Part shown: in pieces, positions 1 through 64,000 of the stretch | Layout of the letters: each line of letters starts with the position of its first letter | How positions within the stretch are numbered: position 1 is the first letter of the stretch | Source of the DNA: an uncultured bacterium | GTDB lineage: Bacteria; Muiribacteriota; Ozemobacteria; Ozemobacterales; Ozemobacteraceae | Reading direction: 5' to 3' | Assembly: GCA_964428355.1 (NCBI GenBank) | Contig: CAYRYU010000026.1 | Span: 11,521 to 75,520 of the forward strand | Length of the DNA stretch: 64,000 bases | Program-made: the position numbers and the translations under genes | The notes under the pieces: model-generated | Database searches by the model: none | What the model saw: only the letters and a program-made list of their open reading frames with translations | What the model was told of the DNA's origin: nothing

Positions 1-277
1 CCCAGATGAAATCGACGTCGTAGTAAAGACCCCGAAAGACGAGGAGGTAGCGCCCCGATTTGGTGAACTCGAGCTTGAACTCGCCTTTCTCGTTTACCCA
101 AGCGTAGATGTCGGGATTCCCTGCAACCGTGACCTTCGATCCCGTGGGAACGAGGCCCGGAGGCGGGACGAGTTTTCCCGTAACCGTCGCGACCGGGATG
201 ACCAGCTTCTCCTGAATGCAGCCGTGGGAAAAGAGTATCGCCAGGCCGAGGAGGAGAATCGGAATTTTCCTGTTCAT
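1..277 (-). CDS. lipoprotein with carboxypeptidase-regulatory-like fold, N-terminal 92 codons only (gene runs off the left edge)
   Basis: Reverse-strand ATG at 277-275 opens MNRKIPILLLGLAILFSHGCIQEKLVIPVATVTGKLVPPPG...KGEFKLEFTKSGRYLLVFRG. It has a basic n-region, a hydrophobic core and a lipobox-like LFSHGC. It starts 9 nt after the stop of the SLH porin gene and the frame stays open to position 1. It is absent from the ORF track because it has no stop in the window. Confidence 0.55.
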   Translation of the reverse strand, partial: MNRKIPILLLGLAILFSHGCIQEKLVIPVATVTGKLVPPPGLVPTGSKVTVAGNPDIYAWVNEKGEFKLEFTKSGRYLLVFRGLYYDVDFIW

Positions 278-286
278 ATCGTCGTC

Positions 287-2665
287 CTAGAAGTTGGTCT
301 TCGCTTCGAACATGAGCATCTTGTTGGTGCCTATGTTGACCCAGTCGCGGCCGTTGTCCGTGCTGGTGACCGCCCAACGCCAGTCGTCGGGATAGTCGTA
401 GCCGAACTTCAGCTTTATCGTGGCGTCCTTCGTGATGTCGTAGATCAGCTCCCCGTAGATGTTCTCGCGGTCGAGATCGTCCTTGGTGCCGTCCTTGTAG
501 TCGATGATTCCTCGGGAGTACAAGGCCTTTCCGCGGAACTTGTCGGTGAAGTTCTTCTTCAGTTCACCCAGGATGGCGTTGGCGAGGCTCGACTTGGTCG
601 CATCCGAGCGGTTCTCGAAATCGACATGCTGCACGCCGCCGGTGAGGCTGAAAGTCGGGGTCAGGTTGTAGGTCGATTCCCCGATGTAGTCGATCCGGAT
701 GTTCTCCTGGGGAGCGTTGGCCCACTTGACCTGGTGCTCGACGCTTCCCTTCGCGAACACGCGGGGGTTGATGTTCGAGTTGACCTCGAAGTAGCCCACC
801 CGTTCGTTGTATTTGTAGGTGACTCCGTTCACGGTGTCGAGGGAGTCGTGGTCGGTTCCGACCTTGATTTTTCCCAGGGCGCTGACGGAATCGTTGAGCT
901 TGAGTTTCAGCTCGGCGGTGTTGCAGATCCAGCCGCCTTCGTGGGGAAGGGCGTCGAGTTTCTGCTCGAAATCGTATTTGAGCGTGGTGCTGTCCGTGAA
1001 ATCGGAAAGGAGCTGGAAGGTGAACTTCCGCCCGGAGTATCCGTCGGTTTCCTGGGGGGCATTGGGATCGACTTCCCAGGTCTTGCTCAGGTAGGTTGCT
1101 TCCATCGAGAGGTTCTTCGCGATGGAGAGGAGCTTGTTCCCGAAATCGTAGTTGGCGGAGAAACGGGTGAGCTTCTCCCCCCAGAACCCGCTGTGCTTGT
1201 AGTTGTCCTTGAATACCGGTGCGTAGGGGTAGTTGGAGGAGTCGTCCTCGTCTCCGATGTCGTAGGCCCAGATGGGAGACATGTGCGCCCGGAACTCCCG
1301 GCCGAAATCGTAGTGCTTGGCGGTTCCCGTGAAACCGCCATTCTGAAGGCTGACATCGAACTTGGTCGCCTCGTCCCCGAGGTTCCGGCTCTTCCCGTCG
1401 CGGGTGTCCTTGTGGTAATCGGTCGAGGTGAGGAACTCGGCGGTGGCCTGGATCTTCCCCGCCCGCTCCGTGGTGTAACTCACGTCCGCGCCCCGGACGG
1501 TATTGGAATTCCCCCGGATGACGTAGTCGTTGATCTTCTCGGCGAAGGTCGTTCCAACAGAAAGCGCATCCGGACTGAACTTCGAGGGAAGTTTCCAGAC
1601 CAGGCGACCGGCGAACATCTCGGTGGGGTCGTCGTTCTTCAAACCGCCGCCCTTGGAACCCATCTTTCCGGAAAGGCCACGGGCAAGGTCGGTCTTGTAA
1701 ACGGATCCCTGGTAGTTGAGATCGCGGTCGGTACCGGAAAACTCGACGCCCTGGTAGGGCCAGACGACTTCGGAGTCTTCCGAAACCATGTTGAGGGGAT
1801 CGTTGATTCCGTTGATCGATTCGTAAGCGAACACCCTGACCTTCATCGACTTGGCGTTGCTGATGAAATGGATCTTGTTGGACTGGGTGTACCTGTCGTT
1901 GGTGATCTTGGTCACGTAATCATCGATGTTGTCGAACGGGTTTGCGCCGGAGGTTTTCCCGTAATCGTTGTAGACGACCTTGTTCCAGGTCCGGCCTGAG
2001 ATGTAACCGTTCAACTCGAAGAATGCTTCGATCTTTTCCCCGAGGGGTTTTCCGGTGAACCTGATGAAGATCTCCTGAAACATGTACTGCAGTCCGGGCT
2101 TGTCGAAATCCTCACTGCCCCAGAATCCCTGGTGACAGGTGGGCGGATCGAAGATCATCTGACTGCGTCCGCGATAGAAGCCACTTACCTTGACCTTGGG
2201 AAGGGCTTCCTCGAGGGTCTTCAGTTTTCCTTCGGAATCGGTCATCCGGCGTTCGAGGGTGTCGACGCGCACACCGAGAAGACCCAGCTCGTCCTTGAAC
2301 TCCTTGGTCAACCTTCCGAGAGAAGCCCGCTCCGCTTCAGTCGACTCGTCGAGCGCGGCCTTCTTCTCCTCGATCCGGCGCATCATCCGGGCAAGGATCA
2401 GGGCGACGTCGTACCGCGTGATGACCTTGCGGCCCTTGAAGGTCCCGTCGGGGTAGCCTTCCATGTATCCCTGTTTGATCAGGAAATCGACGTCCTTGAA
2501 CGCCCAATGATCTTTCGGAAGGTCCTGGAAAGCGGGCTGTTGGCCCGACTGGGGCTGGGATTGCTGGGCCGAGGCCTGGAAGCCGGCAAGCAGGAATAGC
2601 ACAAGCATTGCCCGGAACAACGTCCAGAAAGAGCCGCGGTTCACGATCGTTTGCCTCTTTATCAC
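287..2665 (-). CDS. SLH-domain outer-membrane beta-barrel porin (SLH + coiled coil + barrel)
   Basis: 792 aa. Signal peptide (LFRAMLVLFLLAGFQASAQ). SLH motif FQDLPKDHWAFKDVDFLIKQGYMEGYPDGTFKGRKVITRYDVALILARM. Coiled-coil linker. Long segment of alternating beta-strand character ending in the OMP-type C-terminal ...MFEAKTNF. Confidence 0.9.
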   Translation of the reverse strand: MIKRQTIVNRGSFWTLFRAMLVLFLLAGFQASAQQSQPQSGQQPAFQDLPKDHWAFKDVDFLIKQGYMEGYPDGTFKGRKVITRYDVALILARMMRRIEEKKAALDESTEAERASLGRLTKEFKDELGLLGVRVDTLERRMTDSEGKLKTLEEALPKVKVSGFYRGRSQMIFDPPTCHQGFWGSEDFDKPGLQYMFQEIFIRFTGKPLGEKIEAFFELNGYISGRTWNKVVYNDYGKTSGANPFDNIDDYVTKITNDRYTQSNKIHFISNAKSMKVRVFAYESINGINDPLNMVSEDSEVVWPYQGVEFSGTDRDLNYQGSVYKTDLARGLSGKMGSKGGGLKNDDPTEMFAGRLVWKLPSKFSPDALSVGTTFAEKINDYVIRGNSNTVRGADVSYTTERAGKIQATAEFLTSTDYHKDTRDGKSRNLGDEATKFDVSLQNGGFTGTAKHYDFGREFRAHMSPIWAYDIGDEDDSSNYPYAPVFKDNYKHSGFWGEKLTRFSANYDFGNKLLSIAKNLSMEATYLSKTWEVDPNAPQETDGYSGRKFTFQLLSDFTDSTTLKYDFEQKLDALPHEGGWICNTAELKLKLNDSVSALGKIKVGTDHDSLDTVNGVTYKYNERVGYFEVNSNINPRVFAKGSVEHQVKWANAPQENIRIDYIGESTYNLTPTFSLTGGVQHVDFENRSDATKSSLANAILGELKKNFTDKFRGKALYSRGIIDYKDGTKDDLDRENIYGELIYDITKDATIKLKFGYDYPDDWRWAVTSTDNGRDWVNIGTNKMLMFEAKTNF

Positions 2666-2790
2666 CGGTTTACTCTTGACTGGGATGAGAATCCACCTTC
2701 CTTATCGGCAGATCCTTCCGAAACTTTTACGGAGAATGACCCGATGCGATTGAACACCCAATCGCCAGGGAGACAATCGGGAAAGGTCCA

Positions 2791-5094
2791 TCAGAAGTTG
2801 GTGCGGGCCTCGAAAATCAGCATCTTCTGGGTATGGATATCCTTCTCTTCCCTTCCGTTCTCGACACTGGTGATGTCCCACCTGTCGTCGAAGGGATAGT
2901 CGTAACCGAACTTCAGCTTCACGCTCGAATCCTTGCTCACGTCGTAGATGAGTTCCCCGAATATGTTCTCCCGGTCGATCGTCTTTCTCTTTTTCGTCTT
3001 GTACTCGATCAGTCCCCTGGTGTAGAAAGCCTTCCCTCGGAATTTTTCGGAGAAGTTCCGCTTGAGCTCTCCCAGGATGGCATTGGCCAGACTCGAATTG
3101 TCGGCATCCCCGCGGTCCTCGAAATCGACGTGCTGGACACCCCCGGTGAGGCTGGTCAAGGGATTGATGTTGTAGGTCGATTCCCCGATGTAGTCGATCC
3201 TGATGTTCTGCAAGGGAGCGCTCGTCCACCGGGCCTGGTGCTCGACGCTTCCCTTGGCGGACAGCCTTGGATTGACCTCGGCGTTCAGCTCCAGATAGCC
3301 GGTCCGGTCGTTCCTATGCCAGGTTTTCCCTTGGAGCGTATGTATCTCGTCGCGGTCGTCCGACCACATGAACCTGGCCTTCGTTCCCACGGAATTGCCC
3401 AGTTTCACATCCAGCTCGACCGTGTGCTTGAGAGTACCTTCCTCATCGGGAAGTGCATCGAGCTTGTTCTCCAGATCGTATTTCAACGTGCTGCTGTCGG
3501 TGAAATCGGACAGGAACTGGTATGTGAACTTCCGACCGGAGTATCCGTCGGTCGCCTGGGGATTGTAGGGATCCACCTCCCATGTTTTGCTCAGGTATGT
3601 CACCTCCATGGATACGTTGCGTGCCATCCGGGTGAGTGTCTCCCCGAACTCGTAGGCCGCGGAGAAGCGGGTCAGCTTTTCCCCCCAGAACCCCTCGTGT
3701 TTGTAGTTGTCGAGGAACACCGGATCGAATGGATAGTCGCTCATGACATCCTCCTCCCCGATGTCGTAGGCCCAGATCGGAGCCATCCGCGCCCGGAAAT
3801 CACGTCCGAAATCGTAGTGTTTGAAGGTGCCGGTGAAACCGTCTTTCTGGACCGACACGTCGCAGAGCATCCCCTGGTCTTTCAGGTTCACGGGCTTTTC
3901 CTCCTCGTAGAATTCTTCGTCTTCGGCAGGGACCTCCTCCTCGTCGTAGATCGATTCATGGGTCAGCTTGTGATGATCGGTCGAGGTCAAAAACTCGAGA
4001 TCCGCCTGGATCTTGCCCGCACGCTCGGTCGAGTAGCTGAGGTCGACCCCGCGTACCGTGTTGGAGTTCCCGCGAACCGTGTAATCAGCGATCTTTTCGG
4101 CATACGAGGTTCCGAGAGTCAGTGAGTCGGGGCTGAATTTCGCGGGGAGTTTCCAGACGAGGCGCCCTACAGCCATCTCGCTCTTGTCGGTGTAGCCTGC
4201 CCGCAGGTCGTTGTTGTAAACGCCACCCTGGTAGCTCAGGCCCCCGTCGGTTCCCTGAAACTCCACACCGTTGTGGGGATCCACGACATCGGCATCCTCG
4301 GTGAAGATGTTCATCGGATCCGTCAGTTCGGTCACGTTCTCGTTCGCGAAAACCCTGACCTGGAGCGAGCGGGCGTTGCTCACGAAGTGGACCTTGTTCA
4401 TCTGCAGATACCGGTCGGCGGAAACCTGGTAGAGATAGTCGTCGACGTTGTCGAAGGGGTTCGTCCCGGAGGGTTTCCCCGAATCGCTGTATTGGAGTGC
4501 ATTCCAGGACCGTCCCTTGATGTAGCCGTAGATCTCGCCGAACACCTCTATCCGCTCGCCAAGAGGTTTTCCGGTGAACCGGACGTAGGCCTGGTTGTAA
4601 AGAGTCTGCAGGCCCGGCTTGAGGAATGACGTCTGGGAGCCGGTCTCGTCGCGCTGGACGGATACGGGTTCGATGATGAACTGGCCGGTCGACCGGAGGT
4701 ACCCGGATATTCGTGTCTTTGGAAGGGCGGTCTCGGTTCCCTCGAGCCGTTTTTCCATGTCGACCGCCCGCTTTTCCAACGTGTCGACCCTGACTCCGAG
4801 CATCGAAAGCTCATCGCGGAACTCGGCGACGAGGCGCGAGATCGCGGCCTTTTCCTCTTCGGTCGCCTTGTCGTCCCCCGCCTTCTTTTCGTCGAGCCTG
4901 CGCAGGATCCGGGCAAGGGTGAGAGCCAGATCATACCGGGTCAGGATCCGGCGGCCGGCGAAAGCCCCGTCGGATTGGATCTTCCAGTAACCGGCCTTCA
5001 CAAGGAAATCCACATCGCCGAACGCCCAGTGGTCCCTGGGAATATCCTGGAACGGGGAACTCTGGCACCATCCGAAGGAAGGCGCCATCAGCAT
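2791..5094 (-). CDS. SLH-domain outer-membrane beta-barrel porin, tandem paralog
   Basis: 767 aa, collinear with the 287-2665 product along its whole length (same SLH motif FQDIPRDHWAFGDVDFLVKAGY, C-terminus ...IFEARTNF). The first canonical start at 5094 leaves no signal peptide. The in-frame upstream sequence (to about 5157) encodes RIIRQTNRTPPGPPVLILAVLLMLMAPSFGWCQ, which matches the paralog signal peptide, so the true start is probably upstream and non-canonical. Confidence 0.9.
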   Translation of the reverse strand: MLMAPSFGWCQSSPFQDIPRDHWAFGDVDFLVKAGYWKIQSDGAFAGRRILTRYDLALTLARILRRLDEKKAGDDKATEEEKAAISRLVAEFRDELSMLGVRVDTLEKRAVDMEKRLEGTETALPKTRISGYLRSTGQFIIEPVSVQRDETGSQTSFLKPGLQTLYNQAYVRFTGKPLGERIEVFGEIYGYIKGRSWNALQYSDSGKPSGTNPFDNVDDYLYQVSADRYLQMNKVHFVSNARSLQVRVFANENVTELTDPMNIFTEDADVVDPHNGVEFQGTDGGLSYQGGVYNNDLRAGYTDKSEMAVGRLVWKLPAKFSPDSLTLGTSYAEKIADYTVRGNSNTVRGVDLSYSTERAGKIQADLEFLTSTDHHKLTHESIYDEEEVPAEDEEFYEEEKPVNLKDQGMLCDVSVQKDGFTGTFKHYDFGRDFRARMAPIWAYDIGEEDVMSDYPFDPVFLDNYKHEGFWGEKLTRFSAAYEFGETLTRMARNVSMEVTYLSKTWEVDPYNPQATDGYSGRKFTYQFLSDFTDSSTLKYDLENKLDALPDEEGTLKHTVELDVKLGNSVGTKARFMWSDDRDEIHTLQGKTWHRNDRTGYLELNAEVNPRLSAKGSVEHQARWTSAPLQNIRIDYIGESTYNINPLTSLTGGVQHVDFEDRGDADNSSLANAILGELKRNFSEKFRGKAFYTRGLIEYKTKKRKTIDRENIFGELIYDVSKDSSVKLKFGYDYPFDDRWDITSVENGREEKDIHTQKMLIFEARTNF

Positions 5095-5280
5095 GAGAAG
5101 AACCGCCAGAATCAGGACAGGCGGCCCTGGAGGGGTTCGATTCGTTTGCCTTATTATTCTTCTCTCTGGGGAAAATTGGAATGACCCACACGAAATATCG
5201 GCAAACGGGTATCGATGGGTTAAATCACCTCTCCCGGAAAACAGGAGGGGAGAAGGAACCTATGGCCTGAGGAAGGGTTT

Positions 5281-7224
5281 TCAGCGACTGATAATTCTGG
5301 CCAGACCTTCCGGGTGGAGATTGGACTCGAGATTCCTTACAAGGGCGGAGTTTCCGTTGATCCTTCCGTTCCTCACCGGGACATCGGGGTTTCCGGCGAA
5401 CCTGGTTTCGAAGGTGAAATCCGGGTCGCACGGTATCTCCCTGAATCCATCCAGATCGAGCCGGAACGGCTTGATCAGCTCGTTTCTTCTCGCAAGCAAC
5501 CGCTCCACGGCAACCTTCTGGACGAAGGAAGGCCAACCGCTCTCGGAAAAACAGCGCTCGAGATCGAATCGGCTGAAACTGGAAATCCTCGCGGCCATCC
5601 ACCGGGCATCGGCCCAGGTACAATGTTTCCATACCCTTGGCAGGAAGAAAGGTCGCATCTTGAAGGAGATGCGGTTGGCTCTGTTTTCTATGAACGATTT
5701 GGGGAAGGAGTTGAGCTCGCCCGAACACCGGAACTTGCCCAGGGAGTATCCGAGGTCGCTCTGGAACTCGACGAAACGATCGAAAGCCCTGGTCTCGCGA
5801 TTGAACAACATGGCCGTCCGACAGTTGTTTTCCTTCATGTCGATGTTGTTGATCCAGGCGTTGAACACGAGCGAACCACGATGCACCCGGTCGATCAGGG
5901 CTTTCCCGGAATTCAACGGAACATCCCCCAGGCACTTGACGGCGGGGCAGAAAAAGGACAACTGGCACTCCCGGAATTTCACGTAGTTGGCCCCGATGAA
6001 CTCCGCCCCGATCGATTCACGCTCCGCAAAAGCCTTGTCAACGACTCCGGTTCCAAGAATCGCACCGTCGGAACCTTTGAGAACTGGTTCCGGAAGCAGG
6101 AAACGTCCCGGGTGGTAGGAGTTTCCCCTTTTCAGGATACGGTCACAAACCTGGGCGAAGGTGTGAACGACGTCGGGCCCCCTCTTCGAGGGTGGGGCGA
6201 GAACGAGGATCGTTTCGCCGGGCCCGGAATAGAGCTTGATATCGGTGCATGAGGCCCCCAGATCGATGTAGAGCCGGGAAAGAGCCACATCGGTGTGAAT
6301 CTCCGGCCCCCATTTCATCTGCCATTTCAAGCCGAACCGGTCGAAAGTCGGGAGTTTCGGGTTGCCAAAATTCACACGCCTGTCCAGGATGGTCGTGATT
6401 TTCTCGGAAAAATCGGCCGGAGACGGGGAAAGCGGGAGTTCGGTACAGAACAGGACCCTCTTCGAAAACCCGAAATCGAAGCGTTCGAGTTTGGGGTTCT
6501 GGAGCCGGACCAGGGTTTTCATTTCCTCCAGGAACGCGTCGTAGCGATTTCCGGGAGGGGTTTCCACGATGGTCGGATGGTCTTTCGCGGGTTGGAGCCG
6601 GGAAACCTGAATTGGGCTCAGCCTGGCCAATTCGTCTTTTCCGATGGGTCCCCGGCCTTCTGGAGCATACAGCTCCGCCGCTTCCAGACCTGCGGGACCG
6701 TCTCCCAGCTTCTCTTCGGGATTGGCAGGATTGGGGACATTGAGTATGAGCGGCCCGCCGAAGTAATGGAAAATTCTCGTGAAATAGTCCTCGAATCGTC
6801 CCGGGTGAGCCTCTCCTATCGCGTCAAGACAGTTGAAATGCTGTCGCTGGATCTGGATGAACCGCCGCATCTGATCGGGAGTCGCGGCTGCCTTCCCGAG
6901 CTCGGCCGACAACTTCTGACCGGCGGAAATGATCTCATCGAAAGACCGCATTCCCGGGTTCCGGGCGATCTTTTCGGGAGAACCGGGGTTCTGTTCTTTC
7001 AGGAACTGCTCGAACCGCGTTCGTTCCTCGGAAACCTCCGCGAGGAACTCGGCGATCACTTCCGGAGAAAGCGGTCGCAACTGGTAGTCCGCGGTCTTCC
7101 TTCCCAGGGCCGGCCCCGGACTTCCGTCGCAGAACGCGCAAACCAGGAGGACAAAGACAGTGAAGAGGGCCGAAACCCTGACGGCCTTTAACAAAAGCTT
7201 CCCACAGTTCCGCTTTTCCAGCAT
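5281..7224 (-). CDS. membrane-anchored or secreted hypothetical protein, possible atypical (PI3/4-kinase or HipA-like) kinase fold in the C-terminal half
   Basis: Long ORF. The ATG at 7224 (MLEKRNCGKLLLKAVRVSALFTVFVLLVCAFC) gives a signal or anchor and has an AAGGGG Shine-Dalgarno-like element upstream. The track start at 7272 is a GTG. Segments GLKWQMKWGPEIHTDVALSRLYIDLG and SLVFNAWINNIDMKENNCRT resemble the Lys/Glu and catalytic-loop motifs of atypical kinases. This is weak, motif-level evidence only. Confidence 0.7.
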   Translation of the reverse strand: MLEKRNCGKLLLKAVRVSALFTVFVLLVCAFCDGSPGPALGRKTADYQLRPLSPEVIAEFLAEVSEERTRFEQFLKEQNPGSPEKIARNPGMRSFDEIISAGQKLSAELGKAAATPDQMRRFIQIQRQHFNCLDAIGEAHPGRFEDYFTRIFHYFGGPLILNVPNPANPEEKLGDGPAGLEAAELYAPEGRGPIGKDELARLSPIQVSRLQPAKDHPTIVETPPGNRYDAFLEEMKTLVRLQNPKLERFDFGFSKRVLFCTELPLSPSPADFSEKITTILDRRVNFGNPKLPTFDRFGLKWQMKWGPEIHTDVALSRLYIDLGASCTDIKLYSGPGETILVLAPPSKRGPDVVHTFAQVCDRILKRGNSYHPGRFLLPEPVLKGSDGAILGTGVVDKAFAERESIGAEFIGANYVKFRECQLSFFCPAVKCLGDVPLNSGKALIDRVHRGSLVFNAWINNIDMKENNCRTAMLFNRETRAFDRFVEFQSDLGYSLGKFRCSGELNSFPKSFIENRANRISFKMRPFFLPRVWKHCTWADARWMAARISSFSRFDLERCFSESGWPSFVQKVAVERLLARRNELIKPFRLDLDGFREIPCDPDFTFETRFAGNPDVPVRNGRINGNSALVRNLESNLHPEGLARIISR

Positions 7225-7787
7225 CTTCAAACCCCTTGATGAAATCAGGCACCGAGGAAAGAGACCTTGCACCCATTATACCACTCGCCCGAACCCGCAC
7301 TTGAATCCGATGTTTTCCGGTTTCCCTTGCACCGCCTCAATGGATGCAGTACCCTTCGGGACTTTTTCCATAACATGCAGTTGGTACTGGATGTCTTCAA
7401 CAGGAGTTCCAAAATGGGAACACCCGACCGGTTTTCCGGTCGGTAATGTTCCCCCGTTCCTCAGGATGGGATGATTTCCCAATGCAAGCGGGGCTGCAGC
7501 TGCGAATGGAAATCCGAGAGTTTCAAATGGGATCCCCGAAAAAGGCAATTTGTCCCAGTAGTTTCCGTGCCATAAATTGTAGATGAAAGTCCCGATCGTC
7601 GGTCGTGAATAGGAGGAGAGATGGCGCGATATACCCGGGAGTGGCGATCAGGACTGGAACCTCGGGTCAGGATTCGCTTTGATTGCCATGGATTTTCGGT
7701 GCAACCGCGCGTAAAATGGATGTGGAATCATCGGGAAACTTGCACGGATTCCTTTCGTCCGGGAAATGGGCGAGCTTGGGAGGGGAG

Positions 7788-9131
7788 ATGAAGCCAGCCT
7801 CCAAACGGTTTTTTGCGAAGTGGTTGTTGGGCCCCTTGATGATCCTGTGTGGACTTTTGGTCGGGTATCTATGGTGGAAACATGGCTTCACCATGCGGAT
7901 TCTGGCGATTCCCGCCACCCCCGTTGTCATCATTTTCCTCGTTGGAATGGGAATCTGGGCAACAAAAATCGGTTGGGTCGACGGGAAAATGGGTGACCAT
8001 TTCGATTTCGGTGAGCGTTTCACCCCTCCTGTTAGCCGGTCACCGTTGCCACTCATTCCACCGATGCCTCCGAGGCACTTGGCGGAACCTGAAGTTCCAA
8101 GGGCTCCCCCGAAACCACGTGTTCCCGAAAGAGTGGAACCAGCCCCAGGGAACCCGGAAATGGCGGCCATGGCCACAAAGAGGGAACCGTCCCCACCAGC
8201 CAAGCCTCGATCCAGCAAGAGGGTCGACAAAGCCACGGCTGAACGTTTTCGGAGTGCCATCTATGGAAGGGACCTGGAAATGGTGAAAATCATGCTTGCG
8301 GAAGGAGTGGATCCGAACTTCCAGGAGAAGGACCGGAACTCCTTCCTCAACTCCGCTGTTTGTGCGGGATCGACCGACATCGCTCGTTGTCTCCTGGAGG
8401 CGGGCGCTCATGCTGAAGGTGATGACCCTGAGAAGATAACCCCATTTGGGGAAGCCGTTTCCAGGGGGAATGCGGAAATCATGAGGTTGCTGATGGCTTT
8501 TGGCGTGACTCTCGACCGAAACGACTGGAACAATGTTCTGGCAAGAGCCACTGAGAACGATCATCTCGAGGTGGTCGACCTTGCGATCGAGTACCGGGCT
8601 GATCCGTCGACCATTATCCGCGATTACGAACGTGGCGACCATAGCATTCTTGAGATGGCGATCTTCCACCGGAATCCCATTATCCTCCAACGCTTTATGG
8701 ATCTGCATTCCCGAAGGCCAGTCTTCTCGTCGACGGCTTTGCAACGCCGCCTTTCCCAAGTGGTGGCAGACAATCGTCCCGAACTTGTTCCCCCGTTCCT
8801 CGGGCTCGGTCTGGATCTCGATTCGATCCGCCTCTACGAGGGGCATACCCTTCTTTCCCTGGCCCAGATGAAGGGTTTTGCCATGGTGGAAAAGCTTCTC
8901 CGGGACGCCGGGATGAAACGGGATTTGGCATTTTTCGAGCTGATGAGGAATTTCTTCAGGGCAGTTTTCGAACAAGACGGAGAGCGGATCCGTTCTCTTG
9001 CCGCTTCCGGGGCCGATCTCCAGTGGGAGGACGGAAACCGTCGCACTCCCCTCCTTGCCGCAATGGTCTTTAACCGTCCCAGGTCTGAAAAGATCCTGCG
9101 CGAGCTGGGGGCCAGGGAGCCAGGTTCATAA
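7788..9131 (+). CDS. membrane-anchored ankyrin-repeat protein with proline-rich linker
   Basis: ATG at 7788 preceded by GGGAGGGGAG. Two N-terminal TM helices (LLGPLMILCGLLVGYLWW, AIPATPVVIIFLVGMGIW), then a P-rich linker. Ankyrin repeats follow (GRDLEMVKIMLAEGVDPNFQEKDRNSFLNSAVCAGSTDIARCLLEAGAHAE; TPFGEAVSRGNAEIMRLLMAFGV...). Confidence 0.85.
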   Translation: MKPASKRFFAKWLLGPLMILCGLLVGYLWWKHGFTMRILAIPATPVVIIFLVGMGIWATKIGWVDGKMGDHFDFGERFTPPVSRSPLPLIPPMPPRHLAEPEVPRAPPKPRVPERVEPAPGNPEMAAMATKREPSPPAKPRSSKRVDKATAERFRSAIYGRDLEMVKIMLAEGVDPNFQEKDRNSFLNSAVCAGSTDIARCLLEAGAHAEGDDPEKITPFGEAVSRGNAEIMRLLMAFGVTLDRNDWNNVLARATENDHLEVVDLAIEYRADPSTIIRDYERGDHSILEMAIFHRNPIILQRFMDLHSRRPVFSSTALQRRLSQVVADNRPELVPPFLGLGLDLDSIRLYEGHTLLSLAQMKGFAMVEKLLRDAGMKRDLAFFELMRNFFRAVFEQDGERIRSLAASGADLQWEDGNRRTPLLAAMVFNRPRSEKILRELGAREPGS

Positions 9132-9493
9132 TGTTTGTCTCCAACAGAGAACTTCGAAAGGGGAACCGTTTGAAAACCTATCGTCCAAAACGTTTGGCGG
9201 CTTCCGGGCCCGATTGATCGCCCGCGACGACATGCTGGGTTTCATTTCCACCCTCTCTGGTGTCCTCCCGTCATTCTCCATTCATTCAAAGGTGAAGAAG
9301 ATTACTACTGGTGGAATGAGCTCATGCGGGTGGTGGGTTACCCGAGATTTCGAAATAGAAAGAACCGGGTGGAGCCAAGGGTACGGAAACGGCGGTCAGA
9401 GAATTTCCAGCTTCTCATGGGAGACCGGCATGAATACTTGGAAATCCACCATCGGAACCGGTATAAAAAGCCTTCCTTGTCTTAGCACCATTC

Positions 9494-9541
9494 GGGACAC
9501 ACGACCAGTTTTCAAGAGTTTTCTAATCGGTCGTGTGTCCC
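9494..9541. other. perfect 13-bp inverted repeat (stem-loop) in the 520-nt intergenic region
   Basis: GGGACACACGACC (9494-9506), 22-nt loop, GGTCGTGTGTCCC (9529-9541). It lies about 145 nt upstream of the HEAT-repeat gene start. No U-tract follows. Confidence 0.4.
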
Positions 9542-9684
9542 CAATTTCCCAGGATGGGGAGGCATTTCGGGGTCTGTTGCCAAGGGGAGCGGAAAAGGGT
9601 AGATTTTCCTGGGAAGGCATACCCGGGGGATCGGGCGGCTTTCTCTGACGGATGGTGAAGCTTCCGTCTTTTCGGGAGGAAACG

Positions 9685-12003
9685 ATGAAGGAAGGCCCCG
9701 CCGATTCGAGGCAGCTAATCCAGGATCTGGACGCTCCGCTCCGGTCCTTCAGGCTTTTCGCGATCGAGACTGCACTCCACCAGGGCTCGGGAAAGGAGTT
9801 GGCGGAAGCTCTCGCCCGCCGAAAAGAGTCCGAGAAAGACGAGGAATGTCTCCTCCTCCTTTCCCATGCCATCGCTGCCGTCCTTTCCCGCACTCCATCA
9901 CCCGGCCAACCTTCAGTATCAATGGATTCGGGGCCGACTCCCGGCTCGACTGCGGCAACAGTGGATGCTGCCCCGTCCTCCTTCCCGGATCTGTTCAGAG
10001 GAACAGGAACTCAGGGCAGGTTGGCCCTGTTGAGTCATATTCCCGAAACCCGATGCCGCGAACTCGCCACCCTCGTCCTGCCGCTGATCAAAGAGGAATC
10101 CGACCCGGTCGTTCTGGGAAGGCTTCTTCGCGTTTTCGGCCCATCCGCCAATCCCGAGTTCATTCCCGTTCTTTCCGGCCTCCTCTCCCATCCGTTCCTT
10201 TCGATCCGGATGGCGGCACTGGAGATCCTGGTCCGGATAGCCCCCACCCAGCTCGAAAAGGGCCTTCCCCGGTTCCTTCTCAGCGAAGAACCACGGATCC
10301 GTCTCCTCGCAATCCAGGGGCTCTGCGCGATCGACCCCGAGGAGGCGGTCCTTCATTTCGACCGCCTCCTTATGGGCACTGAGCGAAGGGTCAGGGAGTT
10401 CGCGCTCAAGAACGCCTTCTTCCTTCCCTCCGACCGCATCAAACCCGTTCTTGTCAAGTTTCTTTCGGCCGAAAAAGACCTGGAGCTCGTCGAACAGGCA
10501 GGAATACTGCTGCTGATCAACCCTGACCCCGAAATCCCCTTCCTTCTGACCTGTTCCTCCATCGATTCGCCCAGGGAAAAGGCCGATCTCCTTGAAAGGC
10601 TTTCCGACAAGGCGGTGGATGCGCTCGAGGCCTCGGGACAACTCGGTGCGGACCGGAAAACCTTCCAGGAAAGGCTTTCTGGTGCCCGTCAGCGGGTCGC
10701 GGAAGCCAACCGGCTTCGCGATCAGGCGTTTTCAACCATCCTTGGGGGAGGAAAGGCGGGTATCCCTTCGGACAGGGACCACCGTGCTGCCCCCGAAACT
10801 CAGGAACAGAAAGCGCCCGCGGTATCGGAACCTCCTTCTTCCGCCGAATGGGCATCGCTCTCCCCCGATGAGCAGGCCCGCCGGCTCGCGCTGCTGACAG
10901 AACACGATCTCCCCAAAGCCCGCGACCTCCTGGCAGGGTTCCTGTATGAAAAGAGCCCGACTCCTGACCTCACCGCGGTTTTCCTCCGCACCGCCTCGAG
11001 GCTGGGGTTGGCTTTTCCCTCTGACCGGGCCGAAGCGCTCCTTCGGCATCCGGATGAAAAGGTCGTATCGGCGGCTCTCGAATTTCTCGGACATTGCGAT
11101 CCAGACCGGTTTTTTCCGAGGCTGGGGCAGTTTCTGAACTCGGGAAGTCAGATCATCAAGCTGACGGCGATCAAGATCCTGAAGAGGTTCGATCCCGGAG
11201 AAGCCGTATCCCGCCTTGGAGCGATGCTTTCTCAGCGTGACCCCGCCCAGCGGCGGCTGACGATGGCCTGCCTGATGGTAATGGATTTCCCCCTCATACG
11301 CGAGCATCTCCTGGGTGTCCTTCGTTCCACCAGCGATCCCGAGCTGCTCCAGATGGGCCTCTGGCTTTTCCAGACAAATCCCGACACGGGAAACCTGTAC
11401 CATCTTTTCACACTCGAACAGGACCTGTTGGGAAGTTTCGCTGACCAGGTGAAGGAGATAAGGGTCCAGACCGGACGGAACCTTCTCGAGATGGGCATCC
11501 TGACGCCCCAAGCCCTGAAAAACATCGAGGATTCGCTTCCGAAAAAGTATTCCGAGGAACAGGCCCGGCGGAGAGCATCCAAACCCTATTCCGTCAGCAC
11601 CCTCCACCCCGCCGACGGGGGGGAGGCTTTCCTGAAACCCTGGCATCTGGCTGCCGTTATTGGAATCGGGTTCCTTTTGTTGGTCAACCTGGTCACCTTT
11701 CTGGGTGGAAGCGGCCCCCTTCCTTCTGATGAGACCGATTCCAATATCGGAAGCGCAACTCCGGGAGCAACCGTTGCCGTTACCGAGCATGCCATCGGAA
11801 TGGTACTCCCCGAGCAGGGCACTGGAGGCGCTTTCCGCATCAAGACGGAGATGGGAGAAGTCATCCAGTTGCTGACTCCGGGACCACTTGCAAAACATCT
11901 CAAGCCGGGTGCAAGGGTGAGCGTCGAGTTCGTCCCCGTCCGGCGGACCCGGAAAGGCGTCCTCGTTGCCCAGCCCCGTTCCGTCGTGATCCGAAAAGAG
12001 TAG
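9685..12003 (+). CDS. HEAT-repeat protein with C-terminal TM helix and small extracytoplasmic domain
   Basis: ATG at 9685 is preceded by GGGAGGA at optimal spacing; the track start at 9652 is also possible. Repeated HEAT-like units (PVLSGLLSHPFLSIRMAALEILVRIAP; EEPRIRLLAIQGLCAIDPEEAV; HPDEKVVSAALEFLGHCDP; SGSQIIKLTAIKILKRFDP). TM helix AAVIGIGFLLLVNLVTFLGG near the C-terminus. Confidence 0.85.
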   Translation: MKEGPADSRQLIQDLDAPLRSFRLFAIETALHQGSGKELAEALARRKESEKDEECLLLLSHAIAAVLSRTPSPGQPSVSMDSGPTPGSTAATVDAAPSSFPDLFRGTGTQGRLALLSHIPETRCRELATLVLPLIKEESDPVVLGRLLRVFGPSANPEFIPVLSGLLSHPFLSIRMAALEILVRIAPTQLEKGLPRFLLSEEPRIRLLAIQGLCAIDPEEAVLHFDRLLMGTERRVREFALKNAFFLPSDRIKPVLVKFLSAEKDLELVEQAGILLLINPDPEIPFLLTCSSIDSPREKADLLERLSDKAVDALEASGQLGADRKTFQERLSGARQRVAEANRLRDQAFSTILGGGKAGIPSDRDHRAAPETQEQKAPAVSEPPSSAEWASLSPDEQARRLALLTEHDLPKARDLLAGFLYEKSPTPDLTAVFLRTASRLGLAFPSDRAEALLRHPDEKVVSAALEFLGHCDPDRFFPRLGQFLNSGSQIIKLTAIKILKRFDPGEAVSRLGAMLSQRDPAQRRLTMACLMVMDFPLIREHLLGVLRSTSDPELLQMGLWLFQTNPDTGNLYHLFTLEQDLLGSFADQVKEIRVQTGRNLLEMGILTPQALKNIEDSLPKKYSEEQARRRASKPYSVSTLHPADGGEAFLKPWHLAAVIGIGFLLLVNLVTFLGGSGPLPSDETDSNIGSATPGATVAVTEHAIGMVLPEQGTGGAFRIKTEMGEVIQLLTPGPLAKHLKPGARVSVEFVPVRRTRKGVLVAQPRSVVIRKE

Positions 12004-12029
12004 CAGAAAGCTTTCACCCACCCTGGGTT

Positions 12030-12160
12030 CACCACAAAGACACGAAGTTCACGAAGGCCACAAAGGTGGTGAAGGGTTTTGAAATGGCCCAGTTGCCCCC
12101 GTTTCCCGGGTTGCCCACGTTCTTCTTCGTGAACTTCGTGTCCTCGGTGTCTTTGTGGTG
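12030..12160. repeat. long imperfect inverted repeat between convergent genes (possible bidirectional terminator or REP-like element)
   Basis: CACCACAAAGACACGAAGTTCACGAAG (12030-12056) pairs with CTTCGTGAACTTCGTGTCCTCGGTGTCTTTGTGGTG (12125-12160). The two blocks of 13-14 bp are separated by a 9-nt bulge in the right arm, with a loop of about 68 nt. Confidence 0.5.
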
Positions 12161-12207
12161 ATCTCCCGCGGGGAGAGGGAACGGTCACGAACGGTGAAGC
12201 CCGCCGT

Positions 12208-12840
12208 TCAGTATTTCTCCTCGCTGAATTCCCCCGGAGTCCGCCATCTGGGATCGAGATTCGATTCCCGGGCCTGCCTGATCGAAACAACGAGCTTCTG
12301 ATGATGTGACTGCGGGACCTGGCTCCCGGAAGGGATTATGCTGACCTTTACCTCCAGTTCGACCAGAGAGGTGAAGGTGGAAACGGCCTTGATTTCCAAC
12401 ATGTCGACCTCGCTGCAAAGGAGACGCCGGCTGCCGCTCGCGTCGTTCCTTTCGATGGTCCTCCTGGAAGGGTCGAACAGGTATTCCACCCGCTTGTAGG
12501 CGACTTCTTTCTTCGGTCCGGGAAGCGCTTCGGGAACCAGCATCGTGCAGCCCCCCGAAGCGAGGGCCTGGAAAGAGCGCTCCACCGCGAACCGGTTTTC
12601 CCCGAGGGCTGTCACAACCGCAAAGGAGGTGGAGATGTCCCGTTCCATGGAACGGAGGATGATCTCCACCATGTCTTTCGCCTGGCCCCGGGCGGTACTG
12701 AGCGAAGTGGTTTGTCTTGCGGAGGAAAGGATCCAATAGAGGCTTCCGCTCAGGACTCCGAGAATCACGAGTGAGACGAGAACCTCCGCGATCGTGAATC
12801 CCGTCGATGCCCTGGCTCCAGGCTGCTTTCGCGATTTCAC
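12208..12840 (-). CDS. prepilin-type N-terminal cleavage/methylation domain pseudopilin (module C, third gene)
   Basis: MKSRKQPGARASTG|FTIAEVLVSLVILGVLSGSLYWIL: short basic leader, G-1, F+1, E+5 and a hydrophobic helix. 4-nt overlap with the upstream gene. Confidence 0.85.
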   Translation of the reverse strand: MKSRKQPGARASTGFTIAEVLVSLVILGVLSGSLYWILSSARQTTSLSTARGQAKDMVEIILRSMERDISTSFAVVTALGENRFAVERSFQALASGGCTMLVPEALPGPKKEVAYKRVEYLFDPSRRTIERNDASGSRRLLCSEVDMLEIKAVSTFTSLVELEVKVSIIPSGSQVPQSHHQKLVVSIRQARESNLDPRWRTPGEFSEEKY

Positions 12841-13322
12841 GGCCGGACCACCAGAAACATCATTGTCTCCGTGCTCTTGGCAAGACCTGCGTTGCCGGGG
12901 CGGGTCCAGGAGACGAAGGCCTCCACTCCGATCGCGTTCTTCGTCCCTTCGGCGAAACGGAATATCGCCCCCATCTCGAAATCCTTGTAGCCCCGCTGGA
13001 TGGAAACCACCCCAGATGCAGTCAGGTTCAGCCCCCGCCGGTTGAGTTCCGCCCCGTCGTATGCCTGGTAGACGATCGAATCGACCGGAACGAGTTTGAC
13101 GAGCCGGTTGAAATCCTGACTGAGGATCTCATGATGGAAGGACTCCAGGATCTTTCGGGCCATCGCGATCTTGGTGGCCTCGATCTCCTGGGCCGCGCCC
13201 TGGATCAGATGACGGTAGATCGGAACGGCGGCGAGAACGAAGATCACGACGGAAATCAGGATCTCGAGAAGGGTGAACCCCTCCCGACCCCGGAATCCCC
13301 ATTTTGCCTCACTGTTTGACAT
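12837..13322 (-). CDS. prepilin-type pseudopilin (module C, second gene)
   Basis: ...GFRGREG|FTLLEILISVVIFVLAAVPIY, a class III signal-peptide motif. Overlaps both neighbouring genes. Confidence 0.85.
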   Translation of the reverse strand: MSNSEAKWGFRGREGFTLLEILISVVIFVLAAVPIYRHLIQGAAQEIEATKIAMARKILESFHHEILSQDFNRLVKLVPVDSIVYQAYDGAELNRRGLNLTASGVVSIQRGYKDFEMGAIFRFAEGTKNAIGVEAFVSWTRPGNAGLAKSTETMMFLVVRP

Positions 13323-15993
13323 ATTGGAGGTTCAACCACCTTTTCCCCAGGGAAGCATGATACCGCCTTGGCTCGAACTTGCCAACGTCCCTCATGACGG
13401 ACAGGGGAGTGATCCTGCAGGCGGCGGCATTGAAATAGACCTCGACACTGTTGATGAAGGAACGGTTGAACTGGTTGATGACCAGGTTGCCGTCAATGAC
13501 CAACGGGTTCCCCGCGGGGTTCGTCAGCGTGGCGTTCGAGAAACAGGCCGCCTCGATCCGGGTACAAGGCTTCCTGACCATGATGCTTCCCGCACGGGCC
13601 ATCAACGTGAAAACCACATCCCCCGGCCGACTGCCGGGAGTCCCTGGATCCTTGTCCTGACGCATGATGTCGGTCTGCACGAAGATGTTGCCCTTCGCGA
13701 CGAGAATTCCCTTCCCCTTTACCTTCCAGGGCTTTCCGGCCTTGTCGGCGGTGATCCGCAGGCTTCCCTTGATGTAGGTCACCCCGGTGCAATCGAACAC
13801 CCCCTTGTCGGACCTCCCGCCTTCTTCGATGGGGCGGCCCACGTCCCGCCAGAAGTCCTCCTCGTTCTCGTAATAATGGGTCGCCTTTTTCGCATACTGA
13901 AGGATGCTATAGACGTTCTCGGGCATGTTCCGGAACTCGTAGGGAGACCATTGTCCGGTATCGCTCTTTTCGAAGGCAGGTTTTCCGACGAGCCCGAAAT
14001 CGTTTTCCGGCACCCGGTACTCGATGTATGACTCGGTCAGGTCCTTCGGCGGGGGACCGGCCCCCTTGGGAAGCACTCCCACATGAACGTTGCCGTATCG
14101 CATCTGCATAAAGGCTTCCGCACGCAATCCAAGGGGATATTCGATGTGACCATATCCGAAAAGGAGGCTCGGGGCGGCAAGGCCGTCGCACTGTTGGAGG
14201 ATCTTGAGGAGGTTCTTCGTCCCTACCGGGATGAAAGGCCGGATGGAACGGTCGGTGTTGTGAAGGACGGGGAAATCGACCTGGTGGGGCCGGTCGGGAT
14301 AGGCCGTCATGTCCAACCAATTGAAGGTCGGAATCCATTGGAAGATCGGGGGATCGACCGAGTTGGGCTTGAACTTGTCCATCGTCATCGCGTTGTATTC
14401 CGTCTGGAATGGCTCGTCCTTGGAGCCGATGAAGGTGTTTATCTTCATCATCCCATCGGAATTGACCCGGACGAGGCCTGGTACGAGGCAATTGGAGTCG
14501 GGGGCCGGAGTCCCGCCACACCCGTCGAACCCTGTCAATGCCCGGTAGTCTCCACCCGGAAGAGGACTCCCTTCCGGAAGCGGATGGACCGTGAAGGTGG
14601 CGAGGATCCCTGCCTTTTCACGTTCCGGGGGAAAACGCCACTCGATGGGTTTGCCTATCCGCGAAATATCGGCTGGATCGGGAATGGCGTTCTTGTCCTC
14701 GGGGCGTTCGAAAAGCAGGGGCGAGTTGGCCACGAAAAAGGCATACTCGGGCGCGGGCGGCTGGAGATCGGAAACCTTGAACTCCCGGTCGGCCTGGAGA
14801 ACCTTTCGGATATGGATTCCGCCCCCCCCTGTTCCGCCCTGGACAAACTCGACATGGGCGGTCAGACGGACTGTCCCGACTTTCTCGATTACCAGGGGTT
14901 TTGCCCCGAAGGCGGTCGAACGTTCCTGGCGCAACCGCTCCACATCGATCGGAGGGGGGAACGGCGGAAGTTTGTCCCATCCTGCCCGTATCGACTGATG
15001 GAGAACCCCTGCCCTCCATTCGACGCGGGAAAGGAAGTCCTCGATCTCACCCATGATCATCGAGCGGATCGAGGGCATCGAAACCCGCTTCCCCTTTGGG
15101 AAAGCCACGGTCTTCCGGATCTCCTCATCGATATCGAGCAGCCGCGGGTTCTCCTTCATCATCCCGGAGATGTCCAGGAAGCCCAGCGCGACGATCTTGG
15201 TGAAGATCTTGATGGCAGTCTCGGAAAGCTTGTCGAGGAATACCCGGGCCTGGGCAAAGATGGCCGCCAGGCCGACGAGAACCACCTTGTGCTCGTCGTG
15301 AGCGGCCAGATTCGGCAGTTCGAACCTGAACCGGGCATCGCTGGAAAGGCTTTTCAGGGACCCACCGGATTCCGGAACCCGGTCAATGCCGTCGAGAAAG
15401 CGGCTGGGTTCACCCCAGGCCGGGGTCGGAGGGATGGTAATCCCCGGAATCTCGTACTTTTCGTTGAAGGCGGCGAACCCCTGTGCCTGCAGTATCTCGC
15501 AGGTAACCTTGAGGCTGGGGACGTTGGAATTCCCGCCGAGGTCGTCCACGAGATCCTTCAGGGCCATGAGAGGTTTCTTGTCGATTCCCTCGAAAACCAG
15601 AGGCGGAGGAAAGAAGGCAGGTTCGAGGCCACCGTTTCCCCGCCCAAGGGGAGAAGCCTGGGGGTTCGGCGAGGACAGCGGGGCGATGAACCGGAAGTAG
15701 GCGAAAAGCTGGGGGTCGTCCTCGGGGTTGACGTTGTCCTTCAGGTATCTTGCGACAAGTTCGACCGCGGCCTCCGCAAGCGCCTCGACCCGTTTCTCGT
15801 GGCTCATGAACCGGGTCGAAAAACGCCGCGAATGGCTCGTGCGGAAATAGCCTACCAGAAGCAAAGCCAGGAGAACGACGATTCCCACCGTGATCACGTA
15901 GGCCGTCCCCCTTCGGTTTCCACCCTCCTGGGGACGCGAATGGGAAGGGATCGGGGGGGCGAAGTCAGCCGAAGATCCGTTTCCTGAGTGCAT
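13309..15993 (-). CDS. giant GspK/PilX-like N-terminally anchored protein (module C, first gene)
   Basis: 894 aa. N-terminus RRGTAYVITVGIVVLLALLLVGYF resembles the GspK/PilX RG-x-A-L-x-x-V-L anchor and lacks E+5. It shares blocks with the 19253 and 50967 products, for example REFKVSDLQPPAPEYAFFVANSPLLF. Confidence 0.8.
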   Translation of the reverse strand: MHSGNGSSADFAPPIPSHSRPQEGGNRRGTAYVITVGIVVLLALLLVGYFRTSHSRRFSTRFMSHEKRVEALAEAAVELVARYLKDNVNPEDDPQLFAYFRFIAPLSSPNPQASPLGRGNGGLEPAFFPPPLVFEGIDKKPLMALKDLVDDLGGNSNVPSLKVTCEILQAQGFAAFNEKYEIPGITIPPTPAWGEPSRFLDGIDRVPESGGSLKSLSSDARFRFELPNLAAHDEHKVVLVGLAAIFAQARVFLDKLSETAIKIFTKIVALGFLDISGMMKENPRLLDIDEEIRKTVAFPKGKRVSMPSIRSMIMGEIEDFLSRVEWRAGVLHQSIRAGWDKLPPFPPPIDVERLRQERSTAFGAKPLVIEKVGTVRLTAHVEFVQGGTGGGGIHIRKVLQADREFKVSDLQPPAPEYAFFVANSPLLFERPEDKNAIPDPADISRIGKPIEWRFPPEREKAGILATFTVHPLPEGSPLPGGDYRALTGFDGCGGTPAPDSNCLVPGLVRVNSDGMMKINTFIGSKDEPFQTEYNAMTMDKFKPNSVDPPIFQWIPTFNWLDMTAYPDRPHQVDFPVLHNTDRSIRPFIPVGTKNLLKILQQCDGLAAPSLLFGYGHIEYPLGLRAEAFMQMRYGNVHVGVLPKGAGPPPKDLTESYIEYRVPENDFGLVGKPAFEKSDTGQWSPYEFRNMPENVYSILQYAKKATHYYENEEDFWRDVGRPIEEGGRSDKGVFDCTGVTYIKGSLRITADKAGKPWKVKGKGILVAKGNIFVQTDIMRQDKDPGTPGSRPGDVVFTLMARAGSIMVRKPCTRIEAACFSNATLTNPAGNPLVIDGNLVINQFNRSFINSVEVYFNAAACRITPLSVMRDVGKFEPRRYHASLGKRWLNLQYVKQ

Positions 15994-16810
15994 TTATCTG
16001 CTCCTTCACGTCGGCCTCCACCAGGGGACGTTTGTCAGCCGGAACCTGCCATTTCCTCATGACCTCGTCCACGTAGGAGTTGAAAACGGTCTGGTCCTTG
16101 ATCGCCTTGAGTTGGAGAGCGGCATCCCTGACCCATTCGATGCTCGTCTCCGCATCGGTTTCGTCGAAACCCATGTGAGAGAAGTCGTTGTCCTTCAACA
16201 GCATGGCCTGGGCCATCGAATATTCTATGTATGCGTCCTCGTCCTGTAGTCTGGCCGCTGCTTCCCGCATATAGTCGTAACAATAGTATTTCGTCGTCGG
16301 AGAGGCCGCCGGATCTTCCAGAGCCTTCTTCAGCTCCCTCAGGGCGGCCTGGTAGTCCTTCGACTCGAAGGCTAGCACCGCAGCCGGCATGTTGGCGAGG
16401 GCCCGCATCCGGTAGGTTTCTTTGGTATCGGTGGCGATTTCCGGGTTCTCAAGGAAACCCGCGAACCATTCATCGGATTCCTTTTTTCCCTCCTCCCGGA
16501 AATCGCGGGCCTCCTGGGCGATGGCCAGCATCTCCTCGCTCACCACCTTCGAGGACGCCCGTGGAGCTGAGGCCACCGAAAGGGTGGATTGGGGGGAACC
16601 CCAAAAATCCGGGCTGGGAGCGTATTGGTCGGGAGAAGGGGGTGGACCAACCACGACCGGGGAAGTTGCGGGCCCTGAATCCGTTGACGTGGACCTTTCC
16701 AACCATGGGGGCAATCTCCCGAGCAGGAGAAAAAGGAGGCAAAGGAAAAGGACCAGTATTACGACCCAGATCCACCGCTTGCTTTCCATTTCGATCTTTC
16801 CATTCTCCAT
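15965..16810 (-). CDS. single-pass membrane protein with TPR-like helical domain
   Basis: TM helix WIWVVILVLFLCLLFLLLG, a P/S-rich linker, then helical repeats (AVLAFESKDYQAALRELKKALE...). Overlaps the start of the downstream GspK-like gene, so it is probably the first gene of the module C operon. Confidence 0.7.
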   Translation of the reverse strand: MENGKIEMESKRWIWVVILVLFLCLLFLLLGRLPPWLERSTSTDSGPATSPVVVGPPPSPDQYAPSPDFWGSPQSTLSVASAPRASSKVVSEEMLAIAQEARDFREEGKKESDEWFAGFLENPEIATDTKETYRMRALANMPAAVLAFESKDYQAALRELKKALEDPAASPTTKYYCYDYMREAAARLQDEDAYIEYSMAQAMLLKDNDFSHMGFDETDAETSIEWVRDAALQLKAIKDQTVFNSYVDEVMRKWQVPADKRPLVEADVKEQINALRKRIFG

Positions 16811-17197
16811 TCCGAGGATTGAGAACCCGCCTGGAGTGGAACCCGTTACTGGAGCGCACTCAAAAGAACATTCTCACCGAACCTTCCCGGTAACTGAAGC
16901 CGCGAGATCCGACTGCCCGGTGGTTCCAAGTCAAACAATCTTACCAGAAATTCCCGGGTAGGGTTACAGGAAATTGCCCTCTCAGGTCGGAAACAGGCAA
17001 GAATAAGGCGCGCGGGGCCGGGAAACGACCCAAAATGAACACCGCAGAAAAATGGCTGGGAGAAAGGCAACGGGGTCGCGGAGTCACAGAGGCGAAAAGG
17101 GAATCTTTTTTTGGCCCCCATCCAATCGACTTTCCATCTCCGAATCTCCGAGCTTGGGGGCAAATCCCCTCGGTCATTTTTCTTGCCCCCAGAAACG

Positions 17198-17227
17198 TTG
17201 ACATATCTGGATTTCGAATGCTATTTT
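17198..17227 (+). promoter_or_regulatory. sigma70-like promoter for the STAS gene, predicting a near-leaderless mRNA
   Basis: TTGACA (17198-17203), 17-18 nt spacer, TATTTT (17222-17227). The ATG at 17238 lies only about 11 nt downstream and has no Shine-Dalgarno sequence. Confidence 0.45.
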
Positions 17228-17237
17228 TGATTCCAAC

Positions 17238-17594
17238 ATGGATGCTTTTTCGATTCGCATTGAATCTCATGATCCCGTGACGATCATCCGGATCCAGGGC
17301 TATCTTGCTCTGGAGGCCGGCCAGGAGCTTCACGAAAGGTTGTTCGATCTTTTGAAGCAGGGAAAACTCCGCTTCCTCCTCGATTTTTCCGAGTGCAAAC
17401 TGATCAGCAGCCCCGGAGTGGTGAGCCTTCTCGAACTGGTGATCAAGGTAACGGATGATTTCCGGGCCCGAATTGCGATCTCGGGACTGGACGACCTGAA
17501 AACAAAGGTATTCAAGATGGCCGGTGTTTCAAACATCGCCCCGGCTTTTCCGCAGGAATCCCAGGCATTGGGTCATCTCCTCAAGGACAGCTAA
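17238..17594 (+). CDS. STAS-domain anti-sigma-factor antagonist (SpoIIAA/RsbV-like)
   Basis: 118 aa. Typical layout: VTIIRIQGYLALEAGQELHERL...LRFLLDFSECKLISSPGVVSLLEL...ISGLDDLKTKVFKMAGV, with the conserved phosphorylatable Ser position (ISSPG). Confidence 0.9.
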   Translation: MDAFSIRIESHDPVTIIRIQGYLALEAGQELHERLFDLLKQGKLRFLLDFSECKLISSPGVVSLLELVIKVTDDFRARIAISGLDDLKTKVFKMAGVSNIAPAFPQESQALGHLLKDS

Positions 17595-17699
17595 GCCAGG
17601 GCCCTTTCGAGAACTGCCGGTTCCCGGAAAAAATGTAACCGTTCCCGGGTTATTCCGGTAAGGTGGGTGGGTCCGATTTCACACCGAAGGAGAAAACCA

Positions 17700-18023
17700 A
17701 TGGTTCGTTCCGCGATTTCCCTCTTCCTCGTGGTTCTGACCAGCGTCTTTCTATCCGGATGCTGCTGCCCCGCTCTTGATCTCTCAGCCCTTTTCGGGGG
17801 CGGCCAGACGACCTTGAACGCCCCTACCCAGACCCAGTCCCAGGATGCCGCCGCAGCGAAACAGACCGCCATCGAAGCAAAGGCAGCGGCTGACCAGGCT
17901 CTGGAAAAGGCGAACCAGCAACAGACGCAGATCGATGCTCTCAAGACCTCGATCAAGGAAACGAATTCCACCTCTCCGGCGGGAACATCATCCAGCACGG
18001 TTCCGGCAGCCGACTCGAAATAG
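17700..18023 (+). CDS. small lipoprotein with Ala/Gln-rich coiled coil
   Basis: ATG at 17700 preceded by AAGGAG. MVRSAISLFLVVLTSVFLSGC lipobox, then AAAKQTAIEAKAAADQALEKANQQQTQIDALKTSIKE. Confidence 0.7.
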   Translation: MVRSAISLFLVVLTSVFLSGCCCPALDLSALFGGGQTTLNAPTQTQSQDAAAAKQTAIEAKAAADQALEKANQQQTQIDALKTSIKETNSTSPAGTSSSTVPAADSK

Positions 18024-18091
18024 GGAAAGCCGGGTCCCATGAAACCAGGTTTGATGGCCCCGACAGGGATGGCCGGCCTTTCCGCAGACAC

Positions 18092-18664
18092 ATGACGGAA
18101 AAAGGGGCCAGGGTGTTCCCCGAATCGGAACTGGTGCAGAAGGCAAAGCAGGGCCTCCAGGAAGGTTACGAGGGGCTCGTCGACCGCCACCTCGGGGGAG
18201 TGCATGCCTTTCTCATGCACCTCCAGGCACCGGAATCGGTTCGTGATGACCTTGTCCAGGAAACGTTCGTAAAGGCATTCCGGTCTATCGGAGGCTTCGA
18301 TGCCTCGAAACCCTTCGGATCCTGGCTCCTCACGATCGCAAGGCATGTCCTTTACGACCATAATTCCAACGCGAAGAGACAACTCGAAGCCCGGAGCCCG
18401 CTCGGGAGGCCGGCCCCCCACCACGATATCTCCCAGGGAGTCATCGATCGCCTGTCTGTCAGGCAAATCCTGACCAGGCTTTCCCCTGCCGACCGCCTTC
18501 TGATAGAGCTTCGCGTTTTCCAGGGGATGTCCTTCCCCGAAATCGCAGGGCTGTTCGGAGAAGCGGTTGGAACGATGAGGGTGAGGTTGCATCGAATCCT
18601 CGCCGGGCTCAAGGAAAGGATCAATGACGCGGAGGAAAGGGAAAACAGGAATGAACAAGCCTGA
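18092..18664 (+). CDS. ECF-type RNA polymerase sigma factor (sigma-70 family)
   Basis: Region 2 (DDLVQETFVKAFRSIGGFDASKPFGSWLLTIARHVLYD) and region 4 (LSPADRLLIELRVFQGMSFPEIAGLFGEAVGTMRVRLHRILAGL). Confidence 0.9.
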   Translation: MTEKGARVFPESELVQKAKQGLQEGYEGLVDRHLGGVHAFLMHLQAPESVRDDLVQETFVKAFRSIGGFDASKPFGSWLLTIARHVLYDHNSNAKRQLEARSPLGRPAPHHDISQGVIDRLSVRQILTRLSPADRLLIELRVFQGMSFPEIAGLFGEAVGTMRVRLHRILAGLKERINDAEERENRNEQA

Positions 18665-19256
18665 ACTCTGCCGGGACGTTTTCGACATCCTGTCCGGGGC
18701 ACCGGCAGGAGACCTTCCGCCCCACCTCGCCGCTCACCTTGCCGACTGTTCGGAATGCAGGGCGTTGAAAGCCACCCTTTCGGCTGTTGCCGAAGCCCGT
18801 TCGACTCTCGATCCAACAGTTCATGACAGTCTGAAAGCCGGAATACTCGGATCGGTGTGCCCGGCGGGTCCCTCGTCGACCGAGGGGGGGTGCACTCCCT
18901 CGGCCGGTTTGAATGAGGAACCACAAATCCCGGAATCAACGGTTTCAAGGGTTCTGGGAATACCTGCAAAAGCCATCCCATTCGTTGCCGGGGCAATCCT
19001 CGTTCTTTTCCTGGGATTTCCCATGTTCAAGAATCTCTTGACCCGGGTTTCGGGAGGCCGAACGGCAGAAGTTTCCAAGACCTTTCTCCAGGCGCAACCC
19101 CCTGGTTCACGACCGCCACCGGGCGCGGGCGGTGCAGAGCCCGGCAACCGCATTTCGTCCGGTCCATCGCAGCCGGCAGGTTCACCTCCTGCCGAGGTCA
19201 CCGAACAATCCAACCCGACCGGTACCATGGGGATTCCCCCGGTGGACGCCAAGTGA
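18651..19256 (+). CDS. zinc-finger (zf-HC2) single-pass anti-sigma factor
   Basis: ATG at 18651 overlaps the sigma-factor stop. H-x3-C-x2-C motif (HLADCSEC). TM helix IPFVAGAILVLFLGFPMF. P/G-rich extracytoplasmic tail. Confidence 0.8.
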   Translation: MNKPELCRDVFDILSGAPAGDLPPHLAAHLADCSECRALKATLSAVAEARSTLDPTVHDSLKAGILGSVCPAGPSSTEGGCTPSAGLNEEPQIPESTVSRVLGIPAKAIPFVAGAILVLFLGFPMFKNLLTRVSGGRTAEVSKTFLQAQPPGSRPPPGAGGAEPGNRISSGPSQPAGSPPAEVTEQSNPTGTMGIPPVDAK

Positions 19257-21289
19257 TCCCGATCCGGCCCGCAGAACGAGGGAACCTGGCCAAGCATACG
19301 AGAAAGGGCATCGCACTCTGGCTGGTTCTTCTCGTCCTGATCGTCCTCGGAACCCTGGCCTTCCGCTATGCATGGATGGCCAGCTCCGGCCGTGCGGTCG
19401 TTTTCCGCTTCGAGCAGAGCGGCATCGCCCGGGATCTTGCCGATTCCGCCTCGCTCGAGGGCCTTGCCTGGCTTCAGAAAAGGACCGCCTCCCCGGAGAC
19501 CCCGGAAAGCAGGTGGCTGCTCGAACGTAGTCCCACTCCCCTTCCTCTCCCGGTTCCAATGACGCTGGAACAGGCCGGCAGGTCGATCGGCGGGGATTTC
19601 GCTCCCCTGATCGAAACCGAAGCCAGATGCCTGGATTTCCGGGGTGAAAGCAGCATGAAGAACCGATATGGGCCCGGTGAGGGCGTAGGAACCCTCGAGA
19701 TTTCGGTCCGGGTAAGGATCTCGTCACCCTCTGGCGGAGGAAAGGACCGCGCGGATGTCCATCTTTCGAGGTTCCACGATTTCAAGGTTGCCGACATCGT
19801 TAGCCCCCGGTCCAATGTAGGCCAGCGCGATTCCTACTTCCAGGGTTTCATTCTGGATTTCGCTTTCTTCCTGCGAGACGGGGTCTCGGAGTTCCGTTCG
19901 ACCCTGGGCGCGAACCTGAATTCCCGGGGAACGCGCCTTCAGATCATCCAGTCGCATCTGGACCCGGCACACCGGGGAAAGGTCTTCATCGGGGGAACCG
20001 AAGACCAGGCCGCCGACCGTCTTGTTTTTCTCAACATCGACGAAGCCCGTGGGGACCTCATTCCTTCGCTTCCCCGGAAGGTGATTCGAACGGTCGGTTA
20101 CGACGAGCTGAGGATCCTCTTTCCAAGGTTGAGGTATTACGAGGGAAAACATCCCCTTCTGCTGCCGGTTCTGAGGAAACTCCGTGGAATCTTCGAGGCG
20201 GCAAACGTTCCCCTGGTCAGAAATCAGCCCGCCGCATCCGATCCGGTGGGAATATGCGAAGACCAGGTTCGGACGTTTCTTCGCTCGGTCGCCAAAGACG
20301 AAGAGGCGAATTCCGATCCGGGCCTGGATCTCGTGATGGACCTTCCCGCGCTCCTTTCAGATCCCGCCCAGGCGGATTCGGTCCTCGAAGGAAGGCTCCG
20401 GCAGCGTTTCATCCACTTCGTCACCTTCCGCTTCGATATCTCCGGTATCGTGGATCCCACCACCCTGGTTCTCGAGCCGGATGACCGGAAGCTCCTGGAC
20501 TCCCTCCTCCCCTGCACTCCGCCCCCCTCGCCACCCCTGACGAACACGAACCTCCGGGATTTTTTGGAAAAACTCCCCGAAGTAAACGGCACCCCCCCAG
20601 ATCCCGGGCTTTCAATCATCTCCCGTTTCGACACCGACTTCCTGTACCGTCCGGGCTTGACCATGTCTAGCCGGCTTCGCCCCGATTCCTTCGCGGTTCC
20701 AAGATTCTTCAATGCGAGCGGCAGGATGATAACCGCGGGAACGCCAAACCCGGGAGGAATGGAACCGTTCGCGCACGTCAATCTCTGGGGATACCGCATG
20801 ACCGACCCCGTTTCTCTCGAAGAAATAGGGGTTCTGGACAGGAAGAACCGGAAGATCAATCTTCGGGGCATCAAGTGGACAGACGGAATGGTCTCCCTGG
20901 GAGACCCGGGAGGACCGACATCGATCGAAGGCCAGGGAATACTAATCTCAAAGGGAGGCTTCCGCATCCTGGGACCCCTGAGGAAATCGTCCCCCGAGGC
21001 CCTTTGCATCCTTTTCACCCACGGAGGGGACATCGAGGTGGACACGGACCAACCCGTCGAATCATCGCTGATAGCCATTCCCGACGGCACAACCGGAGGG
21101 GAGATCCTTCCCCTGAAAACACTCGATCTTTTCGGGGCCTTTGCGGCCAGAACCCTTTCCCTCAACAGGTGGAAAGGGAAAGGGATCCACAAGATCCGCT
21201 ATGATCCTCTTCTCAAGCGGGATTCCCCGCTCAGAAGCATCGTGATTTCTCCCGCGGTTTCCTTCCACAGGATCACGGAGGGAATCTGA
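19253..21289 (+). CDS. giant GspK/PilX-like N-terminally anchored protein (module A, first gene)
   Basis: 678 aa. The GTG start overlaps the anti-sigma stop (GTGA). N-terminus TRKGIALWLVLLVLIVLGTLA. Collinear with the 50967-52940 product: LVFLNIDEARGDLIPSLP vs PIFLNIHESLAGIIPKAP, and C-termini IRYDPLLKRDSPLRSIVISPAVSFHRITEG vs IQYDERLKPERDIYSITISPVPQFQRISES. Confidence 0.8.
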   Translation: MIPIRPAERGNLAKHTRKGIALWLVLLVLIVLGTLAFRYAWMASSGRAVVFRFEQSGIARDLADSASLEGLAWLQKRTASPETPESRWLLERSPTPLPLPVPMTLEQAGRSIGGDFAPLIETEARCLDFRGESSMKNRYGPGEGVGTLEISVRVRISSPSGGGKDRADVHLSRFHDFKVADIVSPRSNVGQRDSYFQGFILDFAFFLRDGVSEFRSTLGANLNSRGTRLQIIQSHLDPAHRGKVFIGGTEDQAADRLVFLNIDEARGDLIPSLPRKVIRTVGYDELRILFPRLRYYEGKHPLLLPVLRKLRGIFEAANVPLVRNQPAASDPVGICEDQVRTFLRSVAKDEEANSDPGLDLVMDLPALLSDPAQADSVLEGRLRQRFIHFVTFRFDISGIVDPTTLVLEPDDRKLLDSLLPCTPPPSPPLTNTNLRDFLEKLPEVNGTPPDPGLSIISRFDTDFLYRPGLTMSSRLRPDSFAVPRFFNASGRMITAGTPNPGGMEPFAHVNLWGYRMTDPVSLEEIGVLDRKNRKINLRGIKWTDGMVSLGDPGGPTSIEGQGILISKGGFRILGPLRKSSPEALCILFTHGGDIEVDTDQPVESSLIAIPDGTTGGEILPLKTLDLFGAFAARTLSLNRWKGKGIHKIRYDPLLKRDSPLRSIVISPAVSFHRITEGI

Positions 21290-21291
21290 CG

Positions 21292-21777
21292 GTGCGGAGC
21301 CTGCAAAAATGTGCCCCGTCCCGGTTTCCCCGCCCCGGGTTTTCCCTTCTCGAGGTCCTGATCGCCTGCTTTCTTCTCGCCCTGGCCCTTCTTCAACTCC
21401 TCTGGATGAACCGGTATTCCAACGAATGGGCTATGGATGCCTATTATCGGGCGATGGCAACCTCCCTTGCCCGCGAACCGATCGTGATCTTCAGGGGTTT
21501 TGGGGCACGCTGGCTCCGTGACTACGAGAAGCACCAGCTCCCCCAGTATCCCCTGGGTTGGAGCCCGATTCGGGAAGCGGACGGGGATCTCTCGATGCAC
21601 CCCGCGGAATCGGGGGTTTTCCAACGGAATATCTCCCTGACCAACCTTGAACAAGCCGGGAGCAGGGGTGTCCGGGTCACCGTCACCGTGGTTCCGGAGG
21701 GCGGGACCCGTGTCATGCGGTGGCTCCGCCGGGACCAGCTTGTACTGGAAGCCTTGATTCCGGAGGGAATGCCGTGA
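21292..21777 (+). CDS. prepilin-type pseudopilin (module A, second gene)
   Basis: ...RFPRPG|FSLLEVLIACFLLALALLQLLWMNRYSNEWAMDAYYRAMATSLAREP. Close paralog of the 52937-53419 product. Confidence 0.85.
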   Translation: MRSLQKCAPSRFPRPGFSLLEVLIACFLLALALLQLLWMNRYSNEWAMDAYYRAMATSLAREPIVIFRGFGARWLRDYEKHQLPQYPLGWSPIREADGDLSMHPAESGVFQRNISLTNLEQAGSRGVRVTVTVVPEGGTRVMRWLRRDQLVLEALIPEGMP

Positions 21778-22562
21778 GAGGGAATCTCTCAGCCTTTTTT
21801 CCGGCGACCGATTGTCGGAAGCATTGTCGGGAGCGCGGGATGACGCTTTTGGAGGCCGTCCTGGTGGTCTCCCTGGTGGTTCTTCTGCTCGGCCCGATAT
21901 ATCAGGTTTTTCACCATGGTACAAGAGCCTCGCTCAGGGGGATGCTGCACGTCGAGACGTCCATGGAAGCGATGCGCGTCCTTCGTCAGGTTTCCGACGA
22001 CCTCCGTGATTCCTGCCTTCCCATGGACGAACAGGGCTTCACCCTCGATTTCTCGAAAATGCTCGGAACCGACGGGGTTCCGCCGCTGCAGTCCTACACT
22101 TTCCTCAGATTCCCCCAACATGGTTCCCCCGACCAGGTGATGCAGTTCGCCCGCCAGGGTAAGGCATCCCGGCGGGCCAGCCGGATCACCTACCGCCTCG
22201 AGCCTCTTTCGAAAGCCGGGTTGAAACACAGGCTGATCAGGACCGAGCGATTCCATCCCGAACACCCCCTCGCGTCGACCTATCCCGGAGGGGAGAGAAT
22301 AAGCATCCTGAGCGAGCGGGTCCATTCCTTCATTCTTCTTCCCGACTCGGCACGTTCCGGAAACCGTGAGCTGCACTTCTTCTGGGTGACGCTCCAGATG
22401 GTCGATTCCCTCTCCCCCGCCGATGAGGAAAGGATTCTCCAACGAAGGGAACAGGCCGCTATCGGAGACTATTTCGACGTGGTCTACCCCGAATTCTTCA
22501 ACGCCTTCCAGAACCGGGGTTTCTTCAACCGGAACTGGCACACGGGGATTTCGGCCCCATGA
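21774..22562 (+). CDS. prepilin-type pseudopilin (module A, third gene)
   Basis: ...CRERG|MTLLEAVLVVSLVVLLLGPIYQVF. Proposed GTG start at 21774 overlaps the upstream stop (GTGA); the track ORF starts at 21720. Paralog of the 53416-54225 product. Confidence 0.8.
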   Translation: MRGNLSAFFPATDCRKHCRERGMTLLEAVLVVSLVVLLLGPIYQVFHHGTRASLRGMLHVETSMEAMRVLRQVSDDLRDSCLPMDEQGFTLDFSKMLGTDGVPPLQSYTFLRFPQHGSPDQVMQFARQGKASRRASRITYRLEPLSKAGLKHRLIRTERFHPEHPLASTYPGGERISILSERVHSFILLPDSARSGNRELHFFWVTLQMVDSLSPADEERILQRREQAAIGDYFDVVYPEFFNAFQNRGFFNRNWHTGISAP

Positions 22563-23355
22563 AGAACGCGATGATGCCAGATCCCACGAAGAAAAGGGAA
22601 AGAACCTGGTGGGTCGTGAGCCCCCAATGGACGATCGGGTTCAGGCGGATGAACTCCACGAGAAACCGGGAAACCCCGAACCATACGAGAAAGATCGCGT
22701 ATCTTCGCCCCGACCCAACCTTGAGGGGGAGCGCCAGAAGCAGGATGAACAGGGCAATGTGGCTGAGGCTTTCGTAGAGTGGCGCGGGATGGACGGAGAT
22801 CGCCGCAGGAACCGGTTCCCCCGGATACATCGACCGGAAAAGATTGCAAAGCAACGGGTTTCTTTCCGAAAGGGTGGAACACAGGCCGTTGGGAAACGTC
22901 ATCCCGAACCACGAAATGGTCGGAGCCCCATAGCAACCGTCCCCGGAGAAGAGGCATCCCAGCCTGCCGACGGCGTATCCAACAGCGAGCCCGGGGGACA
23001 TCAGGTCCCCAATCCGCAGGATCGATTGTCCTGCGTGCCTGATCCTGATCCAGCAAAGAATGGTTCCGAGGATGAACCCTCCAATAACGGAGAAACCGAA
23101 AAACGAGAAGACCGCATGAACCAGGTCGGACCGATAGGCAGGCCAGAACTCGAATACGCAGAGAATTCGTGCCCCGACAACGCCGCCGAAGATCGCCAGA
23201 ATAAACACATCGCGCAGAAGGACCATTTCCGCATCATTCTCCCGGAACTCCTTCCAGGAAAGAAAAAGGGCGAGACCGAAAGCCACCGTTACGAAAAAAC
23301 CGTAAATGGCGATCGGGAGAAGGATCGCAACCGGAAAACCAGTCCCCATCGGCAC
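22525..23355 (-). CDS. lgt: prolipoprotein diacylglyceryl transferase
   Basis: Polytopic membrane protein with Lgt-family blocks: ...GARILCVFEFWPAY..., GGFILGTILC, AVGRLGCLFSGDGCYGAPT, HPAPLYESL, VSRFLVEFIRLNP. Confidence 0.85.
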   Translation of the reverse strand: MPMGTGFPVAILLPIAIYGFFVTVAFGLALFLSWKEFRENDAEMVLLRDVFILAIFGGVVGARILCVFEFWPAYRSDLVHAVFSFFGFSVIGGFILGTILCWIRIRHAGQSILRIGDLMSPGLAVGYAVGRLGCLFSGDGCYGAPTISWFGMTFPNGLCSTLSERNPLLCNLFRSMYPGEPVPAAISVHPAPLYESLSHIALFILLLALPLKVGSGRRYAIFLVWFGVSRFLVEFIRLNPIVHWGLTTHQVLSLFFVGSGIIAFFMGPKSPCASSG

Positions 23356-23663
23356 TCCCTTTTTTCATTCTTCGGACAACCGTTAACCGCCCTTGCGCCC
23401 TTACAATTTTCCTCTGATTGGAACCGGGTGGGAAGCAGAGCAGGGTTGACTTTGCCGCGCATACTCTGCAAGAATTGCCCTATGATACCAAATGACGGAA
23501 GGCCGAAGGTGGATTCGACGATGAAAACCCGGCCAGAGCCCCAGACCGTGATTAACACAGAGTCCCCAGAGGCCACAGAGACTCCCGGTTCTGTGGCGAC
23601 TGTCGAATCTGTGCACCCGGTGGCAGCTCCTTCCTGCATGCCGGAATCTTCGCTGCGATTGGT

Positions 23664-26591
23664 ATGAGATCCTGTCCCCAGGATCCCGCCGATCTTTCTC
23701 CCGAGACCGGAAAACAGGTTTCAAGGCAAGTAGAGAGGGATGGGGATGCGGACCGTTCCCGGAACTCCCTGCTTCTCCCAATTGCATCCATCGTTCTCGT
23801 TATCGCACCCCTGGTTTTTCTGCTCTGGGCGGGGTTTGCCCTGGCCGACCAGGAAGGGGAGGACCATCGGGCTTCCGTCAGAAAGGAACTCGCGGAGCTC
23901 GCCCGCGAACTGTTGACTGAGACCGACCCGGGACACCTGACAAGGGCCGGCTTCCTTGCCTGGGTGGGGAAGGAAGGGCACACCCGTCCTCAACCGGACG
24001 AGCGGAATTCCCCCGTTGCCTGGTGGCGAAGCGGGGATGGAGCGGCTTCCTGCCCGGGTTATCTGGAAGATCTCGGCCGTTTCTTCCAGACCGGGAGTAT
24101 GGCTTCCCCATCCACTTTCTTCCGGTTGACGGACAACCTGGGCTGGGGATTCAGGCCCGCTTTCTGCCGTGACAATCCGGGACTTCCCGTCGAGGTCCTC
24201 TGGAATGGGTCCTGGCACCGGCTGATATGGGATTTCGAACCGGGAACCGATCACGTTCGACTGGCAGTCCTTCCGCCGCCCGATCAGGAAAAAGCCATTC
24301 GGGAAGCATGCGGCCGCCGTTGCCCAGGAACATCGACCGGATGGAGCGTCCTCCAGAGGACTCCGGAAAATCCATTCCGGACTGCTTCCGCGGCCCTCCC
24401 ACCCCAGTCAGCTTCCCTTCCTTACGGCATTGACGACCGGGGGCCGGAAGAAAAGGAAACCCATGTCGAGCGGATCAACCCCTGGTTGTCTTTGATCCTG
24501 GAACGCCCGGTCACCGATCCCGCACCGGGAATCAGGCTCCGGATCGCGGCCATGGCGGCAATCCTGTTCCTCTTCCTGGGTCTGGGGATGCGGAATTTTC
24601 CCCGCTGGTCCGTCCGGGCCAAGACCGGCTTTTTCGTTGTGTATCTGGTCGGCGTGCCTCTGATGATCATCCTGGTCCAGAGCGGTGCCCTGCGTAGAGG
24701 AAGGGTTTTCCGTGAGGAAAGCCGCCTTCGGCAAGAAGGGGAAGCGATGCTGCTGGACTTCGACAGAAGGTATTCCGATTTCGAAATGACTTTTGGAAAA
24801 GGCTTGAAGTCCCTTGTCGGGTCGGACTCCTTTCGTCGATCGAATCCCGAGTCTCTCCGGTCGATTATCCAGCCATTGATTGAAGGGGGACGCATCCAGG
24901 ATATTCTGGTACTCGACCAGAAGGGGTTCCCATTTCTTTCCCTCTCCAAGACACCTTTCCACGGCGAAAGGAGCCGGGTCCACCAGGAATATATCCAGTC
25001 CATCCTCGAGGAGCGAAACTCCCTCCCCCGGACCTCCCGTTCAAAGATGACCGACAGCCTTTTCGAGGTTTTCCGAAAGTCCTCCTGGGGTTCCGTGGTC
25101 GAGTCTCCAGGCCGGCTGGTCCAGTTCATGACAGAGGGAAAGCAGGTCTACAGTTTCATCTATTTCTTCCCCCAAGGAAAAACAGACCCGGGCGCAAAAG
25201 GGCGCCCCACACCGGAGTCCCCCGATCCGCGAGGGAAGGCCGAAGAAGCTCCCAGACCCGGAGCGGTCCTCATCCAGATGGGGATGGCGGAGGTTGCCAG
25301 GACATACCTGAAGCAAAACCTGCCCGGCAACTGGAAGTTCCGGATCTCGGCAAGGGAAAGGGAGACTGGAAACTGGTTTCCGGATCCGACAACGGAATTC
25401 CCCGCCTTCGAGGCTTTCGTGGATTCTGTTGCCCGTCAGAAGCGACTTCTCAACTGGTCCTTTCCGACTCCCGACGGGACCGCCCTCGTCCTTGGGAGGC
25501 CTGGACAAAGGCTTGCGGGCTATGACCTCATCGCGTTCATTTCCCCTGAAAAACTCGCCGCCGGCCCTGAGGAATGGACGCGAAGCCTTTTACTCCAGGC
25601 AGGCCTCTGCATGATCCTGCTCATGGCGGGCTGGTGGTTCCTGAGCACGAGCGTCATCGGGCCTCTTCGGGAAACCCTCGAGGGCGTCCAGAATCTCCGG
25701 CGCCGCCGCCTCGATTACCGTATCCAGACAACATCCGGAGACGAACTGGGCAGGCTGGGCGAGGCGTTCAACCAGATGTTGGAGGTTTCCAAGGAGATCC
25801 AGGCCGCAAGGGAAGTCGAGGAAAGGCTCCAGCCACCCGGTGACCCGAAGATCCCGGGGATCTCCTTCCGGACATGGTATTGGGGCGGGCTCGCCCTGGA
25901 CGGTTGCATTAGGGATTGGTTCGAGCTTCCGGATTGCTCCTGGGCAATTCTTCTGGGAACCTCGCACGGGCGGGGAATCACCGCCGCCCTGGGTTCGGGA
26001 ATGGCTCGGGCGATCATCATTTCCCATTGTCAGGAGGGTCTCGACCCCGCCGGCCTTTTCCCTCGCATCCACAAAGCCTTCCTCAGCCTGCAGGGCCCCG
26101 CCCAGGCAAGCGATTCGGGAAGTCGCCCTGCAGCCCCTCCCGTCTCCCTTTGCCTGTTGATCTACCACCCCGCCGGCCATTCCTTCGTAGCCCACCAGGC
26201 GGGGTTTCCCCGCCTCGCCCTTTGCAGGGCGCAGAACGGGCAGATTTCCTTCCCCCCCAACCCCGGGATTCCTCTTGGGTCGATCGAGCGTTTTGAAACG
26301 GGGGTTTTCCGGGAAACCCTCTCCGAAGGTGACTCCATCGTCCTGGCCTCGGTCCCCCCGGTTTCGGATTCCTCCGTTGAGTCCACCGAAATGATCCGGG
26401 AGTCTTTCCACGGATTGGTCCGGAAAGCCGGGAACCCTCTTGAGGGGGATTTTCCGGACCATTTCGGTTCGGGGTTGGAAGGGGAGCTGGGGGAGGTCCT
26501 CAAACGGGGGGTCAGCGCGGTCGTGATCCGCAGAAATCGCAGCTCCACTCCCGACCTTTCGGGGCCGTCGGAAGGGGGTGCCCGGAATTGA
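23664..26591 (+). CDS. large membrane sensor protein, HAMP + degenerate PP2C/SpoIIE-like domain (predicted pseudophosphatase)
   Basis: 975 aa. Several TM segments, then a HAMP domain (IGPLRETLEGVQNLRRRRLDYRIQTTSGDELGRLGEAFNQM). The C-terminal domain aligns to SpoIIE but carries LGTSHGRGITAAL in place of GDVxGHG, GDSIVLASV in place of SDGLxE, and GVSAVVIRR in place of DDxTxLxLRR. Confidence 0.85.
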   Translation: MRSCPQDPADLSPETGKQVSRQVERDGDADRSRNSLLLPIASIVLVIAPLVFLLWAGFALADQEGEDHRASVRKELAELARELLTETDPGHLTRAGFLAWVGKEGHTRPQPDERNSPVAWWRSGDGAASCPGYLEDLGRFFQTGSMASPSTFFRLTDNLGWGFRPAFCRDNPGLPVEVLWNGSWHRLIWDFEPGTDHVRLAVLPPPDQEKAIREACGRRCPGTSTGWSVLQRTPENPFRTASAALPPQSASLPYGIDDRGPEEKETHVERINPWLSLILERPVTDPAPGIRLRIAAMAAILFLFLGLGMRNFPRWSVRAKTGFFVVYLVGVPLMIILVQSGALRRGRVFREESRLRQEGEAMLLDFDRRYSDFEMTFGKGLKSLVGSDSFRRSNPESLRSIIQPLIEGGRIQDILVLDQKGFPFLSLSKTPFHGERSRVHQEYIQSILEERNSLPRTSRSKMTDSLFEVFRKSSWGSVVESPGRLVQFMTEGKQVYSFIYFFPQGKTDPGAKGRPTPESPDPRGKAEEAPRPGAVLIQMGMAEVARTYLKQNLPGNWKFRISARERETGNWFPDPTTEFPAFEAFVDSVARQKRLLNWSFPTPDGTALVLGRPGQRLAGYDLIAFISPEKLAAGPEEWTRSLLLQAGLCMILLMAGWWFLSTSVIGPLRETLEGVQNLRRRRLDYRIQTTSGDELGRLGEAFNQMLEVSKEIQAAREVEERLQPPGDPKIPGISFRTWYWGGLALDGCIRDWFELPDCSWAILLGTSHGRGITAALGSGMARAIIISHCQEGLDPAGLFPRIHKAFLSLQGPAQASDSGSRPAAPPVSLCLLIYHPAGHSFVAHQAGFPRLALCRAQNGQISFPPNPGIPLGSIERFETGVFRETLSEGDSIVLASVPPVSDSSVESTEMIRESFHGLVRKAGNPLEGDFPDHFGSGLEGELGEVLKRGVSAVVIRRNRSSTPDLSGPSEGGARN

Positions 26592-29374
26592 CCTACTTTA
26601 GAAAGGCCCAGAATTTTCTCCTGATCCTGGTTTTCTTCTTCCTTCCCTGCTTCGGGATCTTCCTTTCGTGGGAGGAGGATTTTCTTGCCGAGAGCCGCCA
26701 AATCGAGGACCGCCAGATGGAGGATTTCCGGCGAACCGCATGGCACGGTGCCTTCGTTCATCGACATGCCCCGATGGTCGCAAGACTCGGAAACGCCTTT
26801 TACAGCGGGATCCGGAAGGGAGACCCCTTCGCGTATGTGGCCTCGCTTCCATGGGATCTCCCCTCCTTCGCCAACCTCGAGATAGCCATCTTCCCAAGGG
26901 GCGGGAAACTGGTATCTCCCCCCGGGTCACCAGTGTCTTCGCGAAAAGTCTTTACGGTCCTCGCCAAGGACCTGGAGGACGGTCATCTTCAGGAAAAGAA
27001 CGTTCCCTGGGCCCAGTCAGCTGTTGGACCTTATCTTGCCCGGGACCTGGAATGGTTTCCGGGAGTGACGATTTCGAGACCGGATCCAAAGGGTGAGAAG
27101 TGGTTTTTCTGGAAGATCGACCCGGACGGAAAAGGAGTGATGATCCTCTCGCGCGGTGTGACCAGGCCTCTCGAACCTTGGAGGAAATGGCTCCGCCGAA
27201 GGAAAGGCAAGAGTCGGGATTATTGGCTCCTTGACCGGCGAAACGGGAAATGGATCGGGACCACGGCCCTTGATGAGGAATCCCGGGCGATCATCAGGAG
27301 AGCTCCCCGAACCGGCTGGGGAAAGGAGCGGAGCAGTAGCGATTCCCTCTATTTCACCGGAGTTCTGGGGAACGACCTTATGATGGTACTCCGCACGGTA
27401 GATCCTGACGTAGCCGCCAGGAAAAAGGCCGCCAGAGCCTGGGTCCTTCTGGGAATGCTGCTTCCGGCGTGTTGGATGGTTTCGCTCCGGGTCCACCTCC
27501 TCGAGTTGCCCCTGTTTTCACGGTTGGTAGCGATTTTCCTCTCCCTCACGCTCCTTCCGCTCTACCATCTTGGCCGCCTGGGAACCCGATGGAGTGAGGA
27601 CCGCCAACGCGAACTGCTCGATCGGCGCCAGGAAAGCAATCTCGAAACCTTGCGCAAAACCGATTCCCGCATTTCCGAGATCGTTTCCGACGAAATCAAC
27701 CTCGCAAAGGGACTCTGGAAAAGGATCGTCACCGAGAAACCCGATCCTGTGCGAAGGAAAGAAATGCTCGAAAAGGCCCGGGCGGGAGAACTGTTCCTCG
27801 TTTACCGTGTCATTTCAGGGGAAGGGGGAATCCTCGATCAGACCTCCGTAAGAAACGACCAGGGGGAGCTCCAGCTTTTTTTTGGACAGGAGATGCTGAG
27901 GCGCTACGGAATCCTGCATACACCAGGGCATTGGGCGATGACGGCAATCCTTCGCAGCCCGCTTTTCGGGTTTTCGGGACTCAGCGACCGGCGGGGAGAG
28001 GAAGTCCCCTGGCAGATGGACAATTCGTGGGCAGCAACCTCATTCTGGGATGTGGATCCCCACGCGACCGCAACGGAACCGGCTTTCTTCTTCTGGTTCT
28101 TTTCAATCGGAAGGATTCTTCCCGAACTTCTTCGCCGGTCCCCCCAAGGAATGTGGATTCAATCCCCCAACTATTGGACCCGTTGGGAACCCAACATCCC
28201 TCAGGTCCCATGCCCCGACGACCTTTTTGCGCAAAGCTGCATGGGAGGTGAACCCGCATCGAGAGTGGTCCGGCACCGGGGCCGGCCGTATCTTGTGACC
28301 CTCCTTCCGACTTCCCATCTGCTCTTCCGGACCACTGTCTTGATGACCATAGCCGACCTGGGTCCGGAGGCGGAAATGCTCCGGACCCAGTCACGGCTCC
28401 TGTGGTCTGGGGTTGTGACCAGTCTTCTTATCGTCGGCATACTTGCGCTGGTGATCAGCCGCTCCTTTCTCGTCCCGGTTCGCAGGATCTCCAACGGTAT
28501 CAGGACAATGGAAGAAGGCCGACTGGACGCGGCGATTCCCGATCTCGGACCCGACGAATTCGGTGAGCTCGGAAGGGCTTTCAACGACATGATGGCGGAA
28601 CTCGCCGAGCACGACCGGGCACGGACCGTACAAGACAGTCTGATTCCCGCCGTGCCACGAACCCTTCCAGGGTTCGAGGTCGCATTGCGCTACCAGCCTC
28701 TCCACGGTCTCTGCGGGGATTACACAGACACCCTCTGCCTGCCCGACGGGAAACTCCTCCTGGTATTGGGTGACGTCACGGGTCACGGTGTTTCCGCCGC
28801 ACTGATGGCTACCATGGCCAAGGCAATCTGCTCCCTGAGCGTTCTGGAGGGGCTCGATCTCGCCAGACTCTCCCAGCGTCTCAACCACGTGATCGCCATG
28901 GTGGGAAAGCGCAGGCAGATGATGACGATGTTCGCCGCGTGTCTGGATGCAGCGGCGGGAGACCTGGAATGGACCGGAGCAGGGGCTCCATTTCCCTTGA
29001 TGCGTCAAGGGGATGGAAGCGTGAAGTTCCTCGAACAGGTAGGATTCCCGCTCGGAAGTTCCGCCGCGAAACGCAACAAACCGGAAAAACTGGCTTTCCC
29101 TGATGGGGCGGCCCTCCTGATCTACTCGGACGGCCTGTACGAAGCCCTGGACGAGAGTCAGAACCCCTTCGGCTTCCCACGTCTGGAAGCCCTGCTCAAG
29201 GCCCGCGGATTCCTTCCTGCGGAAGGACTGGCCTCCGAACTGATGAATTGTCTGAGGAAACACCAGGGCCGGACGCCTCCCGCCGACGACACCACGATCC
29301 TGATTCTCCGCCGGGTTTCCAACCCGGTATCCCCGCATCCGGCTGTCGATTCCACAGTGCTTCCAGAGAAATGA
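26588..29374 (+). CDS. large membrane sensor phosphatase, HAMP + canonical PP2C/SpoIIE domain (RsbU-like)
   Basis: 928 aa. The TTG start overlaps the upstream stop (TTGA). HAMP domain (VPVRRISNGIRTMEEGRLDAAIPDLGPDEFGELGRAFNDM). SpoIIE motifs CGDYTD, LGDVTGHGVSAALMA, YSDGLYE and ADDTTILILRR. Confidence 0.9.
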   Translation: MTYFRKAQNFLLILVFFFLPCFGIFLSWEEDFLAESRQIEDRQMEDFRRTAWHGAFVHRHAPMVARLGNAFYSGIRKGDPFAYVASLPWDLPSFANLEIAIFPRGGKLVSPPGSPVSSRKVFTVLAKDLEDGHLQEKNVPWAQSAVGPYLARDLEWFPGVTISRPDPKGEKWFFWKIDPDGKGVMILSRGVTRPLEPWRKWLRRRKGKSRDYWLLDRRNGKWIGTTALDEESRAIIRRAPRTGWGKERSSSDSLYFTGVLGNDLMMVLRTVDPDVAARKKAARAWVLLGMLLPACWMVSLRVHLLELPLFSRLVAIFLSLTLLPLYHLGRLGTRWSEDRQRELLDRRQESNLETLRKTDSRISEIVSDEINLAKGLWKRIVTEKPDPVRRKEMLEKARAGELFLVYRVISGEGGILDQTSVRNDQGELQLFFGQEMLRRYGILHTPGHWAMTAILRSPLFGFSGLSDRRGEEVPWQMDNSWAATSFWDVDPHATATEPAFFFWFFSIGRILPELLRRSPQGMWIQSPNYWTRWEPNIPQVPCPDDLFAQSCMGGEPASRVVRHRGRPYLVTLLPTSHLLFRTTVLMTIADLGPEAEMLRTQSRLLWSGVVTSLLIVGILALVISRSFLVPVRRISNGIRTMEEGRLDAAIPDLGPDEFGELGRAFNDMMAELAEHDRARTVQDSLIPAVPRTLPGFEVALRYQPLHGLCGDYTDTLCLPDGKLLLVLGDVTGHGVSAALMATMAKAICSLSVLEGLDLARLSQRLNHVIAMVGKRRQMMTMFAACLDAAAGDLEWTGAGAPFPLMRQGDGSVKFLEQVGFPLGSSAAKRNKPEKLAFPDGAALLIYSDGLYEALDESQNPFGFPRLEALLKARGFLPAEGLASELMNCLRKHQGRTPPADDTTILILRRVSNPVSPHPAVDSTVLPEK

Positions 29375-29406
29375 ACCGCAACCGGCCCAGGGTGCTGGAC
29401 TTTCCC

Positions 29407-29727
29407 CTTCCTTGCTGTCAAAAACGGGGGAATGTCCTACCATCATTCGGGTGGAATATCTGCTGGAGGATTTCTTGAATCGAACGAAACGACGGGCGGC
29501 ACCCCTGAGGGAGTCGAGGCCTTTTCGGACTCGTTGTTCGGCTACCATCCGCTTCTTCTGGCTGCCGGCATCTTCTCGGCCATTCTCGGTCTCCAGCCGG
29601 TCGTAGGTCTTTCCCACCTGGTGAAGCTTCCGTAGTCAGGGATGTCGATCCTGGTACTTGGCCTGATCTTCCTCGGAATCACGCTCGCTTCGCGAAGATT
29701 GGCAGGAATCTGGCTCACTACCGGAAC
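29407..29727 (+). repeat. left copy of a 321-bp direct repeat (about 95 percent identical to 42241-42561)
   Basis: Base-by-base comparison with 42241-42561 shows about 15 mismatches and no indels. Similarity stops abruptly on both sides. Confidence 0.9.
29432..29635 (+). pseudogene. truncated duplicate of the 5' end of gene 42276-43610
   Basis: Encodes MSYHHSGGISAGGFLESNETTGGTPEGVEAFSDSLFGYHPLLLAAGIFSAILGLQPVVGLSHLVKLP then TAG, where the intact gene has TCG. Homology continues for 30 more codons and then ends. Confidence 0.8.
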
Positions 29728-30123
29728 AACTGGGAAGAAAACCTTGTTCGTCTCATGTCGTTCTGCACACCGTGATGATCCTCCCCAGCACTTTTCGGGA
29801 CACATTGGGCCCACTTCCTTGCCCCGAAAACCCAGAAATGGAAAGCAACATGATATCCTCTGCTGACGGCAGACCGAAGCGCTCCCTCTGAGAAATAGGG
29901 ATTCCCTTTCCGGAAGGGCGGACTTTCCCCAGGATATGGTCAGCGAGAAACTCCTCGATCATCACCCTCGATTTCCCCGCGATCAATCAGAGCCCAGGGA
30001 GCCCCTGAGTTACCGTGGCCTGTGATCGGATCCTGATCGCCCCACCCTCACGAAGCAATGCCCGCGTTCTGTGCTGGAAACTGAATCGGGGAAAGGAACC
30101 CCATTGAGGGCTGTAGCGGGAAG

Positions 30124-30882
30124 CTACTGCGCTGGTCTGGGGAACTGCGCTGCCAGATCTTGGAGGAACTTCCTCGACAGCGTGGAGCCACCGAGTCGTT
30201 GGGCTTTCGCAACCTTTTCCCAGGCACCAGCATAGTCCCGACGCAGAAACAACGCCACCGCCCAATTGGAATACAGGGGCTCGTAGCCAGGCTCGAGCTT
30301 CTCGGCCCGTCCGAAACACGTCAGGGCTTCCGCCATTGCGGTTTTCGCGGAGTTCTCCTCGCTCATGCCACCCGAAAGGATGGTCAGGGAAAAGCCGAGG
30401 TCGACCAACAATCTGGCATTGTCAGGCAACATTTCTGCCGCTTTCCGCAACATTTCCACTGACTTGTCGATGTTTCGCATGGCCCCACTGACCACCCCGA
30501 ATCCCCAGTAGACCCCGGGGTTCTGCGGATCCAGGAGCCAGGCCTGGTTGAAGCGCATCATCGCCGTTTCGGGATCGCGCTTCCCAAGGAAGGCTTGCCA
30601 TCCCTTTTTCACGAACTCCTCCGCCGCTTTTTCTCGGCCTCCTGCGATCCGGGTGGCTTCTGCGATGAAGCTGCTGTCCGCTTCGATCTGGGTTTCGCTC
30701 TTGGTCACCCCTCCGAACATGGGCAACAGGTTGGGATTCACAGCGGCTCCTCCTTCAACACGTGGTTGGGAAATTTTGTCCTGGTGAGTGTTTTCCAGAC
30801 GCCGGGAAAACGTTCCGGCCCCGGGGTCGGCATTTCCCACCGCTACCCATGGGAGACCCGCCAACAAAAGAATTTTCATCAA
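30124..30882 (-). CDS. secreted TPR-repeat protein
   Basis: Signal peptide MMKILLLAGLPWVAVGNA. TPR-like units (AMMRFNQAWLLDPQNPGVYWGFGVV; ALTCFGRAEKLEPGYEPLYSNWAVALFLRRDYAGAWEKV). Confidence 0.8.
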   Translation of the reverse strand: MMKILLLAGLPWVAVGNADPGAGTFSRRLENTHQDKISQPRVEGGAAVNPNLLPMFGGVTKSETQIEADSSFIAEATRIAGGREKAAEEFVKKGWQAFLGKRDPETAMMRFNQAWLLDPQNPGVYWGFGVVSGAMRNIDKSVEMLRKAAEMLPDNARLLVDLGFSLTILSGGMSEENSAKTAMAEALTCFGRAEKLEPGYEPLYSNWAVALFLRRDYAGAWEKVAKAQRLGGSTLSRKFLQDLAAQFPRPAQ

Positions 30883-31009
30883 ACTCGTACTCTTCGTAAT
30901 TCATCACCTCCGGTTGGTTTCCGTCCTTGAAAACCACAGGGTTTGCCGCTGAGGTTGGTCCAGAAAATTTGACACCAAAGCTCCGATATGTTGAAAGAGC
31001 GGAGGTGCT

Positions 31010-31046
31010 CTTTGAATTGGGCCCCGCGAAGGGGCCCAATTCAAAG
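31010..31046. other. perfect 16-bp hairpin with 5-nt loop (terminator-like, no U-tract)
   Basis: CTTTGAATTGGGCCCC GCGAA GGGGCCCAATTCAAAG. Located about 170 nt downstream of the minus-strand gene ending at 31214. Confidence 0.4.
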
Positions 31047-31213
31047 GAATTCAGGAACAAGCGAGAAGTCCAAGAACCAGAAAGACCCAAACTCCTTCCT
31101 CCAATCCCACATCCGCCATGTTCTCCGGGAATCACCATACTCTCCAGAAATACACCCTCCTTAACGGGCTTGCAAGGAAAACGAAACCCGATCTTGTCCT
31201 TTCACCAACCGCT

Positions 31214-31909
31214 TCAGAGAAGCAGAAAAAACAGTCCGAGCAGGAACTCGTGCTTTTCCAGCCAACCATACAGAGGCGTGTCCGGGTGATCCAATTCCGA
31301 AGGCTGAAAGTCGATGAAGAATTCGTCGGGATCACACCCTGTTTCTTCACATCTGGCCCCAAACTTATTTTCGGCGGTTACGCCGGGATACTGGCCCACT
31401 TTCGGACCCCCGACATACCCATGGAGGGCGCAGATGATTCTCCCCGTGCCCGTAAGGGAATCGGGCCCCCCGTAGTATTCACACCCCATGCTGGGTTTCT
31501 GGATCTCCGTCTTGAGATACTGCTCCTTTACCAACCGTGAAATGTCGATTTCAAGAGTCTCCGGGGCGCGGGCCATCATCTGCGCGTGATCCATGTCGTA
31601 CATATCCAATACTCCCAGAATGGCCCTCATGTTCGCGAAGGATGCAACGAACCCGTGGGGGGGGACCGAAAACCTGTAGATTCCCTCGATCTGCCTGGGA
31701 TTCGGACTTTGGAACTCATCCTCCACGTCGAGAAGCCCTACTCCCTCTTCGATCGAGATCGCAACCTTTCCCTCCTTCAAGAACGGCTCCACGAGCCAGG
31801 AGAATCGTTACGACAAACGCATTTCCCCGTTTCCCCGAACGGAGGGAACTGCCAGAATCATGAACAGGGCGAGGGAAACGCATAATCTCCGAAGTCTCCG
31901 CGCGTTCAT
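31214..31909 (-). pseudogene. secreted hypothetical protein interrupted by an in-frame TAA
   Basis: ATG at 31909 opens the signal peptide MNARRLRRLCVSLALFMILAVPSVRGNGEMRLS. A TAA follows at 31810-31808. The same frame then continues RFSWLVEPFLKEGKVAISIEEG... for 192 more codons (track ORF 31214-31792, GTG start). Confidence 0.55.
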
Positions 31910-31928
31910 CGTTGCACCTCCCTCTCCG

Positions 31929-32291
31929 TCACGATTCTCCGCTCGAGGCGTGGGCGCCCATTCTTCCGGTGGACGGGACCGGAAAACCACCTCCCCCGGG
32001 GAAATCGCACCTTCGGACCGAGACGACGGATGAAAGCCCGGTTCGGCCCGTGATGGAAGCCAGTTTCCCGGGAGGAACATCGAGGAGGGGACTCGTCAGG
32101 GCGTCTTCAACCTGCTTCAGTTCGGAAACTGAAGAAAGAGAGGATTCCTGATCTTTCCAGGAATTGTCGCGGATCGCGGCGATCCAATCACCCTGGGAAT
32201 CGTCCGGGGCCCCAAGGAACACCCCTCGCGTGAAAGCCACCGTCAGAATGGCCAGAATGGCATATCGGAGCCAGTTCCTCCCGCTTCCCAT
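31929..32291 (-). CDS. small membrane-anchored hypothetical protein
   Basis: 120 aa with TM helix WLRYAILAILTVAFTRGVFLG. Ends 20 nt before the next minus-strand start. No recognisable domain. Confidence 0.4.
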   Translation of the reverse strand: MGSGRNWLRYAILAILTVAFTRGVFLGAPDDSQGDWIAAIRDNSWKDQESSLSSVSELKQVEDALTSPLLDVPPGKLASITGRTGLSSVVSVRRCDFPGGGGFPVPSTGRMGAHASSGES

Positions 32292-32726
32292 GCCGTTGCT
32301 CCCCTTTCGAGAACGCGTGTCTGATCATCATCCGGATCACCCATGGTCAAAAATGCACCACCCCAAGGGGGTGGGCAAATTCGATGCGGTAAGTACCGGA
32401 AATCCCTCCGACATTTGGGAAATGTGGACCCATCGCAATTTCCCCGTTCAGCGGATAGGGCCACACCTTTCCGTGTGCGTCGGTTTTGTCCCAACCTCAG
32501 GCTTTCTCCGGAAGGAATTGAACATCTTGACACACATCCGAAAATGAGACTGGAAATGTGGAATCCATTAACTGCCAGGTCGAGAATTTGAAGGACGACA
32601 TGGCCCCTGGCTTGTCATACGCAGATGTGCAGCAGATGTTCCGGTTGACAGAAGATTTCGTTGGTGATAGCTTCTTGAGGAAGCCGGGACGGGCCTGATT
32701 CCGCCCATCCCCTCCCCAAAAAAGCG

Positions 32727-33977
32727 ATGCAAAAACGAGTCATCCCATGGGTTCTTGTACTCTTGTGTTTTTCTGGCACCGGGAGGGCAGGGGACATCCG
32801 GTTCTGGGATGTGCAGCGCAAGGGTGCGAACTTCTTCCCCAACAACCCGCGGGCAGAACGTTTCCAGGATGCTGCCAGGGCCGGGATCGTGATCGCACGC
32901 CTGGCCGTCAACAAATGGCTCAACGGAAGGCCCCCCGCAGAGCTTGGGGATTTCCTTCTAGGCCCGAAGGATCGGTATTCCGGGATCGTCGGAAAGGACC
33001 TCGCGTATCTTGTGAAGGTTCTGGACGATGCCGATCGGGCGGGGTTGAAAGTCGTTCTCACGATGTTGAGCCTGCCAGGTTCCCGATGGCTGCAGCACAA
33101 TCGCGTGAACGGGAAGTGCATCCAACAATTCGACCTGTGGAAGGATTTCACCTTTCATCGCCAGGCCGCCAGTTTCTGGCGGGAGCTGGCATCCGCGTTG
33201 AAAGACCATCCCGCGGTCGTGGGATACAACATTCTGAATGAGCCCTGCCCTGAGCGGGCCACCGCGGTAAGACTGCGGGACTGGTACACGATGGATTACG
33301 GGAAATGGTACCAACAGGTGAAAGGCACTCCTGCGGATCTCAATCTGTTCTACAAAACGGTCATCCAGGCCATCCGCGAGGTGGACCAGGAAACCCCGGT
33401 GGTTCTGGATTCAGGATTCTATGCCAATCCGTATGCCTTTCAGGTTATCGACCCGGCCATCATCCAGGATGCAAACGTTCTTTACTCCATTCACACCTAT
33501 GAGCCCTCGCACTTCGCGACGGGCGAAAAGCCAGGCAAGTTCAGGTATCCCGGGGACATTCCAACCGGTGAGCTGGATGGCCCCAACGATGATGACGCCC
33601 AGCCTCCTTTTGCACCCATCGAACACTGGGATCGGGGAAAGTTTACCCGGTACTTCAAGGTGGTCACAGACTGGATGAGCAGGAACCATGTTCCCCCAAA
33701 CAGGATCTACCTTGCAGAGTTCGGAGCGGACCGGGAGGCCCTGGGGGTGGTGGATTTCTTCAGGGACAGTATCGGTTTCTTCAACTCCCAGGGGTGGCAC
33801 TGGTCATTCTATTCCTATCGAGAGGACGACGGCTTTCCCAAGATGGATTATGAACTGGGAACGGGCCCCCTTCCGGAAGGCTACTGGAAGAGCTCGGAAG
33901 AATACTCCTGTGGAAGATCCGGTTTGTATCCCATTTTGAATCCGCTTTGGCAGGTCATCCAAAACGGACTGAGGTAG
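32727..33977 (+). CDS. secreted glycoside hydrolase family 5 (cellulase-type) enzyme
   Basis: Signal peptide MQKRVIPWVLVLLCFSGTGRA. GH5 acid/base block VVGYNILNEP, the HTYEP block and the nucleophile block IYLAEFGA. Confidence 0.88.
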   Translation: MQKRVIPWVLVLLCFSGTGRAGDIRFWDVQRKGANFFPNNPRAERFQDAARAGIVIARLAVNKWLNGRPPAELGDFLLGPKDRYSGIVGKDLAYLVKVLDDADRAGLKVVLTMLSLPGSRWLQHNRVNGKCIQQFDLWKDFTFHRQAASFWRELASALKDHPAVVGYNILNEPCPERATAVRLRDWYTMDYGKWYQQVKGTPADLNLFYKTVIQAIREVDQETPVVLDSGFYANPYAFQVIDPAIIQDANVLYSIHTYEPSHFATGEKPGKFRYPGDIPTGELDGPNDDDAQPPFAPIEHWDRGKFTRYFKVVTDWMSRNHVPPNRIYLAEFGADREALGVVDFFRDSIGFFNSQGWHWSFYSYREDDGFPKMDYELGTGPLPEGYWKSSEEYSCGRSGLYPILNPLWQVIQNGLR

Positions 33978-33985
33978 ATACGGGG

Positions 33986-35032
33986 TTAAGAATGTTGTAA
34001 TCCTCGGGTATGATCTCGGGAGGGGCTTTCATGAGAAAGTGGTTCAATCCAGGGAAGAGCATGAAAGTTGATTCCGGTATCAGGGGGCGGGGAATCTGAT
34101 CCACTTTGGTGTCCTGCCCACCCTCGCCCCGCTGAGGGATTCCCTTGGGGAACGTCTGGTTGGGGAAATGAGGCTCCTCCCATGATCACGAACCCTGCAC
34201 TTTCCGGGCAGTAATCGGACAACACCGGAATGAGCTTTCCCCCCATTCCATGACCGGCTACAAAGATCCTTTTTGAGCCGATATCCTAACGGTTCCGGAG
34301 AATCCGGATGGCCGCGGAGGCTTTGCCGAAAAGAACATCCTGGGGAGGGAAGCGGAGTCCGCTCCTTTTTCACTGATCAAAATAGGTGGTAATCTGCATT
34401 TCGTAGCGGATTACTGCGATTCCCGACCAGCCAGCCCAAGCGCCAGATCGCTGAACGGTTTGTTGGATCCAATGGTTGAATCCCGATCCAGCAAGGCTCC
34501 ACCGCCGGGAACAAGGATGACTGCGGGAATGGGTCCCTTCCCCCTGGGGATCGTCAGGGTTGTCGGAACATTCCGTCCATGGTTGTCGAAATCCGCTGCT
34601 TCTTCAAAGAAGTTCTCTTCATTCGCGTACGACGGACAGTTCGAGGTATTTCTGGAGTGGGGCGGATCGATCGAAAACTCCCCAATCTGTTTGCTCCCAT
34701 CGAAGACCATTCTCACATCCACATCGAGTTGTACAAACTGCTGGGAATAAGTATCACGTTTTTTCCGGGAGATTTTTCTGAATAGGTCTGACCTCGCCCG
34801 CTGAACTTTCCACCCTTCTCCTGAATGAGATTCCAGATCTCCTTGAGCCGCTCGGGAGTGCATTCTTGGGCGGCTTTGTGGGTGAAAAAAAAATCGCGGG
34901 GAAAGCAAGATCACCTTTGGCCAGCGCATCGACGATCTTTTCGGCGGATCTCTCCAGAGGTTCTTCGTTCTGGTTCTGAGCACTCAGGGGAATTCCAGGC
35001 AACATAGCGAAAACCAGGCATCCGAAAAGCAT
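33986..35032 (-). pseudogene. decayed alpha/beta hydrolase (DUF3887-like N-domain + hydrolase) with multiple frameshifts and an in-frame stop
   Basis: Homology jumps between all three minus frames. Order of pieces: signal peptide and MLFGCLVFAMLPGIPLSAQ...AKGDLAFPAIFF; then FTHKAAQECTPERLKEIWNLIQEKGGKF; then KGPIPAVILVPGGGALLDRDSTIGSNKPFSDLALGLAGR; then GIAVIRYE; then SAAIRILRNR-TAG-DIGSKRIFVAGHGMGGKLIPV...; then FMLFPGLNHFLM. The nucleophile elbow reads GHGMGG rather than GHSMGG. Confidence 0.7.
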
Positions 35033-35490
35033 CTAAATCAACGTCAATCTTCGACCTTCTTCTCCCTAATCGCTTCAAACCTGCTTTCCCGAAGGACCAC
35101 CCGAGAGACAAAAATACCATATTGGGAGCAACCTTCCGATCCGGACGGGCCACTCCCCTTCCGGGCAGGAACAACGACGCATTTCAATTCGGGAGCCTAT
35201 TGTGACGTGTCGGTCATTGATCAGTATTGCTGGTATGATTTAAACAATGGCTAAAAAAACCATCCCGTCGGCGAGATTCTTCCCAGCGCATTGGGCCTGT
35301 GCGACATGGGCGGCAACCATCTTCCCGATTTTCCCCCCAGACCTGGACATAGGTTTGGCGGAAGACCGACCCCGGGACCTCCCGGCCTTTCGGGCAATGA
35401 TCCGGCAGGGAACCGCCCCCGATGGAAACATGGTGACCGCCCTGCGGTTGTTCAACGAGTACTCGTTCGACATTTCCCGGGAAGGCGCGA

Positions 35491-36237
35491 GTGGGGAGCA
35501 GGAGGCTGTCGGTGGAAATCAGCCGCAAGCGGCTGAACCTGATGGTGGTGCTGGACCACTCGAGTTCGATGAATGAAGAAGCCAGACCTCCGGACTTTGG
35601 AGGAGGCGCGGAAAGTGGTGCGGGGAAGAGGCCCCCGGAAGAGGGGAAGAAGGCGACCAGGATCGAGGTGGCGGCTGAAGCTGTTATCACCCTGCTCGAT
35701 CATCTGAAACCCCAGGACCGTTTTGGCCTTGTGATGTTCGATTACCGGGCCTTCCCGGTCATCAATTCGCAGGAAGTGGGGGGGCTGAACCTCGAAGCCC
35801 TGCGATTTCACCTGCGCAACCTCCGGCCCCGACATCCAACGAGTATCGGGCAGGGCCTCGGCTTCGGTGTCAGATTGCTCTCACTTCTGGAGATGGAGAA
35901 TCCCACCACCGATGAAGAGTATCGGGTCGTTCTCCTGACGAACGATCTCCCGATCGCCTTCCACAAGGCCAACCGCGACGACCTGATCCTCGAGGCCAGC
36001 CGCGCTTCTCCCCTCGGGATCCATTCGACCGTCATCGGAATCGGGGAGGTCTTTCCGATCGAGATCGCCGAAATCCTCTCCCGGATCCCCGGAGCAAGTC
36101 ACCTGGCCATCTCCACCACGCAGGATGCAAGGAGACTTCTGGCAAGCCAGGCCGATCTGGTCGGGGACCGTATCCTGACCCGGGAGGTCGAACTGTTCGA
36201 CAACATCTTGCGGGAATCCTCAGCTCCCGATCGGTGA
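35491..36237 (+). CDS. von Willebrand factor A (VWA) domain protein, possibly the 3' part of a frameshifted gene starting at 35247
   Basis: MIDAS motif in LNLMVVLDHSSSM, plus later VWA blocks (DRFGLVMFDYRAF; TSIGQGL; RVVLLTNDLP). The overlapping ORF 35247-35576 in another frame ends with NMVTALRLFNEYSFDISREG, which resembles the N-terminal region of YfbK-type VWA proteins. Confidence 0.75.
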   Translation: MGSRRLSVEISRKRLNLMVVLDHSSSMNEEARPPDFGGGAESGAGKRPPEEGKKATRIEVAAEAVITLLDHLKPQDRFGLVMFDYRAFPVINSQEVGGLNLEALRFHLRNLRPRHPTSIGQGLGFGVRLLSLLEMENPTTDEEYRVVLLTNDLPIAFHKANRDDLILEASRASPLGIHSTVIGIGEVFPIEIAEILSRIPGASHLAISTTQDARRLLASQADLVGDRILTREVELFDNILRESSAPDR

Positions 36238-36280
36238 CCAGAAGCGGAGTTGGAGAAACTCTCCGCCCCCCGGCGCAAAT

Positions 36281-37126
36281 CTACCTTGAAGCCAGCCGGA
36301 CCGCGGCTCCCTGGCACTCGTTGCCTGCCAGGTCTTTCGCCCCGGTGATTGTGATTGCCTTGATCGGTCCGTCGACGAGGTTCCCCTGCCCCTTTGGGAT
36401 GAAGATCTGGACGATGAAATTCCTATCATCAGCCCAGGCCCCGGAGGTGCCATCGAGGGGATACCCGGAGGCTGTTACCAGCGTGACGCTGGGGCGGGAA
36501 GCCCTGTCCATGGCCTCGTTGAAGGAGAACTGCAGATAGAACCCCCCCGCCCCGATGCAGGTTCCGGGGGGAAGGGGAAGCGGGGTGCTGGCAAGCCCGC
36601 CCCGTTCTTGCGGCCCCGCCGCAGCGTCGAAGGTGGAAATGCCCTGGTGGATCGGAAACAGCGGCTGGGGGCCGACTTCCCTGGGAAGGTCGCGGTCGTG
36701 GAGAGCTAGGAAACGGGCTCTTGCCTCCAGCCGGCCCAGGACGGATCGGGCCAGCGAAGCCCGGTTGCCTCCCCGCGCGGCGAACGCGGTCAGAACCTGG
36801 CGGGCCGTCGCGCAATCCTGGAGGGTTTCCAGGTTTCCGATCTCCCGGCTCAGCTTTTGTTCCGCCTGCTCCAGGGCTATTCCCTGGGGGTCGGGATCAG
36901 GATGGAACCGGGATGGGTCTCCCGCGGTGTCGATGATCAGATGGCTCCACTGGCCGGGTCTACCGGGAGTCTTCGGAACCAGCACACATCCTCGGGGCGG
37001 GGCGACTTCCCGGCAGCCCGCTTCCAGCCGGGCCATGAAACCCTGGGAATCATGACTCCCTGCCATTGCTCCCAGGGCCGGGAGCCAAAGCAGGACCACC
37101 AACCACAGGCCGTCGCTTCGCTTCAT
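36281..37126 (-). CDS. secreted hypothetical protein with C-terminal Ig-like segment
   Basis: Signal peptide MKRSDGLWLVVLLWLPALGAMA. The C-terminal part FYLQFSFNEAMDRASRPSVTLVTASGYPLDGTSGAWADDRNFIVQ...ITGAKDLAGNE resembles bacterial Ig-like (SbsA/Big-type) domains. Confidence 0.7.
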   Translation of the reverse strand: MKRSDGLWLVVLLWLPALGAMAGSHDSQGFMARLEAGCREVAPPRGCVLVPKTPGRPGQWSHLIIDTAGDPSRFHPDPDPQGIALEQAEQKLSREIGNLETLQDCATARQVLTAFAARGGNRASLARSVLGRLEARARFLALHDRDLPREVGPQPLFPIHQGISTFDAAAGPQERGGLASTPLPLPPGTCIGAGGFYLQFSFNEAMDRASRPSVTLVTASGYPLDGTSGAWADDRNFIVQIFIPKGQGNLVDGPIKAITITGAKDLAGNECQGAAVRLASR

Positions 37127-37220
37127 GATCCCTCTTCCAAATTGTACCCAAGTGGGAATCTGCCCGCAAGTGAGCAGGTTTCGGTGTCAGGCTTCGAGGA
37201 ATTCCGAGGCGGTTTCGGAG

Positions 37221-37355
37221 AGGTCCCGAAAACTCCGCCATCCGGGCGGAAACGTGACACGTCGCCCTCCGTGGACGACAGGTCCCGAAAAGCTTCCCCA
37301 TCCAGGGGAAAACGGGACACGTCGCCATCCATGGGCGACAGGTCCGGGATGGCCC
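37221..37355. repeat. intergenic tandem repeat, 59-60 nt unit, about 2.2 copies
   Basis: Units start at 37221, 37280 and 37340 (AGGTCCCGAAAA...GACACGTCGCC...GACGAC). Each unit holds short hairpins, for example GTCGCC ATCCATG GGCGAC. Confidence 0.8.
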
Positions 37356-37498
37356 GGAGACGGACCCGGATCTTGCCTTTCCACTCCCGGGGAATGAATC
37401 ATTTGGAGATACAAGAGTCCGAGGACTCCCTCGGTGGATGTGGTCGGAGGGGCGGGGCCGCCCAGGCCGAGCCCAAAGCGGAGGGAACCCCGCTGATA

Positions 37499-38320
37499 TC
37501 ATCCTTCGCTTTTCGGAAGGCGTTCCGCAACGATGGAATAGACCATCGGGATCTTCCGGCCGTGGCGAGTGAAACGGTATCTTCCCTGGTCATCGGCTTC
37601 GAGTCCGGCGAAGCAGGAATACGGGGAGTAGTCGTATTCTTGAAAATCCTTGATCACGAGACCGTTCCCGATCAGGGACATGAAAACCTCGGCAAAGGGG
37701 TGGTTCCATGAAACCGTATCATGGGTGATGGGAGCATCTGGCGCAGCATAGGTTCCCTTCAGGGTTTCCTCGATGGTGTCGTGATTGAAATACGAGTAGT
37801 CGATGCGGGAGAGAGTGGTATCGAACATCCAGATGAAGGGGTGAAACTCGACGAAAACAAAGGTTCCGCCGGGTTTCAGGAAGCGGGAAATGACCCGGCC
37901 CCATCGGCCGAGGTCGGGAAGCCACCCGATGGTTCCATAACTGGAGAAGACGATGTCGAATTCGCCATCGAGCTTCTCGGGAAGGCTGTAAACATCGCAA
38001 CAGATGAATTCGGCCTTTGCCCCTGTCGCCGCGGCAATTTCGCGGGCTTTGGCAATGGCGATGTCGGAAAGGTCAACCCCCGTTGCCCGGGCACCCAGAC
38101 GGTCGAGGGAGATGGTGTCCTGGCCGAAGTGGCATTGGAGGTGGAGAGCGGACTTCCCAGCAATATTCCCAAGCAGGGATTTCTCGATGCCTTGGAGCGA
38201 GCTTTTTCCGGCGAGAAACCCTTCCATGTCGTAGAAGGGGGAACTCATGTGCCAAGCGGTTCGCTGGTTCCAGGAATCGCGGTTCTTCACGAGATAGTCA
38301 GGGGGAATCTGCCTCGTCAC
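37499..38320 (-). CDS. class I SAM-dependent methyltransferase
   Basis: Motif I region ALHLQCHFGQDTISLDRLGARATGVDLS. Post-I and II blocks FICCDVYSL and FDIVFSSYGTIGWLPD. Motif III block LKPGGTFVFVEFHP. Confidence 0.88.
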   Translation of the reverse strand: MTRQIPPDYLVKNRDSWNQRTAWHMSSPFYDMEGFLAGKSSLQGIEKSLLGNIAGKSALHLQCHFGQDTISLDRLGARATGVDLSDIAIAKAREIAAATGAKAEFICCDVYSLPEKLDGEFDIVFSSYGTIGWLPDLGRWGRVISRFLKPGGTFVFVEFHPFIWMFDTTLSRIDYSYFNHDTIEETLKGTYAAPDAPITHDTVSWNHPFAEVFMSLIGNGLVIKDFQEYDYSPYSCFAGLEADDQGRYRFTRHGRKIPMVYSIVAERLPKSEG

Positions 38321-38603
38321 CGGATTTCTCCTCGGGTAAATTCTCGAAAGTATATCCTATCGCTTTGCAGAGCCTGTGCAAATATTAATCCTGGATCCGC
38401 ATTCCTCCCCCCCAAATACTCATGAAGGATTTTCAGCCGTGAGTGTACCAGAAATGGCACCATTTCGGTAAGACACTTCATCGAAAAAAAACTGGACCTT
38501 TCTTTCTGTTGGAATATCCTTCCCGGATTGCCTTTGGGGAGGGGGCTATACGTTCGAAAGAGCTCCATTGGTCCGATTTTTCCATGAAGAGAGAAGAAAT
38601 CAC

Positions 38604-39230
38604 ATGAAAAAGGTCCTCGGAGTTTTCGTTATCTTTGTTTGTCTGGCTTCCGGGTTTGCCGGTTGCCGCATGTTCGGCGGGGATTTTGGCGATTCCGGCC
38701 AGGATACCTACATCCCCCGAAGCACGCCGGGTGGTTCCAATGTATCACCTCTGCTCAAGGCCGGTATCGGCGATTGGATTGACATGAAAACCACCTCCAC
38801 GGTCGATGGGATGAATATCGTCCAGGATGTTCACCAGGAGGTCGTGAAAAAGGATTCGGTGTCTCTGACCCTCAAGACCGTCACCACCCAGGACGGATAC
38901 CAGATTTCCTCGGTCGAGGAGGTTGTCTCCCTATCCGCCCTGGACAGCCTCGATGAACTGCTGAAGCAGGCCGCGTCCAGCGGCATCCGGATCGAAGTAC
39001 TCGCGACCGGGACGGATACCATCGTGGTCGCGGGAAAATCCTTCGATACCTACCGGGAAGCCTATCAGGTCGTAAAGGATACGGGAGAAGACCAGGGAAC
39101 CACGAAGATGACCTTCTGGTCACATCAGGACCTCCCGCTCTTCACCGTTGCCAGGATCGCCCTGGAGATCCAAGGGTCGGTCCAGGCCAGTTGCACCACG
39201 GATGTGGTGAAATACGGTTTTGGCAGTTAG
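38604..39230 (+). CDS. lipoprotein, hypothetical
   Basis: MKKVLGVFVIFVCLASGFAGC lipobox at the ATG at 38604. No recognisable domain. Confidence 0.72.
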   Translation: MKKVLGVFVIFVCLASGFAGCRMFGGDFGDSGQDTYIPRSTPGGSNVSPLLKAGIGDWIDMKTTSTVDGMNIVQDVHQEVVKKDSVSLTLKTVTTQDGYQISSVEEVVSLSALDSLDELLKQAASSGIRIEVLATGTDTIVVAGKSFDTYREAYQVVKDTGEDQGTTKMTFWSHQDLPLFTVARIALEIQGSVQASCTTDVVKYGFGS

Positions 39231-39284
39231 CGGATCCCAGCGATTCCACCGTCCTTGACAACACATGCCCAGGAGGTTTGCGTC

Positions 39285-41092
39285 ATGCTCAGGAAATCCT
39301 CTGTTCTTTGCCTAACCCTCGTTCTCGTTCTTTTGACCACATTCGCCCTGCCGGCCCAGACGGCAGGGATTCGTGCCTCAACCCTCACCGACGGCCGGAA
39401 GATCTTTTTGCGTGCCAATAGCGGGGGGGGTACATGTCCGCTTCCACCAATGGCACGGTCTCGACGTCATCGACCCAGGACGCCAACGAAATCTTTTCCA
39501 TTGTTGCCAAGGGTGGCAACAATGTGGCCCTGCTGGCCAACAACGGCAAGTACGTCCGTTCCGACGCCAACGGCGTCCTGACTGCGGATCTTGCCGCCGC
39601 GTCGGACAACTTCTCGATTTTCCAGGTCACCTACCATCCCAACGACCACGTGAACCTGTTGTGTCTGGGAAACGACCGGTACATTTCCCAGGGATCAAGC
39701 CAGGGGAATCCCATCCGGGCGACGTCGCCCGCTCAGACCTCCGAGGCGACCTTCAAGGTGATCCGGATCCTGGTTGAGGGTCAGGTCATCGGCTTACGGG
39801 GCGACAACAACTACTATGTCAGCGCCCGGCCCAATCAACGTGGGGAAGTGTTGGCCAACAGCGGCGTTTTCGGCACCTGGGAGAAATTCACCGTCTATTC
39901 TCGAGGCGGACGGAAGATCGGTCTCCTGGCCCAAGCCAACAATCAGTATGTCCAGGCGAGCGAAGATTATGAAGGCAGATTCGGTGCCTGGGCAAACGCC
40001 ATCGGCTCCTGGGAAACGTTTGAAGTAACCTATCTCGGGGACGACGTGATTGCCCTGAAAGCCGATCTCAACGGATGTTATGTTACCAACGATCACAACG
40101 AGGATGGTCGCTTGTGGGCGCGGGCATCGACCATCGGCACCTGGGAAAAGTTCACCATCTACAATCCCCCGAGTCCCTCCGCAGTGTATGCTTCCCCCTT
40201 GGCCGCAGCGGTCCAAACCTATGCCCCGGTGGCCTATTTTCAGACCAACGAGTCGTATCTTCCCTGCTCCATCGAGGATTTCCTGGCCAACACCGAGGAA
40301 GCCGCGGACAACGGACTGAAGATCAAGAACGCGAGCATCAAGAGTGGGAACCTGGCCACCGCCAAAGCCTATGTGAACATCGTTGTCGGGTCGACCTATA
40401 CCGACCTCCAGTATTGGTTTCTCTATGGCTACAACGGGGCCGGAACGGCCTACATCAAGTACTGGGTTGCCGCCACTATCCGTTGGCCACCTTGGGAATC
40501 CTCGGGCCCTCATTGGGAACCGGCCGGCGATTTTTCCATGAGTCCCGGCGGGCAGCACGAGGGTGACTGGGAACATATCACGGTGCGCATTCGGAACGAC
40601 AACTATGAGGCTCAGCAGGTGTACTTCGCATATCATTCCGAGGGTGATCTCCGAACCTACCAGTCCTCCCTGAGGAATGGCCGGGTGGCGTTCTATGCCT
40701 CCAGGAACGGCCATGCCGCCTACGCCACGGCCGAGCGGCACTACCCCACCTTCAAGAATCTCGGCGTCGAATTCCGGCTGCTGGATCAGACCTCCTCCCC
40801 CGGGCCGTTTCTCGATACCAAGGGAAAATGCGTGATTATCGGCGCCCATGACACCAACGGGGTGGACGTGCCCAACCTCGTTGATACCGCACTCTTCGAT
40901 CGGATCAAGAAATACACCGGTCGCTGGGGAAGGGTCGTTGTCGGAAAAATGAACATCCCCTCCGGCCCCTTTGGGGTGTACAAGAAAATAATCGAAAGCG
41001 TCGGACTCTCCGGCCCCCTGGCCGAATTCGACGAGGAGAAGGGACCTGAGCCGCCCTGGACCAAGGCGTCCTGGACCCAACCGGAGTTCTGA
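39285..41092 (+). CDS. secreted fascin-like beta-trefoil + Vps62/DUF946-like protein; signal peptide separated from the body by a frameshift at a G8 tract
   Basis: AGGAGG lies 8 nt before the ATG at 39285 and opens MLRKSSVLCLTLVLVLLTTFALPAQTAG...FLRANSGGG. The frame is lost at G8 (39423-39430). The main ORF 39434-41092 continues MSASTNG... with three fascin-like repeats (GKYVRSDANGVLTAD; NNYYVSARPNQRGEVLANSGVFGTWEKFTV; NGCYVTNDHNEDGRLWARASTIGTWEKFTIY). Vps62-like blocks follow (YAPVAYFQTNESYLPCSIEDFL; GDWEHITVRI). Confidence 0.82.
39423..39430 (+). repeat. G8 homopolymer at the frameshift point
   Basis: GCGGGGGGGGTAC. One extra G (G9) would read ...ANSGGGYMSASTNG... and fuse the signal peptide to the main ORF. 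Confidence 0.9.
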
Positions 41093-41208
41093 TTCCCTCC
41101 CGGGAAAGGGTGATTCCCTCGCCAGATATGCGCATGCCCGCTACGAATGGGCATGCTGCATAGTCCGGCGGGGTGTGACCTCGGACCAGCCCTCCCCCAG
41201 AACAAGCC

Positions 41209-41250
41209 AAAGCCTCGCCTGCCCAGAATGGTGCGGGCGAGGCTTTTCCT
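41209..41250 (+). terminator. Rho-independent terminator candidate downstream of the fascin/Vps62-like gene
   Basis: AAAGCCTCGCC (41209-41219), 16-nt loop, GGCGAGGCTTT (41236-41246), followed by TCCT. The GC-rich core stem is 8 bp and runs into a T4 tract. Confidence 0.5.
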
Positions 41251-41489
41251 ATTGAGAGTCTTGGGCTGCCCGAACCGGAGTGCCCGGGGGCAACCATCGG
41301 ATTTCGGTGAACCCGAACTCTTGAATGGTCCCCAGTCCCCCACCAAGGCATGAATGCAAAATCCCCGAACATCCCGTTACTGGCGTTCGAGGATTCGTGC
41401 AATGAAGGATGTCCACATCGGGGGAATTTCTCGAGCGGGAAGCTGATTCCCACCCAAGAAAATGGAAAAGGGCTACGCCTGTCTTGTTT

Positions 41490-41807
41490 TCAGATTGTCT
41501 CCAACCCCAGCCCATTGAGAAACTCATAGGTCGTGTCGTAGGCGTGGTTCCTGGTGGGGTCGCTGTCATCGCCGGCGGGAACCACGATGACCATTCCCTG
41601 TCTTGCGCGGGTGAGCAGGACCCGGTAGGCGTTCTTTTGATAGACCTTTCGGGAAGGGCTATGAATACGCTACCAACGTTTCCCATGGAATGACCATTGA
41701 TCCCAACCCTGCGGGGTGTAGCGGAAATCGCCGTCCCATGTCACGCAAGCCCAGTCGAGTTCGAACCCCTGGACCTGGGACTCCGTTCCGACATCTTCGA
41801 GATAACA
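41490..41807 (-). pseudogene. C-terminal remnant of a DUF2075-family (Schlafen-like) helicase with an in-frame TAG
   Basis: The minus frame reads ...YLEDVGTESQVQGFELDWACVTWDGDFRYTPQGWDQWSFHGKRW-TAG-RIHSPSRKVYQKNAYRVLLTRARQGMVIVVPAGDDSDPTRNHAYDTTYEFLNGLGLETI-stop. The NAYRVLLTRARQGMVI block and the preceding QG-x-E-x-DW block are characteristic of DUF2075 C-termini. No N-terminal ATPase part is present. Confidence 0.6.
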
Positions 41808-42100
41808 GGATGGGAACCCGCCGACGATGCCTGTTTCCCGAAGGGTTTTCGCGTTGGCATTCGAACTGCCCCTCCGCCGGGGGAGGTTTTCGTTGCCGGG
41901 AATTTCCCAAAGGTGGTCTGATCGAAGGTGCCTGAACGGAAGCTCAGGATGGAAGGATTTCCGCGGTCGGCAAAATTGTCGAAGCAGTTCCCGCAGAGGA
42001 TGCTCAATCTCTTCGAAGGTAAGGAGCCGAGGTCTTCCTGCCTTTAGTTGCCCAAGGGCCAGAGGATCAGAAGCGGGTTTGGGGGAACTCTCTGCCCATG
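41808..42100 (-). pseudogene. remnant resembling the N-terminal DNA-recognition region of HNH/ScoMcrA-type restriction endonucleases, fused in frame to the helicase remnant
   Basis: LALGQLKAGRPRLLTFEEIEHPLRELLRQF...SFHPELPFRHLRSDHLWEI...AKTLRETGIVGGFPS matches my recollection of that family's pattern (PF-x-hL-x-x-D-x-x-W-x-I). No nuclease domain follows. Recall-based and unverified. Confidence 0.3.
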
Positions 42101-42240
42101 CTGGGCCCAGACCCGAATGCTGGCAAAACGCCGGCGAAGTTCCTTCGGTTCCATTGGAAGATTCTACCGGATTCGCCAGCTGGGAAGTTTCATGATCCAC
42201 CTCCCGGAAACCCGTACCGGAACCAATATGGATTACTGAC

Positions 42241-42561
42241 GGACTTTCCCATTCCTTGCTGACAAAAATGGGGGAATGTTCTACCATCATCCGGGTGGAA
42301 TATCTGCTGGAGGATTTCTTGAATTGAACGAAACGACGGGCGGCACCCCTGAGGAAGTCGAGGCCTTTTCGGACTCGTTGTTCGGCTACCATCCGCTTCT
42401 TCTGGCTGCCGGCATCTTCTCGGCCATTCTCGGTCTCCAGCTGGTCGTAGGTCTTTCCCACCTGGTGAAGCTTCCGTCGTCAGGGGTGTCGATCCTGGTG
42501 CTTGGCCTGCTCTTCCTCGGAATCACGCTCGCTTCGCGAAGATTCACAGGAATCTGGCTCA
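42241..42561 (+). repeat. right copy of the 321-bp direct repeat (promoter region and first 95 codons of gene 42276-43610)
   Basis: See 29407-29727. Confidence 0.9.
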
Positions 42562-43610
42562 GACGGCGGGGGCTCAACTTTCCCACGGTCGTGATCTGGT
42601 CGTTCCCCCTTCTCACCTTCCTTTTCACCTACATTTTTTCGTTCCTCCTGCTCGTTGCGTGGCCGGGACACGCAGGCCGGGGGTTCTGGCCCGAGTTCCT
42701 CCGTCTCAACCCCAAGACCACGACCGTCATGTTCACCTCCAGCTTCTCGGGTTTCTTTTTGTGCATGTTGATCCTGGTCATCATCGAAACCATAAGATAC
42801 GTCCAGTGGTCGGTTGGTCTGGCGGTCAGGTTTTCCTGGGGGGAAGACCCTGCCGGGGCGGTTTCCGGAAAGAATCCCCCGCCCCCGGGCTCCGAAGCCA
42901 CCCCTCCGGAAACGGAAAAGGCAAGGTCCGGGGCGGAGGACCAGTTCCAGAAGGTCAGGGCGAAGCTCGACGCATTCCACGCACTCAGGGCCCAATCATC
43001 ACGATTCACCCGACGGGCGCTCGGAGCGGTTTTCCTTCTCCTGGTAGGCGTGAGCTCGTGGATAATCTTTCTCAAGCCCGAAACGATCCTCTTCTATCGT
43101 TCAGAGGTCCAGCTCCAGACACGCCAGCATCCCGAAATCGCTTTCGAGACCCTCAACCACCTTGCCCAGAAGTATCCGGATTACAAGTACCTCGATACCG
43201 TCAAATTCCGCGCAGCCTGGACCCTGGACCGGCGGATGGGCGATTATCCGGGAGCGGTCAAACGCTTCGAGGGGTTCCTTGGGGAGTTCGGCTACGAAAA
43301 CGTGTGGACCGACGACGTCCTGACGAACCTGGTCCGCCTCCAGCTCGATAAGTGCCACAATGCGACAGAATCCCTGAAATGGGCGGAAATCTATGGGGAG
43401 AAGTTTCCGAACGGTTTGATGGCCCCCCAGATCGCCCTCTACCGGATCCGCGCGCTTTCCGAAACGGGCCGGACGGATGCCGCAAAGGACGCGCTGGCCA
43501 AAGCCAGGGAACAGTTCGGTGGAGCGGTTATGAACATCTATGACAACGAGGACGATTTCGTCTCCACTCTGACCTTCGCCGACGCGCTCAGGAGCCTCAA
43601 CCTGGACTGA
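42276..43610 (+). CDS. polytopic membrane protein with C-terminal TPR-like (BamD/YbgF-like) domain
   Basis: 444 aa. About 6 TM helices, a P-rich linker, one further TM helix, then helical repeats (LAQKYPDYKYLDTVKFRAAWTLDRRMGDYPGAVKRFEGFLGEF...). Confidence 0.8.
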   Translation: MFYHHPGGISAGGFLELNETTGGTPEEVEAFSDSLFGYHPLLLAAGIFSAILGLQLVVGLSHLVKLPSSGVSILVLGLLFLGITLASRRFTGIWLRRRGLNFPTVVIWSFPLLTFLFTYIFSFLLLVAWPGHAGRGFWPEFLRLNPKTTTVMFTSSFSGFFLCMLILVIIETIRYVQWSVGLAVRFSWGEDPAGAVSGKNPPPPGSEATPPETEKARSGAEDQFQKVRAKLDAFHALRAQSSRFTRRALGAVFLLLVGVSSWIIFLKPETILFYRSEVQLQTRQHPEIAFETLNHLAQKYPDYKYLDTVKFRAAWTLDRRMGDYPGAVKRFEGFLGEFGYENVWTDDVLTNLVRLQLDKCHNATESLKWAEIYGEKFPNGLMAPQIALYRIRALSETGRTDAAKDALAKAREQFGGAVMNIYDNEDDFVSTLTFADALRSLNLD

Positions 43611-43628
43611 AACTGCCGGCGGCCCTTT

Positions 43629-45038
43629 TCAGCTTCCGGCTTCGGGGCATGGTTTCCCTTCTTGTCCGACGGGCTTCCCAATCCGGGGGGTCTTCCTGAA
43701 TCCGAGAACCCATGCGTCCGGGAACGGGCTGCCCGCAGTTCCCCGGGCCCAGGCGATTCCCGGGATCCAGACGATCTGGTCATCCCACGCCACCACGGTC
43801 AGGCTCTCCCGAACGTGGACCGGGATCTTCCTGTCGATCAGCCAACGGCACAGCTTCTTCCCTCCCCGTCCTTTTGCCGGGTGGAAGCGGTCTCCCGGTT
43901 TCCGCCCCCGGATCAGGAGGAGTTTTCCGAGAAGGAAGGGATCGACCCAGATCCGGTTCGGGAAATCGGGGTGGGGGTCCCTGGAGAGAAGGAATTCGCG
44001 GTCGGCAAACGCCGCAGGAACATCAGGTATCAGCTTGGCCGGTTTTCCTTTGAGAACGGAGGAAGGGAGGACCCGTTCCAGCCCTGATGCCGTCCTCACC
44101 ACGAATCCCCCATCGATCTGGACGCGCCTTCCGCAGCGCCCCTCCCGGACCAACTCTTCGAGACGTTGAAGGCGGGGGCGGGTCAGGCTTCCTTCGGAAA
44201 CCCCCGGGAGCAGCCAGTGTTTGATCATCTCCCTCAGCATGAGCGCATTCTTGACAGACCCGGTTTCCAGTATCGGAGACTCGGCCAGTGTTGGAACCCT
44301 CCTGACCCTCCGTTGGAGAAGAAGGAACGCATCCCGGAGATCACCCGCAAGGTTACTGATCCGCCGGGCGATTCCGGGCCTCATGCTCTCGAGAAAAGGA
44401 ATCAGTTCGCTTCGGATCCGGTTTCGGAGGAACCGGGGATCGGCATTGGTCTCGTCGGTCAGCCACGGTTGCCCCAGTTCGTCCAGGACCGCCAGGATTT
44501 CGCTCCTCGAAAGACCAAGTAGAGGCCGCCAGAGGCGGAGCGCGCCACCACCCACGGGAAGAACCGAGACGCGGCGCATGCCCCCGATTCCCTGCAGTGA
44601 GGCTCCCCTGATGAGCCTCATGAGAACGGTCTCGGCCTGATCGTCACCGTGGTGGCCGAGGGCTATGGTCTCGGCTCCGGTGAGCCGCGCCATTTCGGAG
44701 AAAGCCGCGAAACGTTCCCGTCTGGCCCATGCCTCCGTCCCTCCCATCGCCGAAATCTCCCCGGGCAGCGGAGGTTGAAGAAGGGTCGAAAAGAAAGGCA
44801 GGGAAAGCCTCTCCGCAAGTTGCCGGACCCATTCCGCGTCCGAACCGCTGCCGGCCCTCAGCCCGTGGTCGACATGAAAAACGTGCAGCTGGAGCCCGCT
44901 TTCAACGCCGATACCGTGCAGAAGGCGCAAAAGAGCGACCGAGTCGGCCCCCCCGGACACTCCGATGCCGATCCGGGTGGCGGGAATCCTTCCCAGGAGC
45001 CGGCGCGCCTTTCTCGCGAAGATCGGATCCTTTTCCAT
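43629..45038 (-). CDS. tilS: tRNA(Ile)-lysidine synthetase
   Basis: PP-loop IGIGVSGGADSVALLRLL, ALGHHGDDQAETVLMRLIRG, and the C-terminal TilS domain GRKPGDRFHPAKGRGGKKLCRWLIDRKIPVHVRESLTVVAWDDQIVWIPG. Confidence 0.9.
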   Translation of the reverse strand: MEKDPIFARKARRLLGRIPATRIGIGVSGGADSVALLRLLHGIGVESGLQLHVFHVDHGLRAGSGSDAEWVRQLAERLSLPFFSTLLQPPLPGEISAMGGTEAWARRERFAAFSEMARLTGAETIALGHHGDDQAETVLMRLIRGASLQGIGGMRRVSVLPVGGGALRLWRPLLGLSRSEILAVLDELGQPWLTDETNADPRFLRNRIRSELIPFLESMRPGIARRISNLAGDLRDAFLLLQRRVRRVPTLAESPILETGSVKNALMLREMIKHWLLPGVSEGSLTRPRLQRLEELVREGRCGRRVQIDGGFVVRTASGLERVLPSSVLKGKPAKLIPDVPAAFADREFLLSRDPHPDFPNRIWVDPFLLGKLLLIRGRKPGDRFHPAKGRGGKKLCRWLIDRKIPVHVRESLTVVAWDDQIVWIPGIAWARGTAGSPFPDAWVLGFRKTPRIGKPVGQEGKPCPEAGS

Positions 45039-45109
45039 GGCTTCTCTCCGATTTTACCACCGCGGCAACCCCAAAAACAGTGATACCACCGATCAGCACC
45101 AAGACATGT

Positions 45110-46954
45110 TCAACCTGCCGATTTGGCGGGGACCTCCGGAGCTGCAACGAACTGGCGATCGTACAACCTCTTGTAGAGCCCCCCTTTCCGACACAACTCA
45201 TCGTGGGTTCCACGCTCCACCAGCCGGCCCGACTCAACCACGCAGATGAGATCGGCATTCCGGATGGTCGTGAGCCGGTGCGCGATAACGACGGCGGTGC
45301 GGCCCGCCAGAAGACGTTCCAGGGCCTCCTGGATCAGCCTTTCGGTGATCGTGTCCACGCTGGCGGTCGCCTCGTCCAGGATCAGGATGCGCGGATCGGC
45401 CAGGATCGCCCTGGCGATGCAAACCAACTGCCGCTGTCCTATCGAAAGATTGACTCCCCCTTCCAGGATTCGCGTGTGATACCCCTCCGGAAGAGCCTTG
45501 ATGAATTCGTGCGCGTTCGCCGACCTCGCCGCCGATTCCACTTCCGCCATGGGAGATCCGGGGCGTGAGAACCTGATATTGTCCGCCACGGATCCGTTGA
45601 AGAGGAAGGGATCCTGCGGGACGAGGCCCATCTGACCCCGAAGCGACCGTTGGGTGACGCTCCGGACGTCGATTCCGTCGATCGTGACCGCTCCCGCAGT
45701 CACATCGTGCAACCGCGCGATCAGGCCCGCGATCGTGGTCTTCCCCGCACCGGTGGGCCCGACCAGGGCGACCGTCCGTCCGGGTTCGATGACGAGGTCG
45801 ACCCCGGTCAGGACAGGTGTCCCGGGGACATAGTGAAATCCGACGCCGCAAAGCTCGACCTTTCCGGAAACCCTCGGAAGTTCGAACGCGTCCGGGGAAT
45901 CTCCGAGTTCCGGAACCGTGTGGAGCAGCTCCAGAACCCTCTCCCCGCCGGCCATCGCGGATTGCATTGTGGAGTACAACTGGGAAAGGTCCTGTATGGG
46001 CTGGAAGAACCGCGTCACGTAGGCGAGAAACGCAACGACCGTCCCGAGCGTGATCTCCCCGCGGGCGACGGCGGCGCCGCCCACCCACAGCACGGTTCCC
46101 GTCGCAAGCAGCGCCAGGAAATCCACGGTCGGCAGGAACAGGAATGACAGGGACATCGCGTCGATGTTGGCATCCCGGTTCGCGCGATTCACCTCCTCGA
46201 ACCTCTCGGCTGAAACCCCCTCCCGAGCGAAGGCCTGGATGACCCGGATCCCCGAAATGTCCTCCGCAAGTCCGCCGACCACGGCCGCGATCCTGTTCCG
46301 GGTCTGTCGGAAAGCGGCCCGGGCCTTTCTCGAGAAGATCCAGGTTGCCGAAAGCATCAGCGGCAGTACGGCAAATGCCGCCAGCGCGAGCTTCACGTTC
46401 ATCGAGAGCATGACCATGACGATCCCCGAAAAGACCACGGCATCTCCCAGAAGAGTCGCGACTCCCTCCGAAAGGAGATCGTTTATCACGGCGACATCGT
46501 TGATTACCCGCGAGATCGTGACGCCGACGATATGGGTATGGTGATACGAAACCGGCAACTCCTGAAGATGCCGGAAAAGACTTCCCCGGAGTGTCTCGAG
46601 AACCCGGAGCCCCACCCTGGAAAGCAGATACTGCTGGGAAGCAGTCGCCACGTAGATTCCAAGGAATGCCGTTGCCATGAGGAATGAAGTGAAAACGAGT
46701 CCCTGGACGTCACCGGAAGCGATGTCCCGGTCGATGGCAACCTTTACCAGACAGGGAGTCGTCAGGGCAAGAGCGGAGGAAACCGTCATCAGCCCAAGTG
46801 CTCCCGCCATCCTCTTCCAGTGCGGAACAAGGAAACGGAGCAGGCCGGCCAGGACCCCGGCATCGAAAGCCCGCCCTTCGGTTTCCTTCCCGAACTTCTG
46901 GATCGCGCTGCGGGGCCCCATGGAGGAACCCGTCGACCCGATGGAAAAGCTCAT
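45110..46954 (-). CDS. ABC exporter permease/ATPase fusion (consensus Walker B-Glu and switch His; degenerate LSIGQ signature)
   Basis: 6-TM exporter domain plus NBD. Walker A GPTGAGKTT, signature LSIGQRQ, Walker B ILILDEATASVD, switch VVIAHRL. The ATGA overlaps the upstream gene. Confidence 0.92.
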   Translation of the reverse strand: MSFSIGSTGSSMGPRSAIQKFGKETEGRAFDAGVLAGLLRFLVPHWKRMAGALGLMTVSSALALTTPCLVKVAIDRDIASGDVQGLVFTSFLMATAFLGIYVATASQQYLLSRVGLRVLETLRGSLFRHLQELPVSYHHTHIVGVTISRVINDVAVINDLLSEGVATLLGDAVVFSGIVMVMLSMNVKLALAAFAVLPLMLSATWIFSRKARAAFRQTRNRIAAVVGGLAEDISGIRVIQAFAREGVSAERFEEVNRANRDANIDAMSLSFLFLPTVDFLALLATGTVLWVGGAAVARGEITLGTVVAFLAYVTRFFQPIQDLSQLYSTMQSAMAGGERVLELLHTVPELGDSPDAFELPRVSGKVELCGVGFHYVPGTPVLTGVDLVIEPGRTVALVGPTGAGKTTIAGLIARLHDVTAGAVTIDGIDVRSVTQRSLRGQMGLVPQDPFLFNGSVADNIRFSRPGSPMAEVESAARSANAHEFIKALPEGYHTRILEGGVNLSIGQRQLVCIARAILADPRILILDEATASVDTITERLIQEALERLLAGRTAVVIAHRLTTIRNADLICVVESGRLVERGTHDELCRKGGLYKRLYDRQFVAAPEVPAKSAG

Positions 46955-48690
46955 GGATTGCCACTCTCCGACTGTCTGTGGTAAAGCTCCGCATAAAGCC
47001 CAGAAGAACGCAACAATTCCTCATGCTTACCGCTTGCGGCGATTCTTCCCTGTTCGAGGATCAGAACCTGGTCGGCTTTCCTCAAGGTGCTCATCCGCTG
47101 TGCGATCACGAAGCAGGTTCTTCCTTCCATCAATTTTCCCAAAGCCGCCTGGATCAACTCCTCGGTTCCCGTGTCCACGCTTGCCGTGGCATCGTCGAGT
47201 ATCAGTATTTTCGGGTCTTTGAGGAGGGTCCGCGCAATCGCGATACGTTGTTTCTGGCCGCCCGAGAGGGTCACCCCCCTTTCCCCGATGACGGTATCGT
47301 AGCCGTTCGGAAGCTCCAGGATGAAACCGTGCGCCTGGGCGGCCGTGGCCGCGGCAATCAGCTCGGGCTCACTCGCTCCCGGCCGTCCGAAGAGGAGGTT
47401 TTCCCTGACCGTGGTCGCAAAAAGCGTGGTCTCCTGCAACACGATACCTACCTGGTCCCTGAGGGAGGCGAGGGTCACATCCTTGCTGTCTAACCCGTCG
47501 ATGAGGATCCTTCCCCCCGTCGGATCGTAGAATCGGGGAATCAGGTTGATGATGGTCGACTTTCCCGACCCCGTCGTTCCCAGGATCGCCACGACGGTTC
47601 CCCGGTCGGCCCTGAACGTGACGTTTTTCAGGATCCGGTGTCCCCGGAAATAGGCGAAGGATACACCTTCGAACAGCACCTCCCCACGCACGGGAGGAAG
47701 AGGTCGCGCGCCAGGGGAATCCCTGACCTCTGAAACCGCGTCGAGAATCTCGAAGATCCGTTCACCGGCCGCCGAGGCCTGGGCAACAGCGGGAATGATC
47801 GTCCCGATCCGCCGGACGGGCACGATCAGAAGGCCGAGATACGTGGAGAACGCGACGAGCTCACCAAGTGTCAAGCCCCCGCCGATCACGAGCCATCCCC
47901 CGTATCCGATTATGATTACCGAAGCCAGGTTCGCTATGAGGTCGATCAGCGGAGAGTTCAGTGCCTGGATCCTCGCGACTCCGGAGGTGAGGGTGAACCA
48001 TCGGCGGTTTTCACGGGAGAACCTTCCGATCTCGGCTTCTTCCTGGGCGAAGGCCTTGACTATCCGGACTCCCCGAAGGTTCTGTTCGAGGCGGGTGGTC
48101 ACCTTGGCCAGCTGCTTCTGGACGATTAGGGCCATGGGCCTGAGCCGACTTCCGAGTGAAAACGCGCGCCATGCAAGGAGGGGCATCGTCGACAGGGACA
48201 GCAATGCAAGGCGGGGGTTCATCCAGGCAAGCATCAGCCCGGTTCCAACCAGGAGGATCACCCCATCGGCGATACGGAGGAAGGCTCGCCCGGTGATGAA
48301 GCGGATCCGTTCCACATCCTGGATTGCCCGGGTCAAAAGCTGGCCTGTCTCGCTCCTGTCATGATAGGAGAAGGAAAGGCGGGAAAGCTGCCGGTGGATG
48401 GCATTCCGGAGATCGTATGCGACGCTCTGGGAGGCGGTTTCGCTCCATCTTCCCTGGAGGAATCCCAGGCCGCTTTTCAGGAAGGCGAGCACCAGAAGCG
48501 CGATCACGGAATCCGAAACGACCGATGGATCCTTCCCTCCGATCCCGTGATCGACGATCCACCGGACGAACTGGGGGATCGCGAGCGCCAACCCGTTGAT
48601 GGCAAGGAGGGCCAGGTAGCCTCCCAGCGTCAGGCCCCAATAAGGCCGAAGCAATCCCAGACACCGCCAAAGGATCTTCCCAGAATTCAT
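46951..48690 (-). CDS. ABC exporter permease/ATPase fusion (degenerate catalytic residues; consensus LSGGQ signature)
   Basis: Start chosen at ATG 48690 (MNSGKILWRCLGLLRPYW). Walker A GTTGSGKST, signature LSGGQKQR, Walker B ILILDDATASVD (Glu to Asp), switch FVIAQRM (His to Gln). Confidence 0.92.
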   Translation of the reverse strand: MNSGKILWRCLGLLRPYWGLTLGGYLALLAINGLALAIPQFVRWIVDHGIGGKDPSVVSDSVIALLVLAFLKSGLGFLQGRWSETASQSVAYDLRNAIHRQLSRLSFSYHDRSETGQLLTRAIQDVERIRFITGRAFLRIADGVILLVGTGLMLAWMNPRLALLSLSTMPLLAWRAFSLGSRLRPMALIVQKQLAKVTTRLEQNLRGVRIVKAFAQEEAEIGRFSRENRRWFTLTSGVARIQALNSPLIDLIANLASVIIIGYGGWLVIGGGLTLGELVAFSTYLGLLIVPVRRIGTIIPAVAQASAAGERIFEILDAVSEVRDSPGARPLPPVRGEVLFEGVSFAYFRGHRILKNVTFRADRGTVVAILGTTGSGKSTIINLIPRFYDPTGGRILIDGLDSKDVTLASLRDQVGIVLQETTLFATTVRENLLFGRPGASEPELIAAATAAQAHGFILELPNGYDTVIGERGVTLSGGQKQRIAIARTLLKDPKILILDDATASVDTGTEELIQAALGKLMEGRTCFVIAQRMSTLRKADQVLILEQGRIAASGKHEELLRSSGLYAELYHRQSESGNP

Positions 48691-48869
48691 CCGGTCACCG
48701 ACGTTCTTCCACTTCGATGCGATTCCCTTCCGCTTGTGAGAGGACCATTCCTCACCCGTTCCGGCGAAAGAATGGAATGTCCGGAATGGGTAAACGATTT
48801 CGCCGGAGCTGGAAGATGGTATCATCTTTGTGGGAATTTCCGGATGGGGAATTCTTTTCGGAGGGAAAA

Positions 48870-50003
48870 ATGAAGAGATTCCATTGGCTCGCGGTCTTGG
48901 CCCTGCTTCTTGGTGGATTGCCAGGAAGCGACCACCATGCTTCTGCCCAGGGGAGCCCCCAGATCGAGAAGCTCAGGGACTCACTCGACCAGAATCCCGA
49001 GAATGCAACGGGCTGGTACAACCTTGGCGTCCTCTATCTTCAGAAAGACCAGCTCGAGGAAGCACACGAAAGTTTCCAGAAAGCCATCGAGGTGAATCCG
49101 GAGTTGGCGGTGGCCCACTACAACCTTGGGATAACGTGCCAGAAACTGAAGCGGCTGGAAGACGCGGCAGCAGCTTTCCAGAGGGCGGGAGAGCTCGACA
49201 GTTCAAACGGATCCGCTTTCCTGAACCTGGGCGGTGCCTTGCAGGGGCAGGGAAAGTTCGCCGAAGCGGCCGAAGCCTACCGACAGGCGGCGGCCATCAA
49301 CCCCCAGGACGTCGAGTCCCAGTTCGGTCTTGCCTGGATGCTCTGGCAATCGGGCCAGGTGGACGCCGCCGAAGAGCAGTATCCGGTCCTCGCGGCTCTC
49401 GACAAGACCCGGGCGGACAATCTGTACAACCAGTACAGGCAGGCGCGCGCGGCTGGCGCGACCGGCGAGGGGAACCTTCTCTCCGCGGTCCAGAAAGGGG
49501 CAAAAGACGAGGTCGAGCAGATCCTGGTGAAGGGTGCCGACCCCAACCAACCCGGTGAGGGAGGGAAACTCCCGCTTCATCTGGCCATCGAGACGGGCAA
49601 GAACGATATCGTCGATCTTCTGCTTTCTAACAAGGCGGATCCCCAGTCCAGGGATGGGCTGAACCAGACCCCACTCCACGTTGCAGCCTGGAAGAACAAC
49701 GCCCAGGCCGCCCGGGCTCTTCTTGCGGCCGGTGCCCCGGTGGATGCCCGGGGATTCGATTCCCCCGCCGATGGCCCGAGCGAAACGACCCCGTTGATCA
49801 TGGCGGCACAGTCTGACGCCGTCGAGGTTGCCGAGATCCTGATCGAGGCGAAGGCTGACGTGAACGCCCTGACGAACGTCAAGAACGGAACGTTCCGCCG
49901 TTCAGCCCTTTTCTGGGCTGAGAAGAGCAACTCCAACCGGGTTGCCGAACTCCTTCGGAAGCATGGCGCGGAAAAGTTTCCGTCCGGAGCTACCCAGAAC
50001 TGA
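48870..50003 (+). CDS. secreted TPR + ankyrin repeat protein
   Basis: ATG at 48870 after GGAGGGA. Signal peptide MKRFHWLAVLALLLGGLPG. TPR units (GWYNLGVLYLQKDQLEEAHESFQKAIEVNPE...). Ankyrin units (KLPLHLAIETGKNDIVDLLLSNKADPQSRDGLNQTPLHVAAWKNNAQAARALLAAGAP). Confidence 0.85.
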   Translation: MKRFHWLAVLALLLGGLPGSDHHASAQGSPQIEKLRDSLDQNPENATGWYNLGVLYLQKDQLEEAHESFQKAIEVNPELAVAHYNLGITCQKLKRLEDAAAAFQRAGELDSSNGSAFLNLGGALQGQGKFAEAAEAYRQAAAINPQDVESQFGLAWMLWQSGQVDAAEEQYPVLAALDKTRADNLYNQYRQARAAGATGEGNLLSAVQKGAKDEVEQILVKGADPNQPGEGGKLPLHLAIETGKNDIVDLLLSNKADPQSRDGLNQTPLHVAAWKNNAQAARALLAAGAPVDARGFDSPADGPSETTPLIMAAQSDAVEVAEILIEAKADVNALTNVKNGTFRRSALFWAEKSNSNRVAELLRKHGAEKFPSGATQN

Positions 50004-50090
50004 ATCCGGTCGGGTCGGGTGAACCTGGCCTTCCAGATGTCCCGAGCCAGACCCCAGTTTCCGCCTGGAGTTGGTGCCTGCCCCGTTTCT

Positions 50091-50771
50091 TCAGTTTCCG
50101 GTTGCGTCTCCGCCCGGAACTCCGCAAAAGGCGGCAAACCTGGGATGCAGGAACACCAGATGGCGGAAGGTGTCGACCAGGATGGACAGCCCCGCGAGGA
50201 GATTCTTCAACCCGATCTCACACGCCGAATCGTCCGTCGTCCAAAGGTGCTCCTGGCCGATGCTTCCGGTATCGACCAGCCGCCCCGCCCGGCGTCCGAG
50301 TTTTCGCCCTGGATAGAGACAGTCGAGCAACTGGGTAAAGGACTCGTTGAACCACTGGAAGTTCTGGTTCGCCTGGTCGACGAGGAGACCCATCGGCCCA
50401 TCGAGAACCGGGCCTTCGGGGAACTTCGGGTTGAAGATCCCATCGACCTCCTTCTTGAAATAGATCGCGTTCCCGGTGTTGAGGGTTTTCTCGAGCGCAT
50501 GGATCAGCGACAGGAAGATCGCGGCATGCGTCATGAGTTCCCTTGTCATGATCAGGCCTGGAAGTATCTTTGCGGTGAAGTACATCTCGTATGCCGTCTT
50601 CCCAAGATGGACCGACAACTCGTACAAGAGCCGGTAGTAGATCTCGAGCTTCAGGAACAGATCGCCTTTCGGAGTGGAAATGACTTCTCCGGTCGCTTCC
50701 GGGAGCGCAAGTTTGCCCAGCTCCCCCTGAAGTTGGAATACCTCCATCAACAGTTCGGTTTTTCTGCTCAT
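50091..50771 (-). CDS. all-helical hypothetical protein
   Basis: 226 aa ORF occupying the space between two plus-strand genes. No confident domain. It contains one R-x4-H string (RELMTH), which is not enough to call a HEPN domain. Confidence 0.6.
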   Translation of the reverse strand: MSRKTELLMEVFQLQGELGKLALPEATGEVISTPKGDLFLKLEIYYRLLYELSVHLGKTAYEMYFTAKILPGLIMTRELMTHAAIFLSLIHALEKTLNTGNAIYFKKEVDGIFNPKFPEGPVLDGPMGLLVDQANQNFQWFNESFTQLLDCLYPGRKLGRRAGRLVDTGSIGQEHLWTTDDSACEIGLKNLLAGLSILVDTFRHLVFLHPRFAAFCGVPGGDATGN

Positions 50772-50966
50772 CCCCTAGATCCTTTCTCTTTTCCGTTAGC
50801 CCTCTTGGTGGCTCTGAACAATGATATCACGGTCGACCGTCGGGCAAAACCGTCCGACTTCTTCCGGGCCATCACCCCTGTTGTGCTATCATCTCACGAG
50901 TCCTCACCTCAACTGATGGAGGGGCCCCGTGGGTATCCCGGAGATGATCGATTCGCTTCACCCGCT

Positions 50967-52940
50967 ATGATCCGAAGAAATCCTTCGTACCGCGGCTTTG
51001 TCCTTCCCCTGGTGCTGCTGATCCTTTTCCTGGTTGCATCCTTCGCGATCTCCTATTTCCAGTTCGGAAGATTCTCCCAATCAACCTCGTTCAGACTCGA
51101 GCTCAGGGAAGCCTGCCGGATGTATTCTCAGTCCGCCCTCGAGGAAGGATTGATCAAGTTCCATCTCGAAACCGCCCGTGAGGATTCCGAAGCGGGCAAA
51201 TGGCTCCTGGGTAACGATCCCACGATGACCTTGGGTGTTCCGACGACCGATCTGGCGATGAGCACCAACCCCTGGGGGTTCAGCCACTTCCTCAAGCTGG
51301 AAATCTCCCGCGTCGATTGCCGGACCAAGGGGATCACGGGAACCCCATTCTTCGGCAAGGAACGCCTTGGAACGCTAGCCTTCACGGCCTTTTCCGAGTT
51401 TCGGAAGCCCAACGGGGAGAAGATCGTCGGGTGCCAGTTCATCCGGCACCATGAGTTCCGCATCGCGGCAATCGTCACCCCCCAGGAGAAAGGCGCAAAC
51501 CGGACTCAGTACAAGCCAGGATTCACGCTTGATTACTCACTTCTCGTCCGGAACGGATTCGAGGAGTTCCAAAGGACAAACGGAAAGAACCTGAATTCCA
51601 ACCCTCCCCGCCTCGAACTCCTCCAGCCGGGCAAGGAGAAAGCCGGAAAGATCTATTTCGGCGACACCGAATCTTCGGCCGCCGACCCGGATAAGAAGCC
51701 GATTTTCCTCAATATTCACGAATCGCTCGCGGGGATCATCCCCAAAGCTCCCGGGATGACCTCCCTGGGAATCGAGGACCTGGTGAAATTGTTTCCGGAA
51801 CTGGACCGGATCAAGGATCTCATCCCCGGCGTAAAGGGACAGATCATCCAGGAGAACAAACCTCTTTGCTTCGATGCGGACCCGGGGAATTCCCTCGAAA
51901 CGGAAAGCAGGAAGTTCCTTTCGGACAATCCCAGGACACATATCGAGGCAAACGTTGCCCCCGGCCTCTGGATCCTGTCCAGGAATCCCGCGCTCGCATG
52001 CGATCCGGATTTCGCGAAGGAAATCCTCGAGGGATCAGTCCGGCAGAGATTCCACCATTTCGCCTTTTTCCAGATCGATCAGGATTCGATCGCGGACTTT
52101 TCGGACTTCACCAAGGAGACCTTGAAGAAATACAGCCTCAAAGTGTGTTTTCCGTTCGGCATTGCCGGGATCAAGCAGTCGGAAATGAACTTCATCAAGG
52201 GGTTGCGGGAGATTGCCGGTCAGAGGAACGACCCCAATCTGATAGCCCACCTGAATTCCGATTTCCTGTACCAGGGAAAACAGGGACCAAGCCTCCCGGG
52301 TGCAAATCCCTCGTTCGACCGGCCTTCTTTCTTCGACAGGAGGAATCGGCCCGTTCCCATCGATGAAGCCGGTCCCGGGTTGGTTCCATTCCAGAGCCAC
52401 GAGCTCTGGTCAAAGGGGTTTGCCAACCCTACCCAGTTCCAGAATTCGGGATACCTTGACAAACGGACCGGACGCCTGTTTCTGCGCGGGATTCTTTGGA
52501 TCGAGAATGGACGCCTGGTGATCGGGGATTCCACCGACCCTGCCGGAGAAACGAAATTCGCCGGGTGCGGAGCGGTAATGTGCAACGCCCTTGATATCTT
52601 TTCCGGCCTCGAGCCCGAAACGGAAAAGGATATCGTCGTTTTCAACGCCTATCCCAATCGAAGCCTTCCCGGATTATTCCCGGTCAGGATCGGCACATCC
52701 AAGGAGATCCATGCATCGCTGATCGTCACGAACAACCAGTTCACCGGATGTCTCCTCCCGTCTGTCCCGATGAAAATTTCCGGCGCGGTCGTGGTGGACA
52801 TCCTTGGCATGAATTCGTGGGCACCCGGAGAGCACACGATCCAGTATGACGAGCGCCTGAAGCCTGAAAGGGACATATATTCGATCACCATTTCCCCCGT
52901 TCCGCAGTTCCAGAGGATCTCCGAAAGCGACTCCCAATGA
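50967..52940 (+). CDS. giant GspK/PilX-like N-terminally anchored protein (module B, first gene)
   Basis: Start set at ATG 50967 (MIRRNPSYRGFVLPLVLLILFLVASFAISYF) by alignment with the 19253 paralog. The 50019-50966 part of the track ORF is antisense to the 50091-50771 gene. 657 aa. Confidence 0.8.
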   Translation: MIRRNPSYRGFVLPLVLLILFLVASFAISYFQFGRFSQSTSFRLELREACRMYSQSALEEGLIKFHLETAREDSEAGKWLLGNDPTMTLGVPTTDLAMSTNPWGFSHFLKLEISRVDCRTKGITGTPFFGKERLGTLAFTAFSEFRKPNGEKIVGCQFIRHHEFRIAAIVTPQEKGANRTQYKPGFTLDYSLLVRNGFEEFQRTNGKNLNSNPPRLELLQPGKEKAGKIYFGDTESSAADPDKKPIFLNIHESLAGIIPKAPGMTSLGIEDLVKLFPELDRIKDLIPGVKGQIIQENKPLCFDADPGNSLETESRKFLSDNPRTHIEANVAPGLWILSRNPALACDPDFAKEILEGSVRQRFHHFAFFQIDQDSIADFSDFTKETLKKYSLKVCFPFGIAGIKQSEMNFIKGLREIAGQRNDPNLIAHLNSDFLYQGKQGPSLPGANPSFDRPSFFDRRNRPVPIDEAGPGLVPFQSHELWSKGFANPTQFQNSGYLDKRTGRLFLRGILWIENGRLVIGDSTDPAGETKFAGCGAVMCNALDIFSGLEPETEKDIVVFNAYPNRSLPGLFPVRIGTSKEIHASLIVTNNQFTGCLLPSVPMKISGAVVVDILGMNSWAPGEHTIQYDERLKPERDIYSITISPVPQFQRISESDSQ

Positions 52941-53419
52941 TGAAGCGAAAAGGATTTTCCCTTCTCGAGCTCCTGATCGGCTTCCTCATCCTTTCCATCG
53001 GAATCGGGAGTTTCCTCTGGTTGAACCGCATGTCGAACCAGGTCACGATGGACTCCTACTACCGCCTGCTTGCAACGAGATTGGCATGGGAACCGGTGGA
53101 GGTATGCCGGGCAATCGGGTTCTCGAGGTTGAGCCTCCTTCTTCGGAACTCCCCCAACGAGCCTTTGAAGGGATATTCAAACGAATGGATCCAGGTGCCC
53201 GAGAGTCAGGAGAACTCCGGCGGGTTTCCACGGCTTTTTCGACCTCCCGAAGCCTCCCTTTTCGAAAGGAAGGTGGTCTTCGGAGAGTTGAGCGATGGAA
53301 TGACTTCCCACATCGCGATCTCGGTCGAGGTGCGGCTGAAAGGTGAGTCCGCGTGGGGAAGGTTCCTGAAGAGAAATGTCCTGCAGGCCTCGGGCCTGAT
53401 CTGGGAGAAAGTCCCTTGA
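52937..53419 (+). CDS. prepilin-type pseudopilin (module B, second gene)
   Basis: MMKRKG|FSLLELLIGFLILSIGIGSFLWLNRMSNQVTMDSYYRLLATRLAWEP. The ATGA overlaps the upstream stop. Confidence 0.87.
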   Translation: MMKRKGFSLLELLIGFLILSIGIGSFLWLNRMSNQVTMDSYYRLLATRLAWEPVEVCRAIGFSRLSLLLRNSPNEPLKGYSNEWIQVPESQENSGGFPRLFRPPEASLFERKVVFGELSDGMTSHIAISVEVRLKGESAWGRFLKRNVLQASGLIWEKVP

Positions 53420-54225
53420 GAAGGTCGAGAAGACAGGGTTTCACCATGATCGAGGCGATCATTGTCGCAACATTGATTGCACTTCTCGTCATCCCTCTCT
53501 GGGACACCCTCAAGGGCGGGGCGAAGGGAAGCCTTTTCGGGATGCGAAAGATCGACACCTTTCTCGAAGCGGAAAGGATCCTGCGGTTGCTCCATCAGGA
53601 TCTCAAGTGCTCTCTTTTCATCATCCCCAGCGGGAAATTCAACGGGCAGAACTCTTTTCTGCTGGGAAATCCGGGAGGTGTTTCGGCCGGCCCGAAACCG
53701 AACATCGTCGTTACGAAACAGGGAACCTGGCCAAACCTCCGATTTTCGTTCGTCTACTTCCCTTTTCAGGGAGAAATCGATCGGATCGTCGGCGCCGACA
53801 GGTCGGAGGGCCTTGGGAATCGGCTTTTGAACAGGATCGAATATCGGCTCGAGGCATCGAAGGAATACCCTTCCTGCTTTTCACTGGTCAGGAAAGAAGT
53901 CTTCCATCCGGATCACCCCCTGGCGGGGGTGAATCCGGGCGGGGCGGTGGAAAAGGTGCTCAGCAACAGGGTCAATTACTTCGAAATCGAGTGTTTTTCT
54001 CCTCCCGAGGCTCCCGACGTCCAGGTTTTCTGGGTAAGGATTTCCCTGTATGAAACCCCCCCCGCTGGAATTGGAACGAATCCACCCGGAAGCATCCTGG
54101 CAGATTCGGGCAAGATCGTGGAATTCTTCGATACCGTATCATCGGATTTTTTCCAGAACATCCGTCAGACGGTCGGTTATCGTCCCTGTTACCACATCTA
54201 CGGAACCAGCGCTCCAACTGAGTGA
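53416..54225 (+). CDS. prepilin-type pseudopilin (module B, third gene)
   Basis: (TTG)RRSRRQG|FTMIEAIIVATLIALLVIPLW. Proposed TTG start at 53416 overlaps the upstream stop (TTGA); the track ORF begins at 53353. Confidence 0.8.
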   Translation: MRRSRRQGFTMIEAIIVATLIALLVIPLWDTLKGGAKGSLFGMRKIDTFLEAERILRLLHQDLKCSLFIIPSGKFNGQNSFLLGNPGGVSAGPKPNIVVTKQGTWPNLRFSFVYFPFQGEIDRIVGADRSEGLGNRLLNRIEYRLEASKEYPSCFSLVRKEVFHPDHPLAGVNPGGAVEKVLSNRVNYFEIECFSPPEAPDVQVFWVRISLYETPPAGIGTNPPGSILADSGKIVEFFDTVSSDFFQNIRQTVGYRPCYHIYGTSAPTE

Positions 54226-54290
54226 GGCGGGGCTTTCGGGTTCGCTTGCCGGCAAGGATGGTCATTTCCATAACCCATGCCGGAACAGGA

Positions 54291-55280
54291 CTACCAGATC
54301 GGGTTCTGGTTCACTTCTTCGGTATCCTGGGTTTGCTCGACGGACCCGTTTCCTTTTTCCTCCGCGGAGTCGGAGGTCTTGGTGAGGCCTTTGTTTTCCC
54401 CTTCCTCGACCTTCCCATCGGATATCGGAATGACGGCCAGGTCGGGAAGAGAGTTATCCAGAATCGCTTTTCCCAGTTCTGTCTTGAAATCCGCATCAGA
54501 TTTCATCAGTTCGAAGAACTGGGTCATGATCTCACCCACGCTCCAATCGCTGAATTTCTTGGTAACGCCATCGACAACCTTTGTCGACGCTTTTTTCTCG
54601 AGCATTTCGATAACTCCATCCGCCACATCTTCACCCCTGGCCGCCCCACCCATTTTGGCCAGTAGAGAGATGATGCCGGAAATCATTGCCTTTCCATCGC
54701 CTTTTCCATTGTTAGCCGTTGCCGCTTCGACGATCCCGGCTACATCACCCAAGGCTTCCAACATTTTTCCCACGGTCTCGAGGTTGGGAATCCCCGCCAT
54801 GGCAAGGAAACTCGCTTCAGCCTGGAGGAAATCCCCTACACTTTTGTTCTGTATCGAACTAACCATATACCCCAGGAATTTTATGCCGTTGTTCACTCTG
54901 TCGAGGGGAGGGACGGCCATCAGGAGGATGTCGCCGAAGCTGTTCGCAATCGAGGTCAGAAGGCCATCCTGAGACATGCCCAGAATCCCGGTGAAGATTC
55001 CCGGCAACCCGTTCTTGAGAACCTCCGGATTTGTAAGGGTCTTGACGACCTGTGATTGGGCCTGGTCGGCGAACTGGCAGACCGAATCCTTGATCTTTTC
55101 CAGCTCGACCCCGACATCGAGGTTGTCGGCAACGATCTTTCCGAGTTTGCTGCCCTGGGCTACAGCTTGATCGATAACCCCCGAAATGCCATCCAGAGGG
55201 TTTCCCGCGTTCGCGACCGAGCAGGAAAAGACCAAGGCCAGAAGCAAAAGCCCCCATTTTCGACCCAGGATCCTGACCAT
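54291..55280 (-). CDS. secreted helical hypothetical protein with acidic C-terminal tail
   Basis: Signal peptide MVRILGRKWGLLLLALVFSCSVANA. Low-complexity helical body rich in G/A/V/K/D. By eye it looks less GC-rich than the flanking DNA; this was not computed. Confidence 0.72.
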   Translation of the reverse strand: MVRILGRKWGLLLLALVFSCSVANAGNPLDGISGVIDQAVAQGSKLGKIVADNLDVGVELEKIKDSVCQFADQAQSQVVKTLTNPEVLKNGLPGIFTGILGMSQDGLLTSIANSFGDILLMAVPPLDRVNNGIKFLGYMVSSIQNKSVGDFLQAEASFLAMAGIPNLETVGKMLEALGDVAGIVEAATANNGKGDGKAMISGIISLLAKMGGAARGEDVADGVIEMLEKKASTKVVDGVTKKFSDWSVGEIMTQFFELMKSDADFKTELGKAILDNSLPDLAVIPISDGKVEEGENKGLTKTSDSAEEKGNGSVEQTQDTEEVNQNPIW

Positions 55281-55392
55281 AATATCCCTCCTTTATCGGG
55301 TTTTGACTATTCTACCCTTGCCCTGACGTTTTGGTTTACTGTTTTCTGTTTCCGGCAATTTCGTGGGCCTCTTCCCCGAAGCCTGGAGGAGT

Positions 55393-58300
55393 TCAGCGGG
55401 TTCCTTCCGATTTTCCTGAGTCCTGCTTTTCCTCGAGCGACCGGCGAAGAACGAGAACAGTGCGGTCGTCATCCGGTTCGGAGGGTCCCATATAGGCTGC
55501 GATCCGGCCGAGAACGGCATCGATGAGTTTTTCTACCGGAAGATCCCTCGTTTCGGTCCATGATTCGTCGATGGCCCGGGCCAGGGCGGGAAATCCGAAG
55601 ACCTTTCCCGACGGATTCTTGCACTCAACGAGACCATCGGAGTACAGGAGAATCAGCGATTCGCCGGAGAGAGGGATGTTTACCGAGGCAAACCGGACCC
55701 GCTTGATGATTCCCACCGGGGTGGATTGGGTCTCGATGAAAAGCGCTTTTCCCGATGGAGAGTCGATTCTAAGGGGCGCGCAATGGCCGGCATTGACGAT
55801 GGAAAGCTGGTCCTTTTCGGTGTCGAGGACCCCGAACACCGCGGTCATCATCTTTTTCTTCTGCAACATGTCGAGGAAAAGGCTGTTGAGCTTCGTGAGA
55901 AGCCCCTCGGGATCGTCCTGGAAATCCCGGGCGAGAAGACGGACCCCCACTTTCGCGATCGCGGTCACCAGGCCCGCCGAGATGCCGTGCCCGGCCACAT
56001 CCCCGAATGCGAAAGCCAGCCGATGCTCAGAGAGGGGGAAGAAATCATAGAAATCCCCTCCCACGGCCTGCATCATCCGGTTGGCCCCGGCGATTTCCCA
56101 TCCGTCCTGCTCCAGCCCTCCTTGTGGAAGAATGGCCTGCTGGATCTGTCGGGCGAGCTCCATGTCCCCGAGCCGTTCCAAGGCCTGGTTGAAAGCCACG
56201 CTGAGCTTCCCCAGCTCATCTTCGGCAAGGGAACCCAGACGGATGTCGAACTCCTTCCGTTGAATCGCCCTCATTCCCGCCCGCAGGTTTTCCACGGGTT
56301 GGATGAACCGCCAGTTCAAAAGCAGGATCAGACCGATACCGAAAAGCAGGAACCCCCCTCCCGCGATGGAAAGCTTGAGGCGCAAGGACCTGAGCGGCTC
56401 GAAAACGATATCGAGAGGGGCCCTGGCAACCAGGATATAGAGGAGGAGTTTCCCGCACCGTCGGGCGGCAACAAGTTCCCTTCCGTTCTCTCCGGTTGAC
56501 AGGAACGAGACTTCGGAGGTCCCACCCCCGAGCCTCCGGAAGACCGGAAGGAACTTGCGGTAATCGAGCATCCCTGGGTGGCATTCGAGGTAGGGAAACA
56601 GCGAGACCGCATGGAACTTCACCGGTTCGGGAAAACCCCCGTTTCGCGCCGCGATCGGCGAAAGAAACTCGGATTGGATGTATCTTGCGAAGTGCGAGGA
56701 AAAGAGGAAGTAGTCCTTCCTCCCTGTCGCATTCGAGAGAAGGTCGACGAATATGAAGTCTTCACGGTTGAGAGCCCCGAACCGCATGAAAGAACCCCTC
56801 GAGAGGTTGAATGTGCGGAGACCGAAATCGAAATCCTCCAGGAAGCTGTCCACGATCAGACTTCCCGCAGAAGCGGGTGAGGGGGGCATATTCTGTCCCC
56901 CTCCTGAATCACCCGCTGAGTCGAACATCGAACGGGCGATCCCACGGAAGAACTTCCTGTTGCTGTTATCAAGGTCCTCGCTCCCCGGCGACCTTGCTGT
57001 GTCGCTCACATCCTTCTTCGACCATGGTCCGGAGGAGTTCAGTGTTCCGCGGAGGCTTTCGACCCAGGGGGCGGACATTGCCTTGCCGTCACCTATCGCT
57101 CCCGCCTGGGGAATCCGGTCGACCATGGCCTCAACCCAATCTCTTCTGAAGGTGAGGCTTTTTTGGCCGAACCATTTGAAGAATGCTTCGTCCGAATTGA
57201 AAAACTGCCCCCCGGAAATGATTTCACTGGTAGAGGAAATCAGGAGGGAATAGTTGCATCCGATCGTTTCGGGAAGACTTGCCATCCTCTCCCGCAAGAG
57301 GGCCGGGTTACCGGCAAGATCCCGCCAGGCATTCTCCAGACCGCGGTAGAATAGAACCTTCTTAAGAAGATGGGTTTCGAAATCGTTGTCGATTGCAGCC
57401 AGGGAATCGAGCATCTTCTGCCCAAACCGCTTGGAAAGCACGCCTTCCTCCTCGTATTGGAAGGAAATCCCCCAGAAGAACGTGAACAATGCGGGGACCC
57501 CGAAAACCAGAACCAGGAAGAACGCCATCTTCCACCTCAAAGGGAAGGGAAGACTCCAACCTTCACGAGCGACTTTCCAGAGGAAGGACAGGAAGGCCAG
57601 GCTGACGACGAGGTACACTGCGAAAATCAGGGCGACCCATACCCGGGGAGCCTCAGGAGAAGGAGAAAGGCCGAGAAGGAAATCCCCGCCTTCAAGGCTC
57701 CGGACGACAACCTGGAAACCCTGGTGGAAGAAACGGTTCCCCGGCTCGCTCTCGAGCCTGGAAAGCAGTGCGGGCAGCGAATCCCGGGAGAAACCGGAGG
57801 GGAGCTTCCCATGCGGAGCTCCCTGAAACCGCGCTACGAAATGGAGATCCCCCGCCTGCGAAAACCGGTTAATCGCCTGGCTTAGGAGAAACCTGGCAAG
57901 AAGGGGCTCCCGTTTGATCATCACCAGAATCCCCGCAATCTCCTCCGGTCTTCTTCCGGCCTCGAACCTGACGTATGCCCCAAGACAGGGATCGCTGTCG
58001 GGAAGAATGTGAACGCGGCGGTGGAAACCCTTCAGGAAGGCGATCTTCTTCCGGATTCCCGGAATCGACGTCTCGAGTTTCCCGATTTGGGAATCGGAAA
58101 GTCGGGTTTCCTGATCGAACGGTTTGCACAATTCCTGAAACAGGACTTCCAAAGCATCGTTTCGGGCTGATGGGAGAATCGCCTTCCCTGCCCCGTTGAA
58201 GACACAGACATCGAAGATACCAGCAGGAAAAGACCCGAGGCGGGTTCGAAGGCCGAGATCGACCATCTCTGGTTGTGCGGGTTTGCCCAGAAGCGCTTCA

Positions 58301-58551
58301 TCGAAAAGTCCCCGGTCCAGGAGCGGGGTGAGAGCCTCCTGGATATCCTGCCCCTGGTCGATCATGGAGAGACCGTCCTCGATTTTCAGGAAGCCGCTCT
58401 CCACGCTGCTCTCCATGCTCCTTTGCATCAGGAATCCTGCCCCGGTCCAGAAGAAGAACGCGGGACTTCCCCAGAGGGCAACTGCAAGCAGCAACCATCT
58501 CCGGAAAAAGAAGGTCTGTGTACTGGGAGACCTGGCACCAGCCGGACTCAT
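55393..58551 (-). CDS. large membrane sensor phosphatase, HAMP + canonical PP2C/SpoIIE domain
   Basis: 1052 aa. HAMP domain (IQPVENLRAGMRAIQRKEFDIRLGSLAEDELGKLSVAFNQA). SpoIIE motifs GGDFYD, FGDVAGHGISAGL, YSDGLVE and DDDRTVLVLRR. The ATGA overlaps the upstream gene. Confidence 0.9.
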   Translation of the reverse strand: MSPAGARSPSTQTFFFRRWLLLAVALWGSPAFFFWTGAGFLMQRSMESSVESGFLKIEDGLSMIDQGQDIQEALTPLLDRGLFDEALLGKPAQPEMVDLGLRTRLGSFPAGIFDVCVFNGAGKAILPSARNDALEVLFQELCKPFDQETRLSDSQIGKLETSIPGIRKKIAFLKGFHRRVHILPDSDPCLGAYVRFEAGRRPEEIAGILVMIKREPLLARFLLSQAINRFSQAGDLHFVARFQGAPHGKLPSGFSRDSLPALLSRLESEPGNRFFHQGFQVVVRSLEGGDFLLGLSPSPEAPRVWVALIFAVYLVVSLAFLSFLWKVAREGWSLPFPLRWKMAFFLVLVFGVPALFTFFWGISFQYEEEGVLSKRFGQKMLDSLAAIDNDFETHLLKKVLFYRGLENAWRDLAGNPALLRERMASLPETIGCNYSLLISSTSEIISGGQFFNSDEAFFKWFGQKSLTFRRDWVEAMVDRIPQAGAIGDGKAMSAPWVESLRGTLNSSGPWSKKDVSDTARSPGSEDLDNSNRKFFRGIARSMFDSAGDSGGGQNMPPSPASAGSLIVDSFLEDFDFGLRTFNLSRGSFMRFGALNREDFIFVDLLSNATGRKDYFLFSSHFARYIQSEFLSPIAARNGGFPEPVKFHAVSLFPYLECHPGMLDYRKFLPVFRRLGGGTSEVSFLSTGENGRELVAARRCGKLLLYILVARAPLDIVFEPLRSLRLKLSIAGGGFLLFGIGLILLLNWRFIQPVENLRAGMRAIQRKEFDIRLGSLAEDELGKLSVAFNQALERLGDMELARQIQQAILPQGGLEQDGWEIAGANRMMQAVGGDFYDFFPLSEHRLAFAFGDVAGHGISAGLVTAIAKVGVRLLARDFQDDPEGLLTKLNSLFLDMLQKKKMMTAVFGVLDTEKDQLSIVNAGHCAPLRIDSPSGKALFIETQSTPVGIIKRVRFASVNIPLSGESLILLYSDGLVECKNPSGKVFGFPALARAIDESWTETRDLPVEKLIDAVLGRIAAYMGPSEPDDDRTVLVLRRSLEEKQDSGKSEGTR

Positions 58552-61550
58552 AGCGGATCACCACCTCCTCCCGGGGTGGCAGTGCCTCGGTCAGATTCCC
58601 GATCGATGCAGAGAATGACCTGTTCCCCTATACCGTGGTTCCCGGAAAGCCCCCGATCGGCTTCCTGGAAGATTTCCTCTCCGACTTGATCCAGGGGGGT
58701 CTTCCCAAGCCTTTCCAACAAGTCCCAGAAACGACCTCGAGGAGACCGAGGATCGGGTGCGAAAAATTCCGAATGGAGCCCGGGGGTTCCGATCAGGATC
58801 CGCCCTCCCTTGGGGAAGCCCATCCGGAACTCCTTGCCGGGCTCCTCCGAAGGCGCGGGGGAAGCGCCCAGGTCGAGCAGCTCAGGACTCGTTCCCCCGC
58901 AAAGGCATGCCAGGAGCCAGTTCCCAACCGCATGGAAACGGACTCCCACCAGGTCCGGATCCCAGATTCCAAGCAGGAGGGCCACTTCGTGCCCCTGCCG
59001 ACCTTGGGTGGCAGGATTCCCTGGGGGCTCTTGCCCCGGCTCCTCCCGGGGGCGGAAATCCTTGGGGCCCTGCCCGAGATCAAGGCGGAGGAAATCCATT
59101 CCCCGACGAAGGATTTCCCCGGGTGGCAGCCCCGGACAACGCTCGAACAGAAGCCGGAACGTCGTCATGTACATCGCCAGAAGAAGGCCTCGGAGTATTC
59201 CGGAGTGTCGGATCTCACCGGCAAGAAAGCCGATTCCCCCTCCTGGAATCGGGACCACCATGAAAAAGCTTCCCGCGATCGGTTCGACGCCGCGATGGAA
59301 CCCGCGTGCGCGGAACTGCCCGACGGAAATGACCCTTCCCGGAAGGAGTTCCTTCTGGACTGCTGATGCGGCCTGAATCTCCTCGAGGTCGGCCAGGACC
59401 CCGTTCAACCCTCCCGCAACTTCTTCGAGTTCATCCCCTGACCGAAAGCTGATCCGGTCCTTCAGGCGAAGGCATGTCAGGCTTTCCAGGCCTGCAGACA
59501 AGTTTTGCAGCGGGTCCAGAAGGCTCTGGGAAAAGATGAGCCCGAGGGCAATCATGAAAACCATTGTCAGGATGGAAAGGAACCGGAAACGCCTTTCCAG
59601 GTCCGAAAGCTCGCTTTCATGCACGGAGAAAGGCGTGAAGAGGAAAAGATGGAAATCCAAAAGCCTGGTTCCCGGGGCCACTGTTGCGAGGACCGATCTG
59701 CCCTTGAGGGTTCCGATCAACGATCTTGGGGAACCTGTCTGTCTTGTCTGCTCCAGGAGCTCACTGAAAAGTGCGTTTTCACCAGCCCTTCCGGGGATGT
59801 TGCCCAAAGGCGAGGAGCGGCTCTTTGGCGCGGCTCCCAGCCGGAACGGCGAGTTCCGTGCGAGACGGCGCCTCGCTCTTTTCAGGAAATCCGCCTCGAG
59901 CATGATCGAGTCGAATGTCAGGAAAAGCACGCCACGGGGGGTGCCGGATCGTGTCCTGATGAAATCCACGAACACCAGACCGGGATGGTTGAGAAAGTTG
60001 TAGGTTCCGATCCGTCCCATCATCCTGAAAAACGTCTCCAGGACGAAAGGCGCGGAAAGAAGGGCATCCGTCATCGGATTGGACGGAGGGATTCCTTCCA
60101 GTCCTTTGAAGTGATAAGCCAGGAGATTGGAGCCGAGAGATTGGAATACGTTCTTGAAGTATTTTCTGGGAATCGAGCCCGAAGACTCTTTCTCGTGAAA
60201 GACCGCATCCCAGAGATCCTTGCCTTCTCCAGCGAGACAGGCGATGTAGAACTCCTCATGCTCGAGCCCGGAGCGGAACACCTTCAGATAGTCCGGATCG
60301 GATGACCCCATGGCCTGTTTCATACTTCGCCGGAGTTCCTCCTCCCTCGGTTTCAGGGAAGGGAGGAACTGGTCGTCCACCTTCTGGAGTATCTGGAGCG
60401 CCCTTTCATGGCACTGTCGGACGATGGCATCCCGGCGCGAGTCCACGTAGGAGGTCCCAAATGCGAAAAGCCCTGCGCAGCTGACCCCTCCGGCAAGGAG
60501 AAAGATCCCCATCAGTTGCGAACGGATGGGAAGGCGCAAAGGTTTTCCCCATCGCCATCTTGCCAACAAGCCCAATACCAGGAGAAGGCCGGAAAAGGCC
60601 ACCAATGTCCTCGGGAGGTAATCGCCCGGCCGACGGTCTCTCACCGGACGGAATCCAAAGATCCTCAATCGCGAGGGGAGGTCGAAGAAGCGGACCCAAC
60701 ATCCGTCCACCCGGTTCTCCTCACCTGAATGCACCTCTCCCAGCCATTTCTTCATGGAGGGCGTGATTCCCGAGGGAAATTTCCCATGGAGAATCCCCGG
60801 GTTTTCCAGGTCCACCCATCCGAGCCGGATCTCCTTGTCGACCAGCTTTTGCTGCCGGACGACCGACTCGTTCGTGAACAGATCGCGTGGAAGAAGATTC
60901 AGGTCCAATAGGAAGATCATATCCCCGGCTGGTAGGGCTTTCGCCCTTTCCCCTCTTCCGAGCTTTTGGGGCGGCAGTGGAAACCACCCGCCCAGTCCCA
61001 AAAGGCCCAGTTCGGCAAAATCGAGGACCCTGCCGGGGGATTTCGCCATGAAAAGCACCTTCTCGGAACTTCCGCAAAAGGATTTCAGGAACGAATCCTC
61101 TCCAGGGCCAAACGGTTTGTCCAGGTTTTCCCTGCGCTGTTTCAACAGGCGCATAAACCGTTCCGAAGCGAGCTTGCGGGTGGTGGGGATTCCGTCAAGT
61201 TCCAGCCGGTTTCCGGCCGGGCCGAAAAAATAGACGCTGAGGCATCCCTGGGGAAGGAGGCGGAACAAGGCTGGAAGTCTCCCGCCCCATTTCCAGCGGC
61301 TTATCAGCTGCCTGGCGAAGTCTTCACAACGGGAGTCGGCCCGGGATTTCCGAGATGTGGCGGAAACCACCACCTCGAGTTCTTTTTTTTGCGATTCCTC
61401 TCTGGTCTGATGGCTCTTCGCTTCCAGTTCCCCGAGGACGTGGAGAAAGCCTAGGAACGGGAAAACGACGAGCACCAGGAGCAGAAAAGCGGGAAGCAGA
61501 CCCACCTGGGTTTCGAGAACCCTTTCCTTCACATCACAATGGTAAGCCAC
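58548..61550 (-). CDS. large membrane sensor protein, HAMP + degenerate PP2C/SpoIIE-like domain (predicted pseudophosphatase)
   Basis: 1000 aa. HAMP-like segment (LLDPLQNLSAGLESLTCLRLKDRISFRSGDELEEVAGGLNGV). The C-terminal domain aligns to SpoIIE but carries AGSFFMV for GGDFYD, LAGEIRHSGILRG for GDVxGHG, IGTPGLHSE for SDGLxE, and EQVILCIDRE for DDxTxLxLRR. Confidence 0.85.
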   Translation of the reverse strand: MAYHCDVKERVLETQVGLLPAFLLLVLVVFPFLGFLHVLGELEAKSHQTREESQKKELEVVVSATSRKSRADSRCEDFARQLISRWKWGGRLPALFRLLPQGCLSVYFFGPAGNRLELDGIPTTRKLASERFMRLLKQRRENLDKPFGPGEDSFLKSFCGSSEKVLFMAKSPGRVLDFAELGLLGLGGWFPLPPQKLGRGERAKALPAGDMIFLLDLNLLPRDLFTNESVVRQQKLVDKEIRLGWVDLENPGILHGKFPSGITPSMKKWLGEVHSGEENRVDGCWVRFFDLPSRLRIFGFRPVRDRRPGDYLPRTLVAFSGLLLVLGLLARWRWGKPLRLPIRSQLMGIFLLAGGVSCAGLFAFGTSYVDSRRDAIVRQCHERALQILQKVDDQFLPSLKPREEELRRSMKQAMGSSDPDYLKVFRSGLEHEEFYIACLAGEGKDLWDAVFHEKESSGSIPRKYFKNVFQSLGSNLLAYHFKGLEGIPPSNPMTDALLSAPFVLETFFRMMGRIGTYNFLNHPGLVFVDFIRTRSGTPRGVLFLTFDSIMLEADFLKRARRRLARNSPFRLGAAPKSRSSPLGNIPGRAGENALFSELLEQTRQTGSPRSLIGTLKGRSVLATVAPGTRLLDFHLFLFTPFSVHESELSDLERRFRFLSILTMVFMIALGLIFSQSLLDPLQNLSAGLESLTCLRLKDRISFRSGDELEEVAGGLNGVLADLEEIQAASAVQKELLPGRVISVGQFRARGFHRGVEPIAGSFFMVVPIPGGGIGFLAGEIRHSGILRGLLLAMYMTTFRLLFERCPGLPPGEILRRGMDFLRLDLGQGPKDFRPREEPGQEPPGNPATQGRQGHEVALLLGIWDPDLVGVRFHAVGNWLLACLCGGTSPELLDLGASPAPSEEPGKEFRMGFPKGGRILIGTPGLHSEFFAPDPRSPRGRFWDLLERLGKTPLDQVGEEIFQEADRGLSGNHGIGEQVILCIDRESDRGTATPGGGGDPL

Positions 61551-61907
61551 CCCCCGGAGAATGGCAAGGAAGCTGAAGAATCAGGCAGACGATAACCGCC
61601 CCCGCCATGGAATACGGGTTCCTCCTTCCGCGGGAATTTTGAAAAGAGTTTCCGCATGCCCTGACCGGGATTATTGACAAAACCCGGGGTTTGTTCCAGA
61701 TTGGAAAACAGGAGGAACTCATCGCCAGGACAGGAAAAGCATCTGGCGAGTGCCCCGAAGGAACGAGAAGATCCAGGGGAATCATCTGCGTAACGCTCAG
61801 GACCATGTGGGCGCGTCCGTTTGCGCTTTCCCGACTTCCGGTAACCGGCGGGCCAGGAAAGCTGAAATCCCGGATCCATCAAGAGGATTTTTCAAGGAGG
61901 TCGGCCA

Positions 61908-63890
61908 TTGAACCCAAGTTTGAGATCCTGGAGGTTTTTTGTCCTGTGCGGCCTGATCCTGACCATTTCCCTTGCCGCATCACCTGCCCGGGCCATTACG
62001 ATCCAAAACCATTCAGGCCAGGTGATCAACGTCCGGGCGTATTACGTCAGGGGCGGACTGTTCGGAATGACGATCACACAAGCAGGAAAGATCGTCCATA
62101 TCGACCATGGACAGGTCGTTACCTACGACCGCCCGCCAATGGCTTTCGGTGCCGACCGGGAAATCGTCATCTCCAACGATCCCGTGATCCTGGCCGATAC
62201 TCTGACCCAGAAGCGGTATGACGCGACCCCGCATTTCAACATCGGTGTCACGCAGGGCGAAGCGTTCCACGTCGGCATGGAAAACGGAGCGTTCAAGGGA
62301 TACAACGCGGCCCAATGGGCGGTTCTCGCGACAACGCGGGCCGCTATCGGCTCGATCGAGGATGCATTCCAGAAAAAGGTCGATGAGGCACTCGCCCCCC
62401 TCCGAAAAGCGGTCGAAACCATTTTCAAAACACATCCCTACGCGAACCGGACCGCCACTGTCCGCGTGGGAACAGCCCTTTGCCGGGAAGAGATGGAGTT
62501 CCGTACGAACCGGAAACGACGGATCCGCCCTGAACTGGAAAAGAAGTTCGGCCTGAAGATTTCCGATTCCCAAGTTCCCGTGATCGGGCTGGTGGTGAGC
62601 GGTGGGGGATACCGGGCGATGATCGGCTGCTGCGGCTTTCTGATGGGCGCTGATGAAACCGGGATTCTCGACGTCACCATGTATCTCGCGACCCTCTCCG
62701 GGTCGACCTGGGCCGTGGGTCCGTGGCTCATGGGAAAGGACGACATCGGCCGTTTCCGGATGAACCTCGCCGCAAAGGTGGAGCAGGACCTGTTCTCTCC
62801 CACCATCACGAAAAGTGAGGCGGAGTCCATCATCCTCAACCTGATGCTCAAGGACAAGATGGGCCAGCCGATCACGGGCATAGACCTGTATGGAAGCCTC
62901 CTGGCGCGCAAACTTCTTTCCGACCTTGGAGACAGCCGCCAGTTCGACGGTCTTTCGTTGATGATTCCGCGGATCAGCCGGGCGGAAGATCCGTTCCCCA
63001 TCTTCACCGCGGTGTCGAACAACATCTCTCCCGATTCGAACTACGCATGGTTCGAGTTCACTCCTTATGAGGTGGGAAGCGACTTTCTCAAGGCGTTCGT
63101 TCCATCCTGGGCGTGGAACCGCCCCTTTTCCAATGGAACCTCCCAGATGAACTGCCCCGAACCCGGCCTCGGTTTCGGAATGGGAATCTTCGGGTCGGCT
63201 TTTGCCCTCCGTGTCCAGGATATCGTCGACAGGATCTTTCCCCAGAGTTCAAAGGAAGGGATGCTGCTGAAGGCGCTCGTCACTCCGATCCTCCAGAAAT
63301 ATGGTCTTTCGGAGGAAGGCGTTCGCAAGACCGCGATCATCCCTGGCGGTCAGGTCCTCAACTGGGCGCTCGGTCTTTCGCAGACCCCCAATTCGGCAAG
63401 GAAACAACCGATTATCGAGATGGCGGATGCCGGAATGCAGGCGTGTCTTCCGTTCTACCCGCTTCTGCGGCCTGAACGGACCCCGGACATCCTGATCGCC
63501 CTGGACATGGGGGATGAAGCTCCCGATGCCGCTCCCGCACTGAGGGCTGCCGAGAAATACCTCAATCAGAGGGGCATCCCCTTCCCCAAAATCGATTACA
63601 GCCAGCTTGGCCACGATAATCTCAACATTTTCGGGGATCCGAAGAAGCGGAATGTGCCCGTGGTGCTTTACATCCCGAACATGAAGAACACCGCCCTCCA
63701 GCCCCCCTTCAACAACTTCGATCCCCACAGCCCCGCGGTCGGCGGTCTCACCGGATATGCCAGCGTCGCCAACTTCCGGTACTCGAGGGACCACTTCCTG
63801 CAGTGGAGCGAATTCGTCCGTGCCAACACCGCCAACCTGGCCCCCCGGATCCTTGAGGTGATCAAAGAAAGAACCCTGGCGAAAAAGTAG
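61908..63890 (+). CDS. secreted cytosolic-phospholipase-A2-type (PLA2_B / lysophospholipase catalytic domain) lipase
   Basis: TTG start 7 nt after AAGGAGG. Signal peptide MNPSLRSWRFFVLCGLILTISLAASPARA. An N-terminal domain of about 190 aa, then the cPLA2 blocks VIGLVVSGGGYRAMIGCCGF (oxyanion GGGxR), LATLSGSTWAVG (GxSGS nucleophile) and EMADAGMQACLPFYPLLRPERTPDILIALD (catalytic Asp in DAG). Confidence 0.85.
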   Translation: MNPSLRSWRFFVLCGLILTISLAASPARAITIQNHSGQVINVRAYYVRGGLFGMTITQAGKIVHIDHGQVVTYDRPPMAFGADREIVISNDPVILADTLTQKRYDATPHFNIGVTQGEAFHVGMENGAFKGYNAAQWAVLATTRAAIGSIEDAFQKKVDEALAPLRKAVETIFKTHPYANRTATVRVGTALCREEMEFRTNRKRRIRPELEKKFGLKISDSQVPVIGLVVSGGGYRAMIGCCGFLMGADETGILDVTMYLATLSGSTWAVGPWLMGKDDIGRFRMNLAAKVEQDLFSPTITKSEAESIILNLMLKDKMGQPITGIDLYGSLLARKLLSDLGDSRQFDGLSLMIPRISRAEDPFPIFTAVSNNISPDSNYAWFEFTPYEVGSDFLKAFVPSWAWNRPFSNGTSQMNCPEPGLGFGMGIFGSAFALRVQDIVDRIFPQSSKEGMLLKALVTPILQKYGLSEEGVRKTAIIPGGQVLNWALGLSQTPNSARKQPIIEMADAGMQACLPFYPLLRPERTPDILIALDMGDEAPDAAPALRAAEKYLNQRGIPFPKIDYSQLGHDNLNIFGDPKKRNVPVVLYIPNMKNTALQPPFNNFDPHSPAVGGLTGYASVANFRYSRDHFLQWSEFVRANTANLAPRILEVIKERTLAKK

Positions 63891-63960
63891 GCGTCCCGCA
63901 TCCGGTTGCCCTGACGCGATATCGGAAAATCAGGGAGCGGTAAGGCAGTCCCGGAAGCAC

Positions 63961-63993
63961 GAAAGCGGCAGTCCGTGTTCGGATGCCGCTTTC
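63961..63993. terminator. perfect 10-bp hairpin downstream of the lipase gene (terminator-like, no clear U-tract)
   Basis: GAAAGCGGCA, 13-nt loop, TGCCGCTTTC. Located 70 nt after the stop at 63890. Confidence 0.35.
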
Positions 63994-64000
63994 GGGTGGT

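Follow-up and report, generated by a model that had tools for sequence, protein, structure and literature searches.

Three copies of a pilin-like three-gene set in a bacterium probably of the Riflebacteria lineage: candidate alternative tips for a type IV filament, one or two of them probably under an adjacent ECF sigma factor

The stretch of DNA analysed here (64 kb; hereafter the window), which probably comes from a bacterium of the Riflebacteria lineage, contains three copies of a three-gene set, each coding for one large pilus-tip-type protein and two small pilin-like proteins. What might a bacterium use three such sets for, and what governs their expression? The sets, which we term modules A, B and C (Table 1), had been delimited in a first-pass annotation as three tightly coupled triplets; the open reading frames and the junctions of all three modules, read directly in the sequence, agree with this. 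In module A, A1 and A2 overlap by 14 nt, and A2 and A3 have GTGA in common. In module B a gap of 2 nt separates the first two genes and the last two again share GTGA; this sets the start of B3 at GTG 21774 and its length at 262 aa. In module C the genes share ATGA at the first junction and TTGA at the second, hence C3 starts at TTG 53416 and has 269 aa. Such start/stop codon overlaps throughout the modules are expected of subunits made in fixed proportions.

Table 1. Features of the window, in order of position (a slash follows Gly-1)
Feature	Size (aa)	Coordinates	Strand	Remarks
HEAT-repeat protein		9652..12003	+	conserved neighbourhood of sigma-linked module
A3, pseudopilin	210	12208..12840	-	G/FTIAE
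A2, pseudopilin	161	12837..13322	-	G/FTLLE
A1, distant relative of B1 and C1	894	13309..15993	-	N-terminus RRG/TAYVITVGIVVLL
A0, single-pass membrane protein	274-281	15965..16810	-	first gene of module A operon
Candidate ECF-type promoter		16940..16968	-	upstream of A0-A1-A2-A3; TGTAACCCTACCCGGGAATTTCTGGTAAG
STAS-domain protein		17238..17594	+	own sigma-70-like promoter 17198-17227; syntenic in L083
Candidate ECF-type promoter, presumably autoregulated		17634..17662	+	before 107-aa ORF, sigma, anti-sigma, B1-B2-B3; TGTAACCGTTCCCGGGTTATTCCGGTAAG
107-aa ORF	107	17700..18023	+	first gene after candidate promoter; gene call in L001 and L002
ECF sigma factor	190	18092..18664	+	Sigma70_r2 PF04542 E 7e-15; Sigma70_r4_2 PF08281 E 6e-11
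Putative anti-sigma factor	210	18624..19256	+	directly after sigma gene
B1, large Glu5-less pilin-like protein	678	19253..21289	+	N-terminus RKG/IALWLVLLVLIVLG
B2, pseudopilin	161	21292..21777	+	G/FSLLE; PilV/GspI-like N-terminus
B3, pseudopilin	262	21774..22562	+	leader ...RERG/MTLLE; GTG start on B2 stop
Two tandem sensor HAMP-PP2C (SpoIIE) phosphatases		23664..29374	+	conserved neighbourhood
C1, B1 paralog	657	50967..52940	+	N-terminus YRG/FVLPLVLLILFLV
C2, pseudopilin	160	52937..53419	+	MMKRKG/FSLLE
C3, pseudopilin	269	53416..54225	+	LRRSRRQG/FTMIE; TTG start on C2 stop

The modules are unequally related. B and C are full-length paralogs with about 30% identity in all three proteins (B1/C1: 30% over 659 aa, E 5e-72; B2/C2: 32%, E 6e-24; B3/C3: 29%, E 2e-32), and A is the outlier, which inverts the earlier view of A and B as clearly collinear and C as more diverged. 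By BLAST, A1 matches B1 with an E-value of 0.2 at best. Two parts of A1 alone show detectable homology to B1 and C1, the N-terminal helix region (residues 27-94) and the last ~165 aa: phmmer finds matches in the N- and C-terminal regions, and hhalign gives the C-terminal domain a probability of 95-96% (E 1e-8 to 2e-8). Between A3 and the B3 family the alignment covers 107 columns (probability 88%), and the kinship of A2 with the B2 and B3 families runs through the alpha1 pilin helix only. A1 forms a subfamily of its own, with a homolog at 43% identity (P0175) and a relative in locus L092. The closest relatives of C1 are P0005 and P0007, not B1; hence, the split between B and C is ancient. That the repeated modules reflect an assembly artefact, a possibility raised by the first-pass annotation, or a very recent duplication has virtually no chance of being right. 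We found nothing in its support; the modules share about 30% protein identity (B with C) or less (marginal for A), which makes collapsed or duplicated contigs impossible; B1 and C1 are each closer to relatives from other genomes than to one another; and two assemblies made independently (L001 and L002) have A and B laid out in the same way. To judge from the sequences, divergence between the copies already refutes it.

The three large proteins do begin in the GspK/PilX style that had been claimed for them: a short basic leader and Gly-1 precede a hydrophobic segment of ~21 residues that lacks a glutamate at position 5 (Glu5), and a six-frame motif scan of the 64 kb returns three such anchors. 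Gly-1 is found in 57 of 58 members of their family and Glu5 in none of 64, as in A1, B1 and C1. At about 650-900 aa these proteins are two to three times the size of GspK. Membership of the GspK or PilX families, or a GspK-like fold, found no support. A1, B1 and C1 match neither T2SSK in Pfam (E <= 1) nor NF037980 in NCBIfam (E <= 0.1), and PilX_N (PF14341) matches none of the window proteins in the Pfam search; the only Pfam or NCBIfam match of the three is a sub-threshold one of 57 residues, between the A1 N-terminus and TIGR02600. Among 64 relatives, the T2SSK/NF037980 models match one (E 0.005) and PilX_N likewise one (E 1.4e-4); a few family members match the N-terminal models of PilX_N, GspK, ComGG or Verru_Chthon_A weakly, and the JGI name of one large member is 'PilX', that of one small member 'PilV'.

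The AlphaFold (AF2) model of B1 (pLDDT 92.4) predicts a helix of 60 residues (18-77), an antiparallel sheet (117-183) and a beta-rich C-terminus (534-677); the pilin-like N-terminal helix is thus present in the model. A Foldseek search of the PDB with this model gave nothing at E <= 0.001 (best E 0.25) and no pseudopilin among the top 50 matches listed, and no structural neighbour was found in BFVD. A GspK fold for B1, in which an alpha-domain interrupts the pilin fold as the solved GspIJK complex shows, was considered and is not supported, since the pLDDT-92 model has no PDB neighbour. The beta-rich C-terminal domain appears to be distantly related to DUF7305 (PF23981), positions 76-183 of which match it in two of ten tested family members (E 7e-5 and 8e-4, both scores below the gathering score); B1, C1 and A1 themselves give no match. 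We know of no function for DUF7305. The large protein is best read as a modular minor pilin: a predicted pilin scaffold, of helix and beta-sheet head, with novel domains grafted on.

The two pseudopilins claimed for each triplet were recovered as well. Each of the six small proteins has a class III (prepilin) signal, composed of a short basic leader, Gly-1, F or M at +1, Glu at +5 and ~20 hydrophobic residues, and the six-frame scan finds exactly six G/(F/M)(T/S)xxE prepilin sites in the 64 kb; the one further match to the prepilin and anchor motifs is a false positive inside the sigma factor. PF07963 (N_methyl) matches all six at E 1e-6 to 2e-3 (B2 2.8e-4, C2 1.2e-6, A2 1.2e-5, A3 1.3e-5), four of them reaching the gathering score and B2 (20.8 bits) and B3 (18.3 bits) falling just under the 21.2-bit cutoff; TIGR02532 matches most of the six. 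An identity with PilV/GspI or PilW/GspJ was rejected, there being no full-length match above a curated cutoff: B2 and C2 match TIGR02523 (PilV) with their N-termini only (E 1.9e-6 and 7.5e-8; 28-33 bits against a cutoff of 52.2 bits), and A2 and A3 reach ~20 bits against the gspJ model, whose cutoff is 64.85 bits. The model of B3, of moderate confidence (pLDDT 74.8), has a helix of 54 residues (9-62) followed by six or more beta strands and no structural neighbour in the PDB; where profiles match solved pilins, the match is confined to the alpha1 helix. Going by signal and predicted structure, the six are conventional Glu5-bearing (pseudo)pilins of the type IV pilin class.

The B1-type large protein belongs to an unannotated family of 172 representative clusters (exhaustive HMMER), and all informative taxonomic names seen but one point to Riflebacteria; the three-gene set is conserved in, and mostly confined to, this candidate phylum. 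The order of large gene, ~150-aa gene and ~210-280-aa gene is kept at eight of ten inspected family-member sites (L083, L085-87, L089, L090, L091, L093 and the first module of L088, the last being counted although the order of its two small genes is uncertain). The second module of L088 has only one small protein, and the large family member P0004 (L094) has no adjacent pseudopilins. Several sets per genome are a family trait (L088, L092, and L091 with L093).

We favour, with a probability of roughly 0.6, the reading that the triplets are alternative sets for the tip or the priming of a type IV filament, each centred on a modular minor pilin and serving a machine whose genes lie elsewhere. A prepilin peptidase, likewise encoded elsewhere, would cleave the three proteins, and the mature forms would pack their alpha1 helices together in the inner membrane to give a complex that primes, and then caps, a filament of a major pilin made by that machine. 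The Glu5-less large subunit would sit on top, as GspK does in the GspI-J-K tip complex and PilX in T4aP, and display its extra domains as a ligand-binding or adhesive end; the ancient paralogs B and C and their remote relative A would be alternative tips. PilX and GspK, both placed at the top of tip complexes, are marked by their lack of Glu5 (PMC7541494), and modular pilins with undescribed modules are widespread (PMC8179133). Several features count against this reading: there are three pilin-like proteins per set and no PilY1, the gene order resembles K-I-J rather than I-J-K, no machinery is linked, and neither structure nor sequence comparison detects any likeness of the globular parts of B1 and B3 to GspK, PilX, GspJ or PilW. 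Canonical minor-pilin sets of T2SS and T4aP have four members.

As to the machinery, the first-pass annotation had reported no pilus or T2SS genes in the 64 kb, and a domain scan of window ORFs of >= 90 aa, kept by greedy, longest-first, non-overlapping selection, found no T4P/T2SS machinery domain and no PilY1 domain. Neither a major pilin nor a prepilin peptidase, ATPase, platform protein or secretin is seen in the window or within 10 kb of nine related loci. The weight that had been given to this absence is not supported: minor-pilin operons are commonly unlinked from machine genes, and for them it is normal. The lack of linked machinery at any examined locus would also suit a pilin-like N-terminus that is a mere membrane anchor or export tag, the products being envelope proteins such as anchored adhesins or binding proteins that are never polymerised into or onto a filament. 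Globular domains unlike those of known minor pilins and the solitary P0004 point the same way, and many prepilin-motif proteins of PVC-group bacteria, to our knowledge without a known pilus role, offer a comparison. We nonetheless regard this as unlikely: the strict co-occurrence of three genes with overlapping stop and start codons suggests heteromeric assembly, one Glu5-less and two Glu5 subunits make a specific tip-complex signature, and Gly-1 is kept in nearly the whole family (57/58).

The first-pass annotation had the gene content of the modules right and missed their regulation. Upstream of module B lies the gene for an ECF sigma factor, recognised by sigma-70 regions 2 and 4, the lack of region 3 and a length of ~190 aa. 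The putative anti-sigma factor that follows, a candidate for the ZAS/FecR type, has an HxxxCxxC motif (H-LAD-C-SE-C), one hydrophobic membrane helix and a Pro/Gly-rich tail; it has no match in Pfam, and its positional equivalent in L089 matches FecR weakly. Its stop codon overlaps the start of B1 (GTGA), so that module B is translationally coupled to the pair. Sigma and anti-sigma genes lie directly upstream of a triplet in the window, L083, L085-87, L088 (twice), L089 and L093; at least five loci thus repeat the succession of sigma, anti-sigma and triplet, the 396-aa short form among them. Modules A and C and loci L090 and L091 keep the triplet without the pair. The 107-aa ORF has no credible Pfam match.

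Near-identical copies of a candidate ECF-type promoter motif, TGTAAC-N17-GGTAAG, stand ahead of module A and ahead of the sigma/module B operon. These are the only two in the window, where 0.04 would be expected; the motif also lies upstream of sigma genes in L085-87, L088 (two sites) and L083, and it occurs once in 413 kb of unrelated loci, counts that belong to a motif partly derived from the same regions in which its occurrences were counted. For module C, no copy is found even if up to three mismatches are allowed. The sigma factor, co-transcribed with its anti-sigma factor and module B, would drive its own operon and module A through this promoter, and module C would be controlled in some other way. 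The partial derivation of the motif where it was counted and its absence before module C count against this part of the proposal. One or two of the triplet copies are probably switched on by the adjacent ECF sigma factor; since modules A and B would be driven from a common promoter, tip composition would respond to an envelope or extracellular signal.

The wider context is also conserved, a point not remarked in the first pass, and consists of HEAT, STAS and HAMP-PP2C genes: the HEAT gene adjoins the module also in L083, L088, L089 and L093, and HAMP-SpoIIE genes lie near modules in L083, L088, L089, L090 and L093. In module A, A0 and the start of A1 have 29 nt in common; the A1-like genes of L092 likewise come after genes for small membrane proteins. 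These STAS, HAMP-PP2C and HEAT neighbours, all of regulatory type, together with the anti-sigma/large-gene overlap, the recurrent sigma, anti-sigma, triplet order and the weakly FecR-like anti-sigma factor of L089, could be taken to mean that the ECF sigma/anti-sigma device senses or relays extracytoplasmic signals through the triplet: a pseudopilin-like trimer would contact the anti-sigma factor and report an envelope or surface cue, which would be cell-surface signalling of a new type and not a pilus accessory. Genes co-transcribed with ECF sigma factors are, however, usually the output of the regulon and not its sensor, and four triplets (modules A and C, loci L090 and L091) have no sigma/anti-sigma pair to report to; we hold this to be distinctly unlikely. 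Quite improbable, too, is a self-contained signalling device, of a new kind, made of sigma, anti-sigma, large protein and two pseudopilins, in which a pilin-like heterotrimer or short pseudopilus would be the probe read by the coupled anti-sigma factor, and the sigma-less triplets A and C would be extra probes or outputs of the same circuit. If true, cell-surface signalling would have a counterpart specific to Riflebacteria, made from parts of type IV filaments and from a fold without known relatives.

Minor-pilin tip complexes, which we take the triplets to form, determine both the binding partners of a type IV filament and the timing of its assembly, and their diversity beyond model Proteobacteria and Firmicutes is largely uncharted. 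New here are a conserved three-gene set, mostly restricted to one lineage, with a 650-900-aa Glu5-less pilin, the confidently predicted architecture of which has no PDB or BFVD neighbour; the hard-wiring of the triplet to a pair of ECF sigma and anti-sigma factors; and a specific promoter motif by which two of the three modules are linked. The results provide a regulon that can be tested and a candidate for a new tip module, and uncultivated Riflebacteria probably make type IV filaments whose tips can be switched. No concept is overturned: modular pilins are already established, and so are several minor-pilin sets in places away from the machine genes.

Several known systems invite comparison. 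With T2SS GspI-GspJ-GspK (and GspH) the triplets share one large Glu5-less protein with smaller Glu5 pseudopilins from adjacent coupled genes, extra structure grafted on the pilin scaffold of the large protein, as in GspK, and a presumed role in filament priming and capping. Unlike in T2SS, no protein of the window matches a GspK, GspI or GspJ model above cutoff, Foldseek of the B1 and B3 models matches no solved structure, the large protein is two to three times GspK and its gene comes first, and there is neither a GspH-like fourth member nor linked gsp machinery. The Verru_Chthon cassette of Verrucomicrobia (TIGR02596, TIGR02598, TIGR02599, TIGR02600), which we take to be a multi-copy set of a giant protein and prepilin-motif proteins, is similar in being repeated, in joining a very large protein with a PilX-like N-terminus to small prepilin-type proteins and in being unlinked to pilus genes; cassette sizes and phylum differ. 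Its protein A (TIGR02600) was rejected as an identity for A1, which scores 15.5 bits against a 332.3-bit cutoff over positions 1-57 of ~1300; Verru_Chthon models give only N-terminal, far sub-threshold matches, in four of 64 family members (best E 8e-5). In Pseudomonas aeruginosa, FimS-AlgR controls the fimU-pilVWXY1Y2E operon; there, as here, a dedicated envelope-responsive regulator is encoded beside its minor-pilin operon, the regulator of the window being an ECF sigma/anti-sigma pair in the same transcription unit and not a two-component system.

The modular pilins PilB and PilC of S. sanguinis and CofB combine a pilin module with bulky extra domains, are expected at the filament tip, and many modular-pilin modules are without database signatures (PMC8179133). 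The large window protein has the same composition; unlike theirs, its extra domains have no structural neighbour and its N-terminus is of the Glu5-less PilX/GspK type. Minor-pilin/PilY1 clusters 1-3 of Myxococcus xanthus are paralogous sets apart from the machine genes and proposed to be alternative tips, each with four minor pilins, among them a Glu5-less PilX at the top, and a separate PilY1 adhesin (PMC7541494). The window resembles them in having several sets per genome, separate from machine genes, with a presumed top subunit lacking Glu5. It differs in having three pilin-like proteins per module and no PilY1 domain, on which grounds a T4aP minor-pilin/PilY1 cluster of the M. xanthus or P. 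aeruginosa type was rejected; the tip module may here be part of the large pilin.

Three triplets of tightly coupled genes are present in the window, each encoding a large pilin-like protein without Glu5 (A1, B1 and C1 of modules A, B and C) followed by two small pseudopilins (A2 and A3, B2 and B3, C2 and C3). ORF listing and translation recovered all three where the first-pass annotation had placed them, and a reading of the junctions upheld the coupling that it had described: A1 and A2 overlap by 14 nt and A2 and A3 share a GTGA; B1 and B2 are separated by 2 nt and B2 and B3 share a GTGA; C1 and C2 share an ATGA and C2 and C3 a TTGA. The B2/B3 and C2/C3 overlaps set the starts of B3 and C3 at a GTG and a TTG, respectively. 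Four ORFs, 22423-23667 (plus), 17591-18688 (minus), 16941-17333 (minus) and 12807-13319 (plus), were set aside as spurious, since genuine genes (Lgt, the sigma factor, A2) take up the other strand or another frame. The Lgt gene (prolipoprotein diacylglyceryl transferase; 22525-23355, minus), overlapped by the first of these, directly follows module B in convergent orientation. A gap of nearly 1 kb lies 5' of C1 (50004-50966); the frame of C1 is open back to 50019, and this open frame (50019-50966) was discarded as a gene. An unannotated 226-aa ORF without a Pfam match (50091-50771) is found there on the strand opposite C1.

Coordinates of the module genes, the sigma-linked genes and the candidate ECF promoters
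Feature	Coordinates	Strand	Description
A1	15993-13309	minus	894 aa; ORF listing and translation
A2	13322-12837	minus	161 aa; ORF listing and translation
A3	12840-12208	minus	210 aa; ORF listing and translation
B1	19253-21289	plus	678 aa; ORF listing and translation
B2	21292-21777	plus	161 aa; ORF listing and translation
B3	21774-22562	plus	262 aa; GTG start from junction reading
C1	50967-52940	plus	657 aa; ORF listing and translation
C2	52937-53419	plus	160 aa; ORF listing and translation
C3	53416-54225	plus	269 aa; TTG start from junction reading
STAS gene	17238-17594	plus	5' of sigma factor; preceded by sigma-70-like site
ECF sigma factor	18092-18664	plus	Sigma70_r2, r4_2
Candidate ECF promoter	16940-16968	minus	5' of A0-A1-A2-A3
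Candidate ECF promoter	17634-17662	plus	5' of 107-aa ORF, sigma, anti-sigma, B1-B3

The small proteins are indeed pseudopilins: all six match PF07963 (N_methyl) and most also match TIGR02532. The N-termini of B2 and C2 are PilV-like (TIGR02523, below cutoff), those of A2 and A3 weakly GspJ-like, and in PDB sequence searches both small-protein family profiles match solved pilins over the α1 helix only. The B3 model (pLDDT 74.8) has the layout of a pilin, with a 54-residue helix followed by β-strands. A six-frame motif scan of the whole 64 kb found exactly six prepilin sites and three anchors of the type ‘basic-Gly plus hydrophobic stretch, no Glu5’.

The large proteins have no credible Pfam or NCBIfam match; the first 57 mature residues of A1 match TIGR02600 (Verru_Chthon cassette protein A) with 15.5 bits, the cutoff being 332. 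In an exhaustive HMMER search, a profile of B1 and C1 retrieved 172 representative clusters at E <= 1e-3, 113 of them at E <= 1e-30. Members are mostly 620-750 aa long, with a short form of ~396 aa that retains the N-terminal third and the C-terminal domain. Those with names are ‘hypothetical proteins’ of Candidatus Riflebacteria, Rifleibacterium and Ozemobacteraceae MAGs, besides one labelled ‘PilX’ by JGI and one ‘Erysipelotrichia’, a label that is probably mis-assigned. The window is thus most likely from an organism of the Riflebacteria lineage; TilS gave no placement, its best matches being 31-42% identical and scattered over many phyla. Word-indexed protein searches with B1 and with the 64-sequence profile returned the query itself alone, and one with A1 found a single homolog; genome-collection scans with B1 and with P0175, an A1 relative of 43% identity, found none. 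When 64 members are aligned, 57 of 58 have Gly-1, none of the 64 has Glu at +5, and their leaders are basic and short. By this pattern, the N-terminus is the PilX/GspK variant of the class III signal; PilX and GspK lack Glu5 and have been placed at the top of the tip complex (PMC7541494).

The AlphaFold2 model of B1 built from the family alignment (mean pLDDT 92.4, pTM 0.87) has a continuous helix (residues 18-77), a three-stranded antiparallel sheet (117-183), a mixed α/β region (199-530) and a β-rich C-terminal domain (534-677). The model thus supports a pilin-type N-terminal architecture. An alternative reading, in which the N-terminus is an anchor alone, is unlikely. A GspK-like fold, which had been proposed for the large proteins, was not supported by the modelling: Foldseek found no match at E <= 0.001 for B1 in the PDB or BFVD, nor for B3 in the PDB, and hence the claims of GspK-like and GspJ-like folds were dropped. 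B1 has a confidently predicted architecture without a detectable PDB or BFVD neighbor. The C-terminal domain of two of ten tested members matches Pfam DUF7305 below threshold (E 7e-5 and 8e-4); hints of a β-helix in this domain, from bactofilin and tailspike matches (E ~2.5), are too weak to build on.

Modules A and B had been described as clearly collinear and C as more diverged. This is wrong: B and C are the full-length paralogs, with BLASTP identities of 30%, 32% and 29% for the large, small and third proteins (E values 5e-72, 6e-24 and 2e-32), whereas A1 matches B1 with a best E of only 0.2, the weak BLAST segments being collinear. When the family profile was compared by hhalign with A1, and also with an A-type profile, the C-terminal ~165 residues of A1 aligned with a probability of 95-96%; residues 27-94 were also matched by phmmer against the collected family. 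A1 is accordingly a remote relative of the B1/C1 family. For A3, the alignment to the B3 family spans 107 columns (probability 88%); for A2, only the α1 helix aligns. Given these matches, the notion of three paralogous modules holds for B and C as two ancient paralogs, while A is a distantly related, architecturally equivalent module. The arrangement of A and B is identical in two independent assemblies, and B1 and C1 each have nearer relatives in other genomes than each other; together these rule out an artefact, and the feature is real and conserved.

A further A1 relative lies on a low-GC metagenome contig (L092, LXOW01319648.1), where positions 3320-9095 hold a small membrane protein, an A1-like gene broken by Ns and a prepilin gene, after which come a further small membrane protein and the N-terminal part of one more A1-like gene, so that A-type modules lie in tandem. 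Hence, an organism of very different base composition also carries the A-type module. A 679-aa B1 relative of 38% identity (P0004; 2600-4639 of L094, a 7.1-kb Logan contig, SRR12133404) was assembled from the sample that also gave one of the assemblies of the window organism, and its GC content is similar (57%). No pseudopilins adjoin it, and a PurU-like gene comes next. It could be a fourth copy, an orphan, in the window genome, or it could stem from a relative.

Upstream of B1 lie, in order, the STAS gene, a 107-aa ORF, the ECF sigma factor and a 210-aa putative anti-sigma factor, which has an HxxxCxxC motif and one membrane helix and whose stop codon overlaps the start of B1. A series of sigma, putative anti-sigma, large, small and medium genes, as at module B, is found at other loci: in a Riflebacteria MAG locus (L083) with HEAT and STAS genes also upstream; in the short-form loci L085-87; in L088, twice in tandem, the second copy with one small protein only; in L089, whose anti-sigma gives a weak FecR match; and in L093. 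HEAT-repeat and HAMP-PP2C genes adjoin the sigma-linked module in the window, L083, L088, L089 and L093. Modules A and C and the triplets of L090 and L091 have no sigma/anti-sigma pair; as L091 and L093 belong to one genome, one sigma-linked and one sigma-less module coexist there, as in the window. A role of the unit as a signalling device linked to the anti-sigma factor, as the overlap with B1 might suggest, seems improbable beside these sigma-less triplets.

One tandem pair of ~1000-aa proteins lies next to module B (23664-29374, plus) and another next to module C (55393-61550, minus). All but one of these four proteins are of the sensor HAMP-PP2C (SpoIIE) type; the exception (58548-61550) lacks a Pfam match and is only weakly similar to the other three. 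Together with the STAS gene, the pairs hint at a partner-switching circuit, but no RsbW-like kinase was seen.

A motif, TGTAAC-N17-(C/G)GTAA, emerged from inspection of the regions 5' of the sigma genes. It has exactly two matches in the window, where 0.04 would be expected, the pattern being partly derived from the regions in which it was counted. Both sites share a 23-position core, TGTAACCnTnCCCGGGnnnTTCnGGTAAG, with no other window match at up to three mismatches. The motif also precedes the sigma genes of L085-87, L088 (two sites) and L083 (one mismatch), the sites L088:2379 and L083:8461 having been found only after the pattern was fixed; 413 kb of unrelated loci contain a single match. 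From this distribution we infer an autoregulated ECF promoter that would also drive module A, whose operon begins with A0, a single-pass membrane protein gene. No such motif was found near module C, even at three mismatches. A one-mismatch copy, TGTACC-N17-GGTAA (38444-38471, plus), which precedes an unannotated ORF of 220 aa (38568-39230) by ~100 nt, could mark another regulon member or be a chance match. Apart from the sigma-70-like site before the STAS gene, scans for generic promoters and terminators yielded nothing beyond chance expectation.

Elsewhere in the window, four plus-strand genes (39434-41092, 61908-63890, 7683-9131 and 48717-50003) encode proteins with domains found mostly in eukaryotes: one with Vps62 and FRG1/fascin-like domains, one with a cPLA2-type PLA2_B lysophospholipase domain, and two ankyrin or TPR-ankyrin proteins. 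A 792-aa protein (287-2665, minus) has an N-terminal SLH domain, which suggests an S-layer or SLH-type outer-membrane tether in this organism. The C-terminal 45 residues of a 263-aa ORF (41670-42461, minus) match the Schlafen group 3 helicase domain (E 4e-9); it may be a gene fragment. Neither Rfam families nor tRNAs were found in the window.

The reported absence of pilus or T2SS machinery from the window agrees with our Pfam scans: among ORFs of 90 aa or longer, chosen greedily with the longest first and without overlap, none had a pilin, ATPase, platform, peptidase or secretin domain. No such machinery gene was seen within 10 kb in L083, L085-87, L088-L091 or L093, and a literature search yielded no publication on Riflebacterial pili or secretion systems. 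Tests for membership in the GspK, PilX, GspI/J and Verru_Chthon families were negative; the triplets would work like minor-pilin sets rather than belong to these families.

The best-supported reading as a whole is that the triplets are tip sets: they would be sets of minor pilins acting with a type IV filament machine whose genes lie elsewhere, with a Glu5-less modular large pilin on top displaying novel domains, and two of the three (A and B) would be under ECF control, a coupled regulon that is directly testable. We infer this function within an overall concept that is already established: it joins the idea developed for Myxococcus xanthus (PMC7541494) with that of modular pilins (PMC8179133), lineage and protein family both being new.

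Follow-up and report, generated by a model that had tools for sequence, protein, structure and literature searches.

A conserved Riflebacteria neighborhood of pilin-like cassettes, HAMP sensors and an ECF sigma factor

Can SpoIIE-type (PP2C) phosphatases, a STAS protein and an ECF sigma factor that lie among pilin-like genes be understood as one regulatory system, and what would it control? The question is raised by a window of 64 kb (the whole stretch of DNA that was analyzed) from an uncultured member of the Riflebacteria. A first-pass annotation described a single integrated 44-kb system, in which phosphorylation would select among pilus or pseudopilus tip modules. The genes it described are present, but several corrections were needed, and the single system did not hold: 29.4–50 kb is filled by unrelated genes, so the locus consists of two or three neighboring units.

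Results

What had been called a "pseudopilin module" is a cassette of three genes, which encode a BIG protein of ∼680 aa, representing a new family, and two prepilin-type proteins, ppA and ppB. The window holds three copies of this lineage-specific pilin-like cassette. Modules 1 (19253–22562) and 2 (50967–54225) are paralogous with ∼30% identity, and ∼1.1–1.2 kb separates the end of each from two tandem genes for ∼1000-aa proteins. Cassette 3 (12208–15993, reverse strand) and a gene for a HEAT-repeat protein (9652–12003, forward strand) lie outside the region that had been delimited previously.

BIG1 (678 aa; 19253–21289, forward strand), the founding member of the BIG family, has a 58-residue N-terminal helix after a conserved Gly, followed by a beta-rich body. 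Its AF2 model (pLDDT 91.7, pTM 0.86) gave no PDB fold match, and no Pfam or NCBIfam match was obtained for the sequence. The family comprises 171 representatives and is nearly confined to Riflebacteria MAGs, as judged from one DNA-pattern scan and two profile scans; the cassette unit so far looks specific to Riflebacteria and multi-copy. BIG2 (657 aa; 50967–52940, forward strand) is a BIG1 paralogue with 30% identity over 659 aa (E = 1e-69); a 973-aa ORF considered for this gene was rejected. The product of big3 (894 aa; 13309–15993, reverse strand) is a distant relative, which aligned with the BIG alignment over 103 C-terminal columns (hhalign probability 94.4%, E = 8.7e-8). Its N terminus has a hydrophobic helix after a Gly, without Glu at +5, and the N-terminal 57 aa matched TIGR02600 weakly (E = 0.003).

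The prepilin motif G↓(F/M)xxxE, together with N_methyl or TIGR02532 matches, was found in all six ppA and ppB proteins. In module 1, pp1a (21292–21777, forward strand; G↓FSLLE) scored 20.8 bits with PF07963 against a cut-off of 21.2, is a paralogue of pp2a, and has a PilV-like N terminus (E = 1.9e-6). The following pp1b (21720–22562, forward strand; G↓MTLLE; PF07963 18.3 bits, below cut-off) is a paralogue of pp2b (E = 5e-32); its true start is uncertain, and gene callers place it at 21840. Module 2 encodes pp2a (52937–53419, forward strand; G↓FSLLE; PF07963 28.3 bits, TIGR02532 16.8 bits against a cut-off of 16.3), also with a PilV-like N terminus, and pp2b (53353–54225, forward strand; G↓FTMIE; PF07963 23.8 bits). 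The proteins of cassette 3 are pp3a (12837–13322, reverse strand; G↓FTLLE; PF07963 E = 1.2e-5, TIGR02532 19.9 bits) and pp3b (12208–12840, reverse strand; G↓FTIAE; PF07963 E = 1.3e-5, TIGR02532 21.1 bits against a cut-off of 16.3). An ORF read from the sequence at 15965–16810 (reverse strand) overlaps the big3 start and encodes a membrane-anchored protein of 281 aa with no significant Pfam or NCBIfam match; its gene probably opens the cassette-3 operon. No filament machinery genes were found within the window, and secretin, ATPase, platform and peptidase genes are absent near the cassettes.

At cassette 1, the genes are ordered STAS, lipoprotein, sigma, anti-sigma, BIG1, ppA, ppB. The STAS gene and the ECF sigma gene, both reported before, were confirmed. 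The single-domain STAS protein (118 aa; 17238–17594, forward strand) matched PF01740 (E = 3.5e-7) and TIGR00377 (E = 1.3e-7, under its cut-off). Its Ser58, in the motif S-S-P-G, aligned with the phospho-Ser58 of SpoIIAA (1TH8_B alignment), and the equivalent Ser is conserved in 14 of 14 cassette-linked STAS homologues. A promoter-like TTGACA-18-TATTTT element (17198–17227, forward strand) lies 10 nt upstream of the gene; it is a consensus match only, with 10 of 12 sigma-70 positions. The small Lpp-like lipoprotein (17700–18023, forward strand; lipobox LSGC in the sequence) is not conserved in relatives. The ECF sigma factor (190 aa; 18092–18664, forward strand) was identified by Sigma70_r2 (E = 7e-15), r4_2 (E = 6e-11) and TIGR02937 (75.8 bits, cut-off 42.9). 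The membrane anti-sigma (210 aa; 18624–19256, forward strand) had no Pfam match; it carries the HxxxCxxC motif HLADCSEC, one TM segment (117–135) and a Pro-rich C terminus. Its stop codon overlaps the BIG1 start, and pp1a begins 2 nt after BIG1, an operon-like arrangement by which cassette 1 is translationally coupled to the ECF/ZAS pair. The HEAT protein (783 aa; Pfam HEAT_2/HEAT) has one predicted TM segment near residues 660–684 followed by a ∼100-aa C-terminal domain, and its PDB matches were to HEAT/alphaRep only.

The ∼1000-aa proteins beside modules 1 and 2 are HAMP sensors with four TM segments, encoded in tandem and co-transcribed, and each has two extracytoplasmic domains of ∼260 aa; the genes of each pair overlap by 4 nt in an operon-like arrangement. 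Four HAMP-PP2C sensors had been proposed, and two of them, 1B and 2B, keep the catalytic aspartates. Sensor 1B (26588–29374, forward strand; four TM; SpoIIE 135 bits, HAMP 52 bits) has the motifs GDVTGHG, YSDGL and DDTT, and 2B (55393–58551, reverse strand; SpoIIE 137.5 bits, HAMP 36 bits) has GDVAGHG, YSDGL and DDRT. For both, the best named NCBIfam match was SiaA (64 and 55 bits; cut-off 700). The other two are degenerate and lack the metal-binding Asp motifs. In 1A (23664–26591, forward strand; four TM; HAMP E = 1.3e-10, partial SpoIIE match) the PP2C motifs are degraded to LGTSHGRG and ASVPP with no DD. Sensor 2A (58548–61550, reverse strand; four TM), upstream of 2B, has a weak HAMP match (E = 0.039), no SpoIIE match and the PP2C-like motifs AGEIRHSG, GTPGL and GEQV; BLAST aligned its residues 305–919 with 1B (E = 2e-14). 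Judged by these motifs, the upstream gene of each pair encodes a predicted degenerate pseudophosphatase. No further sensor-family genes were found elsewhere in the window.

Both PP2C pairs lie within 1.2 kb of a pseudopilin module, as had been noted. The opposite-strand gene said to separate them is present at module 1, where it is lgt (prolipoprotein diacylglyceryl transferase; 22525–23355, reverse strand; PF01790 E = 1.3e-40). At module 2 the intervening gene shares its strand with 2A and 2B and lies downstream of both. It encodes a secreted helical protein (329 aa; 54291–55280, reverse strand), assigned from its signal peptide and composition, with no Pfam match and no homology to C11, the helical lipoprotein that follows ppB in other loci. 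No lgt match was obtained in other related loci, and lgt is probably a bystander.

The reported lack of an RsbW-type kinase was borne out: no HATPase_c/RsbW-type match was obtained for any window ORF of at least ∼120 aa, and no GHKL Ser-kinase was found in the 64 kb. Because no RsbW-like kinase was found beside STAS in relatives either, a phosphorylation cycle is only putative.

About 35 related loci were surveyed, and for 19 of them neighbors were tallied in flanks of at most 10 kb; many loci are orthologous, and the counts are not independent events. Related genomes carry at least three to four cassette copies, with at least four in the MAG nHGRbin4 and in Ozemobacter sibiricus BY5. BIG, ppA and ppB are strictly syntenic, with ppB kept after ppA in 17 of 19 loci. 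The tallied neighbors were ECF sigma (14 loci), anti-sigma (13), HEAT protein (12), HAMP-PP2C sensors (11), STAS (10) and a HAMP-cyclase pair (4); the anti-sigma homologues (cluster C5) follow the ECF gene in 13 of the 19 loci. The HEAT protein, whose cluster (C3) occurs in 19 loci, is the commonest cassette neighbor in relatives and is often co-transcribed with ECF sigma or STAS. ECF and anti-sigma genes lie 0–2.5 kb from the cassette, HEAT 0–5 kb, STAS 2.5–5 kb and sensors 2.5–7.5 kb, and the set is kept together despite differing gene order and strand between locus types. A hybrid histidine kinase, a GAF-PAS cyclase and a DHHA1 protein were also seen in these neighborhoods.

When the search was reversed, starting from the sensor N-terminal domain, a cassette was found within 10 kb in seven of seven loci; two loci were new, one of them with a very divergent cassette. 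A control scan meant to give the genome-wide background of sensor density returned no Riflebacteria. STAS was present in 9 of 11 PP2C loci versus 1 of 8 others (Fisher p = 0.005, not phylogeny-corrected). STAS and PP2C genes lie side by side in L050 and are divergent neighbors in L036 and L054. In a large orthologous locus group, PP2C is replaced in the sensor family by a class III cyclase, confirmed by Pfam; seven further cyclase-type loci came from metagenomes, and none of the cyclase-type loci has STAS. The sensor N-terminal regions of the two types are homologous (hhalign 98.3%, E = 2e-14, 456 columns). Similarity among BIG proteins correlated with that among adjacent sensors (r = 0.58 across 13 pairs, Mantel 44/5000), and reciprocal best matches of BIG and sensor coincide for L037/L054 and L040/L050. 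The neighborhood is real and conserved. The first-pass annotation had staked its proposal on such recurrence, and as the PP2C/STAS/ECF-cassette adjacency is found in many Riflebacteria genomes, the proposal does not fall on that ground.

Discussion

We give about even credence to a reading in which the cassette, the ECF/anti-sigma pair, the HAMP sensors and a PP2C/STAS output work as a whole. It builds on gene content, paralogy, catalytic-motif status, and neighbor conservation and co-variation, from which we infer every functional step. By analogy with minor (pseudo)pilin sets, BIG, which has a pilin-like N-terminal helix without Glu5, and ppA and ppB would be processed by prepilin peptidase and would then join, or prime, a type IV filament; the machinery of that filament would be encoded elsewhere. 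The ECF sigma would drive cassette expression, and the HAMP sensors would report an envelope or extracellular cue. Since each pair joins one dead and one live PP2C, the sensors may act as heterodimers. The live domains of 1B and 2B would dephosphorylate the cognate STAS at Ser58, and unphosphorylated STAS might then switch partner to the sigma/anti-sigma/HEAT-protein node or another target; the kinase would lie outside the neighborhood or be non-canonical. Several observations count against this model. The BIG fold resembles neither GspK, PilY1 nor any solved pilin, module 2 is not accompanied by a separate ECF sigma or STAS, no ECF-type promoter motif common to the upstream regions was found, L156 has no detectable regulators near its cassette, and L049 has no sensor.

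The cassette resembles the T2SS GspI-J-K(-H) and type IV pilus FimU-PilVWX-PilY1 sets in its two small class III signal peptide proteins (G↓FxxxE) and in a larger co-encoded protein whose pilin-like N-terminal helix lacks Glu5; weak N-terminal matches were to PilV and XpsI for ppA and to GspJ for pp3a and pp3b. Unlike those sets, BIG has no GspK or PilY1 match in Pfam or fold, the large-protein gene comes first, several copies occur per genome, and secretin, ATPase, platform and peptidase genes do not adjoin. The Verru_Chthon cassettes of Verrucomicrobia (TIGR02596/02598/02599/02600) are likewise multi-copy, with one very large and several prepilin-type proteins of unknown function. The TIGR02600 match of the big3 N terminus points the same way, but it reaches 15.5 bits against a cut-off of 332 over 57 residues only, and the present cassettes have three genes rather than four and belong to a different phylum. 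To our knowledge, no regulatory neighborhood has been described for Verru_Chthon cassettes.

RsbU-RsbV-RsbW and SpoIIE-SpoIIAA-SpoIIAB share with this locus PPM (SpoIIE-type) phosphatases with intact metal-binding motifs (1B, 2B), a single-domain STAS with the phospho-Ser58-aligned Ser and an adjoining sigma gene. Here, however, no GHKL Ser-kinase/anti-sigma was found in the 64 kb or related neighborhoods, the sigma is an ECF factor with its own membrane ZAS anti-sigma, and the phosphatases are HAMP proteins of ∼1000 aa with four TM segments, two of the four being catalytically dead. Pseudomonas aeruginosa SiaABCD comprises the HAMP-PP2C protein SiaA, the kinase SiaB, the antagonist-like SiaC and the cyclase SiaD (PMC7647112). 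Common to both would be a membrane HAMP-PP2C sensor that acts as a dimer, a small anti-sigma-antagonist-like partner, and an output that is not a classical sigma factor and is linked to a nucleotide cyclase. Our locus differs in having no SiaB-like kinase, a true STAS rather than DUF1987, and ECF sigma and pilin-like genes rather than a GGDEF protein as neighbors. The first-pass view that a link between phosphorylation-based control and pilus tip modules had not been described was overstated. In Nostoc, the HmpU/V/W partner switch is tied to type IV pilus-driven motility (PMC6495340, PMC8256260), and in Bordetella BtrU/V/W is tied to type III secretion under the ECF sigma BtrS (PMC7498569). 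Both tie a PP2C and STAS switch genetically to a filament or secretion apparatus; they differ from the present locus in having a cognate Ser kinase (HmpW, BtrW), and neither adjoins minor-pilin cassettes or has HAMP double-sensor phosphatases.

The cassette could instead be the input. BIG-ppA-ppB would form a periplasm-spanning or surface pseudopilus tip, whose assembly, contact or ligand state would be read by the extracytoplasmic domains of the sensors and passed to other targets through PP2C/STAS or cNMP. In favor of this, the sensors keep their N-terminal region, with its extracytoplasmic and membrane portions, when the output changes between PP2C and a class III cyclase; BIG and sensor similarities co-vary; and in Pseudomonas minor pilins and PilY1 relay surface signals to cAMP and c-di-GMP signaling. 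The AF2 sensor model was unusable (pLDDT 42), and transcriptional control is the simpler explanation for an ECF/anti-sigma pair joined to the cassette operon; we consider the input model unlikely. It is improbable that the neighborhood reflects co-regulation or clustering of envelope genes in a signaling-rich genome, with an unrelated PP2C/STAS target elsewhere, such as a general stress sigma with an RsbW kinase. Such clustering would fit the local absence of a kinase and a group-3 sigma, the other signaling genes nearby and a 7/7 association that stands without a genome-wide background estimate, but not the reciprocity of that association, the STAS-PP2C co-variation, the retention of the gene set through rearrangements, the layering of neighbors by distance or the confinement of sensor genes in the window to the two pairs.

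The model first proposed for the locus, in which PP2C-set STAS phosphorylation selects post-translationally which tip module is loaded onto a shared pilus or pseudopilus machine, appears quite improbable. Several paralogous cassettes occur per genome (three in the window), PP2C pairs adjoin two of them, and HmpUVW, in type IV pilus motility, sets a precedent for a STAS output whose target is not a sigma factor (PMC6495340, PMC8256260). Against it, a single STAS would serve three cassettes, cyclase-type loci have none, machinery genes are not nearby, and co-transcription of a cassette with its own ECF sigma points to transcriptional selection.

In our preferred reading, which places the sensors upstream of a PP2C/STAS output, the cyclase-type variants of the sensor family indicate that the intracellular output is interchangeable. 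Since class III cyclases replace PP2C where STAS is absent, phosphorylation is not the conserved link, and the cassette does not, as a rule, depend on the STAS route. An output that can be swapped speaks for a conserved link between sensor and cassette instead.

Organization of the window

Open reading frames were called across the window (~58% GC) and scanned with Pfam and NCBIfam. A plus-strand run of genes begins at a match to the sigma-70-like promoter consensus (17198–17227) and encodes a single-domain STAS protein (17238–17594; PF01740, 30.4 bits against a cut-off of 22.6), a small Lpp-like lipoprotein (17700–18023), an ECF sigma factor (18092–18664; region 2, E = 7e-15; region 4_2, E = 6e-11), a membrane anti-sigma factor with an HxxxCxxC motif (18624–19256), the 678-residue protein BIG1, for which no family match was obtained (19253–21289), and the prepilin-type proteins pp1a (21292–21777) and pp1b (ending at 22562). 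The lgt gene follows on the minus strand (22525–23355), and after it two plus-strand genes code for the HAMP proteins 1A (23664–26591) and 1B (26588–29374), each of ~950 residues. Overlaps or gaps of a few bases are found at most plus-strand junctions from the ECF sigma gene to ppA and at the 1A/1B junction.

The three genes BIG, ppA and ppB form a cassette that occurs three times. The set of BIG2, pp2a and pp2b (50967–54225, plus strand) is paralogous and ~30% identical to module 1 by BLAST. Beyond it, the minus strand encodes a secreted helical protein (54291–55280) and the second HAMP pair, 2B (55393–58551) and 2A (58548–61550). Cassette 3 (12208–15993, minus strand) has the same architecture as modules 1 and 2 and is only distantly related to them (hhalign 94%, E = 9e-8 over the C-terminal part). 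It is flanked by the gene of a 783-residue HEAT-repeat protein (9652–12003). Both lie outside positions 17198–61550, where the first-pass annotation had placed an integrated regulatory system; its calls of the STAS protein, ECF sigma factor, lgt, helical protein and pseudopilins were borne out by the ORF and domain scans. The window holds a single STAS protein, a single ECF/anti-sigma pair and a single HEAT protein. The genes between 29.4 and 50 kb are unrelated (TPR, GH5, VWA, methyltransferase, Vps62-like, TilS, two ABC exporters and TPR-ankyrin).

Membership of lgt in the system was rejected, since the gene is absent from all related loci. The helical protein at 54291–55280 is not a homologue of the helical lipoprotein that follows ppB elsewhere (hhalign 0.1%). 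The ECF/anti-sigma genes preceding BIG1 have no counterpart in module 2, where the ~960 bp 5′ of BIG2 (50004–50966) contain no convincing gene and a 226-residue minus-strand ORF gave no family match. Between the convergent HEAT and pp3b genes lies a 52-nt inverted repeat (12014–12176; 73% complementary, 59-nt loop), possibly a bidirectional terminator.

Several further features were recorded. A 321-bp direct repeat with 96% identity (29397–29717 and 42241–42561) brackets a 12.8-kb block with the TPR, GH5, VWA, methyltransferase and Vps62-like genes. Its first copy begins 23 bp past the 1B stop codon, and its second overlaps the start of a TPR gene at 42276. The repeat gave no Rfam or tRNA match and is possibly a duplication or recombination scar. 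The minus-strand ORF 41670–42461 resembles the remnant of a truncated gene, with its N-terminal part falling within the repeat and its last 46 residues matching a Schlafen group 3 helicase domain (E = 4e-9). Three large tandem proteins on the minus strand (287–2665, 2791–5094 and 5281–7272), the first two of them paralogues with 59% identity and one of the three with an S-layer homology domain, are probably cell-surface proteins. Eukaryote-type domains occur in this bacterial MAG in a Vps62 plus FRG1/fascin-like protein (39434–41092) and in a protein with a PLA2_B (lysophospholipase) catalytic domain (61908–63890).

The BIG family and its prepilin-type partners

A profile of BIG1 and BIG2 searched against 1.84 billion representatives retrieved 171 BIG proteins, mostly of 650–700 residues. 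With BIG1, the 1B sensor domain or a 50-sequence BIG alignment as input, word-index protein searches returned the query alone, and exact-match look-ups in Logan found BIG1 carried only on short metagenome contigs of 15–17 kb. A degenerate DNA pattern derived from the family alignment was run on a species-representative genome set. It matched 33 contigs, nearly all from Candidatus Riflebacteria/Rifleibacteriota MAGs and including Ozemobacter sibiricus and Rifleibacterium amylolyticum.

In the family alignment a glycine directly before the hydrophobic N terminus is nearly invariant. The AlphaFold2 model computed from 50 sequences (pLDDT 91.7, pTM 0.86) consists of a 58-residue N-terminal helix and a β-rich body. 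No PDB entry was matched by Foldseek with E < 0.3, the body being unlike any solved pilin, and neither BIG1 nor BIG2 gave any match in Pfam or NCBIfam. Assignments as GspK, PilY1 or adhesin were rejected on the Foldseek comparison with the PDB. Judged from the model and its lack of a PDB match, BIG is pilin-like at its N terminus only and is not recognizable as GspK or PilY1. All six ppA and ppB proteins carry the class III signal peptide G|F/MxxxE; the BIG proteins have the glycine and the helix without Glu5. N_methyl or TIGR02532 scored above cut-off for pp2a, pp2b, pp3a and pp3b, borderline for pp1a and below cut-off for pp1b. The Pfam scan of window genes detected no prepilin peptidase, assembly ATPase, platform protein or secretin.

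The cassette is similar in architecture to GspIJK-type tip sets and to Verru_Chthon cassettes, but could be assigned to neither. For the latter, TIGR02600 matched only residues 29–85 of big3, the distant BIG relative in cassette 3, with 15.5 bits against a cut-off of 332, and the Verru_Chthon B/C/D models (TIGR02596/98/99) matched none of the nine cassette proteins.

The tandem HAMP proteins

The first-pass annotation had described four HAMP-PP2C sensors. This description was right for 1B and 2B, which have full SpoIIE/PP2C domains (135 and 137 bits) with the motifs GDVxGHG, YSDGL and DDxT, and has to be corrected for 1A and 2A. The SpoIIE match is partial in 1A and missing in 2A, whose HAMP match is sub-threshold. 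Aligned to 1B and 2B, respectively, neither 1A nor 2A has the metal-binding aspartates, which points to pairs made up of a dead upstream paralogue and a live phosphatase. Relatives have intact PP2C domains throughout; the apparently dead 1A and 2A are peculiar to this genome. Each of the four window proteins contains four hydrophobic segments, implying two predicted extracytoplasmic loops of ~260 residues each ahead of the HAMP domain. An AF2 model of 1B with the four window paralogues as input reached a pLDDT of 42.

The STAS protein, the sigma factor pair and the HEAT protein

The STAS serine aligned with SpoIIAA Ser58 is invariant in 14/14 homologues and lies in an unusual motif, [N/S/A]-S-[P/T]-G. 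The Rsb and SpoII partner switches have the phosphatase and the STAS protein in common with the window, but differ in kinase and sigma class. Of the RsbU/RsbV/RsbW components, the 64-kb window encodes intact PPM phosphatases (1B and 2B) and the STAS protein with its aligned serine, and neither a GHKL kinase nor a group-3 sigma factor. The earlier statement that an RsbW-type kinase is missing thus holds for the 64 kb, where no GHKL/HATPase domain was detected in ORFs of at least ~120 residues. Likewise, Pfam, which was the more telling check, found no HATPase domain in small ORFs adjoining the STAS gene of relatives. A rough RsbW/SpoIIAB HMM, built from two sequences, useful as a lead only and weak in its negative result, picked up only two-component-type histidine-kinase genes among ORFs from ~400 kb of neighborhood; one of these matches was verified with Pfam as a hybrid histidine kinase. 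The simplest reading is that the STAS kinase is encoded elsewhere in the genome. A kinase-independent STAS switch is conceivable.

The only sigma factor in the window has ECF regions 2 and 4 and matches TIGR02937 above cut-off; no group-3 (SigB/SigF-like) factor was found there. The anti-sigma factor has one transmembrane helix and the motif HLADCSEC, and gave no Pfam match at E ≤ 0.01, zf-HC2 included. Together they have the organization of an ECF sigma/ZAS pair, in which a sigma factor of regions 2 and 4 precedes a co-transcribed HxxxCxxC anti-sigma protein. When the sequences 5′ of 52 operon starts were searched for a common bipartite (ECF-like) promoter motif, nothing exceeded shuffled sequences.

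The HEAT protein has a predicted transmembrane helix and a C-terminal domain of ~100 residues. Nothing but HEAT repeats was matched in Pfam and the PDB. Homologues occur in 19 loci, and the gene is often co-transcribed with the ECF sigma gene or with STAS, and often translationally coupled to the former. Because of this frequent association the HEAT protein is a candidate partner. The family represents an unrecognized class of ECF-associated membrane protein.

Conservation of the neighborhood

The related loci collected comprised 33 that were 8 kb long, 17 genomic ones flanked by ≤10 kb, 7 from a reverse search and 15 from metagenomes; one further genomic match proved to be a locus already in the set (L021). 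The order BIG-ppA-ppB is strictly syntenic. Clustering of ORFs in the 19 long loci gave as recurrent neighbors the ECF sigma factor (14 loci), the anti-sigma factor (13), the HEAT protein (12), HAMP-PP2C proteins of 930–1050 residues (11) and STAS (10). Gene order and strand vary with locus type, while the set is kept within ~7 kb and layered by distance. Arrangements include STAS-ECF-antisigma-BIG, STAS-HEAT-BIG...PP2C-PP2C, PP2C-HEAT...BIG...STAS, and HEAT-ECF at the opposite side of the cassette. Genomes may carry several copies, with at least four cassette-bearing contigs each in MAG nHGRbin4 and Ozemobacter sibiricus BY5.

The reverse search, performed with the N-terminal sensor region alone, found a cassette ≤10 kb away in 7/7 loci. 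One of these loci was new and had the full set, and another had STAS|PP2C-ECF-ZAS antisigma followed by very divergent BIG′, ppA′ and ppB′ genes. The adjacency of sensor and pseudopilin genes, whose conservation in relatives the first-pass annotation had set as the test of its proposal, is therefore conserved. A TilS-anchored control scan for background sensor density had no Riflebacteria among its matches, and the first run of a metagenome scan with the sensor alignment gave no loci. Similarity of BIG proteins was correlated with that of the adjacent sensors (r = 0.58; Mantel 44/5000), consistent with co-inheritance as units. In two loci (L155, 5647–7812; L156, 10007–12172) the BIG-homologous sequence falls into two blocks ~900 bp apart with no detectable ECF, HEAT or sensor gene nearby; these may be interrupted or divergent cassettes without regulators.

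Exchange of the sensor output

In a large syntenic group, tandem genes of ~1000 codons for HAMP proteins with class III adenylate/guanylate cyclase domains adjoin the cassette. These cyclase-type loci comprise L039, L041, L045, L046 and seven metagenome contigs, and the arrangement is only partly present in other loci. The cyclase pair sits where the PP2C pair would be (L039, 2278–8171; also L041, L045, L046 and L143–L153), along with genes for a Sel1 protein, a DHHA1 phosphoesterase and a GAF-PAS-cyclase-TPR protein. In its N-terminal sensor region, the upstream cyclase (cluster C8) is homologous to the PP2C proteins (hhalign 98.3%, E = 2e-14, 456 columns). With the output swapped and the sensor region homologous, it is the sensor, not phosphorylation, that is the conserved companion of the cassette.

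The ECF/anti-sigma pair and the HEAT protein are present in the cyclase-type loci and STAS is absent, while STAS is found in 9/11 PP2C-type loci (Fisher p = 0.005, not corrected for phylogeny). This distribution argues that STAS goes with the PP2C output, very probably as its substrate or partner.

Discussion

The feature is real, conserved and lineage-specific. Its parts are of known kinds, and we found no description of their combination; a full-text literature search returned no paper on the Riflebacteria unit. Switches of PP2C and STAS proteins tied to secretion or type IV pili are already known from BtrS/BtrUVW and HmpUVW (PMC7498569, PMC6495340, PMC8256260). SiaABCD resembles the window sensors in its dimeric HAMP-PP2C architecture and in having an output other than a sigma factor (PMC7647112). 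Yet the SiaA model NF038263 scored 64 and 55 bits, far below its cut-off of 700, and neither a kinase, a DUF1987 protein nor a GGDEF protein as SiaABCD partner was found in the window.

As we infer its function, the ECF sigma/anti-sigma pair would control expression of the minor-pilin-like cassette, with input from the tandem double-sensor HAMP proteins, which are probably heterodimeric. The signal would run via STAS dephosphorylation in the PP2C versions and via a cyclic nucleotide in the cyclase versions. In the main rival explanation the cassette is the input device of the sensors rather than their target. A far-reaching reading makes BIG-ppA-ppB a pseudopilus-like sensory tip, which is read physically by heterodimeric double-sensor HAMP proteins and signals with no dedicated kinase, and lets STAS switch between the (pseudo)phosphatase domains and a node of the membrane HEAT protein and the ECF anti-sigma factor. 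We regard this as improbable; if true, a kinase-independent partner switch would link an ECF sigma factor with a type IV filament, and PP2C and cyclase outputs would be interchangeable plug-ins. The first-pass annotation had suggested instead that phosphorylation controls which tip module is used; such selection on a shared machine is possible, but nothing in the data specifically supports it.

The immediate impact is limited, since the argument is comparative throughout and the organisms are not yet manipulable. The analysis does define two uncharacterized protein families, BIG, with a confident model and no solved relative, and the ECF-accompanying membrane HEAT protein. It also prompts one to ask how STAS and PP2C proteins work together without a partner kinase encoded nearby. 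If the unit works as proposed, nature would have joined one sensor module to a PP2C/STAS output in some loci and to a cyclase output in others, and an uncultured phylum would connect its alternative sets of pilin-like tips with envelope sensors and ECF sigma factors of their own.

Follow-up and report, generated by a model that had tools for sequence, protein, structure and literature searches.

Phosphatases of the RsbU, RsbP, and SpoIIE type combine an N-terminal sensory module, a helical linker, and a PPM domain, and examples linked through a HAMP domain are known (PMC12143880). The RsbU-type enzymes, HAMP-linked ones included, are activated when their phosphatase domains dimerize through a switch element and crossing linkers (PMC12143880). 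The members of this group that have been studied are homodimers with two active sites and are soluble, the exception being SpoIIE, which is polytopic and has a different N-terminal region. In Chlamydia trachomatis, RsbU (CT588) and CT589 are paralogous membrane-spanning sensors with consecutive locus numbers, and both have periplasmic and cytoplasmic PP2C-like domains. Each is about 650 aa long with two transmembrane (TM) helices. RsbU has intact Mn2+ sites and dephosphorylates the STAS protein RsbV1, a HAMP linker has been noted for it, and only one member of the pair carries the PP2C metal ligands (PMC4552016). CT589 and RsbU have been proposed to form a heteromer (PMC5177608).

Catalytically dead paralogues that are retained under selection, presumably as allosteric or scaffolding partners, are familiar from pseudokinase-kinase and other pseudoenzyme-enzyme heteromers. 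Among bacterial proteins, Escherichia coli RssB has kept a PPM-fold domain for a noncatalytic role, that of an adaptor. It lacks the catalytic residues and is a soluble response regulator fusion that brings sigma-S to ClpXP, with neither an active paralogue as a partner nor a membrane sensor. The known pseudoenzyme-enzyme heteromers are eukaryotic, and the animal PPM pseudoenzyme PHLPP2 (PMC12002173) is likewise not paired with an active paralogue.

Here, we describe two overlapping genes of a bacterial operon, A1 and A2, found in a 64,000-nucleotide stretch of DNA (the window) from an uncultured member of the phylum Riflebacteria. The Chlamydia pair is their closest precedent, and the idea of a heteromer of this kind is thus not unprecedented. 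Like RsbU and CT589, A1 and A2 are adjacent, paralogous membrane-spanning sensors with a cytoplasmic PP2C-like domain, and only one of them has the metal ligands; HAMP domains are present in both. Unlike the Chlamydia proteins, which are described as having one periplasmic domain, A1 and A2 belong to another phylum, are 930 to 975 aa long, and each have four TM helices that separate two periplasmic regions from the rest of the chain. Compared by description only, the two pairs differ in size and TM topology in a way that favors independent origins, and orthology is unlikely. The 4-nt overlap, the matching clades, and the recurring arrangement reported below were established for the family of A1 and A2. 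The proteins also differ from the studied RsbU-, RsbP-, and SpoIIE-type enzymes in that they are diverged paralogues encoded as a fixed pair, of which one member is dead, each with a four-TM, double-periplasmic sensor.

Organization of the gene pair

A1 (23664..26591, plus strand) starts with ATG and encodes a membrane sensor of 975 aa in which a HAMP domain is combined with a PP2C domain that is catalytically degenerate. The downstream gene, A2 (26588..29374, plus strand), starts with TTG and encodes a membrane sensor of 928 aa with a HAMP domain and a canonical PP2C domain. At the coupling junction (26570..26591, plus strand), the purine-rich sequence GGAAGGGGG at 26570-26578 lies ahead of the A2 start and is followed by TTGA, in which the TGA stop of A1 (26589-26591) overlaps the TTG start of A2 (26588-26590). 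The A2 open reading frame (ORF) opens at this TTG, and no other ATG, GTG, or TTG precedes the N-terminal TM helix of the protein. An initial annotation of the window had described consecutive genes of 975 and 928 aa with a TTGA overlap, and the ORF coordinates match it exactly. It had also assigned a single architecture to both proteins, and this was confirmed by a hydropathy scan, which found four TM helices in each, and by Pfam, which placed HAMP and SpoIIE domains in each. Full-length hhalign showed that the two proteins are homologous along 872 aligned columns, with the TM helices and sensor regions included (probability 100%, E value of 2e-57).

An ORF of 414 aa on the plus strand (22423..23667), which ends in ATGA at the A1 start, was rejected as spurious; it runs antisense to the real lgt gene (22525..23355, minus strand; PF01790, E value of 1e-40). 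The operon therefore begins with A1. The intergenic region between lgt and A1 holds a tentative promoter-like site (23446..23475, plus strand; TTGACT, an 18-nt spacer, and AAGAAT). One such site was found versus 1.1 expected by chance, and what weakly speaks for it is solely its position between the divergent lgt and A1 genes.

Sensor and HAMP regions

The TM helices of A1 were located by hydropathy scan at residues 36-54, 289-312, 321-339, and 642-665. The first of these (23769..23825, plus strand, as are all features below) falls within a helix that spans residues 13-86 in the AF2 model. Periplasmic region 1 (residues 55-288; 23826..24527) is modeled as an alpha/beta module behind a stalk helix, with a pLDDT mostly above 85, and has no Pfam match. 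The second and third TM helices form a hairpin around a short basic cytoplasmic loop (24528..24680) in both the hydropathy scan and the AF2 model, and the motif WS.R.K..F..YL..VPL at this hairpin is kept across the A1 clade. For periplasmic region 2 (residues 340-641; 24681..25586), the order of secondary structure elements in the AF2 model predicts a long stalk helix and, behind it, a pair of PDC-like alpha/beta modules, a double-Cache-like arrangement. TM4 and the HAMP domain (residues 642-665 and 659-707; 25587..25784) complete the sensor half of the protein, the HAMP match (PF00672; 41.9 bits) lying right behind TM4.

The AF2 model of the A1 sensor region had a pLDDT of 87.8, and its best interpretable Foldseek matches were the dCache domains 3lie, 3lib, 2p7j, 5ave, 6mni, and 5wbf (probability of 1.0 and E value of about 1e-4, with a target TM score of only 0.3 to 0.4). 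The predicted sensor may thus resemble the dCache/PDC sensors of histidine kinases and chemoreceptors (3lie, 3lib, Mlp37 [5ave], PscC [6mni], and TlpC [5wbf]). The Foldseek matches carry no query coordinates, and their placement in periplasmic region 2 rests on topology: this region follows the dCache order of a long stalk helix, a distal PDC module, a proximal PDC module, and an exit helix into the membrane. Unlike the usual two-TM Cache receptor, A1 has two periplasmic regions, which are split by the TM hairpin.

The A2 sensor region (26615..28456) is laid out in the same way, with TM1 (residues 10-28), periplasmic region 1 (29-283), a TM hairpin (284-331, with helices at 284-304 and 304-331), periplasmic region 2 (332-604), and TM4 (605-623), all placed by hydropathy scan. 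The hhalign comparison of the full-length proteins shows it to be homologous to the A1 sensor column for column. The A2 HAMP domain (PF00672; residues 622-673; 28451..28606; 52.2 bits) again lies right behind TM4. The initial annotation had found no recognizable domain in the two sensor regions. At the level of sequence this stands: up to residue 640 in A1 and up to residue 604 in A2, there was no Pfam match, Cache included, at an E value of ≤0.1. At the level of predicted structure it does not, given the apparent likeness of A1 to double-Cache/PDC sensor domains, and we tentatively regard the sensor regions of both proteins as predicted Cache/PDC-like domains.

One canonical and one degenerate phosphatase domain

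The PP2C domain of A2 (residues 719-909; 28742..29314) matched the SpoIIE profile (PF07228) with 135.4 bits against a cutoff of 25, over profile positions 1-191 of 192, and matched the PP2C structures of Rv1364c, RssB, and SiaA by sequence. All four Asp motifs that the initial annotation had ascribed to this protein (GDxxD, GDVxGHG, SDG, and DD) were located, in CGDYTD from residue 709, GDVTGHG from 728, YSDGLYE from 846, and ADDTTIL from 899, and they provide D711/D714, D729, D848, and D900/D901. With every metal ligand present, A2 is predicted to be a working PP2C phosphatase.

The corresponding domain of A1 (about residues 746-960; 25899..26543) also matched the SpoIIE profile above the cutoff of 25, with 48 bits, over positions 4-130 of 192 only. 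The divergent motifs quoted for it earlier (CIRDWFE, LGTSHGRG, GDSIVLASV, and GVSAVVIRR) were all located, with DGCIRDW starting at residue 746 and the last three at 764, 889, and 949, respectively. When profiles of the A1 clade and the partner clade were compared by hhalign (probability 100%, E value of 6e-44), C748 of A1 was paired with D711 of A2, T766 with D729, and V897 with D848, and the only Asp of the metal site that is kept in A1 was D751, the second Asp of GDxxD, opposite D714. Alignment by hmmalign to a canonical PP2C hidden Markov model likewise showed three of the four metal-Asp positions to be taken by Cys, Thr, and Val. Hence the profile alignments restored no acidic residue at the sites where the initial annotation had judged several catalytic Asp residues to be lost. 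For the fourth motif, hhalign set E941/L942 opposite D900/D901 with low confidence, in a stretch that is gapped and poorly conserved, and the Glu is not conserved within the clade. In the structure model, the last beta-strand (SAVVIRR) instead sets G949/V950 opposite the DD motif, in agreement with the earlier alignment. A1 thus lacks three of the four coordinating Asp residues and has probably lost the fourth as well. At the position of D729 of A2, the Asp in GD(V)xGHG that we take to be the residue bridging both metals in PPM structures, A1 has Thr, and each member of the A1 clade has Thr, Arg, Ser, or Glu.

Despite these losses, the AF2 model of the A1 pseudodomain had a pLDDT of 89.6, and Foldseek matched it to RssB, Rv1364c, SpoIIE, and RsbX (E values of 1e-11 to 1e-10, target TM scores of up to 0.81). 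The top match was Pseudomonas aeruginosa RssB (3eq2 and 3f7a; E value of 1e-11), with the linker helix included. A low-complexity insertion occupies residues 811-826. The domain is confidently predicted still to be a PPM fold, and on its sequence A1 is classed as a structural rather than an active-enzyme member of the PPM fold family, that is, as a predicted pseudophosphatase.

Conservation and inheritance of the pair

The closest relatives of A1 among 1.84 billion representatives (P0002, P0003, P0004, and P0021) were 24 to 30% identical over their full length. They came from a number of separate metagenomes and, in one case, from a named genome, that of "Candidatus Ozemobacter sibiricus." All four are degenerate at the same metal positions as A1, and each is encoded directly upstream of a partner gene that it overlaps by a few bases. 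Tandem HAMP-SpoIIE pairs were found at nine genome loci. Eight degenerate members were examined, namely, A1, B1, and the genes in the upstream position at L013, L014, L015, L016/L017, L101, and L102. All of them were paired, and every degenerate relative examined had its partner immediately downstream with an overlap of 4 to 7 nt. Across all related pairs, the overlaps were 4, 7, or 11 nt, that of pair B being ATGA. Five partners, among them those of L013, L015, and L016/L017, showed all four Asp motifs, and two (L014 and L102) were cut short; the L014 partner keeps motifs 1 and 2, and its ORF stops before motif 3. No pair examined had a degenerate downstream member. One canonical relative, P0005 (L100), stands alone, and tandem pairs in which both members are canonical are common in the related genomes of other Riflebacteria.

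In neighbor-joining trees, which were built from very divergent sequences and in which some deep nodes are weak (44 to 64%), the upstream and downstream proteins fell into two paralogous families (bootstrap values of 96 and 100). The degenerate A1 clade (94 to 98) and the partner clade (80) contained the same five lineages and shared the groupings {window, L013, L014} and {L015, L016}. The major clades of the two families thus correspond pair for pair in these trees, and the dead gene has therefore been kept and inherited with its partner over a divergence to about 25 to 30% identity.

Conservation was compared by region as mean pairwise identity in the pseudo clade versus the partner clade. 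The sensor regions were conserved to much the same degree in both (23% versus 23% for periplasmic region 1 and 23% versus 24.5% for periplasmic region 2), and TM4 plus HAMP was the best-conserved region of the pseudo clade (42% versus 37%). Identity was lower in the pseudo clade for the helical linker, alpha0 (34% versus 62%), for the N-terminal part of the PP2C domain from motif 1 to alpha2 (36% versus 50%), and for its C-terminal part (18% versus 32%). The sensing and dimerizing parts therefore appear to be at least equally constrained, with relaxation only in the catalytic part. The dead state is common to divergent orthologues while the remainder of the protein is constrained, and A1 is accordingly predicted to be a functional pseudoenzyme, not a decaying gene. 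The earlier view of A1 as a pseudoenzyme is strengthened by its degenerate orthologues, the matching clade splits, the predicted PPM fold, and sensor and HAMP regions conserved like those of the live partner. Of the two outcomes that the initial annotation had named as refuting it, acidic residues at the metal-binding positions and a pair not kept as neighbors in related genomes, neither was observed.

A proposed heteromeric sensor phosphatase

On balance, A1 and A2 probably work together as a single heteromeric sensor phosphatase in the membrane; the dead subunit would contribute sensing and a dimer interface, and the live subunit would carry out catalysis. As we envisage it, the two full-length paralogues would be produced from a single two-gene operon by coupled translation, and each chain would cross the membrane four times and present two Cache/PDC-like ligand-binding regions to the periplasm. 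Within each chain, the signal would pass from the HAMP domain through the helical linker to the cytoplasmic PPM-fold domain. Both HAMP domains and the RsbU-type PPM phosphatases function as dimers; these enzymes are activated when their linker helices cross each other and the two phosphatase domains pack through their alpha0-alpha1-alpha2 "switch" surfaces. The catalytic metals would be bound by A2 alone. Since A1 lacks three, and probably the fourth, of the coordinating Asp residues but appears to keep the sensor regions, the HAMP domain, and that N-terminal portion of the PPM fold in which the switch lies, we infer that its role in the complex is one of sensing and regulation. It would bring in periplasmic inputs that differ from those of A2, along with a partner surface that switches the single active site of A2 on or off. 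Two observations caution against this reading: canonical-canonical tandems are common, and hence adjacency and overlap alone do not prove heteromerization, and the lower identity of the alpha0 linker in the pseudo clade runs contrary to a strictly symmetric interface.

The output of the complex would likely be the removal of phosphoserine from an RsbV-like STAS protein in a partner-switching pathway. A candidate RsbV-type phosphosubstrate is a STAS domain protein of 118 aa (17238..17594; PF01740, E value of 3.5e-7), behind whose gene lies one for an extracytoplasmic function sigma factor (18092-18664). This was the only STAS gene found and lies 6 kb upstream of the pair, in a separate cluster. 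No RsbW-like or HATPase protein was found among the window ORFs scanned, nor did the called genes with Pfam annotation that flank the orthologous pairs include a STAS gene. The locus thus does not show the linkage of a phosphatase to STAS and RsbW-like kinase genes expected of an RsbU-type partner-switching module, which combines the phosphatase with a STAS antagonist, an RsbW kinase/anti-sigma factor, and a sigma factor. For these reasons, the STAS substrate is a family-based guess; the missing components may be encoded elsewhere in the genome.

Alternative explanations

It is unlikely, although several observations would suit it, that A1 acts by itself as a homodimeric noncatalytic receptor whose dead PPM domain sequesters the STAS protein, phosphorylated or unphosphorylated, or another partner, as a decoy or adaptor competing with A2. 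The PPM fold is predicted to be retained, E. coli RssB (8t85 and 6z4e), described as an adaptor (PMC12143880), is among the structural matches, and one of the two proposals made for Chlamydia CT589 is that it sequesters RsbV1/2 (PMC5177608). Strict pairing would also suit an antagonist that is needed in a fixed ratio with the live phosphatase. However, the C-terminal third of the domain, to which PPM enzymes owe much of their substrate-facing active-site surface, shows the lowest conservation within the pseudo clade and has variable insertions, which is hard to square with conserved binding of a substrate. The best conservation is found instead in the HAMP domain and on the switch side of the fold.

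That A1 and A2 are independent sensors that are merely coexpressed, with A1 signaling, for example, to a third protein through its HAMP or TM region or serving a structural role in the envelope, is distinctly improbable. The equal conservation of the A1 and A2 sensor regions fits such independence, and operons of unrelated sensors do exist; at L013, the gene ahead of the pseudo gene encodes a dCache-HAMP-GAF-GGDEF protein and is translationally coupled as well. This account leaves unexplained the canonical paralogue directly downstream of every degenerate member, the same lineages and groupings in both clades, and the retention of the PPM fold, and Pfam shows no other output domain in A1.

There is very little to recommend the idea that A1 is still a phosphatase, with other ligands or another chemistry. 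D751, D902, E941, and H768 would be the candidate residues: D751 is retained, MAFFT can align D902 with the Asp of SDG when given an insertion of 5 residues, and hhalign pairs E941 with the leading Asp of DD. Against this, D902 and E941 are not conserved among the A1 orthologues, the GD(V)xGHG Asp is replaced throughout the clade, and the Pfam match spans only the first two-thirds of the profile.

Finally, the lost catalytic residues, poorly conserved C-terminal region, and low-complexity insertion might mark A1 as a recently inactivated duplicate that is being lost, a functionless relic, but the comparative data effectively refute this, as the ORF runs uninterrupted for 975 codons, orthologues at only 24 to 30% identity share the dead state, the sensor, TM, and HAMP regions are conserved equally to those of the active partner, and the domain is confidently predicted to fold.

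Implications

The heteromeric sensor phosphatase that we favor can be extended, tentatively, to a doubtful but possible stronger form. A1 and A2 might be an obligate asymmetric heterodimeric receptor, the bacterial equivalent of receptors that pair a pseudokinase with a kinase, in which up to four distinct Cache-like periplasmic modules on two different chains would feed through a mixed HAMP bundle into a single PPM active site. Catalysis would then have been lost repeatedly, in the A1 clade and in the B1, L101, and L102 lineages, the ancestral canonical-canonical pair having already been an obligate heterodimer with one redundant site. If this is true, the family would be a natural series that leads from a symmetric signaling enzyme to an asymmetric sensor-plus-catalyst machine, and the obligate heterodimer would give a testable model for the unexplained CT589 protein of Chlamydia.

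Organization and architecture of gene pair A

Pair A consists of two plus-strand ORFs, the upstream A1 (23664..26591, ATG start, 975 aa) and the downstream A2 (26588..29374, TTG start, 928 aa), and the coordinates, lengths, and TTGA junction were all as the initial annotation had described them. The A1 stop codon (TGA, 26589-26591) shares bases with the A2 start codon (TTG, 26588-26590); 10 nt 5' of the junction is a purine-rich sequence, GGAAGGGGG. This TTG is the first codon of the A2 ORF, which has no further ATG, GTG, or TTG before its N-terminal transmembrane (TM) helix, so that the TTG is the sole standard start that retains the helix. A 414-aa plus-strand ORF (22423-23667) that meets the A1 start in an ATGA was considered as a coupled upstream gene and rejected, since it is low-complexity and antisense to lgt (prolipoprotein diacylglyceryl transferase; 22525..23355, minus strand; PF01790, E = 1e-40). 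With this ORF an artifact, A1 leads a two-gene unit that diverges from lgt. A scan for promoters and terminators found nothing exceeding chance.

Hydropathy analysis placed four TM helices in each protein (A1, 36-54, 289-312, 321-339, and 642-665; A2, 10-28, 284-304, 304-331, and 605-623). The basic N terminus and basic TM2-TM3 loop of both proteins place their two large regions (approximately 235 and 300 aa in A1) in the periplasm and the C terminus in the cytoplasm. Pfam searches identified a HAMP domain immediately C-terminal of TM4 in both, followed by a SpoIIE match that was full length in A2 (135 bits) but covered only profile positions 4-130 of 192 in A1 (48 bits). The proposed common architecture of TM helices, two large regions, HAMP, and SpoIIE was thus present in both proteins. 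BLASTP similarity between A1 and A2 was limited to the sequence from TM4 onwards (32% identity). When their orthologue groups were compared by hhalign, 872 columns aligned, from TM1 to the C terminus (probability 100%, E = 2e-57), demonstrating that A1 and A2 are full-length paralogues.

The sensor regions had been described as lacking any recognizable domain, which held at the sequence level, where no Pfam family matched, whereas predicted structure suggested a Cache-like resemblance. For a confident model of A1 residues 1-670 (pLDDT 87.8, pTM 0.85), the best interpretable PDB matches were extracellular double-Cache/PDC domains from chemoreceptors and histidine kinases (3lie, 3lib, 3lid, 2p7j, Mlp37, PscC, and TlpC; probability 1.0, E approximately 1e-4, target TM score 0.3-0.4). 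In this model, periplasmic region 2 consists of a stalk helix from TM3, a distal alpha/beta element, a proximal alpha/beta element, and an exit helix to TM4, which is the element order of the dCache topology, and region 1 is a smaller alpha/beta module atop a stalk helix. We describe the A1 sensor regions as Cache-like in predicted structure and do not claim family membership. Elsewhere in the window, a 973-aa protein (50019-52940, plus strand) resembles the sensors in size; it has one central TM helix (326-344), no Pfam match, and no relation to them by BLAST.

Catalytic residues and fold of the PPM domains

A2 had been proposed to carry all PPM metal-binding motifs, and all four were present, with metal-site aspartates at D711/D714 (CGDYTD), D729 (GDVTGHG), D848 (SDG), and D900/D901 (DD). 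A1 was aligned in three ways: by MAFFT with 20 relatives, by hmmalign to an HMM of the canonical domain, and by hhalign of clade profiles (PPM domain, probability 100%, E = 6e-44). All three agreed on motifs 1 and 2, in which C748 stands for the first Asp, D751 is kept, and T766 stands for the GDV Asp, which we take to be the residue that bridges the two metals in PPM structures. For motif 3, hhalign placed V897 opposite D848 of A2; MAFFT could reach D902 via a 5-residue insertion, and D902 is variable among A1 orthologues. For motif 4, where conservation is low and the alignment gapped, hhalign set E941/L942 against the DD pair, and the last beta-strand of the structural model (SAVVIRR) placed G949/V950 there, matching the alignment of the initial annotation. 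The claim of a pseudo-PP2C therefore stood when acidic residues were sought at the A1 metal sites by profile alignment; judged by these alignments, at least three of the four metal-ligand positions are lost.

Residues 640-975 of A1 were modeled with AlphaFold2 from a 71-sequence alignment (mean pLDDT 89.6, pTM 0.82), and Foldseek matched the model to Pseudomonas aeruginosa RssB, including its linker helix, and to Rv1364c, SpoIIE, RsbX, and SiaA in the PDB (E = 1e-11 to 1e-9, target-normalized TM score up to 0.81). A1 is thus predicted to retain the PPM fold. Residues 811-826 of A1 (window positions approximately 26094-26141) form a low-complexity insertion in the PPM domain, PAQASDSGSRPAAPPV, which is missing in all relatives and in which model confidence is reduced.

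A second pair in the window

A second such pair, pair B, is encoded on the minus strand by the upstream B1 (58548-61550, 1000 aa) and the downstream B2 (55393-58551, 1052 aa), which meet in an ATGA overlap directly preceded by GGAGGAGG. The phosphatase domain of B2 is canonical (SpoIIE, 137 bits). B1 has degenerated further than A1: its motifs read AGSFFM, GEIRHSG, TPG, and GE, its HAMP domain is weak, and Pfam gives no SpoIIE match. Searching the PDB by sequence with the C-terminal domains of A1 and B1 gave no relevant match, and these pseudo-domains were detectable by profile and fold methods only.

Relatives of A1 and conservation of pairing

A word-indexed homologue search with A1 returned A1 itself only, because the family is too divergent for common 5-mers, and an exhaustive phmmer search was therefore needed. 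Across 1.84 billion representatives, this search recovered 1,625 relatives, mostly of 900-1000 aa. Scoring of the best 150 of these at the Asp columns classed 123 as fully canonical and A1's nearest relatives among the 150 as degenerate (P0002, P0003, P0004, and P0021, plus P0026, P0039, and P0056). The degenerate relatives align with A1 over their full length (P0002 with 30% identity across residues 32-896) and conserve sensor motifs including LGWxFxP and WFP. For each degenerate protein whose locus was looked up, another HAMP-SpoIIE gene follows directly downstream; the two genes overlap by ATGA, except in L102, where the overlap is 7 nt. This was the case for P0002 (locus L013), P0003 (L014), P0004 (L015, from Candidatus Ozemobacter sibiricus BY5), P0021 (L016/L017), P0026 (L101), and P0056 (L102, with the partner truncated by the contig end), and the downstream partners were canonical wherever complete in sequence.

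A genome scan with a four-sequence alignment of the pseudo clade found Ca. Ozemobacter sibiricus, confirming the source of L015, one weak match, and nothing else; a metagenome scan was dominated by a generic HAMP peptide pattern and yielded unrelated HAMP proteins only, with no new pseudo-clade loci. Nine further loci emerged when genomes were scanned with A2. They are labeled Ca. Riflebacteria, Ca. Methylomirabilis, or other uncultured MAGs, and all are tandem pairs (approximately 930 and 956 aa) with 4- or 11-nt overlaps and two canonical members. Of the remaining loci, L103 (P0006) is another canonical-canonical pair, L104 (P0012) is partly degenerate with a frameshifted partner, and L100 (P0005) is canonical and solo. 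Degenerate members, A1 and B1 included, were paired in eight of the eight cases examined, and the dead gene was always the upstream one. The arrangement is thus conserved in related genomes as a tandem overlapping pair, as the initial claim would have it.

Some loci had further features. The L014 downstream gene (3943-6495, 850 aa) stops short of the SDG motif, a frameshift within the HAMP-coding part divides the L104 partner (7775-10458) into pieces of 673 and 222 aa, and the solo L100 gene is followed, with a 4-nt overlap, by a 71-aa ORF (2749-2964) that could be the remnant of a lost partner. These irregular partners may be assembly errors or genuine decay. At L013, the locus of A1's nearest relative, a gene for a dCache-HAMP-GAF-GGDEF diguanylate cyclase (3896-6004) overlaps the start of the pseudophosphatase gene by 4 nt, giving a chain of three translationally coupled membrane-sensor genes.

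Phylogeny and constraint

Neighbor-joining trees (Poisson distances, 200 bootstraps, approximately 900 aligned columns), which are adequate for well-supported clades only, recovered an upstream family with 96% and a downstream family with 100% bootstrap support. Within these, the same five lineages are present in both the degenerate A1 clade (98%) and its partner clade (80%), with the groupings {window, L013, L014} and {L015, L016} recurring in each; the remaining subfamily (L101 to L104) is likewise present on both the upstream and downstream sides. These matching lineages and groupings indicate that the pair was inherited as a unit and that the dead state of the A1 clade derives from its ancestor. 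The degenerate upstream genes of L101 and L102, as well as B1, fall outside the A1 clade, which suggests that catalytic loss occurred independently several times, with long-branch effects possible. Since B1 and B2 both lie on long branches outside the A clades, the loss in B1 looks like one independent of the A1 clade.

Constraint was compared between the pseudo clade and its partner clade through the mean pairwise identity inside each. The values (pseudo clade versus partner clade) were 23% versus 23% for periplasmic region 1, 23% versus 24.5% for periplasmic region 2, 42% versus 37% for TM4 plus HAMP, 34% versus 62% for the linker, and 36% versus 50%, 26% versus 37%, and 18% versus 32% for the N-terminal (motif 1 to alpha2), middle, and C-terminal parts of the PPM domain, respectively. 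The sensor and HAMP regions of the dead subunit are therefore as conserved as those of the live one, with progressive decay toward the catalytic C terminus. This pattern is the one expected for a sensing and regulatory subunit and not for a relic.

Proposed mechanism

HAMP domains form dimeric four-helix bundles. In RsbU-type PPM phosphatases, HAMP-linked members among them, activation occurs as the linker helices cross and join the two phosphatase domains via an alpha0-alpha2 switch element (PMC12143880). The comparative data are most simply explained by a mixed A1/A2 dimer, to which A1 would bring periplasmic inputs of its own as well as the partner switch surface, and A2 the sole active site; we consider such a physical heteromer reasonably probable.

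The main rival, that A1 acts apart from A2 and binds the STAS protein in the manner of a decoy or adaptor, seems rather improbable; both roles have been proposed for Chlamydia CT589 (PMC5177608). The sole STAS gene found (17238-17594, plus strand, 118 aa) lies 6 kb upstream of pair A, where it belongs to a different cluster that also encodes an ECF sigma factor. The window ORFs that were scanned contained no RsbW-like kinase, and the called genes beside the orthologous pairs included no recurring Pfam family and no STAS protein. The putative STAS substrate is therefore a suggestion from family knowledge only. Residual catalysis by A1, in which D751 persists among the lost ligands, is unlikely, and it is also unlikely that A1 is a decaying gene, its C-terminal erosion being accompanied by well-kept sensor and HAMP regions.

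Other features of the window

The cluster containing the STAS gene (17238-22562, plus strand) continues with a 107-aa ORF, the ECF sigma factor (18092-18664), a 210-aa protein that matches no Pfam family and sits where one would look for an anti-sigma factor, a family-less protein of 678 aa (19253-21289), and two proteins with a prepilin N-methylation motif (21292-21777 and approximately 21840-22562). A STAS gene next to an ECF sigma factor is unusual, and the cluster may be a separate regulatory module. Many small proteins with the prepilin motif (PF07963) occur throughout the window, e.g., at 12208-13322 (minus strand), 21292-22562 (plus strand), and 53353-54225 (plus strand), and they adjoin large family-less proteins such as that at 13309-15993 (894 aa) and the 678-aa protein. 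Domains of a more eukaryotic type occur in several window proteins: a 552-aa Vps62 plus FRG1/fascin-like protein (39434-41092), a 660-aa PLA2_B lysophospholipase (61908-63890), an ankyrin-repeat protein (7683-9131), a TPR-ankyrin fusion (48717-50003), and a HEAT-repeat protein (9652-12003). A 263-aa ORF (41670-42461, minus strand) matches the Schlafen group 3 helicase domain at its C-terminal end only (PF09848, E = 4e-9) and is possibly a fragment.

Relation to known systems and significance

The nearest precedent is the Chlamydia pair RsbU (CT588) and CT589, paralogous membrane sensors of which RsbU is active on RsbV1 and CT589, without metal ligands, has an unexplained role; genetic manipulation of their genes was unsuccessful in one study (PMC4552016). 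A1 and A2 differ from these proteins in size, topology (four TM helices and two periplasmic regions), and phylum, and most probably had a separate origin. A PVC-group origin of the window, which would make the pair orthologous to that of Chlamydia, was rejected: a flanking ABC transporter is 71-74% identical to those of Ca. Riflebacteria genomes, and the window thus derives from a Riflebacteria-type organism. E. coli RssB also has a PPM domain that serves as an adaptor and not as a phosphatase, but it is soluble and unpaired. No description of the A1/A2 family was found in the literature searched on SpoIIE pseudophosphatases and HAMP/Cache/SpoIIE heterodimers. Gene overlap, co-inheritance, and recurrence are documented for this uncharacterized protein family, and A1/A2 is a second case of a dead sensor phosphatase paired with a live one, broader and better documented than the first.

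Bacterial PP2C/SpoIIE phosphatases launch general stress, sporulation, and developmental programs, and how sensory input switches them on was explained only recently, by regulated dimerization (PMC12143880). A conserved pair with one dead dimer partner would be a natural asymmetric form of this switch, separating the role of allosteric partner from catalysis, and it suggests a route for combining two sets of periplasmic signals on one output. The pair also gives the RsbU/CT589 arrangement a second example, one that is phylogenetically broad and most probably independent. The pair defines two uncharacterized paralogous families in Riflebacteria and related uncultured bacteria, each with four TM helices, two periplasmic regions predicted to be Cache-like, HAMP, and PPM domains, and from it follows a simple annotation rule for their pseudo-members.
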